The notes below the pieces were generated by a model. That model had not been told where the DNA came from, ran no database searches, and saw nothing but the letters and a program-made list of their open reading frames with translations. From an uncultured Phycisphaeraceae bacterium (GTDB lineage Bacteria; Planctomycetota; Phycisphaerae; Phycisphaerales; UBA1924): a stretch of 64,000 nucleotides of DNA. The translations under genes and the position numbers were made by a program. Positions 1-64,000 of this stretch are shown in pieces (within the stretch, counting starts at the first letter, position 1; every line of letters begins with the position of its first letter). The DNA is taken from the NCBI GenBank assembly GCA_942490855.1, contig CALNYS010000002.1, forward strand, positions 92,341 through 156,340. The letters run 5' to 3'.

Positions 1-215
1 GCGTCCCCGCTGGGGTGCATCGCGCGGTGGTGGGCGAGGAGGATCTTCGCGTCCTCCTGCTGCGACCCGCCCAGGGCGCACCCGAGGGAGTCATAGAGAA
101 AGAGCTTCGCCGTCTGGATCGCCTCCGGCGAGAGGTCCTCGTAGCGGAGCCCGCAGGCCCACTTGGCGAGGTCGTAGGAGATGAAGTTGTCCGTCTTGAA
201 GGTGCCGCTGGCCAT
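1..215 (-). CDS. MmgE/PrpD family protein (2-methylcitrate dehydratase-like), N-terminal fragment running off the window start
   Basis: Minus-strand translation from ATG at 215 reads MASGTFKTDNFISYDLAKWACGLRYEDLSPEAIQTAKLFLYDSLGCALGGSQQEDAK, a typical PrpD/MmgE N-terminus. GGAG lies upstream. The ORF is absent from the track because it has no stop inside the window. Confidence 0.7.
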   Translation of the reverse strand, partial: MASGTFKTDNFISYDLAKWACGLRYEDLSPEAIQTAKLFLYDSLGCALGGSQQEDAKILLAHHRAMHPSGD

Positions 216-470
216 GCCTGGGGGTGCTCCGGAGAAGGGTCGCCGCCCGGATTCAGGCGGTCCGAGGAGCGTAGCAGGCGGATCAGGGTTCGTCAGGGGC
301 GTCTTCTTAGTGGTGGCCGTAGACGGTAAACGAGCTTCCCGTAACAGCGGCAGAGCTACTCCTACGCGTTGGCCCAGGCAAACCTACAACCTGCTGAGCA
401 AGCCCCATTTTTTTCATCCCGATCGATCCGATGCTGCGTGGCTAAACGGAAGCCCCTGGAGACAACTCGC

Positions 471-815
471 ATGAACATGCCTACGGTTATGGAAGCGACC
501 TTCTTCGCGACGATTCCGTACTTAGCAAGCTACCCGGACTGCATCATGACTTATGAAAACAGAACGATCGTATGGCGTCACGACAGCGAGTACATCGCGA
601 TTGGGCACACCGGCTACACCACAGAAAACGGTGAAGAGCTTGAGTACGCGATCAGTGAGAGCCCGAATTCCACGAATACCCATTCATTGTACCACTGCCG
701 CATTAGCCCTCATTCGTCAGCGCTCTGCACCTTCAACAACGAGATTCGCTTATCTCTTGATGATGCCAAGCGCACCTGTGAACGCCATTTTCAGTCGAAG
801 GCTCTTGGTTACTGA
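471..815 (+). CDS. Orphan hypothetical protein in an A/T-richer island
   Basis: ORF 369..815. The internal ATG at 471 is preceded by GGAGA (MNMPTVMEATFF...). It uses codons that are rare in the neighbouring genes (TTA, AGA, GTA, AAT, CAT). I recognise no family. Confidence 0.35.
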   Translation: MNMPTVMEATFFATIPYLASYPDCIMTYENRTIVWRHDSEYIAIGHTGYTTENGEELEYAISESPNSTNTHSLYHCRISPHSSALCTFNNEIRLSLDDAKRTCERHFQSKALGY

Positions 816-945
816 ATTTCGCACGGCCACACTCTTGCTCGCCGCACCACGCGCAGCCAGCACCTCCGTTGATATCCCGTGCTGCTGGCTAACTGGCTAA
901 AACATTGTCGGTTGTAAGCCTTTACTTTCCCCTGCCAAATTTACC

Positions 946-1305
946 TCAGCGCTGGACGAACTCCGCGCCCGCGCACCACTGCTCCTCGGCCGTCTGCCCG
1001 GACCACACCACCCGCGCGGTGCGCATCAGCGGGACCTCGCCCGTCGGGGATTCCACGGTGATCTCGAGAACGTCGCCGACGCCCAGCTCGTGGGGCGTGT
1101 TCAGGCGCAGGCCGGTGCCGGAGAGATCGCACACCGTGACGGGGAAGGAGCACCCGACGTCGATCGGCTGGGGGCGCGTCTGCTGCACGCTCTTGGCGAT
1201 CCCGCCGAGGCTGTAGGCCGCCCGGTCGATGTGGCGTCGGTCCACGTCCTGCCAGAGGGCCGCGGCTTCCTGTTCGCTGAGGTGGCTGCTCTGAGGCGTA
1301 TCCAT
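946..1305 (-). CDS. PilZ domain protein (putative c-di-GMP receptor)
   Basis: 119 aa. The RxxxR motif (RHIDR) is followed by DxSxxG (DLSGTG), the two PilZ c-di-GMP binding motifs. GGAG lies upstream of the ATG. Confidence 0.75.
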   Translation of the reverse strand: MDTPQSSHLSEQEAAALWQDVDRRHIDRAAYSLGGIAKSVQQTRPQPIDVGCSFPVTVCDLSGTGLRLNTPHELGVGDVLEITVESPTGEVPLMRTARVVWSGQTAEEQWCAGAEFVQR

Positions 1306-1390
1306 AGCCGGGGCTCCGCAAGAGGTGATGCGGGTATGTCGGCAGGATCCGGGCTCAGATGTAGGGGAACATGACGCGGTTCTCGGACAG

Positions 1391-1516
1391 TCAGCCCGCG
1401 TGGGCGGCCGTGGCCGTCAGGACCATCGCGGCGAGGCCGGCGATCCATGCGGCCGAGAGGCCGGCGAGGACAGCTTTGCGGTAGTTCGAGCGTCTCTTGC
1501 GTGCGATCGTCTTCAT
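1391..1516 (-). CDS. Possible small membrane protein (41 aa)
   Basis: An internal ATG in ORF 1391..1660 gives MKTIARKRRSNYRKAVLAGLSAAWIAGLAAMVLTATAAHAG, a basic N-terminus followed by one TM helix. There is no homology evidence. Confidence 0.3.
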   Translation of the reverse strand: MKTIARKRRSNYRKAVLAGLSAAWIAGLAAMVLTATAAHAG

Positions 1517-1570
1517 GCCACAGTCTTCGCACCCCCCGCTGGAGGGTTCCGTGGGCGATCGTGTCTGGTC

Positions 1571-1613
1571 AAAAAGAACGAAAAACGCCCGCGCCGGGGT
1601 TCGGCGCGGGCGT
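1571..1613 (-). terminator. Rho-independent terminator downstream of the 1642..2460 gene
   Basis: Perfect 12-bp stem ACGCCCGCGCCG/CGGCGCGGGCGT (1585-1596 / 1602-1613), followed on the minus strand by a T-rich run (TTTTTCGTTCTTTTT). Confidence 0.8.
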
Positions 1614-1641
1614 CGTACTGTTCCGAGGTCATCGGCTTCGC

Positions 1642-2460
1642 TTAGAAGCAGGGCCCCCACGCGGCGAGCATGATCGCCAGGTCGCTGGAGGTGACGCGCC
1701 CGTCGCCGTCGAGGTCGGCGTTGCAGGCGCCGCGGACGACGCGGAGGGTGTTGGAGGCGCCGGGCTCGGGGCTGCCGTCGCCGTCCTGGTCCCAGGAGTA
1801 GATGATGTCAAAGAAGGAATCGAAGGTCGCGCCGCCGCCGCGGGCGAGTTCGATGCGGTTGACGCGGACCTCGATGGTCTGGGTGACGCCGGGCTGGAGG
1901 ATCATCGGCTCGATGGTCTCGACCTCGAAGACCCCCTGCGGCATCGCCTGGGCGCGGGGCGCCCACTGCACGGGCTGATCGGACGAGTTCGTCGCCGACA
2001 GCGAGAGGTTGACGGTGCGCGGGTTGTCCACCACGACGACGGGCGTCCCGGGCGTCGCCTTGACGTCGCCGGTGTGCCGGATGGAGCCCTGGCACTTCAT
2101 GATCCCGCCGGTGGTCGTGTTCTCGAGCACGGCGGTAAAGAGCACCGTCTCGCCCACTGCCCCCGGGTCGCAGAGAATGGTGACGGGGATGTCGACGCAC
2201 TGCCCGGGCTGGAGCGTGACCATGCCCTGGGAGGGCATCGCGGTGACCTGGTCCTTGATGAAGAACCACGTGTAGTCGCTGGTCACGTCGGTGCAGTTGC
2301 AGATCGTCAGGACGACGTTGGCGGTGCCCATCGTCTCGCACCCGGGGACCGGGCAGCACGGGACGTCCCAGCTGAGGTGACAGCTGTCCGCGTTCGCCAC
2401 ACCGACGGACCCGAGGACGGACGCCACACCAACGCAGATCATGTGCATCAAGTTACGCAT
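1642..2460 (-). CDS. Secreted Cys-rich protein with a single C-terminal dockerin-like repeat
   Basis: The ATG at 2460 gives the signal peptide MRNLMHMICVGVASVLGSVGVANA. A Cys-rich stretch follows (CHLSWDVPCCPVPGCE). The C-terminus is NADLDGDGRVTSSDLAIMLAAWGPCF. Confidence 0.75.
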   Translation of the reverse strand: MRNLMHMICVGVASVLGSVGVANADSCHLSWDVPCCPVPGCETMGTANVVLTICNCTDVTSDYTWFFIKDQVTAMPSQGMVTLQPGQCVDIPVTILCDPGAVGETVLFTAVLENTTTGGIMKCQGSIRHTGDVKATPGTPVVVVDNPRTVNLSLSATNSSDQPVQWAPRAQAMPQGVFEVETIEPMILQPGVTQTIEVRVNRIELARGGGATFDSFFDIIYSWDQDGDGSPEPGASNTLRVVRGACNADLDGDGRVTSSDLAIMLAAWGPCF

Positions 2461-2854
2461 CGCAATACTCCTTTTTTCTTCGAAAGAAAAGAACGAAAGC
2501 ACAAGGCATCGAACACTCAACGCTACACGCGTCGATTCCCGACGCCGCATCGACCCTACCGCAATCGGCGCCCTCTGACAAGCATGAAAAGAGTTATGCG
2601 CCCCGTGCTGCACCATGCGCGCCCGCGCGCCGCGGCGCGACGGCGCGGCTCGTCCCCGTCCCCTTGCGCCCGCGGCGCACGGGCGGTAGTGCGCACGAAA
2701 CCCGGGCCCGGGCAACGTCCGAGAGCCCACCGACAGCGGGGCGCGAGGCTCGCCCGATCGCCATATCCGCTCGGACCGGCCCCTTCCACTCGCCCGCCGC
2801 GCGAACGCCGCTTGACGCGTAACGAGCCCCCCTTTCCCGGCCGATACCGCCCTC

Positions 2855-3709
2855 ATGCTGCCGCCCATGCCACACGACGCCACGACGCCACGCGCCCCAT
2901 CCCCTGAGCCGACCGGCTTCGCCCCGATGCTCGCCCAGAGCTCCGGTCGCTACGTCGGCTCGCTCCGCGACGGCGCGCTCTTCGTGCTCGTCGCGATGGT
3001 CATCAACCTGGCCACGACCCTCGGCGCCATCGGCGCGGGCGTCATGCTCGCGATGTCGGCGCCCGCGTCGGGCGAGCTGCCCACCGGGGCCATGGCCATC
3101 GTCGAGATGGCGCAGGCGCTGCTGATGCTCGTGGCCGCGGCCGCCGGGATCATCGGGTGGTGGTGGTTCACGACCCGCGACCCGCAAGAGCACACGTACA
3201 ACGAACCCTCGCGCTCGCGCCCGCTCGTGCGCACCGCGGTGCTCGCGCAGGCCGTGTGCCTGCTCGGAGTGGCGATCAGCCCGTTCGTCATGGGCGCCGC
3301 CGCGCCGGAGCTGTCGCAGGACGCCGCGCTCACCGGCCCGCTGGCGCTCGTCATGGCGCTCGGTCTCGGGGCCGGGCTCGCGATGATCGTGAAGTTCTTC
3401 GCGTCGATGTCGTACCTGCGCTGGATCGCCTCGCGCATCCCCGACGAGACGCTCGAAGAGGGCGCCGCTCGCTTCATGTGGCTGGGCCCGTTCCTGATCG
3501 TGGGCGTCCCGATCCTGGGCGGCGTCATGATGTTCTTCGTGCCGGTGATCATCGGTCTCGGCGTGATCATCGCCCCGCTCATCGCGCTGGTGATGTACTG
3601 GAACCTGATCTTCAAGGCCTGGAAGGGCCTGAGCGAGATCGCTTCTGATCAGCGCGACGAGGCCGAGCTGCTCGCCCAGGCGCGCCGGGACACGAATCTC
3701 GCCGCCTGA
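2855..3709 (+). CDS. Multi-pass membrane protein, paralog of the next gene
   Basis: 284 aa with several hydrophobic helices. It shares GWWWFT(T/Q)..(P)(Q/E)E and a Y(L/I)(R/Q)WIA(S/P)R motif with the 3730..4605 product. Confidence 0.7.
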   Translation: MLPPMPHDATTPRAPSPEPTGFAPMLAQSSGRYVGSLRDGALFVLVAMVINLATTLGAIGAGVMLAMSAPASGELPTGAMAIVEMAQALLMLVAAAAGIIGWWWFTTRDPQEHTYNEPSRSRPLVRTAVLAQAVCLLGVAISPFVMGAAAPELSQDAALTGPLALVMALGLGAGLAMIVKFFASMSYLRWIASRIPDETLEEGAARFMWLGPFLIVGVPILGGVMMFFVPVIIGLGVIIAPLIALVMYWNLIFKAWKGLSEIASDQRDEAELLAQARRDTNLAA

Positions 3710-3729
3710 GTTTTCAGTATCGTTCGTGG

Positions 3730-4605
3730 ATGAACGACGACCCCCAGCACGCTCCGCAGAACTGCGTTCTCTGCGGCTCGGATCTCACGCACGCGCACCC
3801 CGACGCGTGGTGCCCGACGTGCCGTGCGCCGGTGGCGCGTTCGATCCCCGGCGACGCGCTCGAGCACAGCGAGATCGAGCACGTCCGCACGCTGAAGAAC
3901 GGGTGGTTGCTCGTCCTCGCGCAGATCCCCCTCGCGATCGCCACGCTCGGGATCGTGCTGTACCTCGAGTTCACCGGGCAGCTCACACTCGCCGCCGAAC
4001 AGACGATCACGGTGTTCTCGCTCGGGTCGATGCTCCTGTTGCTGCTCGGCTGGTGGTGGTTCACACAGCCGGAGGAGCGGGTGCGCGGCGCGCACGACGC
4101 CGCCAGGATCAGGTCGTGGCTGCGCACGTCGCTCCTGATCAGCACCGCTCTGAGCATCCCCGCGACCATCCTCGACACCTTTCTCTACCCGGGCCTGCTG
4201 AACCAGCCGAGCTCCGCGCCGGTGTGGGCGACGCTGCTGCATCTCGTGCTCAGCCTGCTGTCGGGGCTCGCGGGCTTGTCGTTCGTCTTCGCGGGGTTGA
4301 AGTACATCCAGTGGATCGCCCCGAGGCTGCGGTCGATCACGGCGTTCCTGTACTCGTCCCGCGCGTTCAAGTACACGCTCTGGGCGATCCCCTGCGGCGT
4401 TCTCACCGTCGTCTTCGCCGTCCTCTCGCTCATCCCCGGGCTCGAGTTCTTCGCGCTCCTCACGCTCGCGCCGGCGCTCGCGCTCCTCGGGTTGATGCTC
4501 GCGGTCGGGATCTACCAGCTCGTGCTGCTCGTGGTCGTGTGGCGACGCCTCAGCGCGATCTACAAAGCCAAGCTCGACGCGCAGCTGGCGACCCCAACCT
4601 TCTAA
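3730..4605 (+). CDS. Zinc-ribbon-fused multi-pass membrane protein, paralog of the previous gene
   Basis: 291 aa. The N-terminal CxxC...CxxC (CVLCGSDL..WCPTCRAP) is followed by TM helices and the motifs GWWWFTQPEE and KYIQWIAPR. Confidence 0.7.
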   Translation: MNDDPQHAPQNCVLCGSDLTHAHPDAWCPTCRAPVARSIPGDALEHSEIEHVRTLKNGWLLVLAQIPLAIATLGIVLYLEFTGQLTLAAEQTITVFSLGSMLLLLLGWWWFTQPEERVRGAHDAARIRSWLRTSLLISTALSIPATILDTFLYPGLLNQPSSAPVWATLLHLVLSLLSGLAGLSFVFAGLKYIQWIAPRLRSITAFLYSSRAFKYTLWAIPCGVLTVVFAVLSLIPGLEFFALLTLAPALALLGLMLAVGIYQLVLLVVVWRRLSAIYKAKLDAQLATPTF

Positions 4606-4610
4606 ACAAA

Positions 4611-4640
4611 CAACGCCCGGAGCCGAAGCCCCGGGCGTTG
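4611..4640 (-). terminator. Hairpin terminator between convergent genes
   Basis: 10-bp stem CAACGCCCGG/CCGGGCGTTG. On the minus strand it is followed by GTTTGTTTAG, so it most likely terminates the ICDH-family gene. It may also serve the plus-strand gene. Confidence 0.6.
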
Positions 4641-4667
4641 CCGTTGGTCCGATCGTGATGCGATCCC

Positions 4668-5810
4668 TTACAGGTTGCGCACCACCTCGTTCGCCACGTC
4701 GATCGTCGAGTCGCCCTTGCCGCGACCCTTGACGTCGTACGTCGCGACCTTGCCTTCCTTGATGACCTTCGCGATGGCGGCTTCGAGCGCCTGCGCGTGG
4801 TCGGTCTCGTCGAGCCAGTCGAACATGAGCTTGACGGTCAGGAGCATGGCCATCGGGTTGACGACCTTCTGCCCGTCGTACTTGGGCGCCGAGCCGTGGG
4901 TGGGCTCGAAGACGGCGTAGTCGTCGCCGATGTTCGCGGCGCTCGCGAAGCCGAGGCCGCCGACGAGGCCGGCGCAGAGGTCCGAGAGGATGTCGCCGAA
5001 CATGTTCGACGCCACGAGGACCGAGTAGTCCTGCGGGTTCTTGATCATCCACATCATGATGGCGTCGATGTTCGTCTCCCACGCCTCGATGCCCGGGTAG
5101 TCCTTCGCGACCTCGCGGAACGTGCGGGTCATCAGGCCGCCCGTGGCGCGCACGACGTTGGGCTTCTCGGCGAGGCTGACGCTCTTGCGCCCTTCCTTCT
5201 TCGCGAGCTCGAACGCCTGGCGGCAGATCGACTCGCACCCCTGGCGGCTCATGACGCGCGTGGAGATCGCGACGTTCTCGAGGCCCTTGTCGTACCAGCG
5301 CTTCATGCGCGCCGGGTGACCCCACTCGGGGTTGGCGAGCGCGTCGGCGAGCTCCTTGGGCATGGGGTCCCACTCGATGCCGCCGTAGAGGCCCTCGGTG
5401 TTCTCACGGAAGACGACGAGGTCGATGTCGTCGCCCAGCTTGTTGAGCGGGTTGCCGGGGTACGCCTTGCAGGGGCGCATGTTGGTGTGGAGGTTAAAGA
5501 GCTGGCGGAGCTTGACGATCGGGCTGAAGTAGTCGAGCCCGGTGTCCTTGAGCTCGGGCACGAGTTCCTCGGCGGCCTCTTCGCGCGGCTTGGAGGTGAT
5601 GGCGCCGAAGAGCGCGCAGTCCGTCTTCTTGAGGATCTCGATGGTGCGGTCGGGGAGCGGGTTGCCCTCCTTGCACCAGAACTCCCAGCCGATGTCCGCC
5701 GGGACGTACTCCGCGTCGAACTTCATGGCGTCGAGCACGATCTTGGCGGCTTCCATGACGTCGTTGCCGACGCCGTCGCCGGGCATCCAGGCGATGCTGT
5801 ATTTGGACAT
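4668..5810 (-). CDS. Isocitrate/isopropylmalate dehydrogenase family protein (beta-decarboxylating dehydrogenase)
   Basis: The ATG at 5810 gives [18 protein letters not shown].... Family motifs present: [27 protein letters not shown]. Substrate (isocitrate, homoisocitrate, isopropylmalate or tartrate) cannot be assigned by eye. Confidence 0.85.
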
Positions 5811-5931
5811 GTCCCTTGAGACTCCTGCTGGGTGGGGATGCAAAGAAACCCGCGGGATTCCGGCCCGCGGGGGCGTGCAGGATAGCGACCCCGCCCCCCG
5901 GCTCAAGACGTCGCGCCGGACCCCGCGCCGC

Positions 5932-7638
5932 CTAGTCGCACGGGCCCCACGCGGCGAGCATCACCGCGATGTCCGCGGCGTCCACAACCCCGTTCCCGTC
6001 GGTGTCCGCCCCGTTGTCCGAGCCCCAGGAGGCCAGGAGCACCGCGAGATCGCTGGAGTCCACCCAGCCGTCGGCCACGACGTCCCCGACGCACGGGGCG
6101 ATCGCCGCGCGCCCGAAGACCACGTACGCCCCCTCGCCGCGGGAGGAGAGCAGCAGGTCGTCCACCCCGTCGCCGTTGGTGTCGGGCATGAACGCGCCAG
6201 AGAACCCGATCCAGTCCCCGTCGATCCACCTCCCGAGCGTCTCGTCGAGCTGGGTGAGGTCCACGACCCCGCCGGCGCCGAGCGTGTCGCTCCCGTAGAG
6301 CACGTAGCACCGCCCGGGGACCCCGTCGCCGGAGGTGAACCCCGGCGCCCCGAGAAGGAGGTCGGGACGCCCGTCGCCGTTGACGTCGCCGCCGGAATCG
6401 AGCGAGTACCCCAGACCGTCGCCGGGCTCCTCGCCGTCGATCCGGAACCCCTCGCTCGCGATGTCCGCGGCGGACATAGACCCCCCCGCGACCGCGCCCG
6501 CACGCCCGTAGACGACGTACACGCTCCCGGCGCCCTCGCGTCCGCCCGGGTTCGCCCCCCGTGCCGCGATGAGGAGATCGTCGAACCCGTCCTCGTTCAG
6601 GTCAACGTCGCCCGCGATCGCCAGCCCGAGGATGTCGCCCTCGACGCCGGTGGTGAACACAAAGCCGTTGGAGCCGTCGAGATCGCTCGCCGTGATCACG
6701 CCGCCCGTCCCCACGCTCTCGCCGCCGAACACGATGTAGCACGAGCTGAGCCCGTCTTCGATCTGGTTCCCCAGCGCCGGCGCGCCGACCGCGACGTCGT
6801 CGTAGCCGTCGCCGTTGAAGTCGCCGATGCCGCGCACCTCTACGCCCGCGTAGTCGTAGTCGCCCTCGCCGAGAACGACGAGCCCCTGCTGCGCGCTGAG
6901 GTTCGAGAGCTGGACGCTCGCGGGCGACGCCCCGTGCGTGTTGCCGAACACCACGTACGCCTTCCCGGAATCGATCGCCCCGTCGGCGCCGTTGGCCTCG
7001 TGCGCGCCGAGCACGATGTCCGCGTACCCGTCGCCGTTGAAGTCGCCCGCGCTCCTGACGCTGCGCCCGCACAGCTCGTTGCTGAGCTCTCCCTCTACGC
7101 GGTACCCGTTGTGCGGGAGCATGGTGTCGAGGTTGAACATCCCGTTCCCGCCGAACGACACGCGCGAGTACATCACGTAGCAGTAGCCGACGCCGTGGTT
7201 GGTGAAGTTGGGGTTGTACCTCGGCGCCCCGATGAGCAGGTCCGGTCGCCCGTCGCCGTTGATATCCCCCGCGCTCGCCACGGCGCTCCCGCTGTAGACG
7301 AACTCCGACGGGCTGAGCCGCCCGCCGTTGACGCCGTCGGCGTCCTGGAGGCGGATCTCCCCCGACGCCCCGACCCCGACGCCGCCGTACACCACGTGCG
7401 TGTTCCCGCGGTTGGATCGGTCGGTGGCGAACCCGAGAACGAGGTCGCCGAACCCGTCGGTGTTGAAATCAGCGGACGCGACCTCGACGCCGACGAGATC
7501 GCCGTCGGGCGACGGGAGCGGGAGGACGCGGTAGCCCGTCGTGCCGTCGAGCTCGGTAACGAGGGTCCCCGGGCCCAGCTCCGCGCCCGCGAGCGTCTGG
7601 ACCGCGAGCGCAAGGACAACGAAGGATGCGTGGTGCAT
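5932..7638 (-). CDS. Secreted seven-repeat FG-GAP (integrin-alpha-like) propeller protein with C-terminal double dockerin-like module
   Basis: Signal peptide MHHASFVVLALAVQTLAGA. Seven repeats of the type D(F/V)NGDG..D(L/I)..G...YV(V/L)(F/Y)G. The C-terminus is VDSSDLAVLLASWGSDNGADTDGNGVVDAADIAVMLAAWGPCD. Confidence 0.85.
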   Translation of the reverse strand: MHHASFVVLALAVQTLAGAELGPGTLVTELDGTTGYRVLPLPSPDGDLVGVEVASADFNTDGFGDLVLGFATDRSNRGNTHVVYGGVGVGASGEIRLQDADGVNGGRLSPSEFVYSGSAVASAGDINGDGRPDLLIGAPRYNPNFTNHGVGYCYVMYSRVSFGGNGMFNLDTMLPHNGYRVEGELSNELCGRSVRSAGDFNGDGYADIVLGAHEANGADGAIDSGKAYVVFGNTHGASPASVQLSNLSAQQGLVVLGEGDYDYAGVEVRGIGDFNGDGYDDVAVGAPALGNQIEDGLSSCYIVFGGESVGTGGVITASDLDGSNGFVFTTGVEGDILGLAIAGDVDLNEDGFDDLLIAARGANPGGREGAGSVYVVYGRAGAVAGGSMSAADIASEGFRIDGEEPGDGLGYSLDSGGDVNGDGRPDLLLGAPGFTSGDGVPGRCYVLYGSDTLGAGGVVDLTQLDETLGRWIDGDWIGFSGAFMPDTNGDGVDDLLLSSRGEGAYVVFGRAAIAPCVGDVVADGWVDSSDLAVLLASWGSDNGADTDGNGVVDAADIAVMLAAWGPCD

Positions 7639-7685
7639 GAAAGCGGCTTTCGTTCTGTCGGGGGCGCGGGCGCGCCGGTTGCTGC

Positions 7686-8432
7686 TCAGCCCCAGGCCGC
7701 GAGGAGGATCGCGAGATCCGAGGCGCCGGTGGAACCGTCGTCATCGAGGTCGGCGTCGGGGCCGCCCCACGCGGCGAGCATGATCGCCAGGTCCGCCGAA
7801 TCCACGACGCCGTCGCCGTTGAGATCCGCGGGGGAGCCCGCGGGCACGCCCGTCGCCCGCAGCATGAACGCGCCGGGGAAGATGACGAACTCCGGGTTGT
7901 CCATCCGCGTCCCGAAGGGCGCCGACGCGAGATCATTGATCACGTCGTCGATCTCGGGCGCGTAGAAGAACCACGACCGGTCGCCCGCGGCGTCGGTGTC
8001 CACGCGCATGGGCGTGTCCTCGCCCCCCATCAGGAACGCGTTCGCGCCCACGAAGAACCCGCCCGAGACCTCGGTCGGATCAATCGGAAAATCGACAAAG
8101 ACGTTCCCGCTGGTCCCGTCGTGCAGGAACTCGGCGCTCGTCAGGGCGACCGCGTTGGTCGGGTCGAAATCGTTATCGGGGTCGTCGAGCAGCCAGATGG
8201 TGATCGGCGTGTCGAGGGGGAAGCTGGGGCCGAACGCGACGGAGACAGTCGTGATGACCTCGCCGCCCGCCTCGGCCATGAAGTAGTTGCCCCAGAGCGT
8301 GTCCGGGTCAAACGTGGACGGCGGGCCCTGGTTGGTGTTGGCGACCCCGTCGTCAAGGGTGTACTCGACGGTGGCGGCGTGCGTGAGACCGGCGCAGAGC
8401 AGCGCCCCGACGGCTGGAACGAATGAACGCAT
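7686..8432 (-). CDS. Secreted protein with C-terminal double dockerin-like module
   Basis: Signal peptide MRSFVPAVGALLCAGLTHA. The C-terminus is ADLNGDGVVDSADLAIMLAAWGGPDADLDDDGSTGASDLAILLAAWG. Confidence 0.75.
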   Translation of the reverse strand: MRSFVPAVGALLCAGLTHAATVEYTLDDGVANTNQGPPSTFDPDTLWGNYFMAEAGGEVITTVSVAFGPSFPLDTPITIWLLDDPDNDFDPTNAVALTSAEFLHDGTSGNVFVDFPIDPTEVSGGFFVGANAFLMGGEDTPMRVDTDAAGDRSWFFYAPEIDDVINDLASAPFGTRMDNPEFVIFPGAFMLRATGVPAGSPADLNGDGVVDSADLAIMLAAWGGPDADLDDDGSTGASDLAILLAAWG

Positions 8433-8456
8433 GGTATGTGTCCTCCCGCTCCCAGC

Positions 8457-8654
8457 TTACAGGTCGGACCGCTCGTTTCCATCATCGTCGTACCGAAAAA
8501 TCGCAAAGTAGAGGATCGTCAGGACCGCGAAGGGCGGCATGAAACAGGCGATCCACGGCTCGACGAAGAACCAGACCACCGGCGCCACCGCCAGTGTGAT
8601 CAGAGCGATCCACCACATATCGCGCATCGCGCCTTTGAATCGGTTTCCGGTCAT
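8457..8654 (-). CDS. Small two-TM membrane protein
   Basis: 65 aa (MTGNRFKGAMRDMWWIALITLAVAPVVWFFVEPWIACFMPPFAVLTILYF...). High GC3 in this frame. Confidence 0.45.
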   Translation of the reverse strand: MTGNRFKGAMRDMWWIALITLAVAPVVWFFVEPWIACFMPPFAVLTILYFAIFRYDDDGNERSDL

Positions 8655-8691
8655 AGGGCGGGAGTGTAGCCGCGCCGATACGCCCGGTGGT

Positions 8692-9012
8692 TCAGCCCGC
8701 GTCGGGGTGCAGGCGGTCGTGGATCTTGCGTCGCACGCGGGCGCGCTCTATCACGCCGAGCACAGCCGCGGCGCCCCCGAACGCGATGTACGCGACGAGC
8801 ATCGCGCCGCCGACCAGCACCGCCGAGGCGCCGTCGAGGAGGAACAGCGTCGCGATCGTCCCGAGCGCGAGAACGCTCAGGCAGATCAGCGCGACCACCG
8901 CCCACTTCCGGTTGACGTCCCGCGCCGGCGGGGCGCCCTCCGGGAACTCGTGCTCCTGGATCGAGCGGATCTCCCGGTCCTCCGCGATCATCGTTTCATC
9001 AACAAGTGTCAT
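8692..9012 (-). CDS. Small membrane protein
   Basis: 106 aa. An acidic cytoplasmic N-terminus is followed by two hydrophobic helices. Confidence 0.5.
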   Translation of the reverse strand: MTLVDETMIAEDREIRSIQEHEFPEGAPPARDVNRKWAVVALICLSVLALGTIATLFLLDGASAVLVGGAMLVAYIAFGGAAAVLGVIERARVRRKIHDRLHPDAG

Positions 9013-9132
9013 ATCGCGCTCCTTTCATTGACAGCCACTACAGCCGTAGCGCGCACGGCGGCGACGGTCAATACTCCGGCGCACTATGAGTTGTTTCTCA
9101 TGTCGCACCTTCGCTCGGAGCGCGCAGGGGCG

Positions 9133-10158
9133 TCATTCGACCGCGTACAGATCCAGGTACGCGCCGCTCGCGTTGTTGCCCATCCCGAAGACGAGGCGCC
9201 CGCGCTTCGCGTCGTAGAAGCCCATCCCGCTCGCGCGGATCTCCACGTCGCCGGCGTCGCAGTCGCTCCACCCCGCCGTCTCGCCGCTCAAGTCGAGAGC
9301 GACGAGGTCCTGCACGGCGCTGCGCCCGTCGGGCGTCCCGCCCGTGACGTACAGGCGTCGCGACGACGGATCGAACGCCCACTGCGGGTTGCGCCGCCCC
9401 ACGGGCGTGGCGTCTTCGTCCGTCAGGCGTTCCCACGCCGGCGGGTCCGCGGAGAGATCCAGCGCCCACGCGTCGCGCGCGCACACGAGCCCCTGCGCGG
9501 GGATCGCGCCGCTGAACACCACGAGGCGATCGCCCGCGCCGTCTACCGCGTACGCGAACCCGTAGCGCTCGCCCGGCCCGCGCTCGACGTCGAGCTGTTC
9601 CCACATCGCGACGCCGTCCTCAAGGCGCATCGACCACACGTCGTCGTACATCGCCCGCTGCGACACCCCGCCAAAGAGGAGGTAGCGGTCCCGCGCCGCG
9701 TCGTACACGAACCCGTGCAGCGCCCGCGCGGGCGGGGCGTTGCGCTGCTCGATCGTCTCGAACACGAGGGCGTCATCGACAAGCCGCGCGCGCACGAGAT
9801 CGTTGTTCACCTCGAACCCGGCGCCGTAGCCCCCCCACAACAGGAAGCCACCGCCGCCGGCCGCGGCCGCACGCTTCGACCCGCCCCCCGCCGGAGCGTC
9901 GCCGCGCGTTTCGAGCGGCGTCCACGCGCCGTCCGATAGCGACACCGCCCACGCGTCGCTCAGCGGCGCCAGCTGCGGCTGGTACCCGCTCCCGGCATAG
10001 AACACCGCGCGGTCCCGCGCCGGGTCCACGAGCACGGCGGCGTGCTCGCGTCCGATCGGGCCGTCGCCGGCTTCCCATTCGACCCATTCCGTCGCGCGCT
10101 GCGCGGCGCAGAGGGGCACGAAGAGCAGTGAGATAACGATCGCGTTTAATCTGCGCAC
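9133..10158 (-). CDS. Secreted Kelch-repeat beta-propeller protein
   Basis: GTG start preceded by AGGAGA. Signal peptide (M)RRLNAIVISLLFVPLCAA. Repeated units resemble Kelch motifs (e.g. RxxHxxV.D....R..(V/L)FGG...........D(V/L)W). Confidence 0.7.
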   Translation of the reverse strand: MRRLNAIVISLLFVPLCAAQRATEWVEWEAGDGPIGREHAAVLVDPARDRAVFYAGSGYQPQLAPLSDAWAVSLSDGAWTPLETRGDAPAGGGSKRAAAAGGGGFLLWGGYGAGFEVNNDLVRARLVDDALVFETIEQRNAPPARALHGFVYDAARDRYLLFGGVSQRAMYDDVWSMRLEDGVAMWEQLDVERGPGERYGFAYAVDGAGDRLVVFSGAIPAQGLVCARDAWALDLSADPPAWERLTDEDATPVGRRNPQWAFDPSSRRLYVTGGTPDGRSAVQDLVALDLSGETAGWSDCDAGDVEIRASGMGFYDAKRGRLVFGMGNNASGAYLDLYAVE

Positions 10159-10224
10159 GGGCGTTCTCCTGCCCCGACGGGCTGTCGCCGGGGCGCTCGT
10201 GTACCCGCGCCGTGCGCTGAGGTT

Positions 10225-12177
10225 TCACCCGCCCGCGGCGAGCTTCCGCTTGACGACGTTCTCGCTGCCGCCGGCCGCGACGAGCTCCTGCGCCGCGGGG
10301 CCCAGCGCCGGGAACCGGAACGTGCGCTCGCCGAGGGTGATCTCCGAGTCCTCGAAGTTCACGACGAGCGTCTCGCCGGGGATCGTCAGCGCGTCCGAGC
10401 CGCCGTTCGCCTCGCGCAGCGCGGCGACGAGGTCGGGGCACACGATGCAGATGAACCCGTTGTTGAACGCGTTGCGGGTGTAGGTGGCGCTGAAGGTCTC
10501 GGCGATCACCAGCTGGATGCCGAAGCTCGCCAGCGCTGTCGCCGCCTGCTCGCGCGACGACCCAGACCCGAAGTTCGCGCCCCCGATAATGATGTCGCCC
10601 GACTGCGCGATCTGCTGGAACGAGGGGTCGTAGTTGAGCATGGCGTACTGGCCCTGCTGCTCGAGCGTGATGTCGTCGCGGTAGGTGACGTCCTTGCCGT
10701 AGATGCCGTCGGTGTTGAGGTTGTCCTGCGGGAGGAAGAGGGATCGCCCCTCCATGCGCGCCGGGAAGCCGTCGATGATGGTGGTCTTCCCCGCCGCCGC
10801 GGCCGGCCGCGGCTGGACGACGCACCCGCCTAGCGAGCCGTCGCCCTCGTCGAGCGCCATCGGGGAGGCGATGTGCCCGCGGATGGCGCTCTCGGCGACC
10901 ACGGCGGGGCTGGCGAGGTAGCACTGGGCGTCGCGGCTGCCCATGCGTCCTTTGAAGTTGCGGTTGGTGGCGCTGATGCCGACCTCGCCGGCTTCGAGCA
11001 GCCCGGTGCCGAGGCCGATGCAGGCGCCGCAGCCGGGCGGGAGGGCGCGGGCGCCGGCGTTGATCAGCACGTCCCAGTCGCCGCTGGCCTTGGCCTTGGC
11101 CTCGACCTCGCTCGACGCGGCGGCGACGTAGAAGTCCACGCCCGTCGCGACGCGTCGCCCGCCGTCTTTGGAGAACACGCGTGCGGCCGCGGCGAAGTCG
11201 GACTCGCGGGCGTTGACGCAGCTCATGAGGTACGCCTTGTTGATGCGCACGTTGCGGGCTTCCATGTCGGACACGCTGGTCATGTCCTTGACGGTGTCGG
11301 GCCCGCTGACGTGGGGCGCGACCTTGGAGAGGTCGAGCGTCAGCTCCTTGGCGTAGTAGGCGTCCTTGTCGGGAGCCCACTCGGCGCGCGCTTCCCACCA
11401 CTCGTTGACGTCCTCGGCGGTGTAGCGGGGTTCGTCGCGGGCGCTGAAGACCGCGGCGCGTTCGAGGAGGAACGCGAGGAGCGTCTCGTCGAAGGGGAAC
11501 ATGCCCGCGAGGGCGCCCCACTCGGTGGTCATGTTGGAGATGGTCAGTCGCTCGTCCATGCTGAGCGTCGCGACGCCGGGGCCGACGAACTCGATGACGC
11601 AGTTGAGCACCTCGTCGTTATTGAAGTGCCCGCACAGGGCGATGATGACGTCCTTGCCCACGGCGCCTTCGCGCAGCTCGCCGGTGAGGGTGACCTTCAC
11701 GACGTCGGGCACCTGCCACCACGTTTCGCCGGTGGCCCAGATGGCGGCGGCGTCGGTGCGCACGACGGGGGTGCCCACGGCCGCGGCGGCGCCGTAGATG
11801 TTCGAGTGGGAATCGGACCCGACCACAAGGGAGCCGGGGGTGACGTAGCCCTCTTCGATCATGACCTGGTGGGCGATGCCGCGCCCGGGCGGGTAGTAGT
11901 CGATCCCGTTGTCGCGGGCGAACTTCTCGATCTTGGCGTACTTGCCGAGGTTCTCGGGGGTGGTGTTCTGGATGTCGTGGTCCATGCCGAAGACGGGCTG
12001 CTTCGGGTCGCGGACTTTGGTCGCGCCGATGGACTGAAACTTGGGGATGACCGCGCCGGTGTTGTCGTGGGTCATCACGTGCTTGGGGCGGATGGCGACG
12101 ATGTCGCCGGAGCGGACGTCGCCGGTGGAACCCACGGCGTAGCGCTGGACGATCTTTTCGATGGAGGTCTGGGGCAT
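10225..12177 (-). CDS. Aconitase-family hydratase with fused large and small subunit domains (homoaconitase / 3-isopropylmalate dehydratase-like)
   Basis: The ATG at 12177 gives MPQTSIEKIVQRY.... Motifs present: VMTHDNTG, GSDSHS, CGACIGLG, ATNRNFKGRMG. A C-terminal swivel (LeuD-like) domain lies in the same ORF. Confidence 0.85.
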   Translation of the reverse strand: MPQTSIEKIVQRYAVGSTGDVRSGDIVAIRPKHVMTHDNTGAVIPKFQSIGATKVRDPKQPVFGMDHDIQNTTPENLGKYAKIEKFARDNGIDYYPPGRGIAHQVMIEEGYVTPGSLVVGSDSHSNIYGAAAAVGTPVVRTDAAAIWATGETWWQVPDVVKVTLTGELREGAVGKDVIIALCGHFNNDEVLNCVIEFVGPGVATLSMDERLTISNMTTEWGALAGMFPFDETLLAFLLERAAVFSARDEPRYTAEDVNEWWEARAEWAPDKDAYYAKELTLDLSKVAPHVSGPDTVKDMTSVSDMEARNVRINKAYLMSCVNARESDFAAAARVFSKDGGRRVATGVDFYVAAASSEVEAKAKASGDWDVLINAGARALPPGCGACIGLGTGLLEAGEVGISATNRNFKGRMGSRDAQCYLASPAVVAESAIRGHIASPMALDEGDGSLGGCVVQPRPAAAAGKTTIIDGFPARMEGRSLFLPQDNLNTDGIYGKDVTYRDDITLEQQGQYAMLNYDPSFQQIAQSGDIIIGGANFGSGSSREQAATALASFGIQLVIAETFSATYTRNAFNNGFICIVCPDLVAALREANGGSDALTIPGETLVVNFEDSEITLGERTFRFPALGPAAQELVAAGGSENVVKRKLAAGG

Positions 12178-12267
12178 GCGAGCAGCGTAGCGGGTCCGGC
12201 CCTTTTCTCCCACGCCACCAGCGCGGGGATACGGGGAACAGCACGGACGCGTGCGCTGTTCAATAGG

Positions 12268-12310
12268 GAGCCCTCACCCCGGCCCTCTCCCCGGGGGAGA
12301 GGGAGGTGGG
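12268..12310. repeat. REP-like palindromic intergenic element, copy 1
   Basis: GAGCCCTCACCCCGGCCCTCTCCCCGGGGGAGAGGGAGGTGGG. It contains the inverted repeat CCCTCTCCCC/GGGGGAGAGGG. Confidence 0.8.
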
Positions 12311-12338
12311 CGCGGCTCGCGGCGCTCGCTTGTTACTC

Positions 12339-12382
12339 GGCCCCTCACCCCAGCCCTCTCCCTGTGGGAGAGGGGGCGGAGG
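12339..12382. repeat. REP-like palindromic intergenic element, copy 2
   Basis: GGCCCCTCACCCCAGCCCTCTCCCTGTGGGAGAGGGGGCGGAGG. Same orientation as copy 1, with a few substitutions. Confidence 0.8.
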
Positions 12383-12386
12383 ACGC

Positions 12387-12752
12387 ATGAAGATCCAGAT
12401 CAAACGCATCTATGAAGACCCGGCGCGGGGGGATGGTTTCCGGGCGTTGGTGGACCGGCTGTGGCCGCGGGGCGTGTCGAAGGACACAGCGGAGCTCGAC
12501 GCGTGGGCGAAGGACGTCGCGCCGTCATCGGAGCTGCGGAAGTCGTGCCCGCGCGACCCGGAGCACTTCCCGGAGTTCCGGAAGCTGTACCTGAAGGAGA
12601 TCAGTGCGAACGGCGATGCGATCGACGCGCTGCTGGCGGAGGTGCGCAAGAGCCGGAAGACCACGCTGACGCTGCTGTACGCGTCGCGGGAGGCGGAGCT
12701 GAATCACGCGGTGGTTTTGAAGGAGGGGATTGAGCGGCGTGTGGGGCGCTAA
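12387..12752 (+). CDS. DUF488 family protein
   Basis: The ATG at 12387 gives MKIQIKRIYEDPARGDGFRALVDRLWPRGVSKDTAELDAWAKDVAPSSELRK.., the characteristic DUF488 N-terminus. The upstream part of ORF 12306.. is only a translation of the REP element. Confidence 0.8.
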   Translation: MKIQIKRIYEDPARGDGFRALVDRLWPRGVSKDTAELDAWAKDVAPSSELRKSCPRDPEHFPEFRKLYLKEISANGDAIDALLAEVRKSRKTTLTLLYASREAELNHAVVLKEGIERRVGR

Positions 12753-13756
12753 GCGGAGTCGCCGGGATTGCTCAGCCAGAGTTTCCAGAGTGACTGGAAC
12801 TTCTTGCTCTTGACCCCGCGGGAAAACTGCAGCGTCGCGGTCCCCTGCGGGCCTACGAGTCTCGCGTTGACGAGCTGCAACTTGTTGCGACCGGCGCGCC
12901 TCGCGGTCAGGTAGATACACGCGTCGCCACGGCGCCATTCTGCGCCGAGCGCCTCGCGGACTCGCCCGGCTTGAAGCCTGTAGGGCCACGCGCCAGCGGT
13001 CATCATCCCAAGCAGCAAAGCCGAGATGGCGATGAGTGCGACCCAGCCGTACGCCCCAGAGACGGAACTCTGGACATCCCAGGTGTACGAGGTTGCGTAG
13101 TCGAAGAGCTCGATCGCTACGAGCAGGAGGACGCTCAAGGCTATCGCTCCCAAGAAGTACGGTATGAGAAAGAACAGCAGCGAGTCACGCTGACCGAACA
13201 TCTGTCGGCGGGGTTCGTTCATTGGCTCCCGTGCGGTCTCTATCGCCTCCCTGAGCGCTTTGGGTGCGTAGACATCAAACCCGCCGGCCCCGCAACGATC
13301 GAGCATGGCGCAGGTCTCTGCCCACGCCTGCTCGCTCTCGGCTCGCTGGACAGCGGCACGGCGAAAACAAAACACGGGGCCACGCAGCGAGAGATAGATC
13401 GCATCAAAGAGCGTTTCGCGCTCGAGCGATTTCGATCTCTTCACGTGTCGCCGCTCCGCGATGAGAATCGGCCCGAACATGGTCCCACAGAGCCCGACGG
13501 TGAGGGGCAACGAGAACCAGAGGGGCAGGGGTCCGGATGGTCGCCCATATAGGACCGCGACCGGGACCGCGATCAACAGGAAGACGATGAGTGGCCCGGC
13601 GTAGAAAACGAACGCACGGGCGCCGGAGATCGTTGGCGTCGGCGGCTCCGGTAGGTCGCTCTCGTCCCACCAGTACACGCGCCCGTTGCTCTTTGGTGCG
13701 GGGGTATTCAGCCGTGCGCCCTCAGCTCTTCTTCCCGAGGTACTTCGCGATATCAA
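12749..13756 (-). CDS. Hypothetical four-TM membrane protein with relaxed codon bias
   Basis: 335-aa ORF beginning at a TTG that overlaps the upstream HD-like gene by 35 nt. An alternative GTG start at 13678 is possible. Two pairs of TM helices plus soluble segments. Third-codon positions are less GC-biased than in neighbouring genes. Confidence 0.55.
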   Translation of the reverse strand: MISRSTSGRRAEGARLNTPAPKSNGRVYWWDESDLPEPPTPTISGARAFVFYAGPLIVFLLIAVPVAVLYGRPSGPLPLWFSLPLTVGLCGTMFGPILIAERRHVKRSKSLERETLFDAIYLSLRGPVFCFRRAAVQRAESEQAWAETCAMLDRCGAGGFDVYAPKALREAIETAREPMNEPRRQMFGQRDSLLFFLIPYFLGAIALSVLLLVAIELFDYATSYTWDVQSSVSGAYGWVALIAISALLLGMMTAGAWPYRLQAGRVREALGAEWRRGDACIYLTARRAGRNKLQLVNARLVGPQGTATLQFSRGVKSKKFQSLWKLWLSNPGDSA

Positions 13757-14291
13757 AGTCCACGAAGTCGGCGTGGTGGAAGATGATGGACTCGATGGAG
13801 CGCTGGACTTTGTCGCCCTCGTGGGAGTGGGTGGCGACGATGTGCATCACTTCGGGGGGGATGCCGTGCTTGTAGCACATGGCGACGCCGGAGAAGGGGT
13901 GGCGGAGCATGTCGCCGTAGTGGCCCTTGACGAGTTTGCCGTCGACCTTGTCGAACTCGAGGGGCTTTCCGACGTCGGCGAGGAGGGAGCCGGCGAGGAG
14001 GTGGTCGCGGTTGATGGGGATGCGGTCGGCGAAGATCTTGGTGAGGACGTCGGCGATCGCCATGCACTGCTGGGCGCAGGAGCGGAGGTGCTCGATGTAG
14101 CGGAGGTCGATGTCGCCGGCGAGGAGGGTGAAGGGGACGGCGCGGAGCTCGTCGAAGGTCCAGCCCTTGCCGCCGGCTCCGGTGGTGAGGGCTTCGGACC
14201 AGACGGCGGCGACGTTGTCGCGCAGCTGGGCGTCCTGGATGTCCATCACTTCGGGCAGGAGCTCGGCGATCTGTTCGGTCGTGAAACTCAT
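13722..14291 (-). CDS. Divergent HD-superfamily-like protein
   Basis: 189 aa. It contains His/Asp-rich motifs (YIEHLRS, LLADVGKP, ATHSHEGD, FHHADFVDF). Where canonical HD proteins read HD.GK, this protein reads ADVGK. Confidence 0.55.
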   Translation of the reverse strand: MSFTTEQIAELLPEVMDIQDAQLRDNVAAVWSEALTTGAGGKGWTFDELRAVPFTLLAGDIDLRYIEHLRSCAQQCMAIADVLTKIFADRIPINRDHLLAGSLLADVGKPLEFDKVDGKLVKGHYGDMLRHPFSGVAMCYKHGIPPEVMHIVATHSHEGDKVQRSIESIIFHHADFVDFDIAKYLGKKS

Positions 14292-14312
14292 GGCGTCGTT
14301 CTTCCCTGTTCT

Positions 14313-14858
14313 CTAGCTGTTTTGCTCGACCCACTCGCGGCGGAGAAGGCCGTAGTAGACGTCGTCTTCGTACTGGCCCCACTTCAGGGCCTGCTCACGC
14401 AGCACGCCCTCGCGGGTGAAGCCTAGCTTTTCGAGGATGTGCGCGGAGCGTTCGTTGCGGGCCCAGCAGGTCGCGTAGACGCGGTGGAGCCCGACGCTCT
14501 CGAAGGCGAAGCGGAGGAGCTCGGTCGCGGCTTCGAAGGCGAAGCCGTGCCCGCGGTGGTCCTTGCCCACGATGTACCCGATGTCGCCGATGTTGTGGGT
14601 GGGGTCGCGGTTGAGCATGACGTCGCCGACGATGGCGCTGGTGTCTTTGCGGACGAGGAGGAAGGCGTACTTCTTCTCTTCGTCGGCGTCGGCGCCGGTC
14701 TTGGTCACCCACTCCCGCGCCTTTTCGAGCGTGTAGGGGCTCGGGATGCCGTAGCCGCCCCAGGAGGACTCGGGGTCGTCGCAGAAGGCGACGATGGCCT
14801 CGGCGTCGTCGAGGGTCGGGGTGCGCATGAGGAGGCGCTGGGTGTGGAGTTCGATCAT
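14313..14858 (-). CDS. GNAT family N-acetyltransferase (RimJ/RimL-like)
   Basis: The ATG at 14858 gives MIELHTQRLLMRTPTLDDAEAIVAF.... It contains the motif GYIVGKDHRGHGFAFEA. A 4-nt ATGA overlap joins it to the upstream GNAT gene. Confidence 0.85.
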   Translation of the reverse strand: MIELHTQRLLMRTPTLDDAEAIVAFCDDPESSWGGYGIPSPYTLEKAREWVTKTGADADEEKKYAFLLVRKDTSAIVGDVMLNRDPTHNIGDIGYIVGKDHRGHGFAFEAATELLRFAFESVGLHRVYATCWARNERSAHILEKLGFTREGVLREQALKWGQYEDDVYYGLLRREWVEQNS

Positions 14859-15409
14859 CGCTGGATCCCCGCGGCCCATTCGTCGCGCGTGAGTGTGAAG
14901 CCCTCGGCGTCGAAGAACTCGCCGTCTTTTTCGCATTGGTTAGGCAGGACGCCGACGGAGCGCATGCCGATCTTCTCAAGTACGCGAGACGAGGCGGGGT
15001 TTCGCGTCATCGCGTGTGCGCAGAGTTCGGCGAACCCGAGCGTCGCGAAGCCGTAGGCGAGCAGGGCGCTGCAGGCTTCGGTCGCGTAGCCCCTCCCCCA
15101 CCACGGGCGCCCGACGACGTAGCCGAACTCGGCCTCGTCGCGCCCCTTGATGTTGAGGAAGCCGATCGATCCGATGAGCGTGCTCGTTTCGCTGAGATCG
15201 ATGAGGAGGGTCAGCGCGTCGCCGGCGGCGCGGAGGCGTTCGAAACGCGCGATTGCTTCGGCGGCGTCCGCTTCGGTGTAGGGGTAAGGGATTGAGCGGG
15301 TGAAGGCGGCGATGTCGCGGTCGGAGAAGACGGCGGGCATCGCGGGGATGTCCGCCTCGCTCGGGGCGCGGAGGACGAGGCGCTCGGTCTCGAGTCGGGG
15401 GAGGTTCAT
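14855..15409 (-). CDS. GNAT family N-acetyltransferase (RimJ/RimL-like)
   Basis: The ATG at 15409 gives MNLPRLETERLVLRAPSEADIPAM.... It contains the motif GYVVGRPWWGRGYATEA. A 4-nt overlap joins it to the lyase-like gene upstream. Confidence 0.85.
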   Translation of the reverse strand: MNLPRLETERLVLRAPSEADIPAMPAVFSDRDIAAFTRSIPYPYTEADAAEAIARFERLRAAGDALTLLIDLSETSTLIGSIGFLNIKGRDEAEFGYVVGRPWWGRGYATEACSALLAYGFATLGFAELCAHAMTRNPASSRVLEKIGMRSVGVLPNQCEKDGEFFDAEGFTLTRDEWAAGIQR

Positions 15410-16170
15410 TGGTTGAGCGTGCGGTCGGCGGGGCCGTCGTACTCGTGGGCGCCGGGGATGACGCGGCGCATGGGCTTCATGCGTTCGCGTTCTTCGGTGG
15501 CGTGGGCGACGAGGCCGGGGACGCGGGCGATCATGAAGAGGCCGTTCATGACGGAGGGGTCGAAGCCGAGGTCGGCGAGGATGGCGCCGATCGCGCCGTC
15601 GACGTTGATGGGCAGGGCCTTGCCGCTGGCGGCGAATGCGGATTCGACGGCGCGGGCGGCGGCGACGTGGGGGCCGGTCGCGCCGGCTTCCTCGGCGAGC
15701 TCGAACAAGCGCGCCGTGCGCGGGTCGGCGGTGTGGATGCGGTGCCCGAAGCCGCTCATGCGTTCGCCGCGGGTTTTCATGTCGGCGAGCTCGGCGTTGG
15801 CGGCCTCGCTGAGGTCGCCGCCGCGGGCGATGATCGCGCCGAGCTGGCGGGCGCACTTCTCGATGGCGCCGCCGTGGAAGTTGTTGATGGAGAGGATGCC
15901 GGCGCTGACGGCCTGGGAGAGCGAGGCGCCGGTGGAGGCCACGGTGCGGGCGGAGAGGACGCTGGGGGGCGTGGCGCCGTGGTCGATGCTGGAGACGACG
16001 ATGGCGTCCATCAGCTTGCCGACAGGTTCGCTGGGCATTTCACCGCGGAGGATGAGGTAGACGGCGGCGCCGAAGGAGACGCGTCCCATGAGGTCGGCGA
16101 TGTCGTAGCCGCGGACGCGGACCTCGTTGGGTCGGATGTTGGTGATGGCGGTGGGCCAGGTGTCGGGCAT
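15406..16170 (-). CDS. Short citrate-synthase-fold protein, citryl-CoA lyase-like
   Basis: 254 aa and lacks the large N-terminal citrate synthase domain. It contains the citrate synthase family signature MSGFGHRIHTADPR and later the catalytic-region motif ARVPGLVAH. Confidence 0.75.
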   Translation of the reverse strand: MPDTWPTAITNIRPNEVRVRGYDIADLMGRVSFGAAVYLILRGEMPSEPVGKLMDAIVVSSIDHGATPPSVLSARTVASTGASLSQAVSAGILSINNFHGGAIEKCARQLGAIIARGGDLSEAANAELADMKTRGERMSGFGHRIHTADPRTARLFELAEEAGATGPHVAAARAVESAFAASGKALPINVDGAIGAILADLGFDPSVMNGLFMIARVPGLVAHATEERERMKPMRRVIPGAHEYDGPADRTLNQ

Positions 16171-16242
16171 GGGTGTGCTCTGTCGTGTGTCAGCGGGGGA
16201 AACGCGGCGCTAGAAATACGCTTGAAAATCAGAGGAATACGG

Positions 16243-16284
16243 AGCCCTCACCCCGGCCCTCTCCCCGGGGGAGAGGGGGCGGAT
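16243..16284. repeat. REP-like palindromic intergenic element, copy 3
   Basis: AGCCCTCACCCCGGCCCTCTCCCCGGGGGAGAGGGGGCGGAT, nearly identical to copies 1 and 2. It lies in the 116-nt gap between the CoA-ligase alpha gene and the lyase-like gene. Confidence 0.8.
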
Positions 16285-16286
16285 TC

Positions 16287-17204
16287 TTAGGCCTTGGCTC
16301 CGATGGTTTCGAGGACGGCGGCGGGGAGGTCGCCGAAGGAATCGACGACGGTTGCGCCGGCTTTCGTGAGCGCTTCGACCTTGCCGGCGTGGGTTCCGGT
16401 GTTGCCCTCGATGATCGCGCCGGCGTGGCTGAAGCGGGTGCCTTCTTTGGCGACCTTGCCGCCGATGTAGGCGACGACGGGCTTGGTGACGCGCCCGGCC
16501 TGCATCAGCTCGGCGAGGTCTTCTTCCTGGGAGCCGCCGATCTCGCCGAAGATCGTGATGACTTCGGTGTCGGGGTCGTCTTGGAATCGCAGGGCGATGT
16601 CGGGGATGCGCAGCCCGAGGACGGAGTCGCCGCCGACGTGGCAGAGGGTGGAGAGGCCGACGCCCTGCCGGCAGAGGTAGTAGCCGCAGGAGCTGGTCAT
16701 GCCGCCCGAGCGGGAGATGATGCCGACGCTGCCGGGGGTGAACCACTCGCGGGCGCTGGCGGCTTTCCCGCCGATCATGCCCATGACGGCTTTGCCGGGC
16801 GAGAGCACGCCGAGGGTGTTGGGGCCGATGAATTCGGCGCCGTGCGTGTTAGCAGCCTTGGCGATCGCCATGGCGTCCCAGACGGGGACGCGGTCGGGGA
16901 CGAGGAGCAGGAGCTTGACGCCGGCCTCGATGGCTTCGATCGCGGCGTGCTTGATGAGGCGCGCGGGGACGAAGAGGACGGAGATGTCTACGGGCCCGGC
17001 GTGCTCGGCGTTGGAGTGGGCCATCGCCTCGGAGACGTGGTCCCAGACGGGGAGGCCTTCGACCTCCTGCCCGCCCTTGCCAGGGGTGCAGCCGCCGATG
17101 ATGCGGGTGCCGAACTCGCGCATGAGTCGTGTGCGGGCGCGCCCTTCGCGCCCGGTGATGCCCTGGACGATGACGCGTTTGGTTTCGTCGATGAGAATCG
17201 CCAT
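16287..17204 (-). CDS. Succinyl-CoA synthetase alpha-like CoA-ligase subunit (citryl-CoA synthetase small-subunit-like)
   Basis: The ATG at 17204 gives MAILIDETKRVIVQGITGREG.... Motifs present: SRSGGMT and the phosphohistidine loop FSHAGAI. The start overlaps the stop of the upstream gene (TGATG). Confidence 0.85.
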   Translation of the reverse strand: MAILIDETKRVIVQGITGREGRARTRLMREFGTRIIGGCTPGKGGQEVEGLPVWDHVSEAMAHSNAEHAGPVDISVLFVPARLIKHAAIEAIEAGVKLLLLVPDRVPVWDAMAIAKAANTHGAEFIGPNTLGVLSPGKAVMGMIGGKAASAREWFTPGSVGIISRSGGMTSSCGYYLCRQGVGLSTLCHVGGDSVLGLRIPDIALRFQDDPDTEVITIFGEIGGSQEEDLAELMQAGRVTKPVVAYIGGKVAKEGTRFSHAGAIIEGNTGTHAGKVEALTKAGATVVDSFGDLPAAVLETIGAKA

Positions 17205-18763
17205 CAGGCCGCCTCCTCGCTGACGGCGAGCTCGTTCTCGAGCCCGTCGATGGGGATGTCTACGAAGACCGCGGGGACGCCGGCGCGGATGCATTCGACC
17301 TCGAGGGCGATCCAGTCGGAGTCGCGCTTGGTCGCGTCATCGGGGTCGATGCCGAGGGTCAGGCGCTCGTCCTGGACGCGGAGGAGATCGCCGGCGAGTT
17401 TCAGGACGGTTTGGGTTTGCCCGGCGTCGAGGTTGGCGGCGTCGATCCAGACCTCGCCGGTCCAGTCGTCGCCCAGGGCGACGTCGCAGAGCTTCACGCC
17501 GTCGCCGTCGACGAACGCGGGGACGATGCGGTCCGTGGGTTCCCACACGCTGCCGGCGGCGGCGTCAACGAGTTCGGTGAAGCGCTGGCCGATGGCGCGG
17601 GGCGGGTCGTCTTTCTTGTAGCCCTCGACGGGCGCGGGGAGGTCTTTGCAGGCGTCCTGGAGGATCTCGACGGCGCGGTCCTCGCTGTTCCCGCCGAGGC
17701 GGATGAGGGCGGGGACGGAGAGGTGCAGCTCGTTGAAGGCCTTGGCGAGCCCGTAGGCGGACCAGTACTGCTCCTGGCTGGCGACGCCCGAGCCCGAGCC
17801 GAAGTACCCGACGAGGCCGGGCTGGCTGAGGATGATGCGGGCGGCGGCGTAGACCTTCGCAGCGCTGGGGTTGCCCGAGGTGTCGGTGAAGTTGGCGGGG
17901 GTGAACCCGGCTTGTGAGACGGCGTCCATGCTCATCATGGAGCCGCCGCCGCCGGCGCCGTGGAAGCCGATGACCTTTTCGCCCGTCTCGCCGGTGCGCG
18001 GGAGGACGGCGAAGTAGAACGTGCCGCGGTGGTCGCGCTGCTCGAGGTCGTAGGCGATCTCTTCGAGGCGCGTGGGCGGGTGGTCGAGCTCGCGGGCGAT
18101 GCGGATGCCCAGCTCGGGGTGACGGAAGACGGCGTAGTCGTCGATGGTCACGCGGCAGTCGGCGGCGAGGACGCGCCCGTCGGTGGTGGTGACGAGCGGG
18201 TTGACCTCCATCGAGCGGGCTTCGACCTCGCGCGCGGTCGTGGCGATCTGCTGGATCGCTTCGGCGACGGCGGCGCGGAGGGATTCGGCGATGGGCGAGG
18301 ACGCCATGAGGGCCGTGAGCGCCGCGGCGTCGATGCCGGTCTCGCTGTCGACGGGGAGGCGGTGGACGGAGTCGGCGCGGTCTTCGATGCCCGAGCCGCC
18401 GCCGAAGGCGACGAGCATGACGGGGGCGCGCTCGCCGTCGTCGATGGTCTGGCTGACGAAGATCTCTTCGGCGATGTCGATCTTCTCTTCGACGAGGACG
18501 GTCTCGACGGGGAAGGCGCCGACGCTCATCCCGAGCAGGCGCGACGCGTGCTCGCGGGCCTGCTCCGGGGTGTCGGCGAACGCGACGCCGCCGAGCGCGG
18601 CGCGTCCGGTGGTCCAGGCCTGGATCTTGAGAACGACGGGGCCGCCGATCTCGGCAGCCGCGGCGTACGCCATGTCGGCGCTCCCGGCGACGGCGCCTCT
18701 GGGCACCGCCAGCCCGCGCTCGCGGAGGAGCTTCTTGCCCTCGTGTTCGTGCAGTCTCGCCAC
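17204..18763 (-). CDS. ATP-grasp succinyl-CoA synthetase beta-like subunit with a C-terminal extension of about 130 aa (citryl-CoA synthetase large-subunit-like)
   Basis: Proposed GTG start at 18763, preceded by GGAGAGGAGA, giving (M)ARLHEHEGKKLLRERGLAVPRG, which matches the canonical SucC N-terminus (M.LHEYQ.K). The ORF is 519 aa, compared with roughly 390 aa for typical SucC. Confidence 0.8.
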   Translation of the reverse strand: MARLHEHEGKKLLRERGLAVPRGAVAGSADMAYAAAAEIGGPVVLKIQAWTTGRAALGGVAFADTPEQAREHASRLLGMSVGAFPVETVLVEEKIDIAEEIFVSQTIDDGERAPVMLVAFGGGSGIEDRADSVHRLPVDSETGIDAAALTALMASSPIAESLRAAVAEAIQQIATTAREVEARSMEVNPLVTTTDGRVLAADCRVTIDDYAVFRHPELGIRIARELDHPPTRLEEIAYDLEQRDHRGTFYFAVLPRTGETGEKVIGFHGAGGGGSMMSMDAVSQAGFTPANFTDTSGNPSAAKVYAAARIILSQPGLVGYFGSGSGVASQEQYWSAYGLAKAFNELHLSVPALIRLGGNSEDRAVEILQDACKDLPAPVEGYKKDDPPRAIGQRFTELVDAAAGSVWEPTDRIVPAFVDGDGVKLCDVALGDDWTGEVWIDAANLDAGQTQTVLKLAGDLLRVQDERLTLGIDPDDATKRDSDWIALEVECIRAGVPAVFVDIPIDGLENELAVSEEAA

Positions 18764-18835
18764 GCCGGTCTCCTCTCCAGCGGGCGCTGGCCCGCGGATC
18801 GGCGATGGTAGTGCCCCCCTATTGGCCCGCAAGAC

Positions 18836-19687
18836 TCAGGACGCGCCGGCTTCGTGTTTCTCTGCGGTCCCGGCCCATTCGCCGGAACACACGACGGCCG
18901 TGGGGCCGGTCAGTCGGACGCGTCCGGCGGCGTCGTCCCACTCGGCCTCGAGTGTGCCGCCGGGCATGCGGACGGAGGCGAAGCGGTCGAGGCGCCCGGT
19001 GAGGACGCCCGCGACGACCACGGCGCAGGCGCCGGTGCCGCAGGCGAGGGTCATCCCCGCCCCGCGTTCCCAGGTGCGGACGGTCGCGGAGTCGCGCGCC
19101 GTGATCCGCGTCACGTGGAGGTTCATCCCCTCGGGGAAGGCTCGGTGGTTCTCGACGCGGGGGCCGACGACGCCGAGCTCGACCCCCGCGGGGTCCTCCT
19201 CGATCATCGCGACCATGTGGGGGTTGCCCATCGAGACGAAGACGGCGGGGAGCCCGGCGACCTGGTGCTCGAGCCCGAGCGTCCCCGTCTCGTCGAGCTC
19301 TGCCGCGAGGACGGGGACCTCCCCGAGCGCGACGACCGGCTCGCCCATGTCGAGACGGACGACGCCGCGCCCGAGGCGTTCGGCTTCGAGGGTGCGCCCG
19401 CCCACGTTGATGCGGAGTTGGTCGTCGCTCCAGCCGAGGGCGGCGGCGCGTTCGGCGACGCAGCGGGCGCCGTTGCCGCAGACGCCGCCGTCGCGTCCGT
19501 CGGCGTTGTAGATGGTCATGGAGACCTGGGCCCCGTGCTCGCTTGTGCGGGAGATGGCGATGACGCCGTCGGCGCCGACGCCGGTGCGCCGGTCGCACAG
19601 CGCGCGCACGATCGCCCCGCTCAGCTCGACGGGTTCGTCGAAGAGCAGGTAGTCGTTCCCGCAGCCGTGCATCTTGGTGAAGCGCAC
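18836..19687 (-). CDS. dapF: Diaminopimelate epimerase
   Basis: (M)RFTKMHGCGNDYLLFD, the catalytic-Cys motif GNGARC, and the second motif ACGTGACA. Confidence 0.92.
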   Translation of the reverse strand: MRFTKMHGCGNDYLLFDEPVELSGAIVRALCDRRTGVGADGVIAISRTSEHGAQVSMTIYNADGRDGGVCGNGARCVAERAAALGWSDDQLRINVGGRTLEAERLGRGVVRLDMGEPVVALGEVPVLAAELDETGTLGLEHQVAGLPAVFVSMGNPHMVAMIEEDPAGVELGVVGPRVENHRAFPEGMNLHVTRITARDSATVRTWERGAGMTLACGTGACAVVVAGVLTGRLDRFASVRMPGGTLEAEWDDAAGRVRLTGPTAVVCSGEWAGTAEKHEAGAS

Positions 19688-19708
19688 GGCGGGATCGTAC
19701 CGGATCGC

Positions 19709-20401
19709 TTATCGCCGGCGCTGGAACCCGAGCGCGCCGGCGAGGCCGAAGAGCGCGATCGGTCCGGGCGCGGGGAGAACGACGAAGGAGAGGTTGTCGG
19801 CGGACGCGTCGTTGAAGGCGTTCCCGTCGAGGTTGCGGAGGAACGTGAGTTCGACCACCGCTTCGCGCGCGCCGACGGGGATGAGGTCGTCGGTGGTGAA
19901 GAAGCTGAGCCCGACGGCGCTGGCGATCCCGCGGATCACGGTCCCGGTCGAGGCGCTGCCGATCTCGGACAGCGTGTTGTCGAGGAACGTGACGCTGAAC
20001 AGCGCGCCGTCGAGGTCGGCGTTCGCGGCGCCGAGCCAGCCGCTGAGCTCGAAGCTGATCTGCCCGGCGTCGATCTGCCCCGCGAGCGGGAAGAGGTTGA
20101 AGCGTTGTTCGGCGACGGAGGTGTCGGACCCGCCGCCGGTGAAGTAGTTGGCTCCTCGGGCGACCGGGCCTGGGTCGGCGATCTGGAGCGCTTCGGGCGT
20201 CGAGCCGTAGGCGGCGACGGTGAAGAGCCCGTCGGTGACGGACCAGCCGGGGATCGGGACGACCTGCCCGGAGCCGCCCGGGCCTGCTTCGGCGTTGTGA
20301 TTGTTCAGAAGGTTCTCGCCAAGGATGATCCCGCCCGGCGCCGCGGCAGCGAGCGCGCAGAGGGGAACAGCCGCAAGAACGGCGTGGGTACAGATCTTCA
20401 T
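19709..20401 (-). CDS. PEP-CTERM sorting-domain secreted protein
   Basis: The ATG at 20401 gives the signal peptide MKICTHAVLAAVPLCALAAAA. The C-terminus VLPAPGPIALFGLAGALGFQRRR shows the PEP-CTERM architecture: VPxP, a TM helix, then a basic tail. Confidence 0.8.
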   Translation of the reverse strand: MKICTHAVLAAVPLCALAAAAPGGIILGENLLNNHNAEAGPGGSGQVVPIPGWSVTDGLFTVAAYGSTPEALQIADPGPVARGANYFTGGGSDTSVAEQRFNLFPLAGQIDAGQISFELSGWLGAANADLDGALFSVTFLDNTLSEIGSASTGTVIRGIASAVGLSFFTTDDLIPVGAREAVVELTFLRNLDGNAFNDASADNLSFVVLPAPGPIALFGLAGALGFQRRR

Positions 20402-20531
20402 CTCTCGAACTCCTCCGTGGCGCCGGCGGGTGTGCAGCCCGATCGGCGTCAACTACACCATACCGCGGAAGTCGCGCCGGACCAACGCAAGAGTGCAGAG
20501 AGATTGGGTTGTGCGGTCTGTGCGGGTTGCG

Positions 20532-21398
20532 CTAGCGCCCGAGCGCCGCGATCTGCCCGGCGAGGGCGGCGTTGGATTTGACCAGCGCGATATTGGACGT
20601 GAGCGTCGCTCCGCCGGAGATCTCGTGGAGGGCGGCGAGGACCGCGGGGGTCACGGCGCGGCCGGCGGCGCCCGCGCTGTGCGCGCGCTTCGTGGCCTGC
20701 TTGAGCCACTTGGCCCAGTCGTTCTCGGGCAGCTCGTCGGTTTCTGGGACGGGGTTGCAGACGAGCACCCCCCTGCCGGTGCGGTTGGTCTCGCTGCGGC
20801 AGTAGGCGGCGAGTTCGGCGGGGTCGTCGAAGCGGGCGTCCACGCCGGCGTCGGATTCGCGGCGGTAGAAGGCGGGGAAGGAATCGGTGCGGTAGCCGAC
20901 GACGGGGACGCCCAGGGTCTCGAGGGCCTCGCGGGTGGAGACGACGTCGAGGATGGACTTCACGCCCGAAGCGACGACGGCGACGGGGAAGCGGGTGAGG
21001 GCGGTGAGGTCGGAGGAGATGTCGAGGCGCTCGGCGTAGCCGCGGTGGACGCCGCCGATGCCGCCGGTGGCGAAGACCCCCACGCCGGCCGCGGCCGCGA
21101 GTTCCATCGTGGCGCTGACGGTGGTGGCCCCCGATTGTGCGCGCGCGAGGGCGAGGCCGAGGTTGGCGGTGTTGAGTTTGGGGAGATTGTCGATCGCGAG
21201 CATCTGGGCGAGCTCGTCGTCGGTCATGCCGACGATGGGCTGGCCATCCAGGACGCCGACGAGCGCCGGGTGGGCGCCGGCGTCGGCGACGATGCGCGAG
21301 AGTTCGTGGTGGAGCGGGAGCGCGGCGTCGGCGGGGACGCCGTGGGCGAGGAGGGTGGTTTCGAGGGCGACGGAGTGTGGGGTGGTGCGGCGGAGCAT
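20532..21398 (-). CDS. psuG: Pseudouridine-5'-phosphate glycosidase
   Basis: ALETTLLAHGVP, GATTVSATMELAA, GVFATGGIGGVHRG, VVASGVKSILD: the IndA/PsuG family pattern. Confidence 0.88.
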   Translation of the reverse strand: MLRRTTPHSVALETTLLAHGVPADAALPLHHELSRIVADAGAHPALVGVLDGQPIVGMTDDELAQMLAIDNLPKLNTANLGLALARAQSGATTVSATMELAAAAGVGVFATGGIGGVHRGYAERLDISSDLTALTRFPVAVVASGVKSILDVVSTREALETLGVPVVGYRTDSFPAFYRRESDAGVDARFDDPAELAAYCRSETNRTGRGVLVCNPVPETDELPENDWAKWLKQATKRAHSAGAAGRAVTPAVLAALHEISGGATLTSNIALVKSNAALAGQIAALGR

Positions 21399-21493
21399 GG
21401 GAGAACGATAACGCAGAGATCACCGCCTGCGTCGCGTACGCGTCGATCGCGCCGCCAGCATCACGAACGTGCTGAATACAATCCTGCGTTGGT

Positions 21494-23224
21494 TTACCCC
21501 GTCCACGCCGCGAGGAGGATGGCGAGGTCAAAGGAATCGACGACGCCGTCCGCGTTGAGGTCGGCGCCACCGGCGCCGCCCCACGCATCGAGGAGGACGG
21601 CAAGGTCAGCAATGTTGACGCACCCGCTGGCGTCGAGATCCTGCGGGACCGTCTGCCCGAGTGTGGGCGAGCCGAAGACCACGTACGTTTCGCCGGCGTT
21701 CGTATTGCCGTTCGGGTCGGCGAAGGGCGCCCCGATGAGGAGGTCATCGACGCCGTCACCGTTCACGTCCCCCGCCGAGGAAACGGAGCGGCCGCTCAGA
21801 TCAAAGGTATCGACGCCGTTGAGGACGAAGCCATCGGCGCCGCTGAGCCCCGAGAGCTCGACGACACCGGAGGACCCGACGCCCGCGCCCCCAAAGACCA
21901 CGTACGTTTCGCCGGCGTTCGTGTTCGAGTCGACGGCGAGTATCCCGATGAGGAGGTCATCGACTCCGTCCGCGTTCACGTCCCCCGCCGAGGAAACGGA
22001 GCGGCCGCTCCGATCATCGGCATCGACGCCGTGGAGGACGAAACCATCGGCGCCGTTCAACCCTGAGAGCTCGACGACGCCGGAGGACCCGACGCCCGCG
22101 CCCCCGAAGACCACGTACGTTTCGCCGGCGCGATTGTTGCCGTTCGGGTCGGCGTTGTGCGCCCCGATGAGGAGGTCATCGACTCCGTCCGCGTTCACGT
22201 CCCCCGCCGAGGAGACGGAAACGCCGCTCTGATCACCGGCATCGACGCCGTTGAGGACGAAGCCGTCGGCGCCGCTGAGCCCCGAGAGCTCGACGACACC
22301 GGAGGACCCGACGCCCGCGCCCCCGAAGACCACGTACGTGTCGCCGGCGCCAGTGTTGCCGTTTGGGTCGGCAGAGTACGCCCCGATGAGGAGGTCATCG
22401 ACGCCGTCACCGTTCACGTCCCCCGCCAAGGAGACGGATAGACCGCTGAAATCACCGGCATCAACGCCGTGAAGAACGAAGCCGTCGGCGCCGCTGAGCC
22501 CCGAGAGCTCGACGACACCGGAGGACCCGACGCCCGCGCCCCCGAAGACCACGTACGTTTCGCCGGCGCGACTGGTGCCGTTCAGGTCGGCGTTGTGCGC
22601 CCCGATGAGGAGGTCATCGACTCCGTCCGCGTTCACGTCCCCCGCCGAGGAAACGGAGCGGCCGCTGAAATCCGAGAAATTAACGCCGTGAAGAACAAAG
22701 CCGTCGGCGCCGTTCAAGCCCGAGAGCTCGACGACACCGGAGGACCCGACGCCCGCGCCGCCGAAGACCACGTACGTTTCGCCGCCCGGGTCGGCGCCGA
22801 ACGCCCCGACGAGGAGGTCATCGACTCCGTCCGCGTTCACGTCCCCCGCCGAGGAGACGGAAGCGCCGCTCTGATCACCGGCATCGACGCCGCTAAGGAC
22901 GAAGCCGTCGGCGCCGCTGAGCCCCGAGAGCTCGACGACGCCGGAGGACCCGACGCCCACGCCCCCGAAGACCACGTACGTTTCGCCGGCGCGACTGTTG
23001 CCGTTCGGGTCGGCGCGATATGCCCCGATGAGGAGGTCATCGAAGCCGTCACCGTTCACGTCCCCCGCCGAGGAGACGGAGCGGCCGCTCCGATCATCGG
23101 CATCCACGCCGTTGATGGTGAAGCCGGTGAGGGCTTGGGTACGGTTCATGCAGGCGAGATCGAGGGCCTGCGCGGCGCCTGCGAGGGTGGCGAGGAGGAC
23201 GGCGGCGGGGAAGTGGGGCTTCAT
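21494..23224 (-). CDS. Secreted seven-repeat FG-GAP propeller protein with near-identical internal repeats and C-terminal double dockerin-like module
   Basis: Signal peptide MKPHFPAAVLLATLAGAAQA. Seven units of the type GETYVVFGGAGVGSSGVVELSGL(S/N)GADGFVL.GVD..D.SG.SVSSAGDVN(A/G)DGVDDLLIGA. The C-terminus is ADLAVLLDAWGGAGGADLNADGVVDSFDLAILLAAWTG. Confidence 0.88.
   Translation of the reverse strand: MKPHFPAAVLLATLAGAAQALDLACMNRTQALTGFTINGVDADDRSGRSVSSAGDVNGDGFDDLLIGAYRADPNGNSRAGETYVVFGGVGVGSSGVVELSGLSGADGFVLSGVDAGDQSGASVSSAGDVNADGVDDLLVGAFGADPGGETYVVFGGAGVGSSGVVELSGLNGADGFVLHGVNFSDFSGRSVSSAGDVNADGVDDLLIGAHNADLNGTSRAGETYVVFGGAGVGSSGVVELSGLSGADGFVLHGVDAGDFSGLSVSLAGDVNGDGVDDLLIGAYSADPNGNTGAGDTYVVFGGAGVGSSGVVELSGLSGADGFVLNGVDAGDQSGVSVSSAGDVNADGVDDLLIGAHNADPNGNNRAGETYVVFGGAGVGSSGVVELSGLNGADGFVLHGVDADDRSGRSVSSAGDVNADGVDDLLIGILAVDSNTNAGETYVVFGGAGVGSSGVVELSGLSGADGFVLNGVDTFDLSGRSVSSAGDVNGDGVDDLLIGAPFADPNGNTNAGETYVVFGSPTLGQTVPQDLDASGCVNIADLAVLLDAWGGAGGADLNADGVVDSFDLAILLAAWTG
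21675..23000. repeat. In-frame tandem DNA repeats of about 208-220 nt inside the FG-GAP gene
   Basis: The string GA(A/C)GACCACGTACGT(T/G)TCGCC recurs at about 21675, 21894, 22107, 22325, 22545, 22753 and 22967, with long flanking identity. Confidence 0.8.
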
Positions 23225-23396
23225 GATGCAGGCTCTGAGCGGAATGGACGGGACAGTGGCTCAGGCTGCAACTTAGCTAATCGCAACCCGCTATCACAGA
23301 AAAAATGCGCGATCGCCCCGTCTTTGTACCTGTGCGTTCATGCCCCTCTCGCTCGGAAAACGACCCACCAACCGAACAGCGGAGAGAAGGAACTCT

Positions 23397-24519
23397 TCAC
23401 ACGTTAAACAAGAAGTGCACCACGTCTGAGTCGTGCATGACGTAGCCCTTGCCTTCGACGCGGAGTTTGCCGACTTCGCGGATGGCTTTTTCGCTTTTGT
23501 GTTCGACGAGGTCGTCGACGCTGTAGATCTCGGCGCGGATGAAGCCTTTTTCGAAGTCGGTGTGGATGACGCCGGCGGCTTGGGGCGCGGTGGCGCCGAC
23601 GGGGATGGGCCAGGCGCGGACTTCTTTTTCGCCCGCGGTGAAGTAGGAGTGCATCCCCAGCAGCTTGTAGGCGGCGCGGGCGACGGAGTGGAGGGCAGGC
23701 TCTGAGAGGCCGACGGCCTCGAGCATCTCCAGCTTGTCGGCCTCTTCGAGTTCGGAGAGCTCGGACTCGATCTTGGCGCACACGGGGACGACTTCCATCC
23801 CTTCGGCTGCGGCGCGTTCGCGCACGGCCGTCGCGTGGGCGCCTTCGCCCAGCGCGTCGTCTTCATCGACGTTGGCGATGTAGAGGGTCTTCTTGGCGGT
23901 GATGAGGCCGAGGCTCTTGAGTGCTTTGGCGCGGTCGCCCGAGGCGTCGACCTTGCCCGAGGCGAAGCTGGGTGAGGACGGACTCGCCGGCTTCGAGGCC
24001 GGGGGTCAGGGCTTCGATGAGGGCGAGGCGGAGCTTGGCGTCGGGGTCGTTGCCGCGGGCGGCGCGCTGGGCTTTGGGGCGCGCGGTCTCGAGGGTCTGG
24101 AGGTCGGCGAGCATGAGCTCGGTCTCGATGGTCTCGATGTCGCGGATGGGGTCGACTGAGCCGTCGACGTGGGTGATGTCGTCGCCGCCGGTGTTCTCGA
24201 AGCAGCGGACGACGTGGCAGACGGCGTCCACCTCACGGATGTGGGAGAGGAACTTGTTGCCCAGGCCCTCGCCTTCGCTTGCGCCCTTGACGATGCCGGC
24301 GATGTCCACGAGCCGCATGGACGCGGGGATGATCTTCTGCGTCTTGATGAAGCTCTGGATGAGTTCGAGGCGGGGGTCGGGGACGGCGACGACGCCGACG
24401 TTGGGCTCGATGGTGGCGAAGGGGTAGTTGGCGGCGAGAGCGCCCGCGGCGGTGAGGGCGTTAAAGAGTGTGGACTTGCCGACGTTGGGCAGGCCGACGA
24501 TGCCGGCTTCAAGGGCCAT
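23397..24519 (-). pseudogene. ychF: Ribosome-binding ATPase YchF, interrupted by a +1 frameshift (pseudogene or sequence error)
   Basis: The N-terminal frame from ATG 24519 reads [23 protein letters not shown]...[10 protein letters not shown].. and runs into a stop at 23863. The rest of the protein (..[28 protein letters not shown]...[37 protein letters not shown]...HFLFNV) is in the +1 frame and ends at 23397. Confidence 0.85.
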
Positions 24520-24541
24520 AGCGGGGTCTCCGGGGGACGGT

Positions 24542-25237
24542 TCAGGGCGGGGATGGTAGCCGGTCGTCGTCGGGGAGCGGGCGCCAGCGGGCGGGGTCGC
24601 CCGCGGCGTGCGCCAGGGCCCTGCGGTAGTCGTCGAGCGGGACCTCGCGGAGCCCGAAGCGCTCGGTGTGCGGGTTGGGGATCTGGGCGTCGAAGATGGT
24701 GAAGCCGCAGGCGCGGAGGTGGCGCTGGAGGGCGACGAGGCAGGCGCTTGAGGCGCCCGTGCCGTCGAGCGGGTCGCGGGCGCCGTCGGCGCGGCGCGGG
24801 CGGGCGCGGTGGAACATGGATTCGCCGAGGAACGCGGAGCCGATGGAGACGCCGTAGATCCCGCCGACGAGCGCTTCGTCGCCGTTCTCGTCTGAGGCCC
24901 ACGCTTCGAGGGAGTGTGCGTGCCCGGCGGCGTGGAGCGCGACGCTCCACCCGGCGATTGTGCCGTCGAGCCATGCGTCCTCGGGCTCGGCGCCACGGCG
25001 CGGGCGGGCGCAGCCGCTGACGACCGCTTCGAAGGCGGTGTCGGTGCGGAACTCGAATCGGGCGCGCCGGAGGTCGCGTTCGACGCTGCGCGGGGTGTGG
25101 AAGGCGTCGTCGAGCGGGACGAGCGCGCGGGGGTCTGAGGTGTAGAAAGCGATGTCGCCGGTGCGCGGGTCGGCCATGGGGAACGCGCCGTCGGCGTACA
25201 CCTCGAGCAGCTTGGGGATCAGTCCGGGAGCGTCCAC
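24542..25237 (-). CDS. aat: Leucyl/phenylalanyl-tRNA--protein transferase
   Basis: GTG start. [50 protein letters not shown]: the Aat family pattern. Confidence 0.85.
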
Positions 25238-25255
25238 GCGCCGATCCTACCGCGC

Positions 25256-25289
25256 GGAAAAAAAGCCCCGCCGGTCAACGGCGGGGCTT
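25256..25289 (-). terminator. Rho-independent terminator downstream of the PQQ-dehydrogenase gene
   Basis: Perfect 11-bp stem AAGCCCCGCCG/CGGCGGGGCTT with a 5-nt loop, followed on the minus strand by a T7 run. Confidence 0.85.
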
Positions 25290-25321
25290 GGGGTCTGCGT
25301 GACAGATGGTGCGGTTGGGGG

Positions 25322-26677
25322 TTAGCCCGTGGCGCCCCAGCCGGCGAGCATGATGGCGAGGTCAGCGGAGTTGACGATGCCGTCGTTGTTGAGGTCGGCG
25401 ACGCCGCAGTCGCCGGAGCCCCATGCGGCCAGGAGCACGGCGAGGTCGGCCGAGTCGACGGCGTTGCTCTGGTTGACGTCGCCGAGGGCGACGGAACCGT
25501 TGACGCGGTAGATGTTGCCGTTGAAGCTGAGGATGTAGAGCTCGCCGTTGGCGTCGCGCCCGAAGGCGGAGACGTTGCCGACGCCGCCGAGCTCGGCGGT
25601 GTGCTCGATGTAGTCGGACGCGGAGCCCTCACCGTCGACGTCGAAGGTGACGAGGAACGACGCGACGCGCCCGGAGACGAAGTCGGCGAAGTAGTAGCGT
25701 CCGCGGTTGTGGGCCATCTCGGTCCCGCGGTAGATGTAGCCGCCGGTGATGGAGCGACCGAAGGCGGACTGGGCGTAGTCGAAGATGGGGTCGGTGAAGG
25801 ACTCACCGGCCGGGGGCGCGCAGCCGTTGAAGGCGGCGATGCCCTCGCGGCAGCGCCAGCCGTAGTTGCGGCCTCCCTCGCCGGCGGGCTCGTAGTTGAC
25901 CTCTTCGCGGGCGTTCTGCCCGACGTCGCCCATGATCATGCCGTTGGTGGCGCAGGCGCTGAAGTCGTCGAAGGTGAAGCGCCAGGTGTTGCGGACGCCG
26001 TAGGACCAGATCTCTTCGACGAAGGTCGGGTGCCCGGCGTAGGGGTTGGTGGCGGGGATGTCGTAGCCGGTGGCGGTGTTGATATCGAGGCGGAGGATCT
26101 TGCCGAGGTACTGCGTGCGGGTCTGGGCGCGGTTGTTGGGGTCGCCGCCGGAGCCGCCGTCGCCCATGGCGACGTAGAGGTATCCGTCGGGGCCGGTGCG
26201 GATGCAGCCGCCGTTGTGGTTGGAGAAGTCCTGGTTGATGATGAGGAGGACTTCTTCGGAGCTGAAGTCGCCGACGAGGTGGTTGAAGCTGCCGCCGCCG
26301 GACGTGAGGGTGTAGCGGGCGATATGGGTGTCGCCGAAGTTCGCGCCGTTGGTGGTGTAGTTGATGTAGAAGCGGCCGTTGTTGGCGAAGTCGGGGTCGA
26401 GGGCCATGCCGAGGAGGCCGCGCTCGGAACCGGTGCTGATGCGGGTGGAGATGTTGAGGAACGGTGTGGCGACGAGCGCGCCGTCCTCGATCACCCGGAT
26501 GGTGCCGTTTTGCTGCACGACATACTGGATGTTGTCGAACGCGGTGTTCTGGACGAAATCGAGGGGGCTGCTGAGACCCGAGACGTACACCTCGCGAGAG
26601 ATGGTCTCAGAGGCCAGAGCCGGGGCGGCGCCCAGGACGCACGAAGCAGCGAGCGCAAGACAAGCGGTGCGGAACAT
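25322..26677 (-). CDS. PQQ-dependent sugar dehydrogenase (soluble aldose/sorbosone dehydrogenase family) with C-terminal double dockerin-like module
   Basis: ATG at 26677 preceded by GGAGGAG. Signal peptide MFRTACLALAASCVLGAAPALA. Motifs present: GLLGMALDPDF, HNGG, GDGGSGGDPNNRAQ, LGKILRL, YGVRNTWRF, GWRCREG. The C-terminus is VDSADLAVLLAAWGSGDCGVADLNNDGIVNSADLAIMLAGWGATG. Confidence 0.85.
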   Translation of the reverse strand: MFRTACLALAASCVLGAAPALASETISREVYVSGLSSPLDFVQNTAFDNIQYVVQQNGTIRVIEDGALVATPFLNISTRISTGSERGLLGMALDPDFANNGRFYINYTTNGANFGDTHIARYTLTSGGGSFNHLVGDFSSEEVLLIINQDFSNHNGGCIRTGPDGYLYVAMGDGGSGGDPNNRAQTRTQYLGKILRLDINTATGYDIPATNPYAGHPTFVEEIWSYGVRNTWRFTFDDFSACATNGMIMGDVGQNAREEVNYEPAGEGGRNYGWRCREGIAAFNGCAPPAGESFTDPIFDYAQSAFGRSITGGYIYRGTEMAHNRGRYYFADFVSGRVASFLVTFDVDGEGSASDYIEHTAELGGVGNVSAFGRDANGELYILSFNGNIYRVNGSVALGDVNQSNAVDSADLAVLLAAWGSGDCGVADLNNDGIVNSADLAIMLAGWGATG

Positions 26678-26928
26678 GTGAACGATCTCCTCCTGGCCCT
26701 CCCGGACCATTGGCGACACGATCCCTCACACTCTCGGCGAGCGTTTGAAGGCGTGCGACTCAGCGGGGACGCTGCGACATCGTCCGATCGACGTCGGCGT
26801 CCGTATACCTGACCGTACACAACGCCTCGGCGGTGGACCAGAGCGATCTGGATGATTTGTGACGATCAGGATGGTCCGCGTTCCCGGACGTCCCCCGGGG
26901 GCCGCTACCGGCTACCATCCGACCGGCG

Positions 26929-28971
26929 ATGGTGACGCCCCCCAACCAACCCGACGTCGGCGGCGCGAAGAGCGTCCGGCTTGAGGTCCTCCCGTCGTCT
27001 CCCGGCGCGCCCCGGAGCCGGATGGGTCGTCGGCGGGCGTGGGTGCTGGCGCTTGTTCATGTCGTGATCCTGCTGCACATCGCCCACTGGGTCTGGCGGG
27101 GGGAATCGGTCTCTCCGGTGGAGCCCTCCGAGGCGATGTACACCCTGAGCGAGGGCGAGCTCAACGCCGGGGCGGTGTTCTTCGGGGTCGCGCTGCTGTC
27201 GACGGTGCTGTTGGGTCGGCTCTTTTGCGGGTGGGCGTGCCACATCGTGGCGCTCCAGGACGCGAGCCTGTGGCTTCTGAAGAAACTCAAGCTGCGCCCG
27301 AGCGCGTTCCGCTCTCGTCTGATGCTGTGGTTCCCGCTCGGGCTGGCGCTGTACATGTTCGTGTGGCCGGCGGCGAAGCGCTGGCTGGTCGCGCCCGTGA
27401 TGGAGTCGGCGTGGCCGGCGGGCCTGGCGTACATCGGGGCGGCGCCGGACTGGTCGCACCTGGAGAACGCGTTCATCGTCGAGGACTTCTGGGCGACGTT
27501 CCCGACGCTGTGGGTGGCGATCCCGTTCTTCTTCATCGTGGGGTTCGCGGTGGTGTACACGCTCGGCGCGAAGGGGTTCTGCACGTACGCGTGCCCGTAC
27601 GGCGGGTTCTTTGCTCCGCTCGACAAGATCAGCCCGATGCGCATCGTGGTCGATCACGACAAGTGCGCCAGCTGCGGCGTGTGCACGGCGGTGTGCACGT
27701 CCAACGTGCGCGTCAACGAGGAGATCAAGGACTACGGGATGGTCGTTGACCCGGGGTGCATGAAGTGCCTCGACTGCGTCAGCGCGTGCCCGTCGGACGC
27801 GCTGGCGTACAAGCCGGCGGCCCCCCCGCTCTTTGCGACGAACCCGCGCGAGCCCGACGCCGCCAGCGTCCGCAAGCGGAAGAAAAAGCCGAAAACCCCT
27901 GCGACCAAGGCGAGATGGGACCTCACGCCCACGCAGGAGATTGTCCTCGCGGGGTTCTTCCTGCTCACGTTCGTGTCGGTGCGCGGGCTCTACGGCGTGA
28001 TCCCGATGCTTCTCGCGGGCGGGGTCGCGGCGATCGCGTCGTGGGTCGTCTGGAAGGCGTGGCGCACGCTGACGGACGCGAACGTGCGCGTGCACGGGTT
28101 CCAGCTGCGCCGGCGCGGGCGGATCACCTTCTGGGGCGGGGCGTACCTGGTCGGGACGCTCGCGCTCGTCGCGATGGTGGCGCACTCCGCGGTGCTGAGC
28201 GTGCACTGGGCGTCGGGGATGACCGCGCTCAACCGCGCCGCGCTCGTTTCGGACGGGATGATCGCGGGCGATGCGCGCGAGCACTACGAGGAGGCGGCGC
28301 GCCGCTTCGAACGGGTCCACGCGATCGGGCTCGCGACCACGCCCAAGACCGACTTCCAGCTCGCGCTGGTGAACTTCGCGCTCCAGCGGTACAGCGAGGG
28401 CGAGGAAGCGCTGCGCCGGGTGATCGCGCGCGAGGGCGAGAAGGACGGGCTCGCGGTCGATCTCGCCCAGCTCATGCTCGCGCAGGGGCGGGGCTTCGAG
28501 ACCGTTGACTACCTCAACGCGGTGCTGGAGCGCCACCCCGAGTTCCCCGAGACCCGCTGGACGCTCGGCGCCCTGTATCTCGGCGCGGGCCAGGCGGAGA
28601 ACGCGGTGCGCACGTTCCGGGCCGGCGCCGAGGCGCGTCCTGATGACTACGTCGCGCACGTCAAGCTCGCGGAGGCGGAGATCGCCGCGGGGCGCCCCGA
28701 GGACGCGACGGGCCCCCTCGCCCGGGCGCTCGAGCTCTACCCGGAGGCGGCGGGGTTCCGGAAGGACTATGCGCTGGCGCTGGAGTACGCCGGGGAGCCC
28801 GAGCGGGCGCTGCAGGAGATGGAACGGGCGGCGGGGGACGCCGATCCGAGCGTGCGGGCGGACTTCCTTCGTCTGGCGGCGGGGATCGCCGAGCGGGCGG
28901 GCCGTTTGGAGGATGCTCGGCGCCTCAACGGGCTCGCGGCCCATGCAGAGGGCCTGAGGGCCCGAGAATAG
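26929..28971 (+). CDS. Membrane polyferredoxin (NapH/CcoG-like 4Fe-4S protein) fused to C-terminal TPR repeats
   Basis: FCGWACH, CTYACPYGG, and two ferredoxin motifs (CASCGVCTAVC and CMKCLDCVSACP), followed by more TM helices and TPR-like repeats. An alternative start at ATG 27022 (MGRRRAWVLALV) is possible. Confidence 0.8.
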   Translation: MVTPPNQPDVGGAKSVRLEVLPSSPGAPRSRMGRRRAWVLALVHVVILLHIAHWVWRGESVSPVEPSEAMYTLSEGELNAGAVFFGVALLSTVLLGRLFCGWACHIVALQDASLWLLKKLKLRPSAFRSRLMLWFPLGLALYMFVWPAAKRWLVAPVMESAWPAGLAYIGAAPDWSHLENAFIVEDFWATFPTLWVAIPFFFIVGFAVVYTLGAKGFCTYACPYGGFFAPLDKISPMRIVVDHDKCASCGVCTAVCTSNVRVNEEIKDYGMVVDPGCMKCLDCVSACPSDALAYKPAAPPLFATNPREPDAASVRKRKKKPKTPATKARWDLTPTQEIVLAGFFLLTFVSVRGLYGVIPMLLAGGVAAIASWVVWKAWRTLTDANVRVHGFQLRRRGRITFWGGAYLVGTLALVAMVAHSAVLSVHWASGMTALNRAALVSDGMIAGDAREHYEEAARRFERVHAIGLATTPKTDFQLALVNFALQRYSEGEEALRRVIAREGEKDGLAVDLAQLMLAQGRGFETVDYLNAVLERHPEFPETRWTLGALYLGAGQAENAVRTFRAGAEARPDDYVAHVKLAEAEIAAGRPEDATGPLARALELYPEAAGFRKDYALALEYAGEPERALQEMERAAGDADPSVRADFLRLAAGIAERAGRLEDARRLNGLAAHAEGLRARE

Positions 28972-29201
28972 ACAGCCTCTGACGTGATTCTTACCTCTTT
29001 TCCCTGACTTCTCTCTTTGTCAACCCGCCGAGTCGGCGTATTCTTGAGGTGCAAAGAGGAGTGATGGATACGAGTTCTGCGCCACCTGTGCGGCGCGCGT
29101 CATCCAGCACCGGCGTCAGTGGGACCCTGTCGCCGGAGTGGGAGTCTGTGGTCCTGCCCGTCTGCTGACGGGACTATTTTTCGATAGAGAGGCAGAGATA
29201 C

Positions 29202-30287
29202 ATGATGAAGTTCAACGTCATGCTCGGAGCAGCGCTTGCTTCGGCTGGTGCGGCTATGGGTGGGTTTTCCAACGGCGATATTGTCTTTACCGACAGCCCC
29301 GACGACGCGATCCGCGTGATCCGCGCGGGCTCGGGCACCCTTGAGACCCTGCACACGTTCACCGACCCGAACAACGACATCCGACTCGCGGACATCACCC
29401 GAGTCAACGGCCGTTACTACGTCAACTCCGGCTTCGCCGACGCGGACGCCGGCGTGCCCGGGCAGCTGATCGAGGTCCAGCACCTCTTCGGCGCGTCGTC
29501 GGCTTCGACGTTCTCGAGCGGCAACATGCTGCAGAACCCCATCGGGCTCGGGTACCACCGCGGCTCGGATCAGTTCCTCTCGGTCAACAACACCGGCCAG
29601 ACCGCGATGCAGACGGCGCCCGACTTCGACGGCATCATCGGCGTGTCCCGTGCCGACGGCACGCAGACGTTCCGTTTCGACGAGCTCGTCGGCGACCAGA
29701 ACTTCCCCCGCTACCAGGCCGGCGCCCAGATGACCCGCGACGCCTCGAACCGCGACCGCTTCCTGGTCGCCGCGGTCAACGGCGGCGTCCTCCGCGATCC
29801 GGACAACCTCCCCCCCGGCGACTTCAACAAGGGCTCCGCCATCTACAGCGTTGATGTCGATATCTCCGGCAACACGAGCGTCAGCCTCTTCGCCGACTTC
29901 AGCGCCACCGACTTCGGCCCGCTGACCTTCGTCCGCGGCGTCACCAGCGCCGTCGGCAACGACGGGTTCCTTGACGTGTACGTCTCGGACGGCTTCACCA
30001 ACGCCATCTACCACGTCGACACCGACGCCAACGGCGACGTGGTCGGGATCAACCAGCTCATCGACGGTCTCGACAACCCCGGCGAGCTCATCTACAACCA
30101 GTACAACGACTCGCTCGTCTTCTCCGGCGTCGGCGACAGCACCATCTCCGAGTACTTCTTCGGCGACGGCACGATCACCACGCTCGCGACGGACGTGAGC
30201 TCCCGCGGCTTCTACATCGTCCCGGCCCCGGGCTCGGTCGCTCTCTTCGGCGTCGCCGGCTTCGCCGCCGCGCGTCGTCGCCGCTAA
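29202..30287 (+). CDS. PEP-CTERM sorting-domain secreted protein (propeller-like body)
   Basis: Signal peptide MMKFNVMLGAALASAGAAMG. The C-terminus is VPAPGSVALFGVAGFAAARRRR. Confidence 0.8.
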   Translation: MMKFNVMLGAALASAGAAMGGFSNGDIVFTDSPDDAIRVIRAGSGTLETLHTFTDPNNDIRLADITRVNGRYYVNSGFADADAGVPGQLIEVQHLFGASSASTFSSGNMLQNPIGLGYHRGSDQFLSVNNTGQTAMQTAPDFDGIIGVSRADGTQTFRFDELVGDQNFPRYQAGAQMTRDASNRDRFLVAAVNGGVLRDPDNLPPGDFNKGSAIYSVDVDISGNTSVSLFADFSATDFGPLTFVRGVTSAVGNDGFLDVYVSDGFTNAIYHVDTDANGDVVGINQLIDGLDNPGELIYNQYNDSLVFSGVGDSTISEYFFGDGTITTLATDVSSRGFYIVPAPGSVALFGVAGFAAARRRR

Positions 30288-30316
30288 ACGACACGCCCCG
30301 TCACAAAGTTCGTTCA

Positions 30317-30346
30317 AGCCCCGGCCCACACAGGCCGGGGTTTTTT
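30317..30346 (+). terminator. Rho-independent terminator
   Basis: Stem CCCCGGCC/GGCCGGGG with loop CACACA, followed by TTTTTT. Confidence 0.85.
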
Positions 30347-30401
30347 CGTGCGCGCACCGCGCCGAGTTCGCGCGCACAATGAACGAAACACGGAGGCGAG
30401 C

Positions 30402-32393
<1,992 letters not shown>

Positions 32394-32425
32394 ACGGCGA
32401 CGGCCGGCGCGTGCGCACAAGCCGA

Positions 32426-32448
32426 GCCGCGGGCGACTGACCCGCGGC
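32426..32448. terminator. GC hairpin between convergent genes (weak terminator candidate)
   Basis: Perfect 8-bp stem GCCGCGGG/CCCGCGGC with a 7-nt loop. There is no clear T-run on either strand. Confidence 0.35.
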
Positions 32449-32458
32449 CCGGAGGGTC

Positions 32459-33733
32459 TTATTCGCCGTCGTCCCAGTCGGCGAGGAGGATCGAGAGGTC
32501 GGTGCTGTTCACGACGCCGTCGTCGTTGAGGTCCGCGGGGTCCTGGCCCTCGAGGACGCCCCAGCGGTTGAGGAGGATGGACAGGTCGGACATGCCGACG
32601 CTTCCGCTGAGGTCGATGTCAGACCATGACGTCGCCGGGGGGATGATCTCCACGGTGGTGCGCGGGTCGTCGATGTGGAACACGTCGGCGTAGGCGTGCA
32701 TCCCGATCGCCGCGACGCCGGGGCCGGTCTCGACGGCGTCAACCGTGAACGTGCGCGTTTCCCCGGCGGGGATCGCGATGCTGATCTTCTCGACCGTCAG
32801 GCTGAGATTGCGCCCGAAGATCGCGACTTCGTAGACGTGGTCTTCGTCGTCGATGTTCGTCAGGGTGTTCTCGAACATCATGACGCGCGCCCCGCTCTCG
32901 GTGCGGGCGAGCATCTGCGCGTGCCCGGCCTCGAACTCCGTGTACACATGCGAGTCGGCCACGACGAAGTCCTGCGCCATGCCCTCGGCCGCGACGTCGC
33001 CCGAGATCATGTACTCGTCGAGACGCACGCCGTCGACGCGCACCCGCCCGAGGTCGTCGGGGTTGGAGCGGAGGACCACGACGTCGCTGATGGCGTACCC
33101 GTTTGAGAAGTCGGTCCCGTTGGCGAACTCGGTCGAGACGATCACCATCGGGTCCGCCTCGTTCGTGGTGGCGCTGGAGGCGAGGGGCTCGCAGAAGGTC
33201 TTGGACTTGCCGGAGTAGGGCCAGTGCGTCCCGCCGTCGCGCGTCGTCCACATGCTCTTGGTGAACTTGTCGGGCGTGCCGTCGCCGTCGGAGTCGCACA
33301 CCCAGACCATCCAGGTGTTGCGTCCGCAGGGGTACAGGCACCGCCCGAGCTCTGTGCCCTTGCCGGTCTCGCCCATCTTCTTGAAGGTCGGGCGGAAGTG
33401 ATCGCCGCCCCCGCCGGGGGTGGTCGGATCGCCCACGCACGGGAGCGACAGGGTGTTGCCGCAGCTGTCCGTCGCGGGGAGGTTCGGGCCGCCGTTGGGG
33501 TTGGGGATGATGATCGGCTTGCACCACGAGTCGTTGACGCCGTCGCCGTCGAGGTCGCAGTCGTAGGGCGGCTGCGGGTCCCCGTACGGGTTGGGCGGGC
33601 AGGAGGCGCCGCCGAAGCCGATGGTCGTCTTCTGACACGCCCAGGCCGAGGAGGCCGTCGCCAGCCCGGCGACCGTGACCAGGAGAAGCGACGACGACGT
33701 CAAGCGACCGAGAGTTCGAGTGCGAGTGTTCAT
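32459..33733 (-). CDS. Secreted Cys-rich protein with calcium-loop-like D.D.DG motifs and C-terminal double dockerin-like module
   Basis: Signal peptide MNTRTRTLGRLTSSSLLLVTVAGLATASSAWA. Motifs present: DCDLDGDGVNDSWC and CDSDGDGTPD. The C-terminus is DLSGSVGMSDLSILLNRWGVLEGQDPADLNDDGVVNSTDLSILLADWDDGE. Confidence 0.75.
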   Translation of the reverse strand: MNTRTRTLGRLTSSSLLLVTVAGLATASSAWACQKTTIGFGGASCPPNPYGDPQPPYDCDLDGDGVNDSWCKPIIIPNPNGGPNLPATDSCGNTLSLPCVGDPTTPGGGGDHFRPTFKKMGETGKGTELGRCLYPCGRNTWMVWVCDSDGDGTPDKFTKSMWTTRDGGTHWPYSGKSKTFCEPLASSATTNEADPMVIVSTEFANGTDFSNGYAISDVVVLRSNPDDLGRVRVDGVRLDEYMISGDVAAEGMAQDFVVADSHVYTEFEAGHAQMLARTESGARVMMFENTLTNIDDEDHVYEVAIFGRNLSLTVEKISIAIPAGETRTFTVDAVETGPGVAAIGMHAYADVFHIDDPRTTVEIIPPATSWSDIDLSGSVGMSDLSILLNRWGVLEGQDPADLNDDGVVNSTDLSILLADWDDGE

Positions 33734-34189
33734 TGATGCATCCCATCTGCAATACGTGCGCAGCGACAGCGCCCCGACGCCGGGAGGCCGTCAGACCACG
33801 AGAAATTCCGATGACTTGGAACGGAGACGCCCGAACGCACCGAGGCGTCACTCCGCCCGCGGGAAGCCCCGCTCACCGATCACTATACGCTTATGGGACG
33901 CGTTGGCAAGACAAATATAACTACGGTTATCTATTCGCGCAAAACCCTATCAAACAAGTATCTATCTCTGATCCGAAGCGCGGATCGGCGCACGAACACG
34001 CGAATATTTGGAGCGCAACACCTTAGTTCTAAGAATGCATAAAAAATCCGCCAACACGCCGTACGGCCCCGCCGGGCCTGAAGATCCGGCGCTGGCTGTG
34101 GCAGCGGGTGGCTCACGCCGGGCGGGCTTGGGCAGGGCGCCTCAGAGAACATCGCCTGGGCCCGTGCGCGCTCCTGCGGAGTCGCCGAT

Positions 34190-34621
34190 CTAGCCCGCCC
34201 CACCGCCCAGCTCCACGCGCATCATCGTGCCCTGCATCGCGGCGATGAGTTTCGGCTCGCTGCCCGGCGCGTGCGCGTACACCTCGGAGCGCGCCACGCT
34301 GATGGTGCGTCCTGCGCGCAGCACCTGCCCGATCGCGCAGAAGCTCTCCCCCGCCGCCGGCGAGAGGAGGTTGACCTTGAACTCCACCGCGAGCACGTTC
34401 GACCCGGCGGGCATGCGCGTCAGACACGCGTAACCGCAGGCGGAGTCGGCGATCGACGCGATCGCCCCGGCGTGCACGAACCCGTGCTGCTGGTGCAGCT
34501 TCGGGTCGTTGGGCAGAACGATCTCGACGAGCCCGTCCTCGACGCGCTCGATCCGCGCGCCAAGCGTGCGCATGAGCGCCTGTCGCTCGAATGATTCCCG
34601 CACGACTCGATCCGTGTCCAT
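34190..34621 (-). CDS. PaaI-family hotdog-fold thioesterase
   Basis: 143 aa. LHQQHGFVHAGAIASIADSACGYA and the pattern LAVEFKVNLL..A.G matches PaaI/4HBT-type thioesterases. Confidence 0.8.
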   Translation of the reverse strand: MDTDRVVRESFERQALMRTLGARIERVEDGLVEIVLPNDPKLHQQHGFVHAGAIASIADSACGYACLTRMPAGSNVLAVEFKVNLLSPAAGESFCAIGQVLRAGRTISVARSEVYAHAPGSEPKLIAAMQGTMMRVELGGGAG

Positions 34622-34773
34622 CGGTTCCCCGTCTCCCTTGTGCCAGACGTCCGCTCCGGCGAAGAAACCGTAGCACCCGGCGCGTTGCTGCGATCGGGCT
34701 CGCCCGCGCGTCCGGGCCCTGGATCGGTCGCGCGGCGATTGAACCGCGCCGCGTTCAGCCCTAGATTCAACCT

Positions 34774-35250
34774 ATGCCAGACATCACCACCTTCCTGACG
34801 TTCGACTCCCAGGCGGAGGAAGCCGCGCGCTTCTACACCTCCGTCTTCCCCAACTCGAAGATCACCCGCGTCACGCACTACCCCGACCTCGGGCCCGGGT
34901 CGCCCTTCGAGACGGGCAGCGTCATGACCGTCGAGTTCACGCTCGACGGGCGCCCCTTCACCGCGCTCAACGGCGGGCCGCAGTTCGCGTTCAGCCAGGG
35001 GATCTCGATCGCCGCGCTGTGCGATGCGCAGGACGAGGTGGACCTCTACTGGGAGCGGTTCGTCGAAGCCGGCGGCACGCCCGTCGCCTGCGGCTGGATC
35101 ACCGACCACTTCGGCGTCTCCTGGCAGATCGACCCCAAGTCGCTCATCGAGCGCATCTCCGACCCCGCGACCTCCGCCAAGGCGATGCAGGCGATGATGG
35201 GCATGGTGAAGATCGACAGCGCGGCGATCGAGCGCGCGGTGGCGGAGTAA
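34774..35250 (+). CDS. VOC-superfamily protein (PhnB / 3-demethylubiquinone-9 3-methyltransferase-domain family)
   Basis: ITTFLTFDSQAEEAARFYTSVFPNSKI...FTLDGRPFTALNGGP.F.F...IS....C..Q.EVD.YWE......CGW..D.FGVSWQI is characteristic of this family. Confidence 0.75.
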   Translation: MPDITTFLTFDSQAEEAARFYTSVFPNSKITRVTHYPDLGPGSPFETGSVMTVEFTLDGRPFTALNGGPQFAFSQGISIAALCDAQDEVDLYWERFVEAGGTPVACGWITDHFGVSWQIDPKSLIERISDPATSAKAMQAMMGMVKIDSAAIERAVAE

Positions 35251-35334
35251 CACGCCGAGCCCCACCCGCTCGCCGGCCAGCGACGGGTTGGCGTAAAAAA
35301 ACCTAAGCAACCTATAATGAGTCGCTTAGGGAAG

Positions 35335-35407
<73 letters not shown>

Positions 35408-35487
35408 AGGATGTCCCCGCCGCGGCGGGTGATACACACTACCTCGGGTCGCGCCCGCGTCAAGTTGAGGGCCGCTAGGCTGGGACG

Positions 35488-36129
35488 ATGGCCCGACGTC
35501 AGATCAACGATTCCTACACCAAGCTCGCCCAGCGCGAGGGGTACGTCGCCCGCTCGGCGTACAAGCTCCTGGAGATCCAGGAGCGGTATGACGTCATCCG
35601 GCGGGGCGACCGGGTGCTGGATCTGGGGTGCTCCCCCGGCTCGTGGCTGCAGGTGGCGGCGAAGCTGGTGGGGAAACGGGGCGTGGTGGCCGGGATCGAC
35701 CTCAAGCCCGTCCACGTCTCCCTGGGGCCCAACGTCCGGACGGCCGAGGGGGACGCGTTCGGGCGGCCCCCGGAGGAGCTGCTGGCCCTGGCGGGGGTGG
35801 AGCGGTTCGACACGCTGCTGTCGGACATGGCGCCCAACACGACGGGCGACCCGCGTTCGGACCACTTCAAGTCGATCAACCTCGCGGATCAGGCCCTGGC
35901 GATCGCCCCGGGGGTCCTGATGCCCGACGGGACGATGGTGATCAAGGTGTTCGAGGGGGAGGCGTACCCGGACTTTTTCCGCGAGATGAAGCGGATGTTC
36001 CGGTTCGCCAAGGGCTTCCGCCCCAAGGCGACGCGGGACGTCTCGCGGGAGATGTTTGTGATCGCTCACGGGTTCCAGCGCGGGACGAAACCGGGGCGAG
36101 AGGCGCCAGGGCCCGATAGATCCGCCTGA
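35488..36129 (+). CDS. rlmE: 23S rRNA (uridine2552-2'-O)-methyltransferase RlmE/FtsJ
   Basis: SYTKLAQREGYVARSAYKLLEIQERY, VLDLGCSPGSWLQV, LSDMAPNTTG, VIKVFEG. Confidence 0.9.
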   Translation: MARRQINDSYTKLAQREGYVARSAYKLLEIQERYDVIRRGDRVLDLGCSPGSWLQVAAKLVGKRGVVAGIDLKPVHVSLGPNVRTAEGDAFGRPPEELLALAGVERFDTLLSDMAPNTTGDPRSDHFKSINLADQALAIAPGVLMPDGTMVIKVFEGEAYPDFFREMKRMFRFAKGFRPKATRDVSREMFVIAHGFQRGTKPGREAPGPDRSA

Positions 36130-36255
36130 ATGCGGGTCGTTCTCGGAAAATCGCGCAGGAAATCGCTGTGGAACGGGTATTCTTACGGGTACCTCACGCC
36201 GCCCGAGCGCGGCGAAGAAGAAGTCGCACCAGCTACCCGTAGGGGGATCCCACAC

Positions 36256-37929
36256 ATGTCCGCACGCACGCTCCTGCTGTCGGGCGCTCTATTCACGAGC
36301 GTCCTCGCCTCGTCCGCCTCCGCCGACGTCTTCAACACCGCGACGAAGGCGCCGGTCTGGCAGGGCGAGATGGGCAACGCGCAGATCCGGATGCGGATGG
36401 TCGAGTTCGACAGCTCTGAGATCCTCAACGCGCGCAACGGCGAGGTGACGATCCAGCTCTTTGACGACAGCGTCTTCACCGGCGCGACCGACCTCCTCGA
36501 GCACCGCGACGGCGACAACTTCACGTGGCGCGGGCGCACGGACGACCCTTCCTCTTACGCGATCATCGTGAGCCAGAACGGCGAGACCGCCGGCTTCGTG
36601 CGCGAGGACGGTCGCGTGTTCGAGATCATCCCCAGCGGCAACGGCGTGAGCCGCATCGCTGAGGTTCACGTCGAGGCGCTGATGCCTTGCGGGCTCGACG
36701 CGGCGGAGATCGCCGCGAACCCGCTGATGAACGGCGAGACCATCGACGACCTCATCGCCCGGACGGACAAGGCCGAGGCCGACGCCGCCGCGACCTCCCC
36801 GGAACGCGGCGCCCCGATCCCGACCTTCGACCAGCTCGTGGCGTACACGCCCAACGCGCTCTCGTGGGTGGGCGGTTCTGAGAGCGGCATGTTCGCGTTC
36901 ATCGACGCGGCGATCGCCGACATGAACACGATCCTGAGCAACAGCGCGATCGGCATGACGACCCGCGCCGTCTTCAAGCACCCCCTCGACGAGAACGAGA
37001 CCGGCGAGGGCGCCACGGACCGCAACGCGTTCCGCATCAACGGCGACGGCAAGTGGGACGAGGTGCACGAGCTGCGTGACGACTTCGGCGCCGACCTGTG
37101 CCACATCCTCGTCCGCGACTCGAACGTCTGCGGCATCGCCGCGATGATCTACCGTCGCAGCGCCGGGAGCGACGCCTTCGCGTTCTGCCTCACCGCGATG
37201 AGCTGCGTCTCGAGCCAGACGTTCACCCACGAGGTCGGGCACTGCATCGGCTGCGCCCACGACATCGACAACGCCGGCGGCGTCGGCGGCGCGGGCACGT
37301 TCTCGTACTCCTTCGGGTGGCGCGACCCGATCGACGCCACGTGGCGCACGAACATGTCCTACGCCCCGGGCTCGCGCGTGTCCTACTTCTCGACCCCCGA
37401 CTTCAACCACCCCGACGGCCAGCCCCTGGGCGACCCCGTCTGGGCGAACAACGCCAACACGATCGACCTCAACGTGCCGTTCATCACCGCGTGGCGCGCG
37501 AGCGTCGGCCTCGCGCCGACGGCCATGCAGGCCTCGGTCGACAGCTCCGGCATCGACATCTCCTGGAACCCGGTCGCGCAGGCGGTGAACTACCAGATCT
37601 GGCGCGGCGCTACGGACAACCCCCTCTCGTCCCAGCAGCGCGGCGTCTCCGCTACCACCTCGTGGCTCGACGACAACGTCAACCCCGGGCAGACCTACTA
37701 CTACTTCACCAAGGCGCGCTTCGCCGACGGCGGCCTGAGCCCCTTCAGCGAGGGCATCATGGCCACCGCCGCCGCTGAAGTCGGCGCGGACCTCGACGGC
37801 AGCGGCGTGGTCGATTCGACCGACATCGCCATCATGCTCGCGTCGTGGGGCACCCCCAACGCGGACCTCTCCGGCGACGGCACCACCGACTCGACCGACA
37901 TCGCCATCCTGCTCGCCTCGTGGGGCTAA
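36256..37929 (+). CDS. Secreted metzincin (reprolysin/M12B-like) zinc metalloprotease with C-terminal double dockerin-like module
   Basis: The ATG at 36256 gives the signal peptide MSARTLLLSGALFTSVLASSASA. The zinc motif is HEVGHCIGCAHD (HExxHxxGxxH). An Fn3-like segment follows. The C-terminus is GADLDGSGVVDSTDIAIMLASWGTPNADLSGDGTTDSTDIAILLASWG. Confidence 0.85.
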   Translation: MSARTLLLSGALFTSVLASSASADVFNTATKAPVWQGEMGNAQIRMRMVEFDSSEILNARNGEVTIQLFDDSVFTGATDLLEHRDGDNFTWRGRTDDPSSYAIIVSQNGETAGFVREDGRVFEIIPSGNGVSRIAEVHVEALMPCGLDAAEIAANPLMNGETIDDLIARTDKAEADAAATSPERGAPIPTFDQLVAYTPNALSWVGGSESGMFAFIDAAIADMNTILSNSAIGMTTRAVFKHPLDENETGEGATDRNAFRINGDGKWDEVHELRDDFGADLCHILVRDSNVCGIAAMIYRRSAGSDAFAFCLTAMSCVSSQTFTHEVGHCIGCAHDIDNAGGVGGAGTFSYSFGWRDPIDATWRTNMSYAPGSRVSYFSTPDFNHPDGQPLGDPVWANNANTIDLNVPFITAWRASVGLAPTAMQASVDSSGIDISWNPVAQAVNYQIWRGATDNPLSSQQRGVSATTSWLDDNVNPGQTYYYFTKARFADGGLSPFSEGIMATAAAEVGADLDGSGVVDSTDIAIMLASWGTPNADLSGDGTTDSTDIAILLASWG

Positions 37930-37951
37930 GCCCCCGGACGCCGCGACCGGC

Positions 37952-39007
37952 ATGATCGGACAGCCGCTCAGCGTCGGGCCGCTGCGCCTCGACACCAACG
38001 TCCTCCTGGCGCCCGTCGCGAACTACTGCGATCTGGCGTTCAGGATCGTTGCGCGCGCCTTCGGCGGGGTCGGGTACACCTGCACCGACCTGCTCAGCCC
38101 CCACGGCGTGCTCAAGGGCAACGAGCAGTCGATGGACCTCGCGCGTACCGACCCGCGTGACCAGCCGCTGTGCATGCAGCTCTACGGGCACGACGCGAAG
38201 CTGCTGTCGGACGCGGGCGCGTGGGCGGTCGATCACGGCGCGAGCGTGGTGGACATCAACATGGGCTGCCCCGTGGACAAGGTCGCTAAAAAGAACGGCG
38301 GGTCTCTCCTGCTGCGCGACCCGTGCTCGACCGTCGCGCTCGCCGAGACCGTCCGGCGCGCCGTCGAGCGGGCGTCGGGCGGGCGCGTGCCGCTGACGGC
38401 GAAGGTGCGCCTCGGGTGGGACGACGCCTCGATCGTCGCGCCGGCCCTGGCCCGCGATCTCGAGCGCGCCGGCGTCGCGATGATCACCGTGCACGGGCGC
38501 ACGACCGAGCAGAAGTTCCGCGGCGACGTCCGGCGTGACGGCATCGCCGAGGTCGTCGCCTCTGTGGAGTCGATCCCCGTCCTCGGGAACGGCGATATCA
38601 AAACGCCGGAGGACGCCCTCTCGATGATGCGCGAGACCGGGTGCGCGGGCGTCATGATCGGGCGCGGGGCGTTCTCGCGCCCGTGGCTGATGCGCGACGT
38701 GTGGAACGCGCAGCTCGGGCTCGAGCAGTGCGAGCCGAGCGAGGGCGAGAAGCTCGACATGATCACGCGCTACTTCGAGCTCATGCGCGAATTCCGCGGC
38801 GACCGCTACGCGCTCGCGCACGTGCGCCGGCGCATCTCGTGGTTCTCGAAAACGATGGGCCCGTCCAAGCCGCTCAAGACGCGCTTCAACGACGCGTCGT
38901 GCGTCGAGGACATCTACTCGGCGCTGCGCGAGTTTCGCGACGGTGGGCTGCGCTGGTTCCCCGGCGCCGAGCCGCGCAGCGCACGCGGCGCGCTCGCGTC
39001 CGTTTAA
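37952..39007 (+). CDS. dus: tRNA-dihydrouridine synthase
   Basis: LLAPVANYCDLAFR, VDINMGCPV.KV.K...GS.LL, TVHGRT..Q.F.G: the Dus family pattern. Confidence 0.88.
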   Translation: MIGQPLSVGPLRLDTNVLLAPVANYCDLAFRIVARAFGGVGYTCTDLLSPHGVLKGNEQSMDLARTDPRDQPLCMQLYGHDAKLLSDAGAWAVDHGASVVDINMGCPVDKVAKKNGGSLLLRDPCSTVALAETVRRAVERASGGRVPLTAKVRLGWDDASIVAPALARDLERAGVAMITVHGRTTEQKFRGDVRRDGIAEVVASVESIPVLGNGDIKTPEDALSMMRETGCAGVMIGRGAFSRPWLMRDVWNAQLGLEQCEPSEGEKLDMITRYFELMREFRGDRYALAHVRRRISWFSKTMGPSKPLKTRFNDASCVEDIYSALREFRDGGLRWFPGAEPRSARGALASV

Positions 39008-39276
39008 CCCTCGAGATCCAGGTGTGGACGACGCGCCGGCGCGTTCGTGCCGGCGTGCTCCTCGCGGTCCTCGTGCGCCTCTTCCTGGTCGTTCCCCGCG
39101 ACGCGGCGGGCGGCCTGCGAGAGCTCGGTCTTGGCCGCGGCCTCATCCCCGTAGGGGCGGTCGGTTTCGGGAGAGGGCTCGTGACGCTTGGCGCGGAGTT
39201 TCGCCGCGGCCTGACGGGCCTTCGCCTCGGCCGCGCCGGCGACCGACGACACGATGTTCGCGCCGGGGATCTGCAT
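39004..39276 (-). CDS. Small charged hypothetical protein
   Basis: 90 aa, Ala/Glu/Arg-rich with no TM helix. It converges on and overlaps the dus stop by 4 nt. I recognise no family. Confidence 0.35.
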   Translation of the reverse strand: MQIPGANIVSSVAGAAEAKARQAAAKLRAKRHEPSPETDRPYGDEAAAKTELSQAARRVAGNDQEEAHEDREEHAGTNAPARRPHLDLEG

Positions 39277-39342
39277 AGTCCCGCTATCGACAGCGGGGCC
39301 GCGGAACCTCGAAAGTCTGCGAAAAAGCGGCGTATCCGGACG

Positions 39343-39855
39343 TCAGCCGCCCGTTGCACCCGTCAGGATCCGCCGGGTGTGACGCACCGCCGCCGCGAGC
39401 TCATCCCCCGGGTGGCGCTCGGCTATCTCTATAGCACGATTGCATTTATCGATACTCGACCGCGTCGGCTTGCTGGCGTCGAGCAGGTTGTCCACGGTAT
39501 CGGCCAGCTTGACGAGCTTGGCCCGCCAGTCCGCGGCCTCGATCTGGGCGTCGTACGCCGGCTCCCGCCGGTCTTTCTCGAGGCGCATGTCTTTCGTGAG
39601 CGCGGCGACCCCGTCGGCGACCTCGCGCCCGAAGCCCTCGAGCACGTCGTCGTAGTCGGCGGTGGTGTCCTCGATCACGTCGTGGAGCAGGGCGATCGCG
39701 AGACAGGCCTCGTCGTCGCAGCCGAAGGTGTGGCGGACGGTCATCGCGACGCGGAAGCAGTGGGAAACGTAGGGCGTTTTCCCGTCGCGCCGGCGCTGCC
39801 CCGCGTGCCACCGCGCCGAGGCGGCCGACGCCCGTCTCCAGAGCGCCCCGGTCAT
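39343..39855 (-). CDS. HD-domain (p)ppGpp hydrolase-like protein (small alarmone hydrolase, SpoT/RelA HD family)
   Basis: The ATG at 39855 overlaps the ispF stop (ATGA). WHAGQRRRDGKTPYVSHCFRVA...AIALLHDVIEDT...FGREVADGVAALTKD matches the SpoT hydrolase-domain consensus. Confidence 0.8.
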   Translation of the reverse strand: MTGALWRRASAASARWHAGQRRRDGKTPYVSHCFRVAMTVRHTFGCDDEACLAIALLHDVIEDTTADYDDVLEGFGREVADGVAALTKDMRLEKDRREPAYDAQIEAADWRAKLVKLADTVDNLLDASKPTRSSIDKCNRAIEIAERHPGDELAAAVRHTRRILTGATGG

Positions 39856-40367
39856 GCCCCGTCCTCTTTGACGAGCAGGACGACCGCGTGCGCCTCGATC
39901 GCCTCGCGCCGACCGATCACCCCCACGCCCTCGCCGGTTTTCGCCTTGACGTTCACGCGGTCCGGCGCGACCCCGAGCGCGCCGCTCAGCCGGCGTCGCA
40001 CCTCGTCGCGCGCCGCGCCGAGCTTGGGGCGTTCGAGCAGCACCGTCACGTCCGCGTTGCCCACGCTCCAGCCCCGCCGCGTCGCCTCGGCGACCGCGGC
40101 GCGGAGCAGACCGATCGAGTCGGCGCCCTCGTGGGCCGGGTCGGTGTCGGGGAACATCTGCCCGATGTCGCCGAGCCCGGCGGCGCCCAGCACCGCGTCG
40201 GTCAGGGCGTGGGCCAGGGCGTCCCCGTCGGAGTGGGCGACCGGCCCGAGGTCCGATTCGAGCGTGATCCCCCCCACCACGAGCGGTCGACCGCCCCCGT
40301 GAGGCGCCACAGATTCGAGGCGGTGGCGGTCCCAGCCGTGCCCGACCCGGGTGTCGCTGACCATCAT
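39852..40367 (-). CDS. ispF: 2-C-methyl-D-erythritol 2,4-cyclodiphosphate synthase
   Basis: The ATG at 40367 gives MMVSDTRVGHGWDRHRL. AHSDGDALAHALTDAVLGAAGLGDIGQMFPDTDP and NVKAKT.E..G are IspF signatures. Confidence 0.9.
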   Translation of the reverse strand: MMVSDTRVGHGWDRHRLESVAPHGGGRPLVVGGITLESDLGPVAHSDGDALAHALTDAVLGAAGLGDIGQMFPDTDPAHEGADSIGLLRAAVAEATRRGWSVGNADVTVLLERPKLGAARDEVRRRLSGALGVAPDRVNVKAKTGEGVGVIGRREAIEAHAVVLLVKEDGA

Positions 40368-40492
40368 CCGGTGGGCTCCTGCGCGATCCTGTGGAGTATC
40401 GGCCCCCGCGTGCCGATGTAACCGCCGGGCGAACGCCGCCCACGGCACTATCGTACCGTAGAGCGCCACGCCCCCGCGCAAGGAGACCGACC

Positions 40493-40975
40493 ATGCCCCG
40501 CTTCGCCCGCCCCACTCTCGCCCTCGCCCTCACCGCCAGCCTCGCGGGCTGCGGCTCGGTCTTCAACGCCGGCGGCGACTCGCTGTCGAACGACAACTAC
40601 ACCTACGAGAGCACCACGTGGTCGCCCAAGTCGATCGAGCTCATCGACACCCGCACCGCCGAGACCCTCTGGTCCGTGGACATCCCCGTCGGGCAGAAGG
40701 TCACGATGAAGTTCGAGCGCGAGCACGGCGACCGGGACAACTCGTTCCCCGACCGCATGACCTGGGTCGTCCAGGGCCTCAACTCCGACTCGTGGCGTGG
40801 GCGTCAGAGCATGCTCGTCCCCGGGCCCGGCTCCCGCCTCGTCGAGGTCAGCCTCCGCCCGGCCCCCGAGATGGAGCCGCAGACGGCCGCCTCGCCCGAG
40901 CCCCCGGCCCTCGAGCCCGTGCCCGCCCCCGAGGCGCCCGAGGGTGAGACCGACGCCAACGGCCTCGGCGGCTAA
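40493..40975 (+). CDS. Lipoprotein, function unknown
   Basis: ATG at 40493 preceded by AGGAG. MPRFARPTLALALTASLAGCGS carries an LAGC lipobox. The C-terminal tail is Pro/Glu-rich. Confidence 0.65.
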   Translation: MPRFARPTLALALTASLAGCGSVFNAGGDSLSNDNYTYESTTWSPKSIELIDTRTAETLWSVDIPVGQKVTMKFEREHGDRDNSFPDRMTWVVQGLNSDSWRGRQSMLVPGPGSRLVEVSLRPAPEMEPQTAASPEPPALEPVPAPEAPEGETDANGLGG

Positions 40976-40978
40976 CCC

Positions 40979-43435
<2,457 letters not shown>

Positions 43436-43491
43436 TGCGTTTCTCCTCCGGTAGGTCCGGGGGAGTTATCGGCACAATCTGCGCGGGGGCG

Positions 43492-44178
43492 TCAGTTCGC
43501 CTCGGGGAGGCTCAGTCGCACGGTCACGGGCGTGCCGAGCTCGGGCGTGCGCAGGGGGTCGGCGATCCACACGGGCTCCTCGATCGCCGAGTCGTGGCTG
43601 TAGAGGGCCGGGTAGGCGAGGACCTCGGAGCCGAAGGTCGTCAGCCCGATCAGGACGCCCGTCCCGTCGGCGTCGTACACCTCGCCCGCGCCGCGGTCGA
43701 CGAACCGCGAGCCGGCGAAGACCCACGCCTGGTCCTCGAGATGCCCGTCCCCGTCGTCGCGGGCCACCCACGCCGCGGCCGGCGTCGCGACGCCATCGAC
43801 CACGAACTCGACGATCACCGCGGGACCGTGCGCCGGGAACCCGCGGACGGAGTCGCCGAACTCGCGCCACCCGCCCGGCGCCCCGGGCTCGAGCCCCAGC
43901 GCCAAGAGAGCGGCGTGCACGTGCGCGGGGCGCGCGTCGGTGACGACGAGCGCCTCGTGCTCTTTCGAGTCGCGCGCGCACACCATGACCTCGAGGAACG
44001 CGACCGTGCCGTCGCCGGCGTCGGCCTTGATGGGCACCTCGCCGTCGAACTCGACAGTCCGCGCCTCGGCGTCGAGGCGCACGCCCGGGAACATCTCGAC
44101 GGGATCGGCGGCGCAGGCCGAAACGACAACCGCCGCGATCGTCAAAGCAATCGCGGCGGCGTGGTTGTTCAATTGCAT
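43492..44178 (-). CDS. Secreted hypothetical protein (possibly YdjY-domain-like)
   Basis: Signal/lipoprotein-like N-terminus MQLNNHAAAIALTIAAVVVSAC. The segment EVMVCARDSKEHEALVVTDARPAHVHAALLALGLEPG recalls the YdjY-type domain. This is a recollection and has not been verified. Confidence 0.55.
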   Translation of the reverse strand: MQLNNHAAAIALTIAAVVVSACAADPVEMFPGVRLDAEARTVEFDGEVPIKADAGDGTVAFLEVMVCARDSKEHEALVVTDARPAHVHAALLALGLEPGAPGGWREFGDSVRGFPAHGPAVIVEFVVDGVATPAAAWVARDDGDGHLEDQAWVFAGSRFVDRGAGEVYDADGTGVLIGLTTFGSEVLAYPALYSHDSAIEEPVWIADPLRTPELGTPVTVRLSLPEAN

Positions 44179-44196
44179 CGGGGATCCCCGCAGCGT

Positions 44197-44589
44197 TTAC
44201 CGCTGAACGGTCTTCATGCCCTCGACGTGCTTCATGCCGCGACGGCGGTCGCGGAGACGCGCCCTCTTGCCGGCGCGCTCGCGCAGGAAGTAGAGCTTCG
44301 CGCGACGGACGTCGGCGCGGCGCACGACCTCGATCTTCGCGATGCGCGGGGAGTTGATCGGCATGATGCGCTCGACGCCCTGCCCGTCCACGATGCGGCG
44401 CACAGTGATCATCTCGTTGATGCCCGAGCCCTTGCGGGAGATCAGCGTGCCGGTGAAGACCTGCACGCGCTCCTTCTCGCCCTCGACGATGCGGCAGTGC
44501 ACGTTCACCGTGTCGCCGACGTCCATCCGGGGGAGGTCGGTCTTGAGCACATCTTTGTTCAGGCCGGCGAGAATCTCTTGAGCGCCCAT
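44197..44589 (-). CDS. rplS: 50S ribosomal protein L19
   Basis: The ATG at 44589. DLPRMDVGDTVNVHCRIVEGEKERVQVFTGTLISRKGSGINEMITVRRI..G.GVERI.PINSP.I..IEV. Confidence 0.92.
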   Translation of the reverse strand: MGAQEILAGLNKDVLKTDLPRMDVGDTVNVHCRIVEGEKERVQVFTGTLISRKGSGINEMITVRRIVDGQGVERIMPINSPRIAKIEVVRRADVRRAKLYFLRERAGKRARLRDRRRGMKHVEGMKTVQR

Positions 44590-44682
44590 GGGTTCATCCA
44601 AGCTACGGCCGGTTGGCCGGGAAGGTGTCTGGTGAGCCGCACAGTGTAGCGGATATGGGGGAGGCTTCAAACCCGGGCCGGC

Positions 44683-45231
44683 TCAGTTCCCGCGCAGCCG
44701 GATCTCGTGGCGGAAGCCCCGCCGACCGTCCGCGCCCCGCTCGAGGCGGACGATCACCGTCTCCGCGTCCAGACGACGGCGTTTGGCCGCGGTCAGACGC
44801 GGGTCGCCCTCGAACCAGAACGTCACGTACGTCACCTCGTGCATCGGCGCCGTGACCGTCAGGTGGATGTGCGAGGGGTCGTCCCGCCCCGGGTAGCCCC
44901 CGGGGTAGACGGTCTCAAAGGCGTACCCGCCGGCCTCGTCGGTCACCGCCACTCCGCGCAGGCGGGGGACGCGCGTGCCGCTGGCGGGCGGGGCGTAGTT
45001 CCCTTCGGCGTCGGTCCCGTACGCCACGACCGCCGCGTCGCCCAGCGGGCGCCCGTCCATGTCCAGCACCCGCCCGGAGAACACGATCCGCTCCCCCGGT
45101 TCGTCCGCGGGGCACAGGACGACGGCTTCGGGCGGGGCGGGCGGGGCGGCTACCCCATCAGCCGCCAGCAGGATCACCACGGCCCCCCCCGCCGCGCTGA
45201 GCACACAGAAGAGCCCTCTGGTCGGCTTCAT
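44683..45231 (-). CDS. Secreted intradiol-dioxygenase-like (protocatechuate dioxygenase beta-fold) protein
   Basis: Signal peptide MKPTRGLFCVLSAAGGAVVILLAA. VTDEAGGYAFETVYPGGYPGRDDPSHIHLTV matches the dioxygenase C-terminal-domain pattern. The start overlaps the trmD stop (ATGA). Confidence 0.7.
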   Translation of the reverse strand: MKPTRGLFCVLSAAGGAVVILLAADGVAAPPAPPEAVVLCPADEPGERIVFSGRVLDMDGRPLGDAAVVAYGTDAEGNYAPPASGTRVPRLRGVAVTDEAGGYAFETVYPGGYPGRDDPSHIHLTVTAPMHEVTYVTFWFEGDPRLTAAKRRRLDAETVIVRLERGADGRRGFRHEIRLRGN

Positions 45232-45947
45232 GCTTCGTCCTCCGCGCCGCCCGAGAGGAGGTCCGGGCGTCGGTCCCGGGTCCGCGCGGCGGCCTGCTCG
45301 GCCCGCCAGCGGTCCACAGCCCCATGGTCGCCCGAGAAGAGGACTTCAGGCGCCTCCATCCCCTCCCACTCCCGCGGGCGGGTGTAGTGCGGGCAGTCGA
45401 GCAGGCGCCCGGCGCCCGAGAAGCTGTCCTGGGCGGCCGAATCGTCGTGCCCGAGGGCGCCGGGCAGCAGGCGGACCACCGCATCGGCCAGGAGCATCGC
45501 GGGGATCTCGCCCCCCGAGAGGACGTAGTCGCCCACGCTGATCTCCCGCGGGGCCAGACGCTCGATGACCCGCTCGTCGATGCCCTCGTAGTGCCCGGCG
45601 AGGATGAGCAGGCGCGGCGTGGCGGCGAGTTCTTCGACGATCCCCTGCGTGAGCGGCTCGCCCTGGGGCGTCATGTAGACGCGGGTCGTGGGGCGGGGGT
45701 CCATCGCCTCGACGGCGCACGCGGCGTCCCAGACGGGCTGGCAGGTCATGACCATGCCGGGGCCGCCGCCGAAGGGGCGGTCGTCCACGCGCCCGTGCTT
45801 GTCGGTGGTGTAGTCGCGGATGTTGTGCGCGTGCCACTCGCAGAGGCCCGCGGCGCGCGCACGCCCGCTGATGCTCGCGCCCAGAACGGGTTCGAACACC
45901 TCGGGAAAGATCGTCAAAAAGTCGATCCGGAGCGGCGGGGCGCTCAC
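45228..45947 (-). CDS. trmD: tRNA (guanine37-N1)-methyltransferase
   Basis: GTG start. IDFLTIFPEVF, DDRPFGGGPGMVM, LILAGHYEGIDERV, SVGDYVLSGGE. Confidence 0.92.
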   Translation of the reverse strand: MSAPPLRIDFLTIFPEVFEPVLGASISGRARAAGLCEWHAHNIRDYTTDKHGRVDDRPFGGGPGMVMTCQPVWDAACAVEAMDPRPTTRVYMTPQGEPLTQGIVEELAATPRLLILAGHYEGIDERVIERLAPREISVGDYVLSGGEIPAMLLADAVVRLLPGALGHDDSAAQDSFSGAGRLLDCPHYTRPREWEGMEAPEVLFSGDHGAVDRWRAEQAAARTRDRRPDLLSGGAEDEA

Positions 45948-45953
45948 AGGGGA

Positions 45954-46430
45954 TTACTCGGAGGCTTCGGCGTCGCCCTCGGCGGGGGCGGCAGCGGCCG
46001 CGGCGGCTTCTTCAGCAGCCTTGGCTTCCGCAGCGGCCTTGGCCTCGGCGTCCGCCTTGGCTTTCGCCTCGGCCTCGGCCTTGGCGGCGGCTTCCTCGGC
46101 GGCCTTCGCGGCCGCGGCGTCCGCCTTCATCTTTTCCATTTTCTTGCCGAAACGCTTCTCGTGCTTGGCCTTGAGTTCCTCGGCGTTGAGGATCCCGGCC
46201 TTGGCGAGCAGGCTCGCGCACGTATCAGAGGGCTGCGCGCCCACGTCCAGCCAGTGACGGATGCGGTCTTCCTTGAGGGAGACCTGCTTCGCCTCATCGG
46301 ACTCGATCGGGTTGTACCACCCGAGGTTCTCGAGGATCTTGCCGTCACGCTGGTTGCGCTTCTCGATCGCGTTGATGCGGTAGAAGGGACGGTGCGTGCG
46401 GCCCATGCGGCTGAGGCGGATGCGAACCAT
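45954..46430 (-). CDS. rpsP: 30S ribosomal protein S16 with an Ala/Glu/Lys-rich C-terminal extension
   Basis: MVRIRLSRMGRTHRPFYRINAIEKRNQRDGKILENLGWYNP, followed by a low-complexity tail of about 70 aa (AAAKAAEEAAAKAEAEAKAKADAEAK..). Confidence 0.92.
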   Translation of the reverse strand: MVRIRLSRMGRTHRPFYRINAIEKRNQRDGKILENLGWYNPIESDEAKQVSLKEDRIRHWLDVGAQPSDTCASLLAKAGILNAEELKAKHEKRFGKKMEKMKADAAAAKAAEEAAAKAEAEAKAKADAEAKAAAEAKAAEEAAAAAAAPAEGDAEASE

Positions 46431-46555
46431 GCGTACGGAGCTCCGTGCGGGGTCGTTTCAGTCGGCGATACAGACGGGAACCGGCCCCCCACCAATCAGC
46501 GGGCCGGTGCGAACCGGGAATGATAGCCGAACACGGGCGGGCTGCAAGCCGTGAC

Positions 46556-47359
46556 TCAGGGCAGCAGACCCGCCGTCAGGTCGCTCACCTGCCAGGTCAG
46601 CCACGACCCGACCTCCCAGATCACCCCCCCGCCGGACATGAAGATCACCAGGATCGCCACCAGGGCGATCCCAGTCGCGTGGGGCCCCTCGGCGAGGCGG
46701 CGGTACGCCCCGGAGAACGACGCGAGGATCCGCGACCCGTCCAGCGGCGGGATCGGGAGCAGGTTCAGCACCAGCAGGACCGCGTTGAGCATCGCCCCCG
46801 TGAAAAAGAAGCTGTGGAAGCGTGACGCGACCGGGACCACGGATTCCGTGATCTCCGCCTCTTTCTTCGCCAGCTCCATGAAATGGGCGACCAGCTCCTG
46901 CTCGCCGAGCTCGTCGTACCGCTCGGCAAGATCCGCGGAACTCGCGGCGTAATGCTCAGCCATCGCGTCCGCGACGCGGTCCCCGATCGCGTACTTCGTG
47001 ATCGCGCTGGCGGTGAGCACGCACACGATCAGGAGCCCGATGTTCACCGCCGGGCCGGCCGCCGCGACCAGGGCGTCCGCGTGCTTCCCGCGGAACCGGT
47101 AGGGGTTCACGGGCATCGCGCCCCACGCGATCCCGACGACCGCGAAGACGATCAGGCTCGTCGGCCCCATGTGCACCAGCGGGTTGAGGGTCATGCGGTT
47201 GAGGCGGATGGGCGTGTCGTCGCCGACGCGGATCGCCGCAACCCCATGCCCCAGCTCGTGAAGCGTGATCGAGAGGATCACCCAGAACGCCCACGAAACG
47301 AGCGCCCACGCGCCGCCGTCGCTGTGCAAGAGGTCCGCTACCCACCAGCCGCTGGTCAT
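46556..47359 (-). CDS. Site-2 protease family (peptidase M50) membrane metalloprotease
   Basis: HELGHGVAA (HExxH) in a TM helix, and the downstream motif NLLPIPPLDGSRIL. Confidence 0.85.
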   Translation of the reverse strand: MTSGWWVADLLHSDGGAWALVSWAFWVILSITLHELGHGVAAIRVGDDTPIRLNRMTLNPLVHMGPTSLIVFAVVGIAWGAMPVNPYRFRGKHADALVAAAGPAVNIGLLIVCVLTASAITKYAIGDRVADAMAEHYAASSADLAERYDELGEQELVAHFMELAKKEAEITESVVPVASRFHSFFFTGAMLNAVLLVLNLLPIPPLDGSRILASFSGAYRRLAEGPHATGIALVAILVIFMSGGGVIWEVGSWLTWQVSDLTAGLLP

Positions 47360-47400
47360 CGATCGCCCTTCCTCGTCGCCAAGGCGCGTATCCTACAGGT

Positions 47401-47733
47401 ATGTACGCCACGCATTACGCCGTTGTCGCCACCTGCCCTACGGGCGCCGTCGCAGCCCAGTACCTCGAATGGCTCATCGACGAGGGGCACCTGCAGGCGG
47501 TCCGGGACGCCGGAGCGCTCACCGCGGAAGCCGTGCGACTCGACCCCCCGCCCAACGCCCCGCCAACGCCGATCCGCGTGCTGAGCCTGTACACGTTCGC
47601 GGGCCGCAACGAGTTCGATCAGTACGAACGCGACCACGCCCCGCGCCTGCGCGCCGAGGGCGCCGAGAAGTTCGGCAAATCGGGCATCACGTTCACGCGT
47701 GAAACGGGCGAGGTGATCGCCCAGCTCAGGTGA
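47401..47733 (+). CDS. Small conserved hypothetical protein (DUF4286-like)
   Basis: 110 aa (YLEWLIDEGHLQAV...YTFAGRNEFDQYERDHAPRLRAEG). The family assignment is tentative. The 3' end overlaps the convergent yraN reading frame by 8 nt. Confidence 0.6.
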   Translation: MYATHYAVVATCPTGAVAAQYLEWLIDEGHLQAVRDAGALTAEAVRLDPPPNAPPTPIRVLSLYTFAGRNEFDQYERDHAPRLRAEGAEKFGKSGITFTRETGEVIAQLR

Positions 47734-48125
47734 GCGTGACCGCCGACACGCTGTGACGGACGCTCGGCCCGCCGCGCTCGCCCCACGTCACCGCCACCAC
47801 GTCGATGCGCACTGGGCGGTCCGTCCAGCCGTTCTGTTTGATCACGCTCTGCGCGACCAGCACCAGCTTGCGGGACTTGGCGGCGCCCACCGCCACCTCC
47901 GGCGCGAACCCGCCGTCGTCGCGCGCGCGCGCGCGTCTTGACCTCGACGATCACGATGGATTTCTTATCCGGCGCTCGGCACACGAGGTCCGCCTCGCCG
48001 ACGCCGACGTGCAGGTTGCGCGCCAGCACGCGGTAGCCGCGTTTTCGCAGCCAACGGGCCGCGTAGCGCTCGCCGGCGCGCCCGAGGTTGCTCGGCGGCG
48101 CGCGCCGGAAGAGGCGGCGCATCAC
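47726..48125 (-). pseudogene. yraN: YraN-family (UPF0102) endonuclease-like protein, frameshifted inside a (CG)8 repeat
   Basis: The N-terminal frame reads GERYAARWLRKRGYRVLARNLHVGVGEADLVCRAPDKKSIVIVEVKTRARAR. The conserved C-terminus (DDGGFAPEVAVGAAKSRKLVLVAQSVIKQNGWTDRPVRIDVVAVTW...TLT*) is in the +1 frame and stops at 47726-47728. The track ORF 47619..48125 continues in the wrong frame as an Arg/Gly-rich tail. Confidence 0.8.
47920..47935. repeat. (CG)8 dinucleotide repeat at the yraN frameshift site
   Basis: cgcgcgcgcgcgcgcg read directly from the sequence. Adding one CG unit restores the YraN frame. Confidence 0.9.
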
Positions 48126-49450
48126 CGGCGCGGGGCGTCCGCCCGGGCCGAGATCAGGTAGCGCTCGGCGCCAAGTCGGAACAGCTCGGCCTCCATGCGG
48201 TCCACGTCGCTGAGGCTGCCGCGGCGCTGGAGATCGGTGAAGAACTCCGACTGCACCTGCCCGAGGCGTTCCTGGCGGAGGAGATTGAGGATGTCGTCCT
48301 GCGCTTCGTAGAGGCTGATGCTGTGCGAGCCGAGGGATTCGAGCGTGAGCCAGACCCGCCGGGAATTCCAGTCGATCGGGCCGACGGTCTCCCCCACCGC
48401 GAGCGACGTCGCCGCGTCGTTGATCTCCGGGACGCCGAACACCTCGGTCTCGCCGAGCCCGTTCTCTCCGACCTGCACCTCGTGGAGCCCGCCCTGCGCG
48501 GGGCGGTAATCGCTGTGGCGCTCGGCGATCTCAGCGAAGGGGAGCCCCTCGCTGATCTCGCGCTGCACGGCGGCCGTGCGCTCGGGTTCGTCGGCGGGGG
48601 TCCAGATCATGCGCAGGCGCGCGGTCGCGGGCGGGCGGAACGTGCTGAGGTCGCGCAGGTACGCGCGGCGCACGTCGCGCCACGGGATGTACGCGCGGTG
48701 GCGCAGCAGACGCCCGACCATCTGGCGCACGAGCTGCTGGCGCGATTCGGCTTCGACTTTCTCATCGAGGGTGAGCCCCTCGTCGGCGAGGTAGAGCTCG
48801 TTGGCGAGCTCGGCGCTCCCGCCGCTCTGGCGGATGAGGTCGCCGCGCACGCCCTCGACGAACGCGGCGATGCCCTGGCGCTCAGCGGGGGAAAGGACGG
48901 CCTCGAACTCGGCCAGGAGCAGCTCGTCACGGATGACGTCGCGGAGGGCGGCGCTGATCTGCTCGCGGAGCTCGAGCAGGAACTCGCGCTGCCCGACCTG
49001 CTGGGCCTCGGCGGTCATCTGGGCGTCCATGGCGCTGAAGAACTCGGATGCGAAGATCGGTCGCCCCGACACCTGCCCGATGAGCGCGTCGAGCGGGGCG
49101 GTGACCACGGACGCGGGGCGCTGATCGACGCGCACGGCGCTGGTCGTCGCGCGGGGTTCGGGCGCCGGGGTGTCGGCGGGCGTCGCGACGGCGACGTCGT
49201 CGAGCCCGCGTGTCGCCTCGGCTCGCGTGATGCGCCGGATCGGCTCGGCGGGCGTGAGCCCCGCGCCCTCGAGACGGGTCGAGCGGTAGACGGGGTCGGT
49301 CGTCTCGGCGCTGGCGCGGTCGAGCGCGTCGAGGTCGATCAGCGTGTTCTGCGTCGCCTCGCGACGCAGCGTGCATGCGGTGGCGAGCACGGCGCACGCG
49401 CCAAGGACCGCTGTCCGGAACAGAATCGGGCGGGACGGTGTTGTGCGCAC
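48122..49450 (-). CDS. Periplasmic SurA/PrsA-like chaperone (parvulin-type PPIase-like C-terminal region)
   Basis: Track ORF 48122..49588. I prefer the GTG at 49450, which is preceded by GGAGA, gives the signal peptide (M)RTTPSRPILFRTAVLGACAVLATA, and avoids overlap with the divergent 49530 gene. SurA-N-like helical region. The family call is moderate. Confidence 0.6.
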   Translation of the reverse strand: MRTTPSRPILFRTAVLGACAVLATACTLRREATQNTLIDLDALDRASAETTDPVYRSTRLEGAGLTPAEPIRRITRAEATRGLDDVAVATPADTPAPEPRATTSAVRVDQRPASVVTAPLDALIGQVSGRPIFASEFFSAMDAQMTAEAQQVGQREFLLELREQISAALRDVIRDELLLAEFEAVLSPAERQGIAAFVEGVRGDLIRQSGGSAELANELYLADEGLTLDEKVEAESRQQLVRQMVGRLLRHRAYIPWRDVRRAYLRDLSTFRPPATARLRMIWTPADEPERTAAVQREISEGLPFAEIAERHSDYRPAQGGLHEVQVGENGLGETEVFGVPEINDAATSLAVGETVGPIDWNSRRVWLTLESLGSHSISLYEAQDDILNLLRQERLGQVQSEFFTDLQRRGSLSDVDRMEAELFRLGAERYLISARADAPRR

Positions 49451-49529
49451 GCGCGGTCTCCATCGGGCCGGGACGCGACCCTTCGCATAGACTGCCCACC
49501 ACACCCATCGATGTCCAGCAGGAGCAGGC

Positions 49530-50000
49530 ATGTCAGAGATCATCATCCCGGGGGGCGGCGGCGGGGACAGCGCCGACGACGCACCCAAGATTCACGTTGA
49601 CAGCGACTGGAAGGCCGAGGCCCAGGCCGAGAGGGACCGCCTCGACGCCGAGGCCGAGGAGAAAACCGCGGCCTCGGGCGGCGGCGCGGGCGGCATGCCC
49701 CCCGCCAACTTCCAGACCCTCTGGAGCGAGCTCGCCTCGCAGGCCTACGTCTTCCTCGGCGCGATCCCCGACCCCAAAACGGGGCAGGCGATCGTCGCGC
49801 CCGAGTACGCGAAGCACTACATCGATCTCCTCGGCGTCCTCAGCGAGAAGACCGAGGGCAACCTGAGCGCCGAGGAATCCGACGAGTTCCAGAAGGTCCT
49901 CGTCGAACTCCGACAGGTCTTCGTCCGCGTCGCGGGCTATGTCGCGTCCGAGATGGCCAAGCAGGACGCCGCGGGCGAACAGCCGGCGCCGGACGCCTGA
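49530..50000 (+). CDS. DUF1844 domain protein
   Basis: FQTLWSELASQAYVFLGAIPDPKTGQAIVAPEYAKHYIDLLGVLSEKTEGNLSAEESDEFQKVLVELRQVF matches the DUF1844 pattern as I recall it. Confidence 0.7.
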   Translation: MSEIIIPGGGGGDSADDAPKIHVDSDWKAEAQAERDRLDAEAEEKTAASGGGAGGMPPANFQTLWSELASQAYVFLGAIPDPKTGQAIVAPEYAKHYIDLLGVLSEKTEGNLSAEESDEFQKVLVELRQVFVRVAGYVASEMAKQDAAGEQPAPDA

Positions 50001-50073
50001 CGAACCCGGCCTGATCGGGCCGATAGACCTCTATCTTCCCGCCCATCGACTCACTCGTGAAGGGGACCGACCC

Positions 50074-50874
50074 GTGAGCGATTCCTCGTCCTTCCTGGAC
50101 AAGCACCATTTCCTGCTCCGCCGACTGCACTCGCTCGCCGGCGTGATTCCCATCGGCGTCTTCCTCATCATGCACCTGACGACCAACTCGTCGGTGGTGT
50201 GGGCCGAGGCCTTCGGGCGCGACGGCGCCGAGACGTTCCAGCACGAAGTCAACTTCATCCACTCCATGCCCGGGCTGATCCTGATCGAGGTCTTCGGGCT
50301 GTGGCTGCCGATCTTCTTCCACTCGATCTTCGGCTTCTACTACGCCTTCTCCGGGCGCTCCAACGCCGCGTCGTACCCCTACGGGGGCAGCTGGCGCTAC
50401 AGCCTCCAGCGCTGGACCGGCTACGTCGGCTTCCTCTTCATCCTGTTCCACGTCGCGACGCTGCGCTGGGGGTGGGATTTCCTCCCCTTCTCGTCGGGCT
50501 TTGACGCGCACTCGGCGGCGTCCACCACGGCGCTGTCGCTCCGCGGCGGTCCCGACGCGAGCGTGCTCGGCGGGATCTTCAACATGGTCCTGTACCTCGG
50601 CGGCGTCACCGCGCTCGTCTACCACTTCGCCAACGGGCTCTGGACCTGGGCGATCACCTGGGGCATCACCGTCTCACCGCAGGCGCAGAAGCGCTGGGGC
50701 TACGTGTGCGCCGCGGTCGGCTTCGGGCTCCTCGGCGCCGGCTGGAGCGCGTACTTCGGGTTCGTCGCGCTCGACATCGAAGCCGCGCAGCAGACCGAGC
50801 TCCGCATGCGGGCGCCCGGGCACGCCGAGGCTGAACCTCTCTCCAGCAGCCCCCTTCTCAGCGAGGAGCACTGA
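50074..50874 (+). CDS. sdhC: Succinate dehydrogenase/fumarate reductase cytochrome b558 subunit (type B, five-helix)
   Basis: The GTG at 50074 (after GAAGGGGA) gives (M)SDSSSFLDKHHFLLRRLHSLAGVIPIGVFLIMHLTTN, which closely resembles the Bacillus-type SdhC N-terminus. The upstream part of ORF 49939.. overlaps the DUF1844 gene. Confidence 0.85.
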   Translation: MSDSSSFLDKHHFLLRRLHSLAGVIPIGVFLIMHLTTNSSVVWAEAFGRDGAETFQHEVNFIHSMPGLILIEVFGLWLPIFFHSIFGFYYAFSGRSNAASYPYGGSWRYSLQRWTGYVGFLFILFHVATLRWGWDFLPFSSGFDAHSAASTTALSLRGGPDASVLGGIFNMVLYLGGVTALVYHFANGLWTWAITWGITVSPQAQKRWGYVCAAVGFGLLGAGWSAYFGFVALDIEAAQQTELRMRAPGHAEAEPLSSSPLLSEEH

Positions 50875-50877
50875 CCT

Positions 50878-52833
50878 ATGCCGCTGCCCCCCAACCACGA
50901 CAAGCGTGTGATCGTCGTCGGCGGCGGACTCGCGGGCCTCGCCGCCTGCGTCCGCCTCGCCGAGCAGGGCGTCCCCGTCGACCTCTTCTCCATGGTCCCC
51001 GTCAAGCGCTCGCACTCCGTATGCGCGCAGGGCGGGATCAACGCCTGCAACGACATCGCCCGTCAGCAGGGCTACTCCGAGTGGGAGCACATGGACGAGA
51101 CGCTCTACGGCGGGGACTACCTCGCCGACCAGCCTCCCGTCTACGAGATGACCCACTGGGCGCCGCGGATCATCAACCTCCTCGACCGCATGGGCGTGCC
51201 CTTCAACCGCACCATGGAAGGGCAGCGCGACCTGCGCCTCTTCGGCGGTTCGCTCTTTAAGCGCACGCACTTCTCGGGCGCGACGACCGGGCAGCAGCTC
51301 ATGTACGCCCTCGACGAGCAGGTGCGCCGCGCCGAGGCCGAGGGCAAGGTCACCAAGTACGAGTTCTGGGAGTTCCTCTCCCCGATCCTCGAGGACGGGA
51401 CGTGCGTGGGCATCGTCGCCCAGGACATGCGCACGATGCAGATCCGCGCGTTCCGCGGCGACGCCGTCGTGATGGCGACCGGCGGCTGCGGGCTCGTGTT
51501 CGGCAAGTCCACCAACTCCGTTGTCTGCACCGGCGCCGCGGCCGCGCGCTGCTACCGCCACGGCGCGTGGTACGGCAACCCGGAGTTCATCCAGGTCCAC
51601 CCGACCGCCATCCCCGGCGCCGACAAGTGCCGCCTGATGAGCGAGTCCGCCCGCGGCGAGGGCGGGCGCGTGTGGGTCCCCCGCAAGAAGGGCGACACCC
51701 GCGACCCGCGTCAGATCCCCGCCGAGGAACGCTACTACCTCCTCGAGGAGCGCTACCCCAAGTACGGCAACCTCGTGCCGCGCGACATCGCGTCGCGCGA
51801 GATCTTCGACGTGTGCGTCAACGACCACATGGGCGTTGGCGGCGAGAACCAGGTCTACCTCGACCTGACGCACAAATCCAAGGAAGAGCTCGACCGCAAG
51901 CTGGGCGGCATCCTTGAGATCTACGAGAAGTTCGCCGGCGAGGACCCCCGCGTCCTCCCCATGAAGATCTTCCCCGCGGTCCACTACTCCATGGGCGGGC
52001 TGTGGACGACGTTCACCGCCGAGGACCGCCCCGCCGACCCGATGATGGACAAGGCCGCCATCGCGAAGGGCCACGACACCGTCCGCGGGATGGAGTACGG
52101 GGCGCCCAACACGATGAGCACCAACATCCCCGGGCTGTACGCGCTGGGCGAGGTGAACTTCGCGTTCCACGGCGCGACGCGCCTGGGCGCCAACGCGCTC
52201 CTCTCGTGCATCTTCGACGGGCTCTTCGCGGGCATGGGCATCACGAACTACGTCGCCGACGAGGCCCCCGCCGCGACCGAGGTCGCCCAGGGCGTGTACG
52301 ACTCCGCGGTCGAACGCGAGGAGAAGATCGTTGACGACCTCGTCGGTGAGAACCGCGCCCCGGCCGCCAACGACGACAACGCCTACAAAATCGCCAAGGA
52401 GCTGGGCGTCGAGATGACCGCGGCTTCCACCGTGGTCAAGACCGGCCCGCGCCTCCGCGAGTGCCTCACGAAGATCGACGAGTACAAGGAACGGTTCGAG
52501 AAGGTCCGCCTCGCCGACAGCGAGATGTGGACCAACCAGAACCTCAGCTTCAGCCGGAGCGTCCGCGACATGCTCGTGATCGCCGAGGCGATCGCCAAGG
52601 GCGGCGAGCTCCGCGAGGAGTCCCGCGGTTCTCACTACCGGACCGATTTCCTCGAGCGCAACGACGAGAAGTTCATGAAGACCACCGTCGCCGCGTTCAA
52701 CCCCGAGACGGGACGGCCCGACATCAGCTACCGAGAGGTCGTCACCGGCCTCGTCCAGCCCCGTGCCCGCACCTACGGCAAGACCGACGCCCCCGTCGAT
52801 GAGAAGAAGGAGGCCGCCGCGAGCGCGTCGTAA
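50878..52833 (+). CDS. sdhA: Succinate dehydrogenase/fumarate reductase flavoprotein subunit
   Basis: VIVVGGGLAGLAA, the covalent-FAD site RSHSVCAQGGI, HPTAIPG, ARGEGGR, HYSMGGL, SRGSHYR. Confidence 0.93.
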   Translation: MPLPPNHDKRVIVVGGGLAGLAACVRLAEQGVPVDLFSMVPVKRSHSVCAQGGINACNDIARQQGYSEWEHMDETLYGGDYLADQPPVYEMTHWAPRIINLLDRMGVPFNRTMEGQRDLRLFGGSLFKRTHFSGATTGQQLMYALDEQVRRAEAEGKVTKYEFWEFLSPILEDGTCVGIVAQDMRTMQIRAFRGDAVVMATGGCGLVFGKSTNSVVCTGAAAARCYRHGAWYGNPEFIQVHPTAIPGADKCRLMSESARGEGGRVWVPRKKGDTRDPRQIPAEERYYLLEERYPKYGNLVPRDIASREIFDVCVNDHMGVGGENQVYLDLTHKSKEELDRKLGGILEIYEKFAGEDPRVLPMKIFPAVHYSMGGLWTTFTAEDRPADPMMDKAAIAKGHDTVRGMEYGAPNTMSTNIPGLYALGEVNFAFHGATRLGANALLSCIFDGLFAGMGITNYVADEAPAATEVAQGVYDSAVEREEKIVDDLVGENRAPAANDDNAYKIAKELGVEMTAASTVVKTGPRLRECLTKIDEYKERFEKVRLADSEMWTNQNLSFSRSVRDMLVIAEAIAKGGELREESRGSHYRTDFLERNDEKFMKTTVAAFNPETGRPDISYREVVTGLVQPRARTYGKTDAPVDEKKEAAASAS

Positions 52834-52854
52834 GACGCCCGCACGGATTTCATC

Positions 52855-53682
52855 ATGGTTGCAGAGAACTCCAAAGCGTCCCTCACCCCCGGCGCCAAGC
52901 GCACCGTCCGCCTCAAGATCAAACGCTGCAAGGGCCCCGGCAAGCCCTCCTACTGGGAGACGTTCAACGTCCCCGTCAGCGCGGGCGAGGGCGCCAACAT
53001 CATCAGCGCCCTCCAGCACGTCGCCGCCAACCCCGTCACCGTCGATGGCAACGCGACCACCCCCGTCGTCTGGGACTCCGGCTGCCTCGAAGAGGTCTGC
53101 GGCGCCTGCACCATGGTCGTCAACGGCAAGGTCCGCCAGTCCTGCTCGGCGCTCCTGGACACCATCGCTCCCACCGACGGCGACACCGTCACACTCGAGC
53201 CGATGAGCAAGTTCCCCGTCAACCGCGACCTCTTCGTCGACCGCCAGCGCATGTTCGACACGCTCAAGCGCCTCAAGGCGTGGGTCCCCATCGACGGCCT
53301 CTACGAGCTCGGCAAGGGCCCCACCGAGTCGCCCACCCAGCAGGAAGAACGCTACGTCTACTCCACCTGCATGACCTGCGGCTGCTGCCTCGAGGCCTGC
53401 CCCCAGTTCCAGAAGGAAGACGACCCCGCGAAGTGGGCCGAGTCCTTCGTCGGCGCCAACGCCATGGGACAGGCCCAGCTCTTCAACATGCACGAGACCG
53501 GCGCCCGTCTCAAGGGCGACCGCCTCGACGAGATGTCACGCAAGGGCGGCGTCTCCGACTGCGGCAACGCCCAGAACTGCGTCAAGGTCTGCCCCAAGGA
53601 GATCCCGCTCTCCCAGGCCATCGCCTCCCTCGGGCGCGCCGTCACGATCCACGGCGTCAAGAGCTTCTTCACGGGCAAGTAA
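52855..53682 (+). CDS. sdhB: Succinate dehydrogenase/fumarate reductase iron-sulfur subunit
   Basis: Three Cys clusters: CLEEVCGACTMVVNG, CMTCGCCLEACP, CGNAQNCVKVCP. Confidence 0.92.
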   Translation: MVAENSKASLTPGAKRTVRLKIKRCKGPGKPSYWETFNVPVSAGEGANIISALQHVAANPVTVDGNATTPVVWDSGCLEEVCGACTMVVNGKVRQSCSALLDTIAPTDGDTVTLEPMSKFPVNRDLFVDRQRMFDTLKRLKAWVPIDGLYELGKGPTESPTQQEERYVYSTCMTCGCCLEACPQFQKEDDPAKWAESFVGANAMGQAQLFNMHETGARLKGDRLDEMSRKGGVSDCGNAQNCVKVCPKEIPLSQAIASLGRAVTIHGVKSFFTGK

Positions 53683-53706
53683 GCCCGACATCAAACGATC
53701 CCACCC

Positions 53707-53739
53707 ACGCCCCGAGCGCGCATCGCCCGGGGCGTTTTT
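53707..53739 (+). terminator. Rho-independent terminator after sdhB
   Basis: Stem ACGCCCCG/CGGGGCGT, followed by TTTTT. Confidence 0.8.
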
Positions 53740-53749
53740 CATGCGCGGT

Positions 53750-54538
53750 TTACCCGGCGCACGACCCCCACGCCGCGAGCAGGATCGCCAGGTCGCCCGA
53801 CAGCGTGTCGCCGTCGCCATCGAGGTCGGCGCCGTTGGTTTCCCACGCCGCCAGCAGCGACGCGAGGTCCGACGAGTCGGTCACGCCGTCAGCGTTGAAG
53901 TCCGTCGGGCACGGGACGATCAGCAGGTTCTCCCGGATCCACGCGATCGCGTCCTGCTGCTCGGCCTCCGCCGCCGGGAGATCCCCCGACGTCGGCTCCC
54001 AGCGGTAGACAAAGTAGAACTCTTCCGAGTCCTCCAGCGTCGCGCTCGAGAACCGGAACGTCCCGAGGTAGATCCCCGGCTGCTGATCGATCACGAGGAA
54101 GTGGTCGGCGTGATTGTGCACGTCGCCGAACTCCGTCGCGTTCATCAGCGGGCCCGTGACGACGACGCCCTCGCTCGTCGGCGACTGCGCCGTCTGGTTG
54201 TTGTGCTCGATCTCCAGGTAGTGCGCCGGGTCCACGTCGTCGAACCCGTCGCCGTTCCACAGCTTGAGCGGCGCGGCGAGATCGAGCGAGAAGACCGTGA
54301 ACGCGGGGAGGGCTCCGAGCGCCGCGTTGAAACCGGGGTCGTCGGTGACGATGTTCCCGAAGAAGGAGATCGGGTCGGCGTCGAACACGCGCTCGGGGAC
54401 GACCATCCCCCCCTCCCCGACGCGGTTGGTCGTCAGGCGCCCCTCGTGCGTGTCGAGGATGACGTCGAGGTCGTGCAGCGTGCCCGCGGACGCCGGGCCG
54501 GCGATGAAGAGGACGAACACGAGACGGATGGTGCGCAT
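53750..54538 (-). CDS. Secreted protein, paralog of the next gene, with C-terminal double dockerin-like module
   Basis: The ATG at 54538 gives MRTIRLVFVLFIAGPASAG (the track ORF begins two codons earlier at a TTG). The C-terminus is VPCPTDFNADGVTDSSDLASLLAAWETNGADLDGDGDTLSGDLAILLAAWGSCAG. Confidence 0.75.
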   Translation of the reverse strand: MRTIRLVFVLFIAGPASAGTLHDLDVILDTHEGRLTTNRVGEGGMVVPERVFDADPISFFGNIVTDDPGFNAALGALPAFTVFSLDLAAPLKLWNGDGFDDVDPAHYLEIEHNNQTAQSPTSEGVVVTGPLMNATEFGDVHNHADHFLVIDQQPGIYLGTFRFSSATLEDSEEFYFVYRWEPTSGDLPAAEAEQQDAIAWIRENLLIVPCPTDFNADGVTDSSDLASLLAAWETNGADLDGDGDTLSGDLAILLAAWGSCAG

Positions 54539-54610
54539 GAGCAAGCTCCGGTGGTGGGTGCGTGAATCGCCCCGACGCCGCGTCAGCTGCGCCGGGGCGG
54601 GGCAGTAAGA

Positions 54611-55306
54611 TCAGGCGCGACGACGGCGGGCGGCCGCCATGCCGCCCAGCGCCAGAAGCGCCGCGCCGCCCGGAGCCGGGACGAGTACATCCTCCACGTA
54701 CTCGATCGCCGCCTCGTGATCGATCTCGTCGCCGCCGAAGTTGCCGACGAACCAGAACGTCTCGGAGTTCGCGGGGACGCCGCCACGAACCGAGTCGGTG
54801 GCGAAGAGCTCCATCGCGATCAGGTAGACGCCGTCAGCGCTGCCGTCGAGCGGCGCGTTGAGCACGATCTCGAAGTGATCGTCAAACCCGCCCCCGCCGA
54901 CGGGGACCGCGAAGCCGGGGGTGAACCCGCCGGCGGAACCGGGCGTGTCCATCTCCGCGCCGAGCAGCTCGTAGGTCACGGTGCTTGGGGACACGGCGCT
55001 GAAGTCGCTCCCGTTCCAGACGCGGACGGCGTCCACGAAGTTGACGCCCCAGCTCATGCCGGCGAGCGTGCCCGCCTCCGCGAAGAACCCCGGCTCGTCG
55101 GAGATGTTCTCCCCCTCGCCGTTGCCCCACTCGAACGCGAACACGCGCTCGCGCTCCTCGACGATCGTGTCGCCCGTGTGGCTCCAGGACCCGGTGACGA
55201 GCGTGTCGTCCACGACGTGCAGAAGTACGTCAACGCCCTCCCCGTGCGCAAGGGCGAGGGAAGCAAACGAAGCGGTGCAGACCGAAACAGTAATCGTGCG
55301 AAACAT
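54611..55306 (-). CDS. Secreted protein, paralog of the previous gene, with a PEP-CTERM tail
   Basis: The ATG at 55306 gives MFRTITVSVCTASFASLALA. Its body aligns by eye with the 53750 product (RERVFAFE/PERVFDAD, SDEPGFFAEAG/TDDPGFNAALG, VRVWNGSDF/LKLWNGDGF). The C-terminus is VPAPGGAALLALGGMAAARRRRA. Confidence 0.75.
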   Translation of the reverse strand: MFRTITVSVCTASFASLALAHGEGVDVLLHVVDDTLVTGSWSHTGDTIVEERERVFAFEWGNGEGENISDEPGFFAEAGTLAGMSWGVNFVDAVRVWNGSDFSAVSPSTVTYELLGAEMDTPGSAGGFTPGFAVPVGGGGFDDHFEIVLNAPLDGSADGVYLIAMELFATDSVRGGVPANSETFWFVGNFGGDEIDHEAAIEYVEDVLVPAPGGAALLALGGMAAARRRRA

Positions 55307-55344
55307 GATGGATCTCTCGTGTGTGGTGTGTGAAATGGAAAGGA

Positions 55345-56193
55345 TCAGCGGTACAGACGCGGGTCGAAGAGATTCCTCTCTTCGCTCTCGTAGACCTCGC
55401 TGAACCTCATCGTGGAGCCGTGCCCGTCGAGGAACGTGTAGTTGGAGGCCGTCCCCCACCCCGCGTCCTCGGCGTTGCTCCGAACGCTCGCGCGCTCCTG
55501 TCCGGAGAACCCGCTGTACCCCTCCGCCCAGTTCCCCGGCGCGCCGCCGTAGGCGCCGACCGACGCCTGCTGCGACGCGAAGAACGGGAGGTAGGCAGGA
55601 TCGAACCGCGCGCTCGTCGCCCACTGCTGGACGTGCACGTGGTCAGCGCCCGCGAAGGGCCCGTGCTCGGCCATCAGCAGGAACTGACAGGTGAGCGCCG
55701 GGGCGGCGATCTTCTGCATCCGGTTGAAGTACCGCGACGCGATCGTCGCGGCGCTGTCGCCGGGCTGCAGATCGATCTGGAGCTGCGACGTCACCATGTC
55801 GTTGACGCCGTAGCTCGTCGCCCGGAACCGCCCGGGGAACCCGGGGATGTGCTCCCCCTGCCCCCCCTGTTCGACGGACCAGTGCGGGCTGAGGTCGCCG
55901 GGGGACCGCCGATCGATCCCCTCGTCAACGTAGGAGCGCAGGGTGTTGACCCACGCGAGCTCCTCGCGGGGGCCCACGCCGCCCTCGGGGAGCCCCGGCT
56001 CGATCAGCCGCCCGCGTTCGTCCTCGCTGTACATCAGGCTCCCGATCTGGAGCTGACGCATGGTGCTCAGGCACGCGACCGACCGCGCCGCCAGCCTGGC
56101 GCTGCCCAGCGCGGGCAACAGCAGACCGATCAACACGGCGATGATCGACACAACAACAAGGAGCTCGATGAGCGTGAACGCGCGCGTGCGCAT
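55345..56193 (-). CDS. DUF1559-type pseudopilin-like protein (prepilin N-terminal cleavage/methylation domain)
   Basis: MRTRAFTLIELLVVVSIIAVLIGLLLPALGSAR is a type IV pilin-like N-terminus. The C-terminal motif NYTFLDGHGSTMRF is of the H-X9-DG type. This architecture is typical of Planctomycetota. Confidence 0.85.
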   Translation of the reverse strand: MRTRAFTLIELLVVVSIIAVLIGLLLPALGSARLAARSVACLSTMRQLQIGSLMYSEDERGRLIEPGLPEGGVGPREELAWVNTLRSYVDEGIDRRSPGDLSPHWSVEQGGQGEHIPGFPGRFRATSYGVNDMVTSQLQIDLQPGDSAATIASRYFNRMQKIAAPALTCQFLLMAEHGPFAGADHVHVQQWATSARFDPAYLPFFASQQASVGAYGGAPGNWAEGYSGFSGQERASVRSNAEDAGWGTASNYTFLDGHGSTMRFSEVYESEERNLFDPRLYR

Positions 56194-56271
56194 ACGGGTT
56201 CTCCTGTCTGGAAACCGGACCGGGCGCGCAGAGGGCGCGCGACTACAACGATGAGGCGTTGCGAGGCGGGG

Positions 56272-56634
56272 TCAGGCGCAGACAGGAGGGGCGCGGGGCG
56301 GGCCGGCAGACCAGGCCCAGGCGCGGACGGGCGTCTCGGCGCCCGGTCGTTCGATCCGCACAAACGCGTGCGCATCGATGAACGTGAACCCGCCGGGCGA
56401 CGTGAAGGCGCGGTCGGCTGACTGGAGCGTCAGACAGACCGGGCACTCATCCTCGTCGGGCGATGGCTCGGGGGACTCGTCAGAATCATGCGATGTCGCC
56501 GCCCGCTCGCACCCGTGCGCGTCCGCGGTGTCACCCGGGGCGTGCGCGAGGACCCGGTGCAGCGTCTGCCCGCCACCGCTGACGGCGAGGGCAAAGGCGA
56601 CTATCCCGAGCATGTTGAGAAGGCGAGTCGTCAC
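56272..56634 (-). CDS. Small membrane-anchored acidic protein with a CPVC motif
   Basis: GTG start (an alternative ATG lies at 56613). One TM helix (LLNMLGIVAFALAV), an acidic linker (SHDSDESPEPSPDEDE), then CPVCL. Confidence 0.45.
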   Translation of the reverse strand: MTTRLLNMLGIVAFALAVSGGGQTLHRVLAHAPGDTADAHGCERAATSHDSDESPEPSPDEDECPVCLTLQSADRAFTSPGGFTFIDAHAFVRIERPGAETPVRAWAWSAGPPRAPPVCA

Positions 56635-56680
56635 AGCTTCATTGTTATACGCCCCGGGCGCCGTTCAAGTGGCGAGATTG

Positions 56681-56713
56681 GCAAAAACAAAAAAACCCGG
56701 CCGGGCCGGGTTT
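56681..56713 (-). terminator. Rho-independent terminator downstream of the GFN-repeat gene
   Basis: Perfect 8-bp stem AACCCGGC/GCCGGGTT with a 3-nt loop, followed on the minus strand by TTTTTTTGTTTTT. Confidence 0.85.
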
Positions 56714-56754
56714 CTCGGACACTAGGGAAGGAGAGATTCAGTCAGACGCGAGGC

Positions 56755-57522
56755 TCAGGCGGCTTCGGTGTTGAACTTGGGGGCGCCGGTGAAGCCGATG
56801 CCGCCCTGCTGCTGCCCGTTGGAGTTCGAGAAGCCGTTGGGCGTGGGGCCCTGAAAGCCGTTGGGGGCGCCGTTGAACCCGGCGAAGTTCGGGTTGAACC
56901 CGAAGAAGCCCTGGTTGTTGATCGGGGAGCCGAAGGACGGGGCGATGCCCTGACCGCCGCCGAAACCGTTGGCGATGCCGGGGTTCATGCCGGGGTTGAA
57001 ACCGCCGTTGAAGCCAGCGTTGAAACCGGAGTTGAAGCCGGGGTTGAAGCCGCTGCTAAAACCGGGGTTCCAGCCGAAGCCGTTCCAGCTCGTGGGGCCG
57101 CCGAAGCCGCCCGTGCCGCCGCCGAAACCGCCGTTGAAACCGCTCTGAAAACCGGGGTGGAAGCCACCGTTGAAGCCGGGGTTGAACCCGCCGTTGAAGC
57201 CAGCGTTGAAACCGGAGTTGAAGCCGGGGTTGAAGCCGCCGAACGAGGGCGAGGCGTTCCAGGAGTTCTGGGGGCCGAAGCCGCCGAAGGGCTGACCGAA
57301 GCCGGCGCCGAAGGGCGTGTTGAACGCGGGGGCGTTCCAGTTCGCGGGGCCGTTCCAGTTGGCGGGGCCGTTGTTCCACGAGTTGGTCGGGCCGTTGCCC
57401 CACGCGCCGTTCCACGGGGTGTTCCAGCCGGTGGAGCCGTTGAAGCCGCCGTTGAAACCGGGGTTCCAGCCGAACGTGTTGAAGAAGGGCTGGAAGGGGG
57501 CGGTGGCGAAGGGAGTGGTCAT
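56755..57522 (-). CDS. Gly/Asn/Phe-rich low-complexity repeat protein (GFN/FG-like repeats)
   Basis: ATG at 57522 preceded by AGGAG. 255 aa made almost entirely of GFNxGFN, WN and FG units. Third-codon positions are almost all G/C in this frame and not in the antisense frame. No signal peptide is evident. Confidence 0.75.
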   Translation of the reverse strand: MTTPFATAPFQPFFNTFGWNPGFNGGFNGSTGWNTPWNGAWGNGPTNSWNNGPANWNGPANWNAPAFNTPFGAGFGQPFGGFGPQNSWNASPSFGGFNPGFNSGFNAGFNGGFNPGFNGGFHPGFQSGFNGGFGGGTGGFGGPTSWNGFGWNPGFSSGFNPGFNSGFNAGFNGGFNPGMNPGIANGFGGGQGIAPSFGSPINNQGFFGFNPNFAGFNGAPNGFQGPTPNGFSNSNGQQQGGIGFTGAPKFNTEAA

Positions 57523-57822
57523 GTGTGTCGCTCCTGAGGAGGGTGTGGTTCGGCCGCGGTCTCTGCTCCGCGTCATCGGCCCGTCGGCGCGGCGGGCCGC
57601 GATCCCTGAGGCATAAACGCGTTACCGGACGCCCCGCGGCGGGACGCGTCCGCGTGAGCTATCGGCGACTCCGGGGAGCGACTTCGCGGGCGGCGCGTTT
57701 TTTTCGTTCCGGGCAGCGGGGTTTCTTCACACCCGCTTCAAAACACCCGCGCCCGAAGCTCACGGTTTTTGCGTGCGGCGCCCGCTCCTGGCGCGGTAGC
57801 CTCGCAGACGAGCGAGGAGAGA

Positions 57823-57862
57823 GGCCTCGCCCGGACACCGTCTGGGCGAGGTCGTTTTTATT
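57823..57862 (+). terminator. Strong hairpin plus T-run oriented for the plus strand (orphan terminator, possibly also used by the convergent EamA gene)
   Basis: GGCCTCGCCCGGACACCGTCTGGGCGAGGTC followed by GTTTTTATT. The 8-bp core CCTCGCCC/GGGCGAGG is extended by inner pairs. No credible plus-strand CDS lies upstream. Confidence 0.6.
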
Positions 57863-58349
57863 CCGCGACGTGCGACGCCGGGGTCGCGGCGGGCGCCGAC
57901 CCCCCCGCCGTTAGCAGCACCACCCCCGCGAGGATCGCCAGCACGCCCAGCGCCTTGCGCGTCGTCATCGCCTCGCCCAGCACCAGCCAGCCCAGCACGA
58001 CGGCCGTCGCGGGCGCCACCGCGAACGCGACGGGCTTGACCCGCGAGATCTCGCCCAGGTGGAGCGACACGTAGAAGCAGATCATCGCCAGCGCCCCCGC
58101 GATCAGCCCCGAGCCCAGCACGAGCTTGAGCATCACGGGGCGGTCCGCCTGCGCCCACGACGCCGGCTCGGCGGCGAGACGGTGCACGGCGACCGCGTAC
58201 GCGATCCACAGCACCGGGAGCGCCACCGTGGCGCGCACCGCCAGGGCGGTCAGCGGGCCGACCTGCTTCGAGTGCAGGACCGATTTCGTGAACAGCTCGC
58301 CCACGCCCCAGAAGAGGCCGGCGAGCACGGCAAAGAGGATCGCTTTCAT
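57858..58349 (-). CDS. EamA-domain (DMT superfamily) small membrane transporter
   Basis: 163 aa, about 5 TM helices. MKAILFAVLAGLFWGVGELFTK and C-terminal VVLGWLVLGEAMT..K.LGVLAILAGVVLL are typical of a single EamA domain. Confidence 0.75.
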   Translation of the reverse strand: MKAILFAVLAGLFWGVGELFTKSVLHSKQVGPLTALAVRATVALPVLWIAYAVAVHRLAAEPASWAQADRPVMLKLVLGSGLIAGALAMICFYVSLHLGEISRVKPVAFAVAPATAVVLGWLVLGEAMTTRKALGVLAILAGVVLLTAGGSAPAATPASHVAE

Positions 58350-58358
58350 CGGCGCACT

Positions 58359-60893
58359 CTACTGCGGCGCGCCGCGCAGGAGGTCCCCCGCCCGGAGCGT
58401 CAGCGGGTGCTCGAGGCCCAGCTGCTCGCTCAGCGCCCGCGCGGCCGCGGCGAGGTCGCCCGGCGTCACCAGCTCCCGCCCGGTGTCGCGTTCGATCTCG
58501 CCCAGGATGACCGCGAGGCGTGCGCGCGGGACGGCCCCCGGCGGGAAGAGCGCGTGGCACGTCTGGCGGATCTCGCTCCCGAGCGCGGCCGCGGCCGCCG
58601 TCCGCCCGGCCCGGCGCATGGCGTCGACCGTGTCGATCACCGCATCGACGACCGCCGGGCGGTCGGAGCCGTCGGCCTCGGCCAGCCCGGTGACGCGCCG
58701 GGTGAAGACGTCCACCGCCTCGCTGTCACGCCCTTCGCGCTGGAGCGCGCGCGCCAGCGCGAGGCGCAGCTCGGCGACGGCGGGGTCGGAGGGCGTCAGG
58801 ACGGCCGACGCGCTCGACTCGAGCTCGGTCAGGATCGCCGACCCCGAACCGAGGGCGAGCTCGAGCTCGAGCTGGGCGAGGAGCGTCTCGGGGTGGCGGG
58901 GCCCGAGGCTGCTGCGGTTGATCTCCACGAGCGTGCGCATGCGGGTCTGCGCCGCGGGGAGGTTGCCCGTGAGGCGCGTCGCGGCGCCGAGCAGGCGCGA
59001 CAGGCGCGGGGCAGAGGCCAGCGATCCTGACGCGCGCGGGAGCGCGGCGCGCAGGGCTTCGATCGCTTCGTCGACGCGTCCGTTCTCGATCGCGATCTCC
59101 GCCTCGGCGATCCGCGCCTCGAGCCACTCGGGCGAGTCGGGATCGACCACGCGGCGCGCCCGGGCGTAGAGCCCCAGCGCGTCGCCCGGGCGACCGAGGC
59201 GGTGGGCCAGCTGCGCCCGCACGATCAGAGCCGACCCGACGCGCGACGGATCACCCCCGCCCGGGAGCGCGTTCTCCAGGCGCCCGGCGAGCGCCGTCGC
59301 CTCGGCGAGGTTCCCGCGCTCGGCGAGCGTCAGCGAGAGGACGCCCACGACGTCGAGCGTCTCCCCGGCATCGGGCCCGAGCAGGCTCTCGCGCGCGTCG
59401 AGCGCCGCGCGCAGCTGCGCCTCGGCCTCGGCGTAGCGTCCCAGGCGGTGCAGGGCCTGCCCGATCGCCAGGCGCAGCGACGCCTCGACCAGCGGGTCCT
59501 CGTCGAGTTCTTCATCGAGCCGGGCGACGGCCTCGTCGAGCATCTTCGTGACGCTGGCGTCTCCACCGGTCTCGCTGACGCCGATCATGTCGCGCAGGAG
59601 CGTGACGACGCGCTCGGCGCGCTGCGCGGAATGCTGGGCCTGCTCGCGTGCGAGCGCCTCGGCGCTCTGGGCGCGCCCCGCGGCGACCGCGAACCACACG
59701 CTGACGAGCGTCGCGATGATCAGCGCCGCCGCGACCGCGCCCACCCCCGCGACCATCCCGGCGCGACGCCTCGCGAAGAGACGGAACTGGCGCCACAGCC
59801 CGGGGCGCGACGCCTCCACCGGCTCGCGGCGCAGGTACCGCGCCACGTCGGCCGCGAGCGCCTCGGCCGACTGATAGCGGCGCACCCGCTCGGGCTCGGT
59901 CGCCTTGGAGATGATCGACTCGAGATCGCCCCGCGCCGCCGGGTTGCACGCGCCCGCGCGCCCCACGCGCCGTCGGCGCAGCAGATCCGCGGCTTCCACC
60001 AGCGATAACCCGTCGAGCTCGTGCGGCGGGCGGTCGCACACCAGCTCGTAGAGCACGACGCCGAGCGCGTAGATGTCCGTGCGCACGTCGATGTCGTCGC
60101 CCCCGGGGCGGAGCTGCTCGGGGCTCATGTACTGGAGCGTCCCGACGAGCTGCCCGCCGAGCGTCCCGACCGTCCCGCTCGGGTCGTCCTCGACGGCGCG
60201 GGCGACGCCGAAGTCGATCACCTTCGGCTGCCCGTTCGCGCCGACGAGCAGGTTCGCGGGCTTGAGGTCGCGGTGGATGACGCCCTTCTGGTGCCCGTGG
60301 TGGACGGCGCCGCAGATTTTGATGAAGAGCGCCAGCCGCGCGTCGAGCAGCAGCGCGCTCTCGCGGGCGTAGCGCGTCACAGCGCGGGCCTCCGGGACGA
60401 GCTCCATCGCGAAGTAGGGCGCCGAGAGCGCGCCGTCGGAGTGCGTCCCCGCCTCGTAGATCTGCGCGACCCCGGGGTGGCGCAGCAGCCCGAGCACCTC
60501 GGCCTCGTAGCGGAAGCGGCGCAGCGCTCGCGGCGACATCGCGCCGGCGCGCAGGACCTTCACCGCCACGGCGCGCTTGGGTTCGTCCTGCTCGGCCTCG
60601 TACACCGCGCCCATCGAGCCCGACGCGATCAGGCCCGTGATGGTGAACCGCCCCACACGCTGCCCGACGAGCGCCTCGGCGTCGGGCGTGTCGTCGGGGA
60701 TGCGGTCGATCACCGATTCTTCGAGGAACGTGTCGTCGGGGTCGTGGTGCCCGAGGAGCGATCCGACCTCGGCCGCCACGCCGGGCTCGCGCTGCTCGAG
60801 CGCACCGAGGAACTCCCGCCGAGCCGCGTCGTCCATCCCGAGGGCTTCGGAGAAGGCCTCCTTCACCTGGGCGTGGAAGGCCTCGCCCGTCAC
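58359..60893 (-). CDS. Ser/Thr protein kinase with one TM helix and a large C-terminal TPR-like domain
   Basis: The GTG at 60893 overlaps the sigma factor stop (GTGA). Kinase motifs present: VAVKVL, HRDLKPANLLV, DFGVAR, GTLQYMSPEQ. TM segment MVAGVGAVAAALIIATLVSVWFAV. Repeated helical pairs follow. Confidence 0.88.
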   Translation of the reverse strand: MTGEAFHAQVKEAFSEALGMDDAARREFLGALEQREPGVAAEVGSLLGHHDPDDTFLEESVIDRIPDDTPDAEALVGQRVGRFTITGLIASGSMGAVYEAEQDEPKRAVAVKVLRAGAMSPRALRRFRYEAEVLGLLRHPGVAQIYEAGTHSDGALSAPYFAMELVPEARAVTRYARESALLLDARLALFIKICGAVHHGHQKGVIHRDLKPANLLVGANGQPKVIDFGVARAVEDDPSGTVGTLGGQLVGTLQYMSPEQLRPGGDDIDVRTDIYALGVVLYELVCDRPPHELDGLSLVEAADLLRRRRVGRAGACNPAARGDLESIISKATEPERVRRYQSAEALAADVARYLRREPVEASRPGLWRQFRLFARRRAGMVAGVGAVAAALIIATLVSVWFAVAAGRAQSAEALAREQAQHSAQRAERVVTLLRDMIGVSETGGDASVTKMLDEAVARLDEELDEDPLVEASLRLAIGQALHRLGRYAEAEAQLRAALDARESLLGPDAGETLDVVGVLSLTLAERGNLAEATALAGRLENALPGGGDPSRVGSALIVRAQLAHRLGRPGDALGLYARARRVVDPDSPEWLEARIAEAEIAIENGRVDEAIEALRAALPRASGSLASAPRLSRLLGAATRLTGNLPAAQTRMRTLVEINRSSLGPRHPETLLAQLELELALGSGSAILTELESSASAVLTPSDPAVAELRLALARALQREGRDSEAVDVFTRRVTGLAEADGSDRPAVVDAVIDTVDAMRRAGRTAAAAALGSEIRQTCHALFPPGAVPRARLAVILGEIERDTGRELVTPGDLAAAARALSEQLGLEHPLTLRAGDLLRGAPQ

Positions 60894-61504
60894 TCCTGAG
60901 GATCCTCCGGGGCGATCCCGCGCAGCAGCTCGCGTCGGAGCCACGCCTTGGCCATCGCCCAGTCGGACTCGACGGTGCGCTGCGAGACGCCCAGCACGTG
61001 GGCGACCTCGTTCGCGCCCAGCCCGCCGAAGAAGCGCAGCTCCACGACGCGGGCCTGTCGTTCGTCGAACGCCTCGAGCTTCTGGAGCGCGTCGTCGAGC
61101 GCGATCATCTCGACGTGATCGACGCCCTCGACCAGCGGGCGGTCGAGCGTGACCCGCGCCCACGACCCGCCGCGTTTGGCGGCTTTCGTCGCCCGGGCGT
61201 GGTCGATGAGCACGCGCCGGATCATGCTGGCGCCGACCGCGATGAAGTGAGCGCGGCTCTTCCAGTCGGTCTTGCGCTGATCGACGAGACGGAGGAACGC
61301 CTCGTTGACGACGGCCGTCGGCTCGAGGGTGTGGTTGGCGCGTTCCTGTCGCAGGTAGACGGAAGCGAGGGCCCGGAGCTCGTCGTAGACGAGGGGCATG
61401 AGGTCTGCCGCGGCGCCGTGCTCGCCCTCGGAGAGAGCGTTGAGGCGGTCGGTGGCGTCGGCTGTCTGGTCGGGAGGCCTAGTCATCGCTTCAGATGTAC
61501 GCAT
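60890..61504 (-). CDS. ECF-type sigma-70 family factor (kinase-associated ECF type)
   Basis: LMPLVYDELRALASVYLRQERANHTLEPTAVVNEAFLRL, IRRVLIDHARATKAAKRGG, VVELRFFGGLGANEVAHVLGVSQRTVESDWAMAKAWL. Confidence 0.88.
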   Translation of the reverse strand: MRTSEAMTRPPDQTADATDRLNALSEGEHGAAADLMPLVYDELRALASVYLRQERANHTLEPTAVVNEAFLRLVDQRKTDWKSRAHFIAVGASMIRRVLIDHARATKAAKRGGSWARVTLDRPLVEGVDHVEMIALDDALQKLEAFDERQARVVELRFFGGLGANEVAHVLGVSQRTVESDWAMAKAWLRRELLRGIAPEDPQE

Positions 61505-61619
61505 GGTACGCCCGATGGGTCCGTTTCAGCGGATCGGGGGCGGAGGACGTCAATCTTTCATAAAGAGAAAGGCGCAGGCTTTGCCGGTGTCTATTCTTAT
61601 CGGCGGAGGGGGAGACGAG

Positions 61620-63017
61620 ATGGGACTGTCGCGGAGGGTGTTTCTGGCGCGCAGCGCGGCCTCGGTCGGGCTGGGGTTCGCGGGGCTGCGCGCACTAAGC
61701 GGGTCCTCGGCGCTCGCGGGCGGCCGCGGCGTCGGCGCCCCCGGCTTCGGCGAGCTGCGGCGTGACCCGGCGGGCGTGCTCGATCTGCCCGAGGGGTTCA
61801 CCTACCGCGTGATCTCGCGTTTCGGGGAGATGATGGACGACGGGCTCGTCACGCCCGGGTTCCCCGACGGCATGGCGTCGTTCCCCGGTCCTGACGGCAC
61901 GACGCTGCTGGTGCGCAACCACGAGCTCGAGCCCCACTGGTCGCGCTACGGCGCGTTCGGCCCCCGCAACGAGCGTCTTACCGACGCGCACCGGGAAGTC
62001 GGGTTCGACCTCGTCGGGCGCCAGCCCAGCCAGGGCGGGACGACCACGCTGTGGTACGACCACCGCGCCGGGGCGCGCAAGGGGCAGTGGCTCAGCCTCG
62101 CGGGGACCAACCGCAACTGCGCCGGCGGCCCGACCCCGTGGGGCTCGTGGCTGACGTGCGAGGAAGACACGCTGCGCGCCGGGCAGCGCGGGCGCCAGGA
62201 CCACGGGTGGGTCTTCGAGGTGCCGGCGACGCACGACCGCGCGCTGCACAAGGCCGAGCCGATCAAAGCGATGGGACGCTTCTACCGCGAGGCGGTGGCG
62301 GTCGATGCGCGCACGGGCATCGTGTACATGACCGAAGACCTCGGCGACGCGGCGTTCTACCGCTACGTGCCCGACAAGCCGGGCAACCTGCTCGCGGGCG
62401 GGAAGCTCCAGGCGCTGCGGGTGATCGGCTCGCGCGGGCCGTTTGACACACGGAACTGGGGCGACGCTCCCGGCGTGCGCGTGGGCGAGCGCCTGCGCGT
62501 CGAGTGGGTGGATCTCGACGATGTCGAATCGCCCAGGGACGACCTGCGCACGCGCGCGCGGGACGAGCACGGGTGCGCCGTGTTTGCGCGCACCGAGGGG
62601 ATCTGGGCGGGCGAGGACGCGGTGTACATCGGGTGCACCTCCGGCGGACGCAAGAAGGCCGGGCAGATCTGGACCTACCGCCCGAGCGCGCACGAGGGCA
62701 CCGCGCGCGAGTCGGGCGCCCCGGCGATGCTCGAGCTGTTCATCGAGCCCAACGACCCCGACCTCATCGAGAACGCCGACAACCTTGTCGCGGCGCCCTG
62801 GGGGGACCTGATCGTCTGCGAAGACGCCAGGGACGATCAGCACCTCGTGGGCGTGACGCCCAACGGGGGGCTCTACCGCCTGGCGCATAACGCGCTGAGC
62901 GATTCTGAGTTCGCGGGGGCGTGTTTCTCGCCGGACGGGAAGACGCTCTTCGTGAACATCCAGCGCGACGGGCTCACGCTGGCGATCGACGGGCCCTGGG
63001 ACTCGCGCCGCTCCTGA
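61620..63017 (+). CDS. DUF839 / PhoX-like secreted beta-propeller protein with a Tat-type signal
   Basis: ATG at 61620 preceded by GGAGGGGGAGA. MGLSRRVFLARSAASVGLGFAG carries a twin-arginine-like motif. NCAGGPTPWGSWLTCEE and YMTEDLGD..FYRYVP are PhoX/DUF839-type motifs. Confidence 0.8.
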   Translation: MGLSRRVFLARSAASVGLGFAGLRALSGSSALAGGRGVGAPGFGELRRDPAGVLDLPEGFTYRVISRFGEMMDDGLVTPGFPDGMASFPGPDGTTLLVRNHELEPHWSRYGAFGPRNERLTDAHREVGFDLVGRQPSQGGTTTLWYDHRAGARKGQWLSLAGTNRNCAGGPTPWGSWLTCEEDTLRAGQRGRQDHGWVFEVPATHDRALHKAEPIKAMGRFYREAVAVDARTGIVYMTEDLGDAAFYRYVPDKPGNLLAGGKLQALRVIGSRGPFDTRNWGDAPGVRVGERLRVEWVDLDDVESPRDDLRTRARDEHGCAVFARTEGIWAGEDAVYIGCTSGGRKKAGQIWTYRPSAHEGTARESGAPAMLELFIEPNDPDLIENADNLVAAPWGDLIVCEDARDDQHLVGVTPNGGLYRLAHNALSDSEFAGACFSPDGKTLFVNIQRDGLTLAIDGPWDSRRS

Positions 63018-63073
63018 AGGGGCCGGCGCCCCCTATCATCTCGCCCTTCGCTCCTTCGGAGACCCCCGGCGAG

Positions 63074-64000
63074 ATGGACCGCGCCCCAACCGCACTAACG
63101 ACGACTCTCCCGCCGGACCAGCCGGCGGGGCTGAGCCGCACTGCGCTCACGGGCGTCGGGCTGGGGCTGATCGCGCACGCGGTCTGGGGCACGAGCCCGA
63201 TCTACTTCAAGGCGGTCGGGCACGTCAACGTGTGGGAGCTTCTGGCGCACCGGGCGCTGTGGGCGGCGCCGATGCTTCTCGCGGTCGTGGTGATCTTCAA
63301 GCGGCTCGGCGCGCTGCGCGCGGCGATCACCGACCCGCGCACCCGGCGCACGCTCGCGATCACGACCGGGCTCATCGGCGTGAACTGGTTCCTGTACATG
63401 TACGCGATCGACACCGACCGCGTTCTGCACGCGAGCATGGGGTACTTCTACGGCCCGCTGGTGAACATCGTGCTCGCGCGGCTGTTCCTCGGCGAAAAGA
63501 TGATGCTCGCGACGAAGTTCGCCGTCGGGCTCGCGATCGTGAGCGTCGGGCTCATGACCTGGGACATGGGCGAGCTGCCCTGGATCACCGTGGTGCTGCC
63601 CGTGAGCTTCGGGTTCTACGCGCTGCTGCGCAAGAAAGCGCCGATCGACCCGCTGACGGGGCTGACGGTCGAGGCGTGGGCGCTGCTGCTGCCGGCGATC
63701 GGCTATCTCGTGTGGGCGCACACGATGGGCGGCGGCGCCGACGGGGCGTTCGGGTCGGACCTGACGACGTCCCTGCTGCTGCCCGTGGCTGGGCTGATCA
63801 CGGTGATCCCGCTGCTGACCTACAACGCGTCGGCGAAGCGGCTCTCGCTGACGGCGGTGGGGTTCATGCAGTACCTCGCGCCGACGGGGCAGCTCCTGCT
63901 GGGGTGGCTGGTGTACGACGAGGAGATGTCGCCCGTGCGCGGTGCGGCGTTCATCGTGGTGTGGATCGGGCTGAGCCTGTACACGTTCGCCCAGGTGCGC
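63074..64000 (+). CDS. rarD: RarD-like EamA-family transporter, truncated by the window end
   Basis: The ATG at 63074 gives MDRAPTALTTTLPPDQPAGLSRTALTGVGLGLIAHAVWGTSPIYFKAV...WELLAHRALWAAP...GYFYGPLVNIVLARLFLGEKM. There is no stop before 64000, so the ORF is absent from the track. Confidence 0.8.
   Translation, partial: MDRAPTALTTTLPPDQPAGLSRTALTGVGLGLIAHAVWGTSPIYFKAVGHVNVWELLAHRALWAAPMLLAVVVIFKRLGALRAAITDPRTRRTLAITTGLIGVNWFLYMYAIDTDRVLHASMGYFYGPLVNIVLARLFLGEKMMLATKFAVGLAIVSVGLMTWDMGELPWITVVLPVSFGFYALLRKKAPIDPLTGLTVEAWALLLPAIGYLVWAHTMGGGADGAFGSDLTTSLLLPVAGLITVIPLLTYNASAKRLSLTAVGFMQYLAPTGQLLLGWLVYDEEMSPVRGAAFIVVWIGLSLYTFAQVR

Follow-up and report, generated by a model that had tools for sequence, protein, structure and literature searches.

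Dockerins of the clostridial and ruminococcal cellulosomes are usually found at the C-terminus of secreted enzymes. Dockerin-like modules are also among the commonest domains of secreted planctomycete proteins, and many of them reportedly occur in genomes in which hardly any cohesins, or none, are recognised; to our knowledge, their function outside cellulosomes is unproven. The type I dockerins of cellulosomes (PF00404; 2Y3N chain B, 1DAQ, 4FL4) consist of two tandem D-x-[DN]-x-D-G loop-plus-helix repeats, and for dockerins to be stable and to bind cohesin, residues -1 to -3 must form a clasp with the C-terminus (PMC3821032). For freshwater Phycisphaerae, the 'planctosome' hypothesis (Andrei et al, 2019) proposes a non-cellulosomal cohesin-dockerin assembly at the outer membrane, which rests on cohesin-carrying anchor and adaptor proteins (PMC6461901). 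Two other devices, the T9SS type A C-terminal domain (CTD; TIGR04183), a beta-sandwich of about 70-80 aa, and PEP-CTERM (TIGR02595), occupy the same C-terminal slot of Sec-exported proteins. The latter is defined by a short motif, a hydrophobic transmembrane stretch and a basic cluster at the extreme C-terminus.

Nine proteins of the window end in loop-plus-helix repeats

The window analysed here is a 64-kb stretch of housekeeping genes from the genome of an uncultured bacterium of the Phycisphaerales (Planctomycetota), with a G+C content of 69%. An earlier note on this DNA had described nine proteins that end, close to the stop codon, in repeats of the same two-part design as dockerins, and a regular-expression scan together with a profile of the tails (tail HMM) confirmed all nine. 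Each is an uninterrupted protein, and eight of the nine ORFs lie on the minus strand.

1642..2460, minus strand: Cys-rich/Ig-like secreted protein of 272 aa; single Cys-bracketed repeat at 1645..1725; tail C-NA-DLDGDGRVTSSDLAIMLAAWGPC-F (tail HMM 39 bits, Pfam Dockerin_1 17.6 bits)
5932..7638, minus strand: FG-GAP propeller protein of 568 aa; double dockerin module at 5935..6093, ending in WGPCD and carrying a Cys at -3 (tail HMM 83.8 bits, NF041540 22.7 bits)
7686..8432, minus strand: lectin/CBM-like beta-sandwich passenger of 248 aa; double dockerin module at 7689..7826, without the Cys pair and ending in WG (tail HMM 78.4 bits)
21494..23224, minus strand: FG-GAP propeller protein of 576 aa; double dockerin module at 21497..21640, ending in WTG (tail HMM 82.4 bits)
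25322..26677, minus strand: GSDH-family (PQQ-type) sugar dehydrogenase of 451 aa; double dockerin module at 25325..25480, ending in WGATG (tail HMM 79.7 bits; Dockerin_1 26.8 bits, over the 22.9 cut-off)
32459..33733, minus strand: Cys-rich secreted protein of 424 aa; double dockerin module at 32462..32620, ending in WDDGE (tail HMM 77.9 bits; Dockerin_1 23.5 bits, over the cut-off)
36256..37929, plus strand: M12B reprolysin-like metzincin of 557 aa; double dockerin module at 37789..37926, ending in WG (tail HMM 78.6 bits)
40979..43435, minus strand: FG-GAP_3 (VCBS-type) repeat protein of 818 aa; double dockerin module at 40982..41140, ending in WGACP and carrying a Cys at -3 (tail HMM 90.3 bits)
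53750..54538, minus strand: secreted protein of 262 aa; double dockerin module at 53753..53911, ending in WGSCAG and carrying a Cys at -3 (tail HMM 84.0 bits)

The nine ORFs contain all 17 repeats, 16 of them found by the six-frame regular-expression scan of the window and a degenerate one located in 5932..7638. Each segment spans about 22 residues, with Asp/Asn at positions 1, 3, 5 and 12 of a putative calcium loop and then a helix; eight tails have two segments and 1642..2460 has a single one, and the last repeat lies 1-5 residues from the stop in the nine ORFs. The eight double modules scored 78-90 bits with the tail HMM, and all other ORFs, in all six frames of the window, stayed below 12 bits. 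Tagged proteins thus make up 9 of roughly 58 genes, about one in six. All nine N-termini combine, as judged by eye, a basic residue with a hydrophobic stretch and a site of the A-x-A type, in keeping with the signal peptides assigned to them before.

The passengers are indeed unrelated: Pfam identified FG-GAP repeats (5932, 21494 and 40979), a GSDH domain (25322; 121 bits) and an M12B metzincin (36256). The protein formerly called a 'VCBS giant' is the 818-aa FG-GAP_3 protein, which is no giant. For the passengers of 1642, 7686, 32459 and 53750 no family passed its curated cut-off; the first has only a sub-threshold MOV-10 Ig-like match in Pfam, and Pfam and NCBIfam searches gave no match for 53750..54538. 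Pairwise identity among the nine tails is 38-54%. Helix residues S/A-x-D-L-A-I-L-L-A-A-W, whose positions we take to correspond to the cohesin-recognition positions of clostridial dockerins, are conserved across the nine unrelated proteins, which suggests one shared, specific ligand surface.

Profiles and predicted fold identify type I dockerins

Both the sequence profile and the predicted fold show the module to be a genuine homologue of type I dockerins. In a profile search against the PDB, the top match of the tails was 2y3n_B (E=3e-9), followed by 4fl4_A and 1daq_A, all solved type I dockerins, and 17 of the 18 best matches were dockerin-bearing chains by name or 8x39/8x3a, which are serine proteases aligned over the same profile region as the dockerin chains. 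A Dockerin_1 (PF00404) scan, suggested earlier for the genome, was run on the window proteins and matched seven of the nine, two above the gathering threshold of 22.9 bits and five below it (17.2-22.0 bits); the other two gave no match. Close database relatives score 35-323 bits with the same model. NCBIfam NF041540 (dockerin_GC) matched five of the nine window tails at 20.5-25.3 bits, all under its 29-bit cut-off, and left four without a match; the cut-off is passed by the relatives P0074 (70 bits), P0103, P0026, P0042 and P0142. The nine tails belong to a known kind of module, for which Pfam and NCBIfam both have models. Used alone as a protein-database query, a 64-aa tail returned a single match, being too short for that search.

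The AF2 model of the 5932..7638 tail (pLDDT 90) has the dockerin 2y3n_B as its best PDB match in Foldseek (TM 0.84, rmsd 1.4 A). Calmodulin-type EF-hands reach a TM of only ~0.3, and since each loop of the model is followed by an exiting helix (H18-26 and H44-52) but not preceded by an entering one, we rejected a canonical EF-hand pair. These two helices are the only ones, the usual linker helix being missing, and the inter-repeat spacing is 25-29 residues in the window tails, as compared with 32-33 for two dockerins from clostridia. With these differences, the surface used for binding may not be the same as in characterised dockerins.

The module is strictly C-terminal in this lineage but often internal elsewhere

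All 12 orthologues of the metzincin 36256..37929 at 50-80% identity keep the tail; 11 end in WG, WGS or WD, no more than one residue from the C-terminus, and one in WSN. At a syntenic locus (L084), three tails are kept with their Cys status, including the Cys bracket in the orthologue of 40979..43435, and a likely counterpart of 32459..33733, of similar length and in the same neighbourhood, also ends in a dockerin tail. We rejected recent duplication as the origin of the nine tails, given their mutual identity of 38-54%; by eye, orthologous tails are closer to each other than the nine are among themselves, so the tails look vertically inherited. Among 80 background loci, found by scanning genome contigs for neighbouring isocitrate dehydrogenase, about 10 dockerin-like tails were present in the 30-odd loci labelled Phycisphaerae or Planctomycetota, and the tail HMM found none in the loci of other phyla.

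The strict C-terminal position claimed for the module holds within the lineage: nine of nine in the window, three of three at L084, and 24 of 24 dockerin-tailed homologues of 7686..8432, in which the distance to the C-terminus is 0-4 residues in 23 cases and nine in one. It does not extend to the wider family of 47,692 representative clusters, where the module is often internal or in tandem. The earlier note had held that internal positions as common as terminal ones would count against a sorting tag, and this is partly what we see: the last repeat lies more than 8 aa from the end in 78 of the 149 top representatives, although this sample is biased to multi-module proteins and fragments. In other organisms, a single protein can contain up to 15 matched stretches, and in 5 of 10 representatives chosen for ending in basic residues the module directly precedes a PEP-CTERM-like tail. 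A module that is internal, tandem or upstream of such a tail elsewhere is not itself the sorting signal.

One passenger family exchanges its C-terminal tail

Homologues of the 7686 passenger that differ in their tails share 43-69% identity. By C-terminus, 48 carry a T9SS type A sorting domain, 13-14 a PEP-CTERM-like tail and 18-24 a dockerin, and 22 have no tail. The T9SS assignment is supported by TIGR04183 matches of the Bacteroidota homologues (40 bits, cut-off 23). NCBIfam did not confirm PEP-CTERM in the Arg-tailed homologues (best score 14.8 versus 16 bits), and we therefore call them only PEP-CTERM-like. This interchange on one passenger indicates that the dockerin fills an anchor slot. 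The dockerin tails nevertheless show no sequence or architectural similarity to either device: none of the nine window proteins matches TIGR04183, and hydrophobic stretches and Arg clusters are absent from all their tails. PEP-CTERM-like architecture is seen in two other window proteins, 29202..30287 and 19709..20452.

A cysteine pair brackets part of the modules

The terminal Cys, described earlier as frequent in the form WG(P/A/S)C, is less general than that, with W-G-x-C occurring in four of the nine tails only. These four have both that Cys and the one at -3, and the other five have neither. Across 725 repeats from 150 representatives, Cys is found at -3 from the first Asp in 28% and at +3 after the Trp in 20%, compared with about 2-8% at almost every other position of the flanks. 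In double units, a head Cys and a tail Cys strongly tend to occur together (odds ratio 34, p=8e-21), a covariation measured on related sequences and not by structure determination. Likewise, double-module tails of the 7686 family have both Cys in 16 cases and neither in 7, and a terminal Cys without a head Cys occurs only in P0171, a single-repeat tail. Its covariation with the Cys that lies three residues ahead of the first loop makes the terminal Cys look like one half of a structural pair, and on account of this pairing we rejected it as a lipidation or sorting mark; its earlier use as a pointer to sorting is not supported. From this sequence pattern, we read the Cys pair as the N/C-terminal clasp known from dockerins, here in disulfide form. 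A literature search on disulfides in planctomycete dockerins found nothing relevant. The tails of 21494 and 25322 each have one extra unpaired Cys, which lies in a loop in the former and in the linker in the latter.

Search for a cohesin receptor

As claimed before, the window holds no cohesin-like partner: Pfam cohesin models gave no match in about 55 window proteins, nor in six long multi-dockerin relatives. We also considered the passenger of 7686..8432 as cohesin-like. Its AF2 model (pLDDT 89.9) has only weak PDB matches, with a TM of 0.3-0.47 to lectin, CBM and jelly-roll folds and not to cohesins, and the candidate was rejected. Absence from a 64-kb housekeeping window says nothing about the whole genome, and in Phycisphaerae cohesins have been reported together with dockerin-bearing M12B peptidases (PMC6461901).

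Proposed function and alternative explanations

Most likely, the dockerin module docks the nine proteins at the cell surface. We give a probability of about 0.6 to the tails being compact type I dockerins on Sec-exported proteins that fold with Ca2+ and dock on a surface receptor. The exported module would bind Ca2+ and fold, bringing its N- and C-termini together, and in the W-G-x-C variants a disulfide from the -3 Cys to the terminal Cys would lock this contact. The folded module could then dock non-covalently on a cognate receptor, whose existence and nature we infer, most plausibly a cohesin-type module of a cell-surface scaffold. Varied enzymes and adhesin-like propellers would in this way be retained at the cell surface.

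The contention that the tail is a sorting or anchoring tag rather than a classical dockerin survives in part: tail swapping supports the anchor slot, but the opposition to dockerins fails, since type I dockerins are what both the sequence profile and the fold prediction point to. A C-terminal sorting signal proper, read by dedicated machinery and leading perhaps to cleavage, export or covalent attachment, with the terminal Cys as the processing or attachment site, would fit the lineage-wide position mostly 0-5 residues from the stop, the replacement of T9SS or PEP-CTERM-like tails on homologous passengers and a window without cohesin. We consider it improbable nonetheless, as the tail has none of the three elements (motif, hydrophobic helix and basic cluster) that the window's own PEP-CTERM-like proteins show, is a folded calcium-loop domain homologous to dockerins, occurs in other positions in other organisms, and has its terminal Cys in a minority of the window tails, each time with the -3 Cys. 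A mere effect of composition or chance, that is, Asp/Gly/Ala/Leu-rich C-termini, has nothing but the high G+C content to recommend it and is vanishingly unlikely; the HMM scores, the silence of other frames and ORFs, the conservation in orthologues at 50-80% identity and the confidently predicted fold exclude it.

Somewhat less easily dismissed, though still rather unlikely, is a module that has no protein partner and acts in a calcium-dependent stabilising or matrix-binding role, for instance on acidic exopolysaccharide or a cell-wall glycan, keeping proteins near the cell. The very wide spread of dockerin-like modules, the reported picture of cohesin-poor genomes, the short linker and missing third helix, unlike those of cohesin-binding dockerins, and the lack of cohesins in the window, the six relatives and the 7686 fold all agree with it. 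The conservation of putative recognition-helix positions across nine otherwise unrelated proteins speaks for surface docking instead, as do the cohesin-bearing proteins reported with dockerin-bearing peptidases in the class (PMC6461901). It is doubtful, in our view, that in Phycisphaerales a compact, disulfide-clasped dockerin serves as a general C-terminal surface-display tag whose receptor is not a recognisable cohesin. If so, the lineage as a whole would use an anchoring system of non-cellulosomal type, comparable in function to the T9SS CTD and PEP-CTERM, and its receptor would still await discovery.

Comparison with described systems

No new kind of system is described here, the domain being in Pfam and NCBIfam and the planctosome already proposed for the class. 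In contrast to cellulosomal dockerins, the window modules come from a planctomycete of Gram-negative type and are carried by propellers, a dehydrogenase and a protease instead of by cellulases. As in cellulosomal dockerins, the termini are proposed to meet in a clasp (PMC3821032), apparently through a Cys-Cys pair in place of a stacking or salt-bridge contact. The planctosome shares the bacterial class and the dockerin-bearing M12B reprolysin-like peptidases, represented here by 36256..37929 (PMC6461901), but the window tag is found on a much wider range of passengers. With near-identical putative recognition helices on nine passengers, a Cys pair and one tail-swapping family, this compact case makes the surface-anchor idea directly testable, and the tails could serve as bait for the receptor. 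A literature search on GC-type dockerins found nothing. The only specialised curated model that matches the window tails is NF041540, whose name, 'GC-type dockerin domain-anchored protein', treats the dockerin as an anchor. It has 67 positions, which the window tails span with about 50 residues, and its archetype therefore has a longer linker; the relatives that pass its cut-off end in WGPCP.

Nine secreted proteins share a C-terminal repeat tail

The nine tails are best described as compact, often cysteine-clasped type I dockerins, used as C-terminal docking tags on the secretome of a Phycisphaerales bacterium. All nine coordinate pairs correspond to open translations without internal stop, and the encoded proteins range from 248 to 818 aa. 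Their passengers, the protein parts before the tail, were assigned by Pfam as follows (proteins are called below by their start coordinate).

Proteins with a C-terminal repeat tail
1642..2460, minus strand: no family above the curated cut-off, sub-threshold MOV-10 Ig-like match; the only tail with a single repeat
5932..7638, minus strand: FG-GAP propeller
7686..8432, minus strand: no family above the curated cut-off
21494..23224, minus strand: FG-GAP propeller
25322..26677, minus strand: GSDH, PQQ sugar dehydrogenase family
32459..33733, minus strand: no family above the curated cut-off
36256..37929, plus strand: M12B reprolysin-like metzincin
40979..43435, minus strand: FG-GAP_3
53750..54538, minus strand: no family above the curated cut-off

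A six-frame regular-expression scan of the window matched 16 loop-plus-helix copies, and a 17th, degenerate copy is present in 5932..7638. All copies are confined to the nine ORFs, the final one lying 1–5 residues from the stop codon. A profile HMM derived from an alignment of the eight double tails (A1) scored 78–90 bits on these; the tail of 1642..2460, with its one repeat, received 39 bits, and every other ORF in all frames of the window stayed below 12 bits. Because the HMM separates the nine tails from all other ORFs, the pattern is genuine and does not simply reflect the G+C content of the window (66–72%). N-termini resembling Sec signal peptides were recognized by eye in all nine translations. 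The translations, the scan and the HMM bear out the claim of the earlier note that nine proteins end in such a tail, and Pfam confirmed the diversity of their passengers; the supposed "VCBS giant", 40979..43435, is only 818 aa long. The W-G-x-C ending ascribed to the tails was found in four of them and is missing from the other five.

The tail is predicted to be a compact dockerin

When the tail profile was compared with all solved structures, the best match was chain B of 2Y3N, the Cel48 dockerin of Bacteroides cellulosolvens (E = 3e-9), with Clostridium thermocellum dockerins ranking next; 17 of the 18 best matches were either chains named as dockerin-bearing or the serine proteases 8x39/8x3a over the same profile region. 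Pfam Dockerin_1 matched seven of the nine tails, two of them over its gathering score of 22.9 bits. The only specialized NCBIfam model matching the tails, NF041540 ("GC-type dockerin domain-anchored protein"), gave 20–25 bits on five of the nine, under its cut-off of 29 bits, which is passed by database relatives ending in ...WGPCP (e.g. P0074, 70 bits). The AlphaFold2 model of the 58-aa tail of 5932..7638 (mean pLDDT 90) contains two predicted helices, each after a loop. In Foldseek comparisons, this model matched the dockerin 2Y3N_B with a TM of 0.84 and an rmsd of 1.4 Å, whereas the TM against calmodulin-type EF-hands was only about 0.3. Thus, the proposal that the module is something other than a dockerin did not hold, as both sequence profile and predicted fold point to a dockerin, and to a compact one. 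The first-loop aspartates are 25–29 residues apart in the window tails, compared with 32–33 in the dockerins 2Y3N_B and 1DAQ, and the linker helix of usual dockerins is absent from the tail model.

This kind of module was already known: the domain is covered by Pfam PF00404, the name of NF041540 already includes "anchored", and a planctosome has been proposed. Non-cellulosomal dockerins have reportedly been described since the work of Peer et al. in 2009. The present analysis adds the covariation of a cysteine pair, the short linker and the exchange with T9SS and PEP-CTERM-like tails, for none of which we found an earlier report in the searchable literature.

A cysteine pair covaries across the module

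In all four W-G-x-C tails (1642, 5932, 40979 and 53750), a cysteine stands exactly three residues ahead of the first loop aspartate (C-N-A-D, C-V-G-D, C-P-P-D and C-P-T-D), and the remaining five window tails lack both this head cysteine and the terminal one. Across 725 repeats from 150 representative database proteins, cysteine showed a sharp peak at −3 (28%, versus 2–3% at adjacent positions) and a second one at +3 past the tryptophan (20%). Head and tail cysteines co-occurred with an odds ratio of 34 (p = 8e-21) in double units without a linker cysteine. Among the 24 dockerin-tailed homologues of 7686..8432, 16 double-module tails have both cysteines and seven have neither; the only tail with a terminal but no head cysteine is that of P0171, which has a single repeat. 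Cysteine status is conserved in orthologues.

In dockerins, both stability and the ability to bind cohesin depend on an "intramolecular clasp" that joins residues −1 to −3 to the C-terminal residues (Slutzki et al, 2013; PMC3821032). Considered together with the covariation, this suggests that the cysteine pair is a disulfide version of the clasp, which would also account for the end of the protein at the terminal cysteine. DSSP assigned to the AlphaFold2 model a bridge between residues 15–16 (first loop) and 55–56 (the G-P before the last cysteine), consistent with a tail that folds back onto the start of the module.

Single-repeat "half dockerins" were also observed, one at 1645..1725 (minus strand) in 1642..2460, with cysteines on both sides, and one in P0171, with the terminal cysteine only. 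As P0026 and similar relatives string together four single cysteine-bracketed repeats in succession, the repeat-plus-cysteine-pair unit may fold on its own.

The dockerin tail takes the place of anchoring or sorting domains

A large protein collection contained 223 homologues of 7686..8432 at E ≤ 0.001. For 102 of the best 120, we classified the tail, taken as whatever comes after the conserved passenger end ...PGAFM(V/I)RA.

Tails of the 102 classified homologues of 7686..8432
Tail of at least 55 aa: 48; T9SS type A sorting domain where checked
Stop within 12 residues: 22
Dockerin tail: 18; 24 once homologues failing the passenger-end motif are added
PEP-CTERM-like tail (P-x-P, hydrophobic stretch, RRRR): 13–14

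The long-tailed homologues that were checked scored 40 bits with TIGR04183 (cut-off 23) and bear NCBI names of Bacteroidota. PEP-CTERM-like tails reached at most 14.8 bits with TIGR02595, below the 16-bit cut-off, hence "-like". Phycisphaerales contain both dockerin and PEP-CTERM-like versions of the family (P0183, P0254). From this exchange of tails, we infer that the dockerin fills the slot of surface-anchoring or sorting domains of other lineages. Therefore, the idea of a sorting or anchoring tag in place of a dockerin survives as regards the anchor-like role, but the tag is still a dockerin. The tail is also under constraint: it is kept in all 12 metzincin orthologues of 36256 (50–80% identity), 11 of which end in WG, WGS or WD, at most one residue from the C-terminus, and the other in WSN.

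The 7686..8432 passenger itself is a beta-sandwich of about 180 aa with no Pfam or NCBIfam family. It is widespread, its homologues (P0169–P0288), 43–69% identical, being labelled Phycisphaerales/Planctomycetota, Bacteroidota, Rubricoccaceae and Dokdonella; in its behaviour, the passenger resembles a "choice-of-anchor" domain that has yet to be catalogued. Two further signal-peptide proteins, 29202..30287 (plus strand) and 19709..20452 (minus strand), have PEP-CTERM-like tripartite tails (...VPAPGSVALFGVAGFAAARRRR and ...LPAPGPIALFGLAGALGFQRRR), with no NCBIfam match at E ≤ 0.01. Since these tails occur beside dockerin tails, two or more types of C-terminal tag appear to be in use in this organism.

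Wider family and possible partners

With the tail profile as query, HMMER was run exhaustively against 1.84 billion representative proteins and retrieved 47,692 clusters at E ≤ 0.001, of which 6,040 also passed E ≤ 1e-10. The ...WG[PSA]C[PE] terminus is common among the best 150 representatives, and other representatives carry tandem modules, with up to 15 matched stretches per protein. In 78 of 149 of the best representatives, a sample that is biased to multi-module proteins and includes fragments, more than 8 residues follow the final repeat. Five of ten inspected basic-ended representatives (P0032, P0122, P0139, P0077 and P0111) have dockerin modules directly followed by a PEP-CTERM-like tail (VPEP, hydrophobic stretch, RRR); because this tail stands behind the dockerin, the sorting signal of those five must be something other than the dockerin. 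Six long multi-dockerin representatives all gave strong Dockerin_1 scores, and Pfam detected no cohesin in them. Likewise, no Pfam cohesin was found among about 55 scanned proteins of the 64-kb window, which is too small to show genome-wide absence. As a candidate cohesin, the 7686..8432 passenger is not supported by its predicted fold (pLDDT 89.9), which is unlike cohesins and shows only a weak resemblance to lectin/CBM jelly-rolls.

Freshwater Phycisphaerae have cohesin- and dockerin-bearing proteins, including dockerin-tagged M12B reprolysin-like peptidases, and a "planctosome" has been proposed (Andrei et al, 2019; PMC6461901). These peptidases resemble 36256..37929, and the planctosome is the closest published model for the window tails. 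The nine proteins, otherwise unrelated, have a conserved helix pattern, S/A-x-D-L-A-I-L-L-A-A-W, and such shared residues would fit one common ligand.

Genomic setting

The window is ordinary chromosome, with no island. Genes for isocitrate dehydrogenase, aconitase, acetyl-CoA synthetase, succinate dehydrogenase/fumarate reductase subunits and ATP-citrate-lyase-like proteins lie between the tagged genes, together with DapF, FtsJ, Dus and an M50 peptidase (Pfam), PhoX and a Ser/Thr kinase. Ribosomal proteins S16 and L19, TrmD and IspF were read by eye from translations, the last three having Pfam-annotated counterparts in L084, a syntenic 21.7-kb locus of a relative (68% identity; contig ERZ25074506 ctg20884); there is one tRNA. 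The genes most similar to the isocitrate dehydrogenase come from Phycisphaerales/Phycisphaerae metagenome-assembled genomes (≤ 79% identity), and protein 7686..8432 has identical copies on three metagenome contigs (L001–L003). Tails are carried by about 9 of about 58 window genes. Of the three in L084, two belong to orthologous genes and the third to a gene that is probably the counterpart of 32459. The tail HMM found only about 10 in 30-odd further loci that surround the isocitrate dehydrogenase gene and carry a Phycisphaerae/Planctomycetota label, and the sub-lineage of the window is therefore enriched in tails.

Several neighbouring genes deserve mention. The ATP-citrate-lyase-like genes (15406..18832, minus strand) encode ATP-grasp_2/Citrate_bind and CoA_binding/CoA-ligase domains and, in a separate ORF, a citrate-synthase C-terminal domain; the AclA-like part is apparently divided between the ORFs 16287..17294 and 15406..16170. 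They are close to the genes for aconitase, isocitrate dehydrogenase, acetyl-CoA synthetase and succinate dehydrogenase/fumarate reductase (10225..12213, 4668..5906, 30348..32393 and 49939..53682). A YdjY-domain protein (43492..44178, minus strand; NF040466, 117 bits), with a possible lipoprotein signal judged by eye, is encoded directly downstream of the FG-GAP_3 dockerin gene and adjoins rplS, an arrangement repeated in L084 (17169..17855). The neighbouring 2855..3709 and 3730..4605 (both plus strand) encode multi-pass membrane proteins without family match, possibly paralogous, that share a GWWWFT motif behind their first hydrophobic segments and have apparently kept their place beside the isocitrate dehydrogenase gene on L001, a contig from the same species. 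Finally, 56755..57576 (minus strand) encodes a protein of low complexity in which G/N/F/P repeats (GFNGGFNPGFN...) make up nearly the whole chain and which matched no family convincingly; it adjoins a DUF2946-like ORF and a prepilin-type protein with a GspG-like N-terminus (55345..56271).

Follow-up and report, generated by a model that had tools for sequence, protein, structure and literature searches.

An ATP-citrate-lyase-like ligase-lyase gene cluster common in Planctomycetota and Verrucomicrobiota, possibly acting on homocitrate

Described systems of comparable architecture are ATP-citrate lyase (ACL) and the two-step citrate cleavage of Hydrogenobacter thermophilus, in which a SucCD-like citryl-CoA synthetase (CCS; CcsA and CcsB) is paired with a short citryl-CoA lyase (CCL). 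The GGxANxT and RR loop positions of CcsA presumably correspond to the citrate-binding positions in ACLY. Both the CCS and CCL steps lie near equilibrium, at -5.9 and -2.1 kJ/mol (PMC13147460), which argues that a ligase-lyase pair of this kind is reversible. The window analyzed here (64,000 nt from an uncultured Phycisphaeraceae bacterium) encodes a comparable trio, which the original prediction assigned to the CcsAB plus CCL architecture and tentatively read as a dedicated acetyl-donor supply for two adjacent acetyltransferases, instead of or besides a reductive TCA role.

An ORF check of the window recovered six consecutive minus-strand genes, from ligase beta to an HD-fold protein, with all coordinates, domains, motifs, and overlaps as originally described. 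A public collection of proteins contains exact matches of 519, 305, 254, 184, 181, and 189 aa, which means that independent gene callers picked the same starts. Ligase beta (17204..18763, 519 aa) combines a SucC-like ATP-grasp and substrate domain with a C-terminal extension, and ligase alpha (16287..17204, 305 aa) contains the FSHAGA phosphohistidine loop alongside CoA-binding domains; their junction, read directly, is TGATG, a 1-nt overlap. A minus-strand spacer of 116 nt (16171..16286) with a REP-like hairpin inside separates alpha from the CCL gene; the REP-like 20-mer at 16245-16264 occurs in three copies in the window vs. 0.06 expected.

The ligase is derived from succinyl-CoA synthetase (SCS), not from CcsAB or ACL. 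Beta matches Pfam ATP-grasp_2 (114 bits) and shares 32% identity with Thermus SCS beta and 29% each with CcsA and E. coli SucC; it scores 173 bits against Thermus SCS vs. 115 against CcsA, and a Foldseek search with its AF2 model (pLDDT 88.8) ranks SCS beta above CcsA and CcsA above ACLY. Alpha contains the Pfam domains CoA_binding, Ligase_CoA, and Succ_CoA_lig, and its best PDB match is the archaeal SCS alpha 2yv2 (258 bits, vs. 155 for CcsB). These scores contradict the CcsAB-like ligase that had been proposed. The placement of both subunits outside orthodox SucCD holds, as beta reaches only 204 bits with NCBIfam SucC (cut-off 370) and alpha 271 bits with TIGR01019 (cut-off 353), and both fall below the NCBIfam SucC, SucD, and Mtk cut-offs. 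The SucC-like region of beta covers aa 1-375 and is followed by a family-specific folded extension (about aa 376-519); the last ~100 residues are unaligned in the Foldseek matches, and a Pfam search with the C-terminal 148 aa returned no match. Three motifs are invariant in the family, GAGGGGSMM, NFTDTSGNPS, and GSGSGVASQEQ. Where CcsA has GGTANNT and RR loops, the window ligase has GSGSGVASQEQ and RL instead, and the GGI[VT]R substrate loop of SCS has likewise been replaced, leaving a substrate loop unlike that of any characterized subfamily. The NFTD..GNP motif, in contrast, is common to CcsA and the window beta and is not found in SCS.

The 254-aa protein (15406..16170, minus strand) is a genuine member of the CCL family, as first suggested. 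It has the catalytic module of the citrate-synthase fold but no N-terminal citrate synthase domain: its Citrate_synt match spans profile positions 163-355 of 357, the C-terminal portion alone, and the protein carries GFGHRIH..DPR. It passes the NCBIfam models NF004869 (citryl-CoA lyase; 261 bits, cut-off 212) and NF004866 (253 bits, cut-off 245), and its nearest solved structure is H. thermophilus CCL (6hxp, E 2e-51), to which it is 41.9% identical. Residues H64, H99, H143, R151, D191, F212, R216, and R236 align to the eight active-site residues of E. coli GltA; all eight, including those that bind oxaloacetate, are kept likewise in H. thermophilus CCL. Alpha and CCL form a single ORF, with no spacer, in 29 of 59 relatives (P0375, a 575-aa fusion, is representative), and at locus L085 they overlap by 4 nt. 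Because of this fusion and the 1-nt beta/alpha overlap, we conclude that ligase and lyase work together, and that the three proteins, beta, alpha, and the CCL-family lyase, make up a single ligase-lyase machine resembling ATP-citrate lyase. What stands of the CcsAB plus CCL architecture is thus a ligase-coupled, CCL-family lyase; its ligase is nearer to SCS. It is highly improbable that the ligase is merely a divergent succinyl-CoA (or malyl-CoA) synthetase with the CCL-like protein as an unrelated neighbor: SCS is indeed the nearest characterized relative of both subunits in sequence and fold, but the fusion in half of the species, the scores under the SucC, SucD, and Mtk cut-offs, and the loss of the SCS loop all speak against it.

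The cluster is common to hundreds of Planctomycetota and Verrucomicrobiota species, Phycisphaerae included. The system is encoded in no fewer than 513 matching stretches from species-representative genomes, Phycisphaerales for the most part, with OY763327.1, CP070772.1, and CP060234.1 as examples of complete genomes that have the cluster. In Phycisphaerae MAGs the lyase already carries the NCBI name "citryl-CoA lyase", so the trio is not the rarity in planctomycetes that it had seemed; a literature search found no publication on this gene cluster. The gene order is conserved across species, as the original prediction proposed to check: downstream of beta lie alpha in 64 of 70 loci, CCL in 56 of 66, and HD in 42 of 60, an arrangement that is therefore not due to chance. 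Further partners on the same strand and in the same order within 10 kb are a homoaconitase-type hydro-lyase (HACN, downstream of HD in 25 of 51 loci), an IDH-family dehydrogenase (18 of 50), and a PrpD-like protein (9 of 44), and ten loci have a compact beta-alpha-CCL-HD-HACN-IDH-PrpD operon.

This seven-gene set is complete in the window, where the cluster extends on the same strand beyond 13722-18763 to HACN (10225..12177; 650 aa from MPQTSIEK, large and small subunits fused), an IDH-family beta-decarboxylating dehydrogenase (4668..5810; 380 aa from MSKYSIAW), and the N-terminus of a PrpD/MmgE-family protein (1..215; start MASGTFKTDNF) cut by the window edge. The original prediction had missed these three partners. 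At locus L001, the in-operon IDH shares 76% identity with the window IDH-family protein, and residues 2-64 of the in-operon PrpD-like protein share 79% (tblastn) with the PrpD-like N-terminus of the window. The close relatives L085 and L086 carry all seven genes as the window does, L086 also with the PilZ-PrpD order of the window. The co-directional cluster thus reads beta-alpha-CCL-(0-2 GNAT)-HD-homoaconitase-IDH-like-PrpD-like, and the recurrent partners of the ligase-lyase are the HD, homoaconitase, IDH-family, and PrpD-like proteins, not the GNATs.

GNAT1 (14855..15409, minus strand, 184 aa) and GNAT2 (14313..14858, minus strand, 181 aa) match Pfam Acetyltransf_3 (120.7 and 116 bits) and are 30% identical to each other; GNAT1 reaches 29 bits with the RimJ equivalog (cut-off 190). 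The idea that the trio cleaves citrate to give these coupled enzymes local acetyl-CoA for a dedicated acetylation pathway draws on the 4-nt ATGA overlaps at the CCL/GNAT1 and GNAT1/GNAT2 junctions, a 4-nt CCL/GNAT overlap in CP060234.1, and the 20 of 46 loci that have one or more GNATs between CCL and HD. We consider it very unlikely, as GNATs are absent from the other 26, all compact seven-gene operons among them; their number ranges from none to two, with two found in only 4 of these 46 loci and additionally in the close relative L085; and GNATs show 29-53% identity to the window across species vs. 61-84% for the flanking genes. Acetyl-CoA would also hardly be limiting enough in heterotrophs to call for a private source, and acs is present in the window. 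We infer that the GNATs are accessories that vary between lineages and that serving them is not what the system is for.

The HD-fold protein (13722..14291, minus strand, 189 aa), 21 nt after GNAT2, shows the strongest conservation in the cluster: it has 2108 relatives, and the top 120 share 75-96% identity. It matches Pfam HD (37.5 bits) and TIGR00277 HDIG (34.7 bits), and AD does replace the HD dyad, with A105 and D106 invariant in 24 orthologues, as are H68, H131, H155, E158, H172, H173, and D175. Its AF2 model (pLDDT 87.7) finds only generic HD-fold matches, the best being YhaM (TM 0.64). Our best guess is an accessory or regulatory subunit that co-evolves tightly with the other proteins.

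The cluster context points to an undescribed organic-acid pathway, not to CO2 fixation or acetyl supply for GNATs. Our preferred reading, with a probability of about 0.42, is an ACL-like enzyme acting on homocitrate/homocitryl-CoA and feeding a module from 2-oxoglutarate to 2-oxoadipate, possibly conserving ATP. The ligase-lyase would interconvert acetyl-CoA and a 2-oxo-dicarboxylate with a hydroxy-tricarboxylate via a CoA thioester, the acid most likely being homocitrate and not citrate (acetyl-CoA + 2-oxoglutarate <-> homocitryl-CoA <-> homocitrate). If the unit runs toward condensation, the lyase would form homocitryl-CoA, from which the ligase would free homocitrate, making ATP from ADP and Pi via its phosphohistidine. 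The PrpD-like protein may then dehydrate homocitrate to cis-homoaconitate, the homoaconitase hydrate this to homoisocitrate, and the IDH-like enzyme oxidatively decarboxylate homoisocitrate to 2-oxoadipate.

Several observations favor homo- over citrate chemistry. HACN passes the fungal-type homoaconitase equivalog TIGR00139 (728 bits, cut-off 530) and is far under the aconitase cut-offs (254 vs. 719 and 353 vs. 612). Isocitrate dehydrogenases (ICDHs) use an Asn for the isocitrate gamma-carboxylate; at this position (Asn115 in E. coli ICDH) the window enzyme has Ile, as does T. thermophilus homoisocitrate dehydrogenase (HICDH), and the motif YFSPIV[KRG]LRQ, without the Asn, is found cluster-wide (kept in 16 of 16). 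The family-invariant ligase loop differs from those of CcsA and SCS, and the clusters examined contain no DRE-TIM synthase or further recurrent family. At Arg85 of HICDH, which we take from the mutagenesis literature to be a significant position although our literature search found no paper supporting this, the window enzyme has Val.

The main rival, which we regard as doubtful, is a true citryl-CoA synthetase/lyase on citrate, either cleaving it to acetyl-CoA and oxaloacetate, e.g., after reductive carboxylation of amino-acid-derived 2-oxoglutarate, or working in reverse as a citrate synthase that conserves ATP; citrate dehydratase, cis-aconitate hydratase, and isocitrate dehydrogenase would then be the respective roles of the PrpD-like, homoaconitase-like, and IDH-like proteins. 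It would fit the CCL-family membership of the lyase (42% identity to a characterized CCL, all eight citrate synthase/oxaloacetate-binding residues), weak Citrate_bind matches in beta and many orthologues, the NFTD..GNP motif, thermodynamics that permit both directions, and glutamate-yielding hut genes upstream in about 13 loci. It fits poorly with a hydro-lyase that scores as homoaconitase, an IDH without the gamma-carboxylate Asn, and a ligase without the ANxT and RR motifs of CcsA; moreover, the hosts look like aerobic heterotrophs, since the window encodes sdh and acs, and a marker of rTCA was not observed.

The homocitrate reading also has evidence against it. The lyase keeps all eight citrate-synthase residues, oxaloacetate binders included, and we know of no citrate-synthase-fold enzyme that uses 2-oxoglutarate. 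The IDH-family enzyme (Pfam Iso_dh, 278 bits) reaches no NCBIfam cut-off, its top model being homoisocitrate dehydrogenase AksF2 (340 bits, cut-off 540), and its best PDB match is T. thermophilus ICDH (230 bits; HICDH 215). No characterized family member is closer than the others to the PrpD-like protein, and linkage of HACN, IDH, and PrpD within 10 kb is limited to about one half, one third, and one fifth of loci, respectively. A connection to lysine/aminoadipate is weakly suggested by dapF (18836..19687, minus strand; TIGR00652, 225 bits, cut-off 115), 72 nt directly upstream of beta and of uncertain cluster membership, which is upstream in 10 loci (the position is seen in L003, L005, L006, L019, L055, L059, L064, L085, and L086), and by a saccharopine-dehydrogenase-family gene in or near the cluster in four loci. 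However, dapF implies the DAP route to lysine, leaving the use of 2-oxoadipate unexplained, and aminoadipate-to-lysine genes (LysX/Z/Y/J/K or Lys2/9/1) do not recur in the cluster.

Another hydroxy-polycarboxylate/2-oxoacid pair (2-methylcitrate/propionyl-CoA, citramalate/pyruvate, or a longer homo(n)citrate) in a catabolic or secondary-metabolite pathway is unlikely. The PrpD-like protein could then be a decarboxylase of the cis-aconitate decarboxylase type, consistent with the best PDB matches of its L001 orthologue (cis-aconitate decarboxylases, 95 bits, vs. PrpD, 58 bits); the ligase loop unlike any characterized one, an IDH that fits no equivalog, and insertions of CoA-transferase, tryptophanase-family, and saccharopine-dehydrogenase-family genes in some loci point the same way. 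The homoaconitase equivalog match is nevertheless specific and strong, and neither methylisocitrate lyase nor another pathway-specific partner recurs in the clusters.

In its organization the trio is ACL-like: AclA holds alpha and CCL in one polypeptide, and half of the window's relatives have the same fusion. If the homocitrate reading is correct, the cluster would encode a split, energy-conserving substitute for the usual DRE-TIM homocitrate synthase.

The gene content of the 13722-18763 region proved to be as originally described: ORF positions, together with Pfam and NCBIfam domains, give six consecutive minus-strand genes. The proteins with the start codons of the original prediction are found verbatim in a public protein collection, so other gene callers chose identical starts. 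The first gene, beta (17204-18763), encodes a 519-aa ATP-grasp_2 protein; alpha (16287-17204) encodes 305 aa with CoA_binding and Ligase_CoA domains and an FSHAGA loop; and CCL (15406-16170) encodes 254 aa that carry GFGHRIH..DPR and match the citrate synthase profile over its C-terminal half only. Two GNAT genes (GNAT1, 14855-15409; GNAT2, 14313-14858), whose products are 30% identical, and a gene for a 189-aa HD-domain protein with the dyad AD (13722-14291) complete the set. Both GNATs are Acetyltransf_3 proteins (121 and 116 bits), but the narrower label of RimJ/L type does not hold, as they score 29 and 52 bits against 190 for RimJ (NF008072) and 39 against 184 for RimL. Read directly, the junctions consist of a 1-nt overlap between beta and alpha, a 116-nt gap between alpha and CCL, and ATGA overlaps at CCL/GNAT1 and at GNAT1/GNAT2. 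A promoter/terminator scan of 12000-20600 gave no promoter-like sites and no convincing terminator.

Sequence comparison places the 254-aa protein in the citryl-CoA lyase family as a bona fide member, in agreement with the original assignment. It passes the cut-offs of two NCBIfam "citryl-CoA lyase" subfamilies (NF004869, 261 bits vs. 212; a second model, 253 vs. 245), and its best solved relative by far is the Hydrogenobacter thermophilus CCL (6hxp; 178 bits, E 2e-51, 41.9% identity), compared to only about 70-78 bits for ACL lyase modules and citrate synthases. The Pfam Citrate_synt match spans profile positions 163-355 only, the N-terminal citrate synthase domain being absent. All eight canonical citrate synthase active-site residues, as listed in PMC13147460, are kept (H64, H99, H143, R151, D191, F212, R216, and R236, aligned in that order with E. 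coli GltA H229, H264, H305, R314, D362, F383, R387, and R407). NCBI already names the orthologues "citryl-CoA lyase".

The ligase has a different affinity. Both subunits fall outside orthodox SucCD, as the original prediction implied, and score well below the model cut-offs: beta reaches 204 bits with NF001913 (cut-off 370) and 180 with TIGR01016 (376), and alpha 271 with TIGR01019 (353) and 269 with NF004230 (336); NCBIfam places malate-CoA ligase even further from both. Among characterised proteins, beta scores 173 bits with Thermus SCS (3ufx_B), 115 with CcsA (6hxq_B), and 90 with AclB, while alpha scores 258 with an archaeal SCS (2yv2), 155 with CcsB (6hxq_A), and 116 with AclA. By these scores the nearest characterised relatives of both subunits are succinyl-CoA synthetases (SCS), rather than CcsAB or ACL. 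An AlphaFold2 model of beta is confident (pLDDT 88.8), and Foldseek ranks its folds in the same order as the sequences. Thus the proposed likeness to the CcsAB plus Ccl trio stands for the lyase, a clear CCL homologue, and fails for the ligase, which is closer to SCS than to CcsA/CcsB.

Motifs in the two subunits are of mixed character. The phosphohistidine loop of alpha, FSHAGAIIEG, aligns with MGHAGAII of solved SCS alpha subunits. When the beta family was aligned with E. coli SucC, Thermus SCS beta, and CcsA, it was found to have NFTD..GNP in common with CcsA, yet its substrate loop reads GSGSGVASQEQ (invariant in 33 family members) vs. GGTANNT in CcsA and GGI[VT]R in SCS, and IRLGGN occupies the position of CcsA VRRNGP. 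We take the Asn and Thr of CcsA GGxANxT and the second Arg of VRR to correspond to the citrate ligands N346, T348, and R379 of human ACLY. The GVAS tip of the beta loop (residues 326-329) is the only internal segment of the model with pLDDT <50, which suggests that the predicted loop may be mobile and ordered by ligand. Beta also has a folded C-terminal extension of ~140 aa for which neither Pfam nor Foldseek gave a match, the Foldseek alignments ending near residue 420; its mean identity within the family is 41%, compared to 70% for the core.

Relatives of this system are widespread. The beta family has 5299 hits at E <= 1e-10, of which the best 120 are 57-85% identical and, with the exception of one fragment, 500-585 aa long; where these carry names, they are Phycisphaerae/Planctomycetota MAGs or a generic succinyl-CoA synthetase beta subunit. 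When one genome per GTDB species was searched with a pair of peptide patterns specific to the family, at least 513 stretches encoding relatives were found, and 237 clusters in a 50%-identity representative library match the lyase at E <= 1e-30. The best 80 of the at least 513 loci are mainly from Phycisphaerales, with some labelled Verrucomicrobiota/Chthoniobacterales, Isosphaeraceae, Gemmataceae, and Pirellulales. The arrangement is therefore not unusual in planctomycetes, as had been supposed, nor is it an unusual acquisition by a single one of them.

Gene order was compared by tblastn of the window proteins against those best 80 loci (~20 kb each), counting genes that follow beta co-directionally and in unchanged order. 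The predicted conservation of the ligase-lyase order was borne out: alpha follows in 64/70 loci, CCL in 56/66, and the HD gene in 42/60. A fused aconitase-family gene (HACN) follows in 25/51, an Iso_dh gene (IDH) in 18/50, and a PrpD/MmgE gene (PrpD-like) in 9/44. The commonest complete layout is a compact beta-alpha-CCL-HD-HACN-IDH-PrpD (10 loci, e.g., L001), and no further gene family recurs within or beside the clusters of the 80 loci. We thus observe an ACL-like, SCS-derived ligase-lyase unit whose parts are linked genetically and, in many loci, covalently. The operon that contains it also encodes an HD protein, a PrpD-family protein, an aconitase-family hydro-lyase, and a beta-decarboxylating dehydrogenase.

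Covalent coupling takes the form of a single uninterrupted alpha-CCL ORF in 29/59 loci (L011, L028, L031, L033, L034, L036, L037, L040, L042, L044, L045, L049, L050, L057, L059, L062, L065, L067, L069, L070, L072, L073, L075, L076, and L078-L082), with a conserved linker, ..RSRSLMTEAERKAVWTTAITKI. The linker includes ...SLM(T/S)..., apparently a relic of the CCL start codon. A 575-aa alpha-CCL fusion is also the representative of a protein cluster (P0375). At the other extreme, the complete Phycisphaeraceae genome CP060234.1 (L002 and L083) has alpha-CCL-GNAT-HD together and beta ~0.4 Mb away around the circle, so the unit tolerates unlinking of beta.

All conserved partners are present in the window, spread out by insertions: HACN lies at 10225-12177 and IDH at 4668-5810, while the PrpD-like gene is represented by its first 71 codons (1-215). 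Two close relatives, with beta 85% and 75% identical, keep this long-range order, and one close relative has the GNAT-GNAT pair and a 4-nt alpha/CCL overlap instead of the REP-bearing spacer. That spacer is filled by one of three copies (0.06 expected) of a REP-like, G+C-rich 20-mer, GGAGAGGGCCGGGGTGAGGG, on the minus strand at 12271-12290, 12342-12361, and 16245-16264, all intergenic within the cluster, with a CCCTCTCCCC/GGGGAGAGGG hairpin 5' of the 20-mer; the spacer with its copy is missing from the 85%-identical relative (L085). Between HD and HACN lie a DUF488 gene (12387-12752, plus strand) and an unannotated, membrane-like ORF of ~320 aa (12749-13756, minus strand). The pair also occurs in L085, together with an additional nucleotidyltransferase/HepT toxin-antitoxin pair at the HD-homoaconitase position, and DUF488 occurs in L003 as well. 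A PilZ-domain gene (946-1305, minus strand) is immediately upstream of the PrpD-like gene, likewise in the relative L086. Repeat proteins bearing FG-GAP, Kelch, or dockerin domains are unusually dense in the window (5932-7638, 9133-10158, 21494-23224, 25322-26719, 32459-33733, and 40979-43435), two of them inserted between HACN and IDH. An AMP-forming acetyl-CoA synthetase (acs; 30348-32393, plus strand) and an sdhC/sdhA/sdhB-like succinate dehydrogenase cluster (49939-53682, plus strand) indicate that an oxidative TCA cycle is at least partly present in the organism, along with an ordinary acetyl-CoA route.

The operon partners give clues to the substrate. The 650-aa HACN protein scores 728 bits, and its L001 orthologue 719, against a cut-off of 530 for the homoaconitase equivalog TIGR00139; neither protein passes any aconitase or IPM-isomerase model (window protein: PRK07229, 353 vs. 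612; acon_putative, 254 vs. 719; LEU2, 294 vs. 611). An Aquifex-type aconitase was considered for this hydro-lyase and ruled out (TIGR01342, 254 vs. 719). For the 380-aa IDH, the best NCBIfam models are methanogen homoisocitrate dehydrogenases (AksF2; 340 bits, below the cut-off of 540), and the best solved relatives are the T. thermophilus isocitrate (ICDH, 230 bits) and homoisocitrate (HICDH, 215 bits) dehydrogenases. Its substrate-recognition segment is YFSPIV[KRG]LRQ in 16/16 cluster IDHs, where ICDHs have S-x-N-V-x-L-R and T. thermophilus HICDH has A-I-R-Y-L-R. This puts Ile at the position of ICDH Asn115, as in the Thermus HICDH, and Val at the position of its Arg85. In ICDH, the Asn at that position serves the gamma-carboxylate. 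An R85V mutant of the Thermus HICDH reportedly loses isocitrate activity and keeps homoisocitrate activity, although our literature search found no paper supporting this. The PrpD-like protein has no close relative among the characterised members of its family (cis-aconitate decarboxylases, 95 bits; IDS epimerase, 77; PrpD, 58) and reaches 104 bits with the PrpD model (cut-off 950).

The HD protein is the most conserved cluster member, with 2108 relatives (75-96% identity in the best 120) and 64-84% identity across loci. Its AD dyad is invariant in 24/24 orthologues, as is a set of His, Glu, Asp, and Cys residues. The dyad departs from the HD-domain phosphohydrolase motif (H...HD...D), although Pfam (37.5 bits) and Foldseek both point to an HD fold; searches with the confident model returned only generic HD matches, the best being YhaM (TM 0.64). 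The GNATs behave quite differently: 26 loci have none between CCL and HD, 16 have one, and 4 have two. The original prediction saw in the trio a private supply of acetyl-CoA for these acetyltransferases, and such a role fits how tightly the genes overlap in the window and some relatives. However, the GNATs are optional (absent from 26/46 loci), differ in number between loci, and evolve rapidly, and we now regard this explanation as very improbable.

Other neighbours are found in 2-13 loci only and were for this reason treated as lineage-specific, non-core genes. Putative hutHUI genes (histidine ammonia-lyase, urocanase, and imidazolonepropionase, by sequence look) lie on the strand opposite to beta, 2.4-7.9 kb upstream of it, in ~13 loci (e.g., L009, L025, L026, and L058); the encoded enzymes would yield glutamate and hence 2-oxoglutarate. 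A tryptophanase/tyrosine-phenol-lyase-family gene (NF009709, 655 bits) is just downstream of HD in L010 (14663-16090), L060 (15089-16516), L017, and L036, and in the first two sits between HD and homoaconitase. In L057, a butyryl-CoA:acetate CoA-transferase-family gene (11600-12880) is inserted between beta and alpha. Four species have a saccharopine-dehydrogenase-family gene (Sacchrp_dh_NADP plus Sacchrp_dh_C) in or near the cluster (L057, 15811-17013; L034, 18403-19623; L036, 4571-5809; L073, 20044-21330), possibly a hint of a link to lysine/aminoadipate. A glutaryl-CoA dehydrogenase beside Verrucomicrobiota loci was unconfirmed, the best models being FadE (264 vs. 600) and Acd (203 vs. 470).

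The ligase-lyase unit would link acetyl-CoA and a 2-oxo-dicarboxylate to a hydroxy-tricarboxylate via a CoA ester. Either direction is feasible, since the CCS and CCL steps run close to equilibrium (-5.9 and -2.1 kJ/mol; PMC13147460). Our leading candidate for the substrate pair, at a probability of roughly 0.4, is homocitrate/2-oxoglutarate, because the hydro-lyase scores as a homoaconitase, the dehydrogenase is without the ICDH signature, and the ligase is without the citrate ligands of ACL/CCS. Acetyl-CoA and 2-oxoglutarate would form homocitryl-CoA, which would give homocitrate with formation of ATP; the PrpD-like protein would then convert homocitrate to cis-homoaconitate, HACN would convert this to homoisocitrate, and the IDH-like enzyme would yield 2-oxoadipate. 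The scheme gives every gene a role except HD and the GNATs. It would also account for the missing DRE-TIM homocitrate synthase, whose role the ligase-lyase would take: no such enzyme (LysS/Lys20/NifV/AksA type) recurs with isomerase and dehydrogenase in or beside the clusters of the 80 loci.

Three observations count against homocitrate. The lyase active site is indistinguishable from that of real CCL and citrate synthase at the eight canonical positions; downstream aminoadipate/lysine genes do not recur in the clusters; and dapF, of the DAP route, is an upstream neighbour in 10 loci. The principal rival is true citrate chemistry, in which the three downstream enzymes would handle compounds of the citrate series. 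The lyase residues suit it well, but the homoaconitase scores and the altered ligase and dehydrogenase motifs do not, and we consider it less likely than the homocitrate reading. Neither the 64-kb window nor the 80 loci of ~20 kb showed any rTCA context (2-oxoglutarate:ferredoxin oxidoreductase, fumarate reductase, autotrophy). Substrates other than these two series appear less likely still.

Following the homocitrate assignment, we tentatively advance a broader proposal: PVC bacteria may make or cleave homocitrate by a citrate-synthase-fold lyase coupled to an SCS-derived ligase, with a PrpD-type homocitrate dehydratase, then a homoaconitase of fungal type, and finally a new HICDH being fed by it. 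Evolved independently and often fused in the manner of AclA, this "ATP-homocitrate lyase" would replace the universal DRE-TIM homocitrate synthase and save thioester energy as ATP, and the AD-variant HD protein, with its high conservation, would be indispensable to it as a fourth subunit or as a regulator. If homocitrate is indeed the substrate, this would be the first citrate-synthase-fold enzyme using 2-oxoglutarate, and its reaction an ATP-conserving Claisen condensation. The ACL architecture would then have arisen from succinyl-CoA synthetase a second time, independently, which bears on the proposed CCL-to-ACL-to-citrate-synthase evolutionary path; the PrpD-like protein would become a concrete candidate for the homocitrate-dehydration step.

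Our literature search found no paper on the operon, on homocitryl-CoA, or on an association of CCL with homoaconitase, and nothing on CCL in Phycisphaerae that went further than a listing. Surveys of rTCA genes have restricted CCS/CCL to Aquificaceae, and CCS/CCL and ACL genes serve as reductive TCA markers in metagenomes. As the "citryl-CoA lyase" gene is here part of another operon, one that is heterotrophic and widespread, annotations of this kind should not be taken as evidence for CO2 fixation in Planctomycetota and Verrucomicrobiota. The finding is thus relevant to annotation practice as well as to the evolution of citrate-cleaving and citrate-synthesising enzymes, and recombinant proteins allow a direct test.

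Compared to known systems, this is an enzyme of the ACL/CCS-CCL type whose ligase has another origin and an extra domain; its partners are new, and its substrate is probably different. With H. thermophilus CcsAB and Ccl (6hxq, 6hxp) it shares an ATP-grasp large subunit with NFTD..GNP, a phosphohistidine small subunit, and a short, clearly homologous lyase with all catalytic residues kept. It differs in its SCS-like ligase, which lacks the CcsA GGTANNT and RR motifs and has the extra ~140-aa C-terminal domain in beta, in its hosts (heterotrophic PVC bacteria vs. Aquificaceae), and in its operon partners (homoaconitase, IDH-like, PrpD-like, and HD proteins). The alpha-CCL polypeptide plus separate beta of the 29/59 relatives has the layout of AclB plus AclA (Chlorobium limicola, 6hxj; Methanothrix, 6hxi), and the sequence of phosphohistidine, acyl-phosphate, CoA thioester, and retro-Claisen cleavage is presumably shared. 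However, similarity to AclAB is far below that to SCS and CCL (AclB, 90 bits; ACL CCL module, 72 vs. 178 for the H. thermophilus CCL), and the ANxT/RR loop motifs, read from CcsA in an alignment without AclAB, are not conserved; alpha and CCL of the window are, moreover, split by the REP-bearing spacer. The fusion looks independent of that in AclA.

Among characterised enzymes, SucCD is closest to both subunits (32% identity to Thermus beta; 258 bits with archaeal alpha) and has the same fold, phosphohistidine loop, and GEIGG motif, but the window-type ligase scores below NCBIfam cut-offs, has a replaced substrate loop and the beta extension, and is obligatorily partnered, often by fusion, with a lyase. 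The first half of the alpha-aminoadipate pathway and methanogen 2-oxoacid elongation resemble the operon in combining a fungal-type fused homoaconitase with an HICDH-like dehydrogenase. Unlike the aminoadipate pathway, the operon has an ACL-like ligase-lyase in place of the DRE-TIM homocitrate synthase, is without downstream lysine genes, with dapF of the DAP route adjacent, and includes a PrpD-family candidate for homocitrate dehydration, a step that fungal homoaconitases are not known to perform. The 2-methylcitrate cycle (PrpC, PrpD, aconitase, PrpB) likewise has a citrate-synthase-fold condensation followed by an Fe-S-independent PrpD-type dehydratase and an aconitase-family hydratase. In the operon, however, condensation and thioester cleavage are divided between separate enzymes, the PrpD-like protein is distant (104 bits vs. 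950), and an IDH-type decarboxylating dehydrogenase stands in place of the PrpB lyase.

Follow-up and report, generated by a model that had tools for sequence, protein, structure and literature searches.

What is the C-terminal extension carried by a CoA-ligase subunit of an uncultured Phycisphaeraceae bacterium, and why has it been kept? The gene lies in the stretch of contig CALNYS010000002.1 that we analysed (the window, 64,000 nucleotides), at 17204..18763 on the minus strand, and encodes a CcsA-like (citryl-CoA-synthetase large/beta-type) subunit of 519 aa with a GTG start and a TGA stop. Genes of this kind are currently annotated as "succinyl-CoA synthetase beta", "acetate--CoA ligase family" or "ATP-grasp domain protein", and no domain is called in their last ~100 residues. 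The initial annotation of the locus had described an extension of about 130 aa, absent from typical SucC and CcsA proteins and ending where the next gene begins, and had proposed a docking or regulatory role for it, for example towards the lyase or the GNAT proteins.

The ligase gene, its operon and the limits of known homology

The reading frame is continuous from 18763 to 17204, with no frameshift or internal stop, and its GTG start at 18763 (minus strand) is preceded by a Shine-Dalgarno sequence, GGAGAGGAG, 6 nt upstream. At the other end, the TGA stop (17206-17204) has one base in common with the ATG of the alpha-subunit gene (17204-17202), giving a TGATG stop/start overlap at 17202..17206 of the minus strand through which the two genes are translationally coupled. 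With a continuous frame and this overlap the stop is genuine, and the extension does run right up to the alpha-subunit start. The alpha subunit itself is SucD/CcsB-like, 305 aa long (16287..17204, minus strand), and in 70 of 80 loci its gene comes after that of the beta subunit. Further downstream on the same strand are a short citryl-CoA-lyase-like protein of the citrate-synthase fold (254 aa; 15406..16170), which scores above the cut-off of NCBIfam NF004869 (260.9 bits, cut-off 212) and is present in 60 of the 80 loci, and an HDIG-domain protein (13722..14291). The latter is conserved as part of the operon, and this extends to the eight-cysteine lineages discussed below; the HDIG neighbour at one such locus, L088, is 42% identical to it (E 4e-59).

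Both operon partners expected for the CcsA type, a SucD-like alpha subunit and a citryl-CoA lyase, are therefore present beside the window gene, in one operon that resembles the CcsA/CcsB/Ccl system of Hydrogenobacter thermophilus. Because a hydratase encoded beside these genes scores as a homoaconitase, above the equivalog cut-off (727.6 bits, cut-off 529.9), homocitrate may, judging from the gene content, be a live alternative to citrate as the acid substrate of the ligase.

The catalytic body (residues 1-403 in P0001 numbering; 17552..18763, minus strand) comprises an ATP-grasp and a CoA-ligase-like domain with a putative insert of the citrate-binding type, on the pattern of H. thermophilus CcsA (6hxq_B). 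Pfam ATP-grasp_2 matches it at 114 bits; Citrate_bind stays below its cut-off of 26.8 with 23.1 bits, but scores 40-41 bits in split-form relatives. The protein shares its ATP-grasp and CoA-ligase domains with SucC, but falls well under the SucC equivalog cut-offs (203.8 bits versus 370 for NF001913, and 180.1 versus 375.6 for TIGR01016). The best sequence match in the PDB is Thermus SucC (3ufx_B, E 1.3e-49). Identity to CcsA is only ~27%, and the citryl-CoA activity of the window enzyme is a prediction.

None of these known proteins extends over the end of the window protein. The NCBIfam SucC models span residues 26-395 of the long reading frame, and Thermus SucC aligns with residues 2-369. 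CcsA aligns with residues 3-403, through the insert (4-417 using the family profile); unlike the window protein, it stops, at 429 aa, where the linker described below starts, and lacks the ferredoxin-like domain. A Foldseek search with the full-length model matched the bodies of SucC, CcsA and ACLY only, covering only ~400-440 columns. SucC homology thus stops at about residue 370-395 and CcsA homology at about 403, and ~115 C-terminal residues have no counterpart in either. The extension noted initially is accordingly real, but its length had been put somewhat too high, as the first ~15-30 of the ~130 residues correspond to the CcsA-type tail. Nor is it a trait of ordinary SucC in these organisms: the window's genome encodes an ordinary SucC separately (403 aa, without the tail), and the SucC proteins of this and of four other carrier genomes match residues 2-~390 only.

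A conserved domain and its eight-cysteine relatives

The extension starts with a clade-specific conserved linker, W-x-P-R-x-R-R-V-P-x-F-V-G (residues 404-419; 17504..17551, minus strand), in which P414 is invariant and for which pLDDT is 94-96 in the full-length AlphaFold2 model as against 81-91 in a model of the isolated domain. It is followed by a domain of ~90 aa (residues 420-508; 17237..17503, minus strand), predicted at pLDDT 94-98 to consist of a beta-hairpin, a helix, a second beta-hairpin, two helices and a strand. From profile alignment with hhalign, the ligand table and the AlphaFold2 model, we designate this part a relic 2x[4Fe-4S] ferredoxin-like domain. The last residues (509-518; 17207..17236, minus strand) form a poorly conserved C-terminal helix or tail, with pLDDT 56-75. 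The extension is kept in all 114 aligned homologues, whose lengths range from 490 to 533 aa, with column identities of 0.5-0.77, and the domain is detected in 77 of 80 species loci. Because homologues conserve both the length and the domain, and because the model is confident, the tail is a genuine folded domain, and neither an artefact nor a chance extension of the reading frame.

A word-indexed homologue search with residues 395-518 returned 4 proteins only, a count that falls short of the real size of the family, since divergence is quicker in the tail than in the core. A short domain-profile search across 401 genomes of the phylum, in which ~11 candidates were scored per genome, recovered only the window's genome; this was not taken as absence, and a full-length protein search with a positive control was used instead.

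Searched alone against the PDB (phmmer; best E 1.2), Pfam and NCBIfam, the tail has no match. A domain-profile search of 1.84 billion representatives retrieved full-length proteins of ~520 aa with eight cysteines in this domain, and stand-alone proteins of ~98 aa. These relatives belong to other phyla, and their module is either fused to the beta subunit (as in P0225 and P0254) or encoded beside the ligase (as at L090 and L092). The names attached to them at source include Acidobacteriota, Zixibacteria and Riflebacteria. At the two split loci, L090 and L092, the gene order is beta (417-429 aa), ferredoxin-like protein (92-98 aa) and alpha, while in the fused ligases the homologous domain occupies the same place as in the window protein, after the CcsA-like body. 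The window operon and those of the eight-cysteine ligases have in common the alpha subunit, the lyase, the HDIG protein, a homoaconitase-type hydratase and a dehydrogenase. Aligned with hhalign, the profile of the relic domain and that of the eight-cysteine stand-alone proteins match over 91 columns with a probability of 99.2% and E 1.5e-19, and a signature of non-cysteine positions is common to all three groups (G435, D440, L460, L469, A485, E487, G494 and the motif L-P-I-x-G-L).

The eight-cysteine relatives in turn resemble bacterial-type 2x[4Fe-4S] ferredoxins (5t5i_F, 8ys5_D, Fer4_7/Fer4_9) in the spacing of their cysteines, C-x2-C-x4-C-x3-C and C-x2-C-x2-C-x3-C, and show the ferredoxin pattern of ligand sharing, with I-III and VIII serving one cluster and IV and V-VII the other. 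Against ferredoxin domains in the PDB, the eight-cysteine profile finds the polyferredoxin FwdF (5t5i_F, E 3.4e-4), the Fe-S subunit 8ys5_D of 2-oxoglutarate oxidoreductase (3e-3) and also HycB4. Pfam Fer4 families match these relatives weakly, one of them (Fer4_7) at its cut-off, and a full-length eight-cysteine profile does not improve the link (NdhI, E 0.6 only). As Foldseek with the isolated window-domain model found nothing in the PDB better than E 0.7, the assignment to the ferredoxin fold is drawn from intermediate sequence profiles and from the order of secondary-structure elements rather than from a structural match. The predicted order is compatible with a (beta-alpha-beta)2 ferredoxin and, as in 2x[4Fe-4S] ferredoxins, a beta-strand with an x-I-D end precedes motif 1. 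Unlike those ferredoxins, the window domain lacks seven of the eight ligands, its two motifs are separated by ~30 residues (a hairpin and a helix), and it carries the family-specific signatures E-x-x-A-C-E and L-P-I-x-G-L. On this profile evidence, the window tail shares its ancestry with a 2x[4Fe-4S] ferredoxin-type module, the link running through the eight-cysteine relatives. The first reading of the locus had recognised neither the ferredoxin-type homology nor the loss of ligands. In the literature that we searched, we came across no account of proteins of the citryl-CoA synthetase type that carry a ferredoxin-like domain.

Loss of the cluster ligands

The window protein has a cysteine at one of the eight aligned ligand positions, whereas its relatives, fused and stand-alone, have cysteines at all eight. 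The one remaining ancestral ligand is Cys490 at position VIII (17291..17293, minus strand). At position V, where the eight-cysteine relatives have cysteine, it has Asp480 (17321..17323, minus strand), and at positions I and VII leucine. Among 77 members of its clade, position I is Cys in 34 and Trp in 35, II is never Cys, III is Val or Ile, IV is Ser in 52 and Ala in 16, V is Asp in 76, VI is Leu, Phe or Met, VII is Cys in 61 and VIII is Cys in 70, each member keeping between 0 and 4 of the eight cysteines. Intermediate proteins (P0362-P0366) have lost I, II, III and VIII and kept IV-VII, which is precisely the pattern by which two-cluster ferredoxins share their ligands.

In a tree of the catalytic core, the 119 degenerate proteins are monophyletic (support 0.89) and nested within the eight-cysteine lineages, with a support of 1.0 for the joint node. 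Domain identity divided by core identity gives ~1.0 in the eight-cysteine lineages, where the domain evolves at the rate of the core, and ~0.68 in the degenerate clade, where the rate of the domain, set against that of the core, is ~1.5 times higher; the degenerate domain is yet clearly still constrained. We considered whether the loss of clusters followed from an aerobic lifestyle. The window's genome, with heme-copper oxidases and without a POR-family gene, fits such a scenario, but three other genomes that carry the degenerate form have POR-family genes and do not, which leaves this as a weak inference.

Present role of the domain

We think it probable that the tail is a vestigial but still constrained ferredoxin-type domain which has lost its clusters and now fulfils a structural or docking role without them. 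Under this explanation, the ancestral ligase branch would have possessed a small 2x[4Fe-4S] module of its own, which is encoded either by a separate gene (~98 aa) placed between beta and alpha or as a C-terminal fusion on beta. In the window lineage, its ligands have been exchanged, position I for Trp in about half of the members (mostly Cys otherwise), V for Asp, IV for Ser or Ala, and II, III and VI mostly for small or hydrophobic residues. With its ligands replaced, the degenerate domain would no longer be able to hold [4Fe-4S] clusters, and from its residues the window domain probably contains no cluster at all, while the non-cysteine signature, the place in the protein and, by prediction, the fold are retained. 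A structural, docking or regulatory role is the most plausible present-day function, which could be exercised within the beta/alpha ligase complex and possibly also towards the lyase or HDIG partners. Docking of GNATs, as initially suggested, is unlikely, since a GNAT occurs in 21 of the 80 related loci and the domain in 77. If the clustered module had a regulatory role, as we infer for the ancestor, a structural or docking function would mean that the enzyme has been freed of any redox or oxygen sensitivity that the clusters had conferred.

Could the domain, with the help of non-canonical ligands, still coordinate a metal or some unusual cluster, and so remain a redox or metal sensor? Asp480, Ser481, Glu487, Glu489 and Cys490 would be candidate ligands, together with the cysteines that many clade members have at I and VII; besides the near-universal Asp at V, Ser481 is kept in 96%, Glu489 in 100% and Cys490 in 91%. 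Asp at V also occurs in two stand-alone proteins of the eight-cysteine type, and some ferredoxins are known to have clusters with an Asp ligand. However, the retained cysteines are split over two ancestral clusters (I and VIII versus VII), so that at most two are left per cluster, the leucines at I and VII remove even these candidates from the window protein, and the small or hydrophobic residues at II, III and VI, with Trp at I in about half of the members, suggest filled cavities. We therefore regard continued metal binding as unlikely. Much the same holds for the idea that the tail has no function left and, while it decays, is simply tolerated. The faster evolution of the tail relative to the core would agree with it, as would the changes of the window copy at otherwise shared positions (F425C, G465E, P467L, E482D, C486L), but the length is constant in 119 proteins spanning 55-88% core identity, near-invariant positions persist in a confidently predicted fold, and we encountered no truncated form in any of the complete genes, all of which makes simple decay improbable.

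An unrelated, newly acquired docking domain, whose likeness to the eight-cysteine proteins would be convergent or spurious, might be expected to lack a ferredoxin match in Foldseek and a direct match in Pfam, as is the case here. This origin is nevertheless very improbable given the strength and extent of the hhalign match, the equal position of the two domains on orthologous proteins of the same operon, and the nesting of the degenerate clade inside the eight-cysteine lineages. As for an error of assembly or annotation that hides a true stop further upstream, we found no point in its support; more than 100 independent assemblies share the architecture and the stop overlaps the start of the next gene, so that there is next to no chance of this.

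A further possibility, about which we are doubtful, is that this whole uncharacterised branch of citryl-/homocitryl-CoA-synthetase-like ligases cannot do without the module, which would be its third component. Its core job would be mechanical, in that it would hold or gate the interface of beta and alpha or dock the lyase, and the clusters would have been a redox or oxygen switch that was lost later. If this were true, the cluster-less clade would represent a natural "cysteine-free mutant" in which, for an iron-sulfur domain on a central-metabolism enzyme that is itself non-redox, structural function is separated from redox function.

CoA ligases of the succinyl- and citryl-CoA synthetase type do not catalyse a redox step, and it is therefore puzzling that an entire branch of them carries its own iron-sulfur module. 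The new element here is the degenerate, cluster-less form of that module. Returning to our preferred explanation of a vestigial, cluster-independent domain, the fact that the module is still kept, folded and fused in place where its clusters have been lost argues that at least part of its function is independent of them. The eight-cysteine and the cysteine-depleted orthologues make a ready comparison pair for what the clusters add, which may be, for instance, that the reaction at the citrate or homocitrate node comes under the control of oxygen or redox state.

Extent and conservation of the C-terminal tail

The gene for the CcsA-like large (beta-type) ligase subunit lies on the minus strand, from a GTG at 18763 to a TGA at 17206–17204, and encodes 519 aa; GGAGAGGAG precedes the GTG with a spacer of 6 nt, and the stop codon shares one base with the ATG (17204–17202) of the next gene. 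Residues are numbered here as in the window protein P0001, which begins at the second codon. Pfam recognizes ATP-grasp_2 and ATP-grasp_5 in the product, along with a sub-threshold match to Citrate_bind, and matches to the NCBIfam SucC models, which score far under their cut-offs, end at about residue 395 of the long ORF. Residues 2–369 align with Thermus SucC (3ufx_B), and residues 3–403 with Hydrogenobacter CcsA (6hxq_B, 429 aa), the one large subunit of a citryl-CoA synthetase that has been characterised. The alignment of the family profile with CcsA spans nearly the full CcsA length, and homology to the window protein stops at residue 403. As similarity to SucC and CcsA has ended by that point, the truly extra part corresponds to approximately residues 404–518 (window 17207–17551). 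Thus, the extension of about 130 aa proposed in the initial annotation is real, if slightly shorter.

The tail is conserved, and ordinary SucC proteins lack it. With the catalytic body as query, more than 120 close homologues were recovered, every one of them 490–585 aa long; in an aligned subset of 114 (490–533 aa), identities in the tail columns are 0.5–0.77, with several positions near-invariant. Relatives are encoded in at least 513 genomes of a species-representative collection; the best 80 are all covered from residue 1 to about 509, and the tail alone is detected by tblastn in 77 of the 80 best species loci. Besides two full-length citrate synthases, the window's genome encodes an ordinary SucC as well, a separate protein of 403 aa, and the ordinary SucC proteins of four other carrier genomes match the query over residues 2 to about 390 only. 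Being absent from ordinary SucC and kept across homologues, the tail is neither a common SucC feature nor the product of overlooking a true stop further upstream, the two objections that had been foreseen.

In AlphaFold2 models the tail is predicted with a pLDDT of 94–98 in the full-length protein, and the domain core modelled alone with 91–98. The predicted order of elements is a beta-hairpin, a helix, a second beta-hairpin, two helices, a strand and a weak terminal helix. Model confidence for the conserved linker is higher in the full-length context than in the isolated domain, which would fit packing of the linker on the body. The first beta-hairpin of the window protein contains a five-residue insertion, L-G-D-D-W (residues 429–433; window 17474–17488, minus strand), that is rare, occurring in about 6% of clade members (for example, at the related loci L001, L003 and L004).

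A relic ferredoxin-type domain

Searched alone against PDB, Pfam and NCBIfam, the tail has no match. A profile of 77 tail sequences from the species loci, searched against 1.84 billion representative proteins, matched fragments of the same family and two further kinds of protein: full-length proteins of about 470–525 aa with the same body and a tail containing eight cysteines, and stand-alone proteins of about 90–100 aa with the same eight cysteines. These are spaced C-x2-C-x4-C-x3-C and C-x2-C-x2-C-x3-C. Profile–profile comparison (probability 99.2%, E 1.5e-19, 91 columns) between the window-type tails and 15 of the stand-alone proteins is strong evidence that the two are homologous. For the further step to bona fide ferredoxins, the E-values of the eight-Cys module are moderate, with the textbook motif as backing: the stand-alone profile matches solved two-cluster ferredoxin domains, including polyferredoxin FwdF (E 3.4e-4), the Fe-S subunit of 2-oxoglutarate oxidoreductase (E 3e-3) and, likewise, HycB4, while single eight-Cys members have weak matches to several Pfam Fer4 families, with Fer4_7 scoring at its cut-off on one homologue, P0218.

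With the three groups aligned, residues at the eight ligand positions (I–VIII) were counted in the 77 window-type sequences. Position II is Cys in none, position V is Asp in 76, position III is Val or Ile, and position VI is Leu, Phe or Met. Position I is divided between Cys (34) and Trp (35), and position IV is mostly Ser (52) or Ala (16); Cys persists at position VII in 61 and at position VIII in 70. No window-type sequence keeps more than four ligand cysteines, and those still kept derive from different ancestral clusters. In the window protein, positions I–VIII read L, G, V, A, D, W, L, C, so that its sole ligand cysteine is Cys490 at position VIII. An internal control is provided by five homologues (P0362–P0366) that have lost positions I, II, III and VIII and kept IV–VII, the pattern expected when a two-cluster ferredoxin loses one cluster as a unit.

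The tail is, then, a relic ferredoxin-type domain. Our literature searches found neither the eight-Cys nor the cysteine-depleted form described on such ligases, so that the relic counts as a new form of an enzyme module that has itself, as far as these searches reach, not been described.

Phylogeny, constraint and distribution

In a maximum-likelihood tree built from the catalytic body alone (235 family proteins, 233 fused and two split-form, rooted on the genome's own SucC), all 119 fully degenerate proteins, the window's included, form one clade (support 0.89). Sitting on a long stem, this clade is nested inside the eight-Cys lineages, and its node with an eight-Cys sister group has a support of 1.0; the split-form beta subunits fall outside. 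The root is insecure because the outgroup branch is long; the nesting is independent of the root. The ratio of module identity to catalytic-core identity is about 1.0 in the eight-Cys lineages versus about 0.68 in the degenerate clade: constraint on the degenerate module is relaxed, yet clearly still there. Non-cysteine positions common to all three groups (G435, D440, L460, L469, A485, E487, G494 and an L-P-I-x-G-L stretch) are not explained by cluster binding, and are candidates for a surface contacting the ligase.

The family is patchy: the tail is universal within the paralogue, and carriers are rare among genomes of the class. Searching with the full-length protein, a query that recovered known carriers as a positive control, we found carriers in only two of the 200 genomes sampled from the window's class, and none among nine other genomes of its family or 400 sampled genomes of the phylum. 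Sampling the class around a named Phycisphaeraceae carrier yielded an identical set of genomes, which places the window's genome in that class. Such patchy occurrence of the operon suggests lateral transfer or repeated loss. In GC content the operon does not stand out. One same-class homologue (genome G578, C78:18660–20192) has a single in-frame TGA inside the match, which could reflect pseudogenization, an error in sequencing or recoding.

Operon partners, substrate and role

In two genomes, eight-Cys operons run in the order beta–ferredoxin fusion, alpha, a citrate-synthase-fold lyase, a 177-aa protein and an aconitase-family hydratase of about 645 aa; an isocitrate-dehydrogenase-family gene comes next in one, whereas in the other it is found directly upstream, on the opposite strand. 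The 177-aa protein shares 42% identity (E 4e-59) with a small HDIG-domain protein of the window (13722–14291, minus strand), a conserved operon member in both the degenerate clade and the eight-Cys lineages (L088:10301–10834 in one of the latter). Among 80 window-type loci, alpha follows beta in 70, the lyase is present in 60 and the HDIG protein in 47 (64–84% identity where matches are full-length). The two tandem GNAT acetyltransferase genes between lyase and HDIG genes (14313–15400, minus strand) have counterparts there in only 21, mostly as a single copy, and thus look like a lineage-specific insertion rather than core parts of the system.

The module has a gene of its own (92–98 aa) in two metagenomic loci, L090 and L092, situated between those for beta (417–429 aa) and alpha. 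That it is fused in some lineages and encoded by a tiny intervening gene in others is a classic hallmark of subunits that associate physically, and points to the module being a partner dedicated to this branch of ligases. At L092, an HpcH/CitE-family lyase (3180–4079; 191 bits) follows beta, the ferredoxin-like gene and alpha in place of the citrate-synthase-fold lyase, so the ligase-plus-ferredoxin unit is there paired with a non-homologous lyase.

Judging from neighbouring genes, the acid acted on by the ligase/lyase pair may be homocitrate instead of citrate. The aconitase-family hydratase of about 650 aa adjoining the operon (10225–12213, minus strand) scores 727.6 bits, and its eight-Cys-operon counterpart (L088:10909–12843) 755.4 bits, against a cut-off of 529.9 for the NCBIfam homoaconitase equivalog TIGR00139; the eight-Cys-operon dehydrogenase is nearest to homoisocitrate/isopropylmalate-type enzymes, under their cut-offs. 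"Citryl-CoA synthetase-like" therefore denotes fold and operon logic, and our reading of the tail is unaffected by this question.

The ancestral clusters plausibly gave redox or oxygen control. The window's genome has three heme-copper oxidase loci, and its 92%-complete assembly contains no POR-family gene, which is compatible with loss of oxygen-labile clusters; this ecological argument is weak, because other carriers of the relic have POR-family genes. The window domain itself probably binds no [4Fe-4S] cluster; filling of the former cavities would fit the presence of Trp and of other small or hydrophobic residues where several of the ligands once stood. The initial annotation, correct as to the existence of the extension, is partly supported in its suggestion of a docking or regulatory domain: the module would persist through a cluster-independent role in the enzyme, the simplest being a structural role, or one in docking, within the beta/alpha (or ligase/lyase) assembly.
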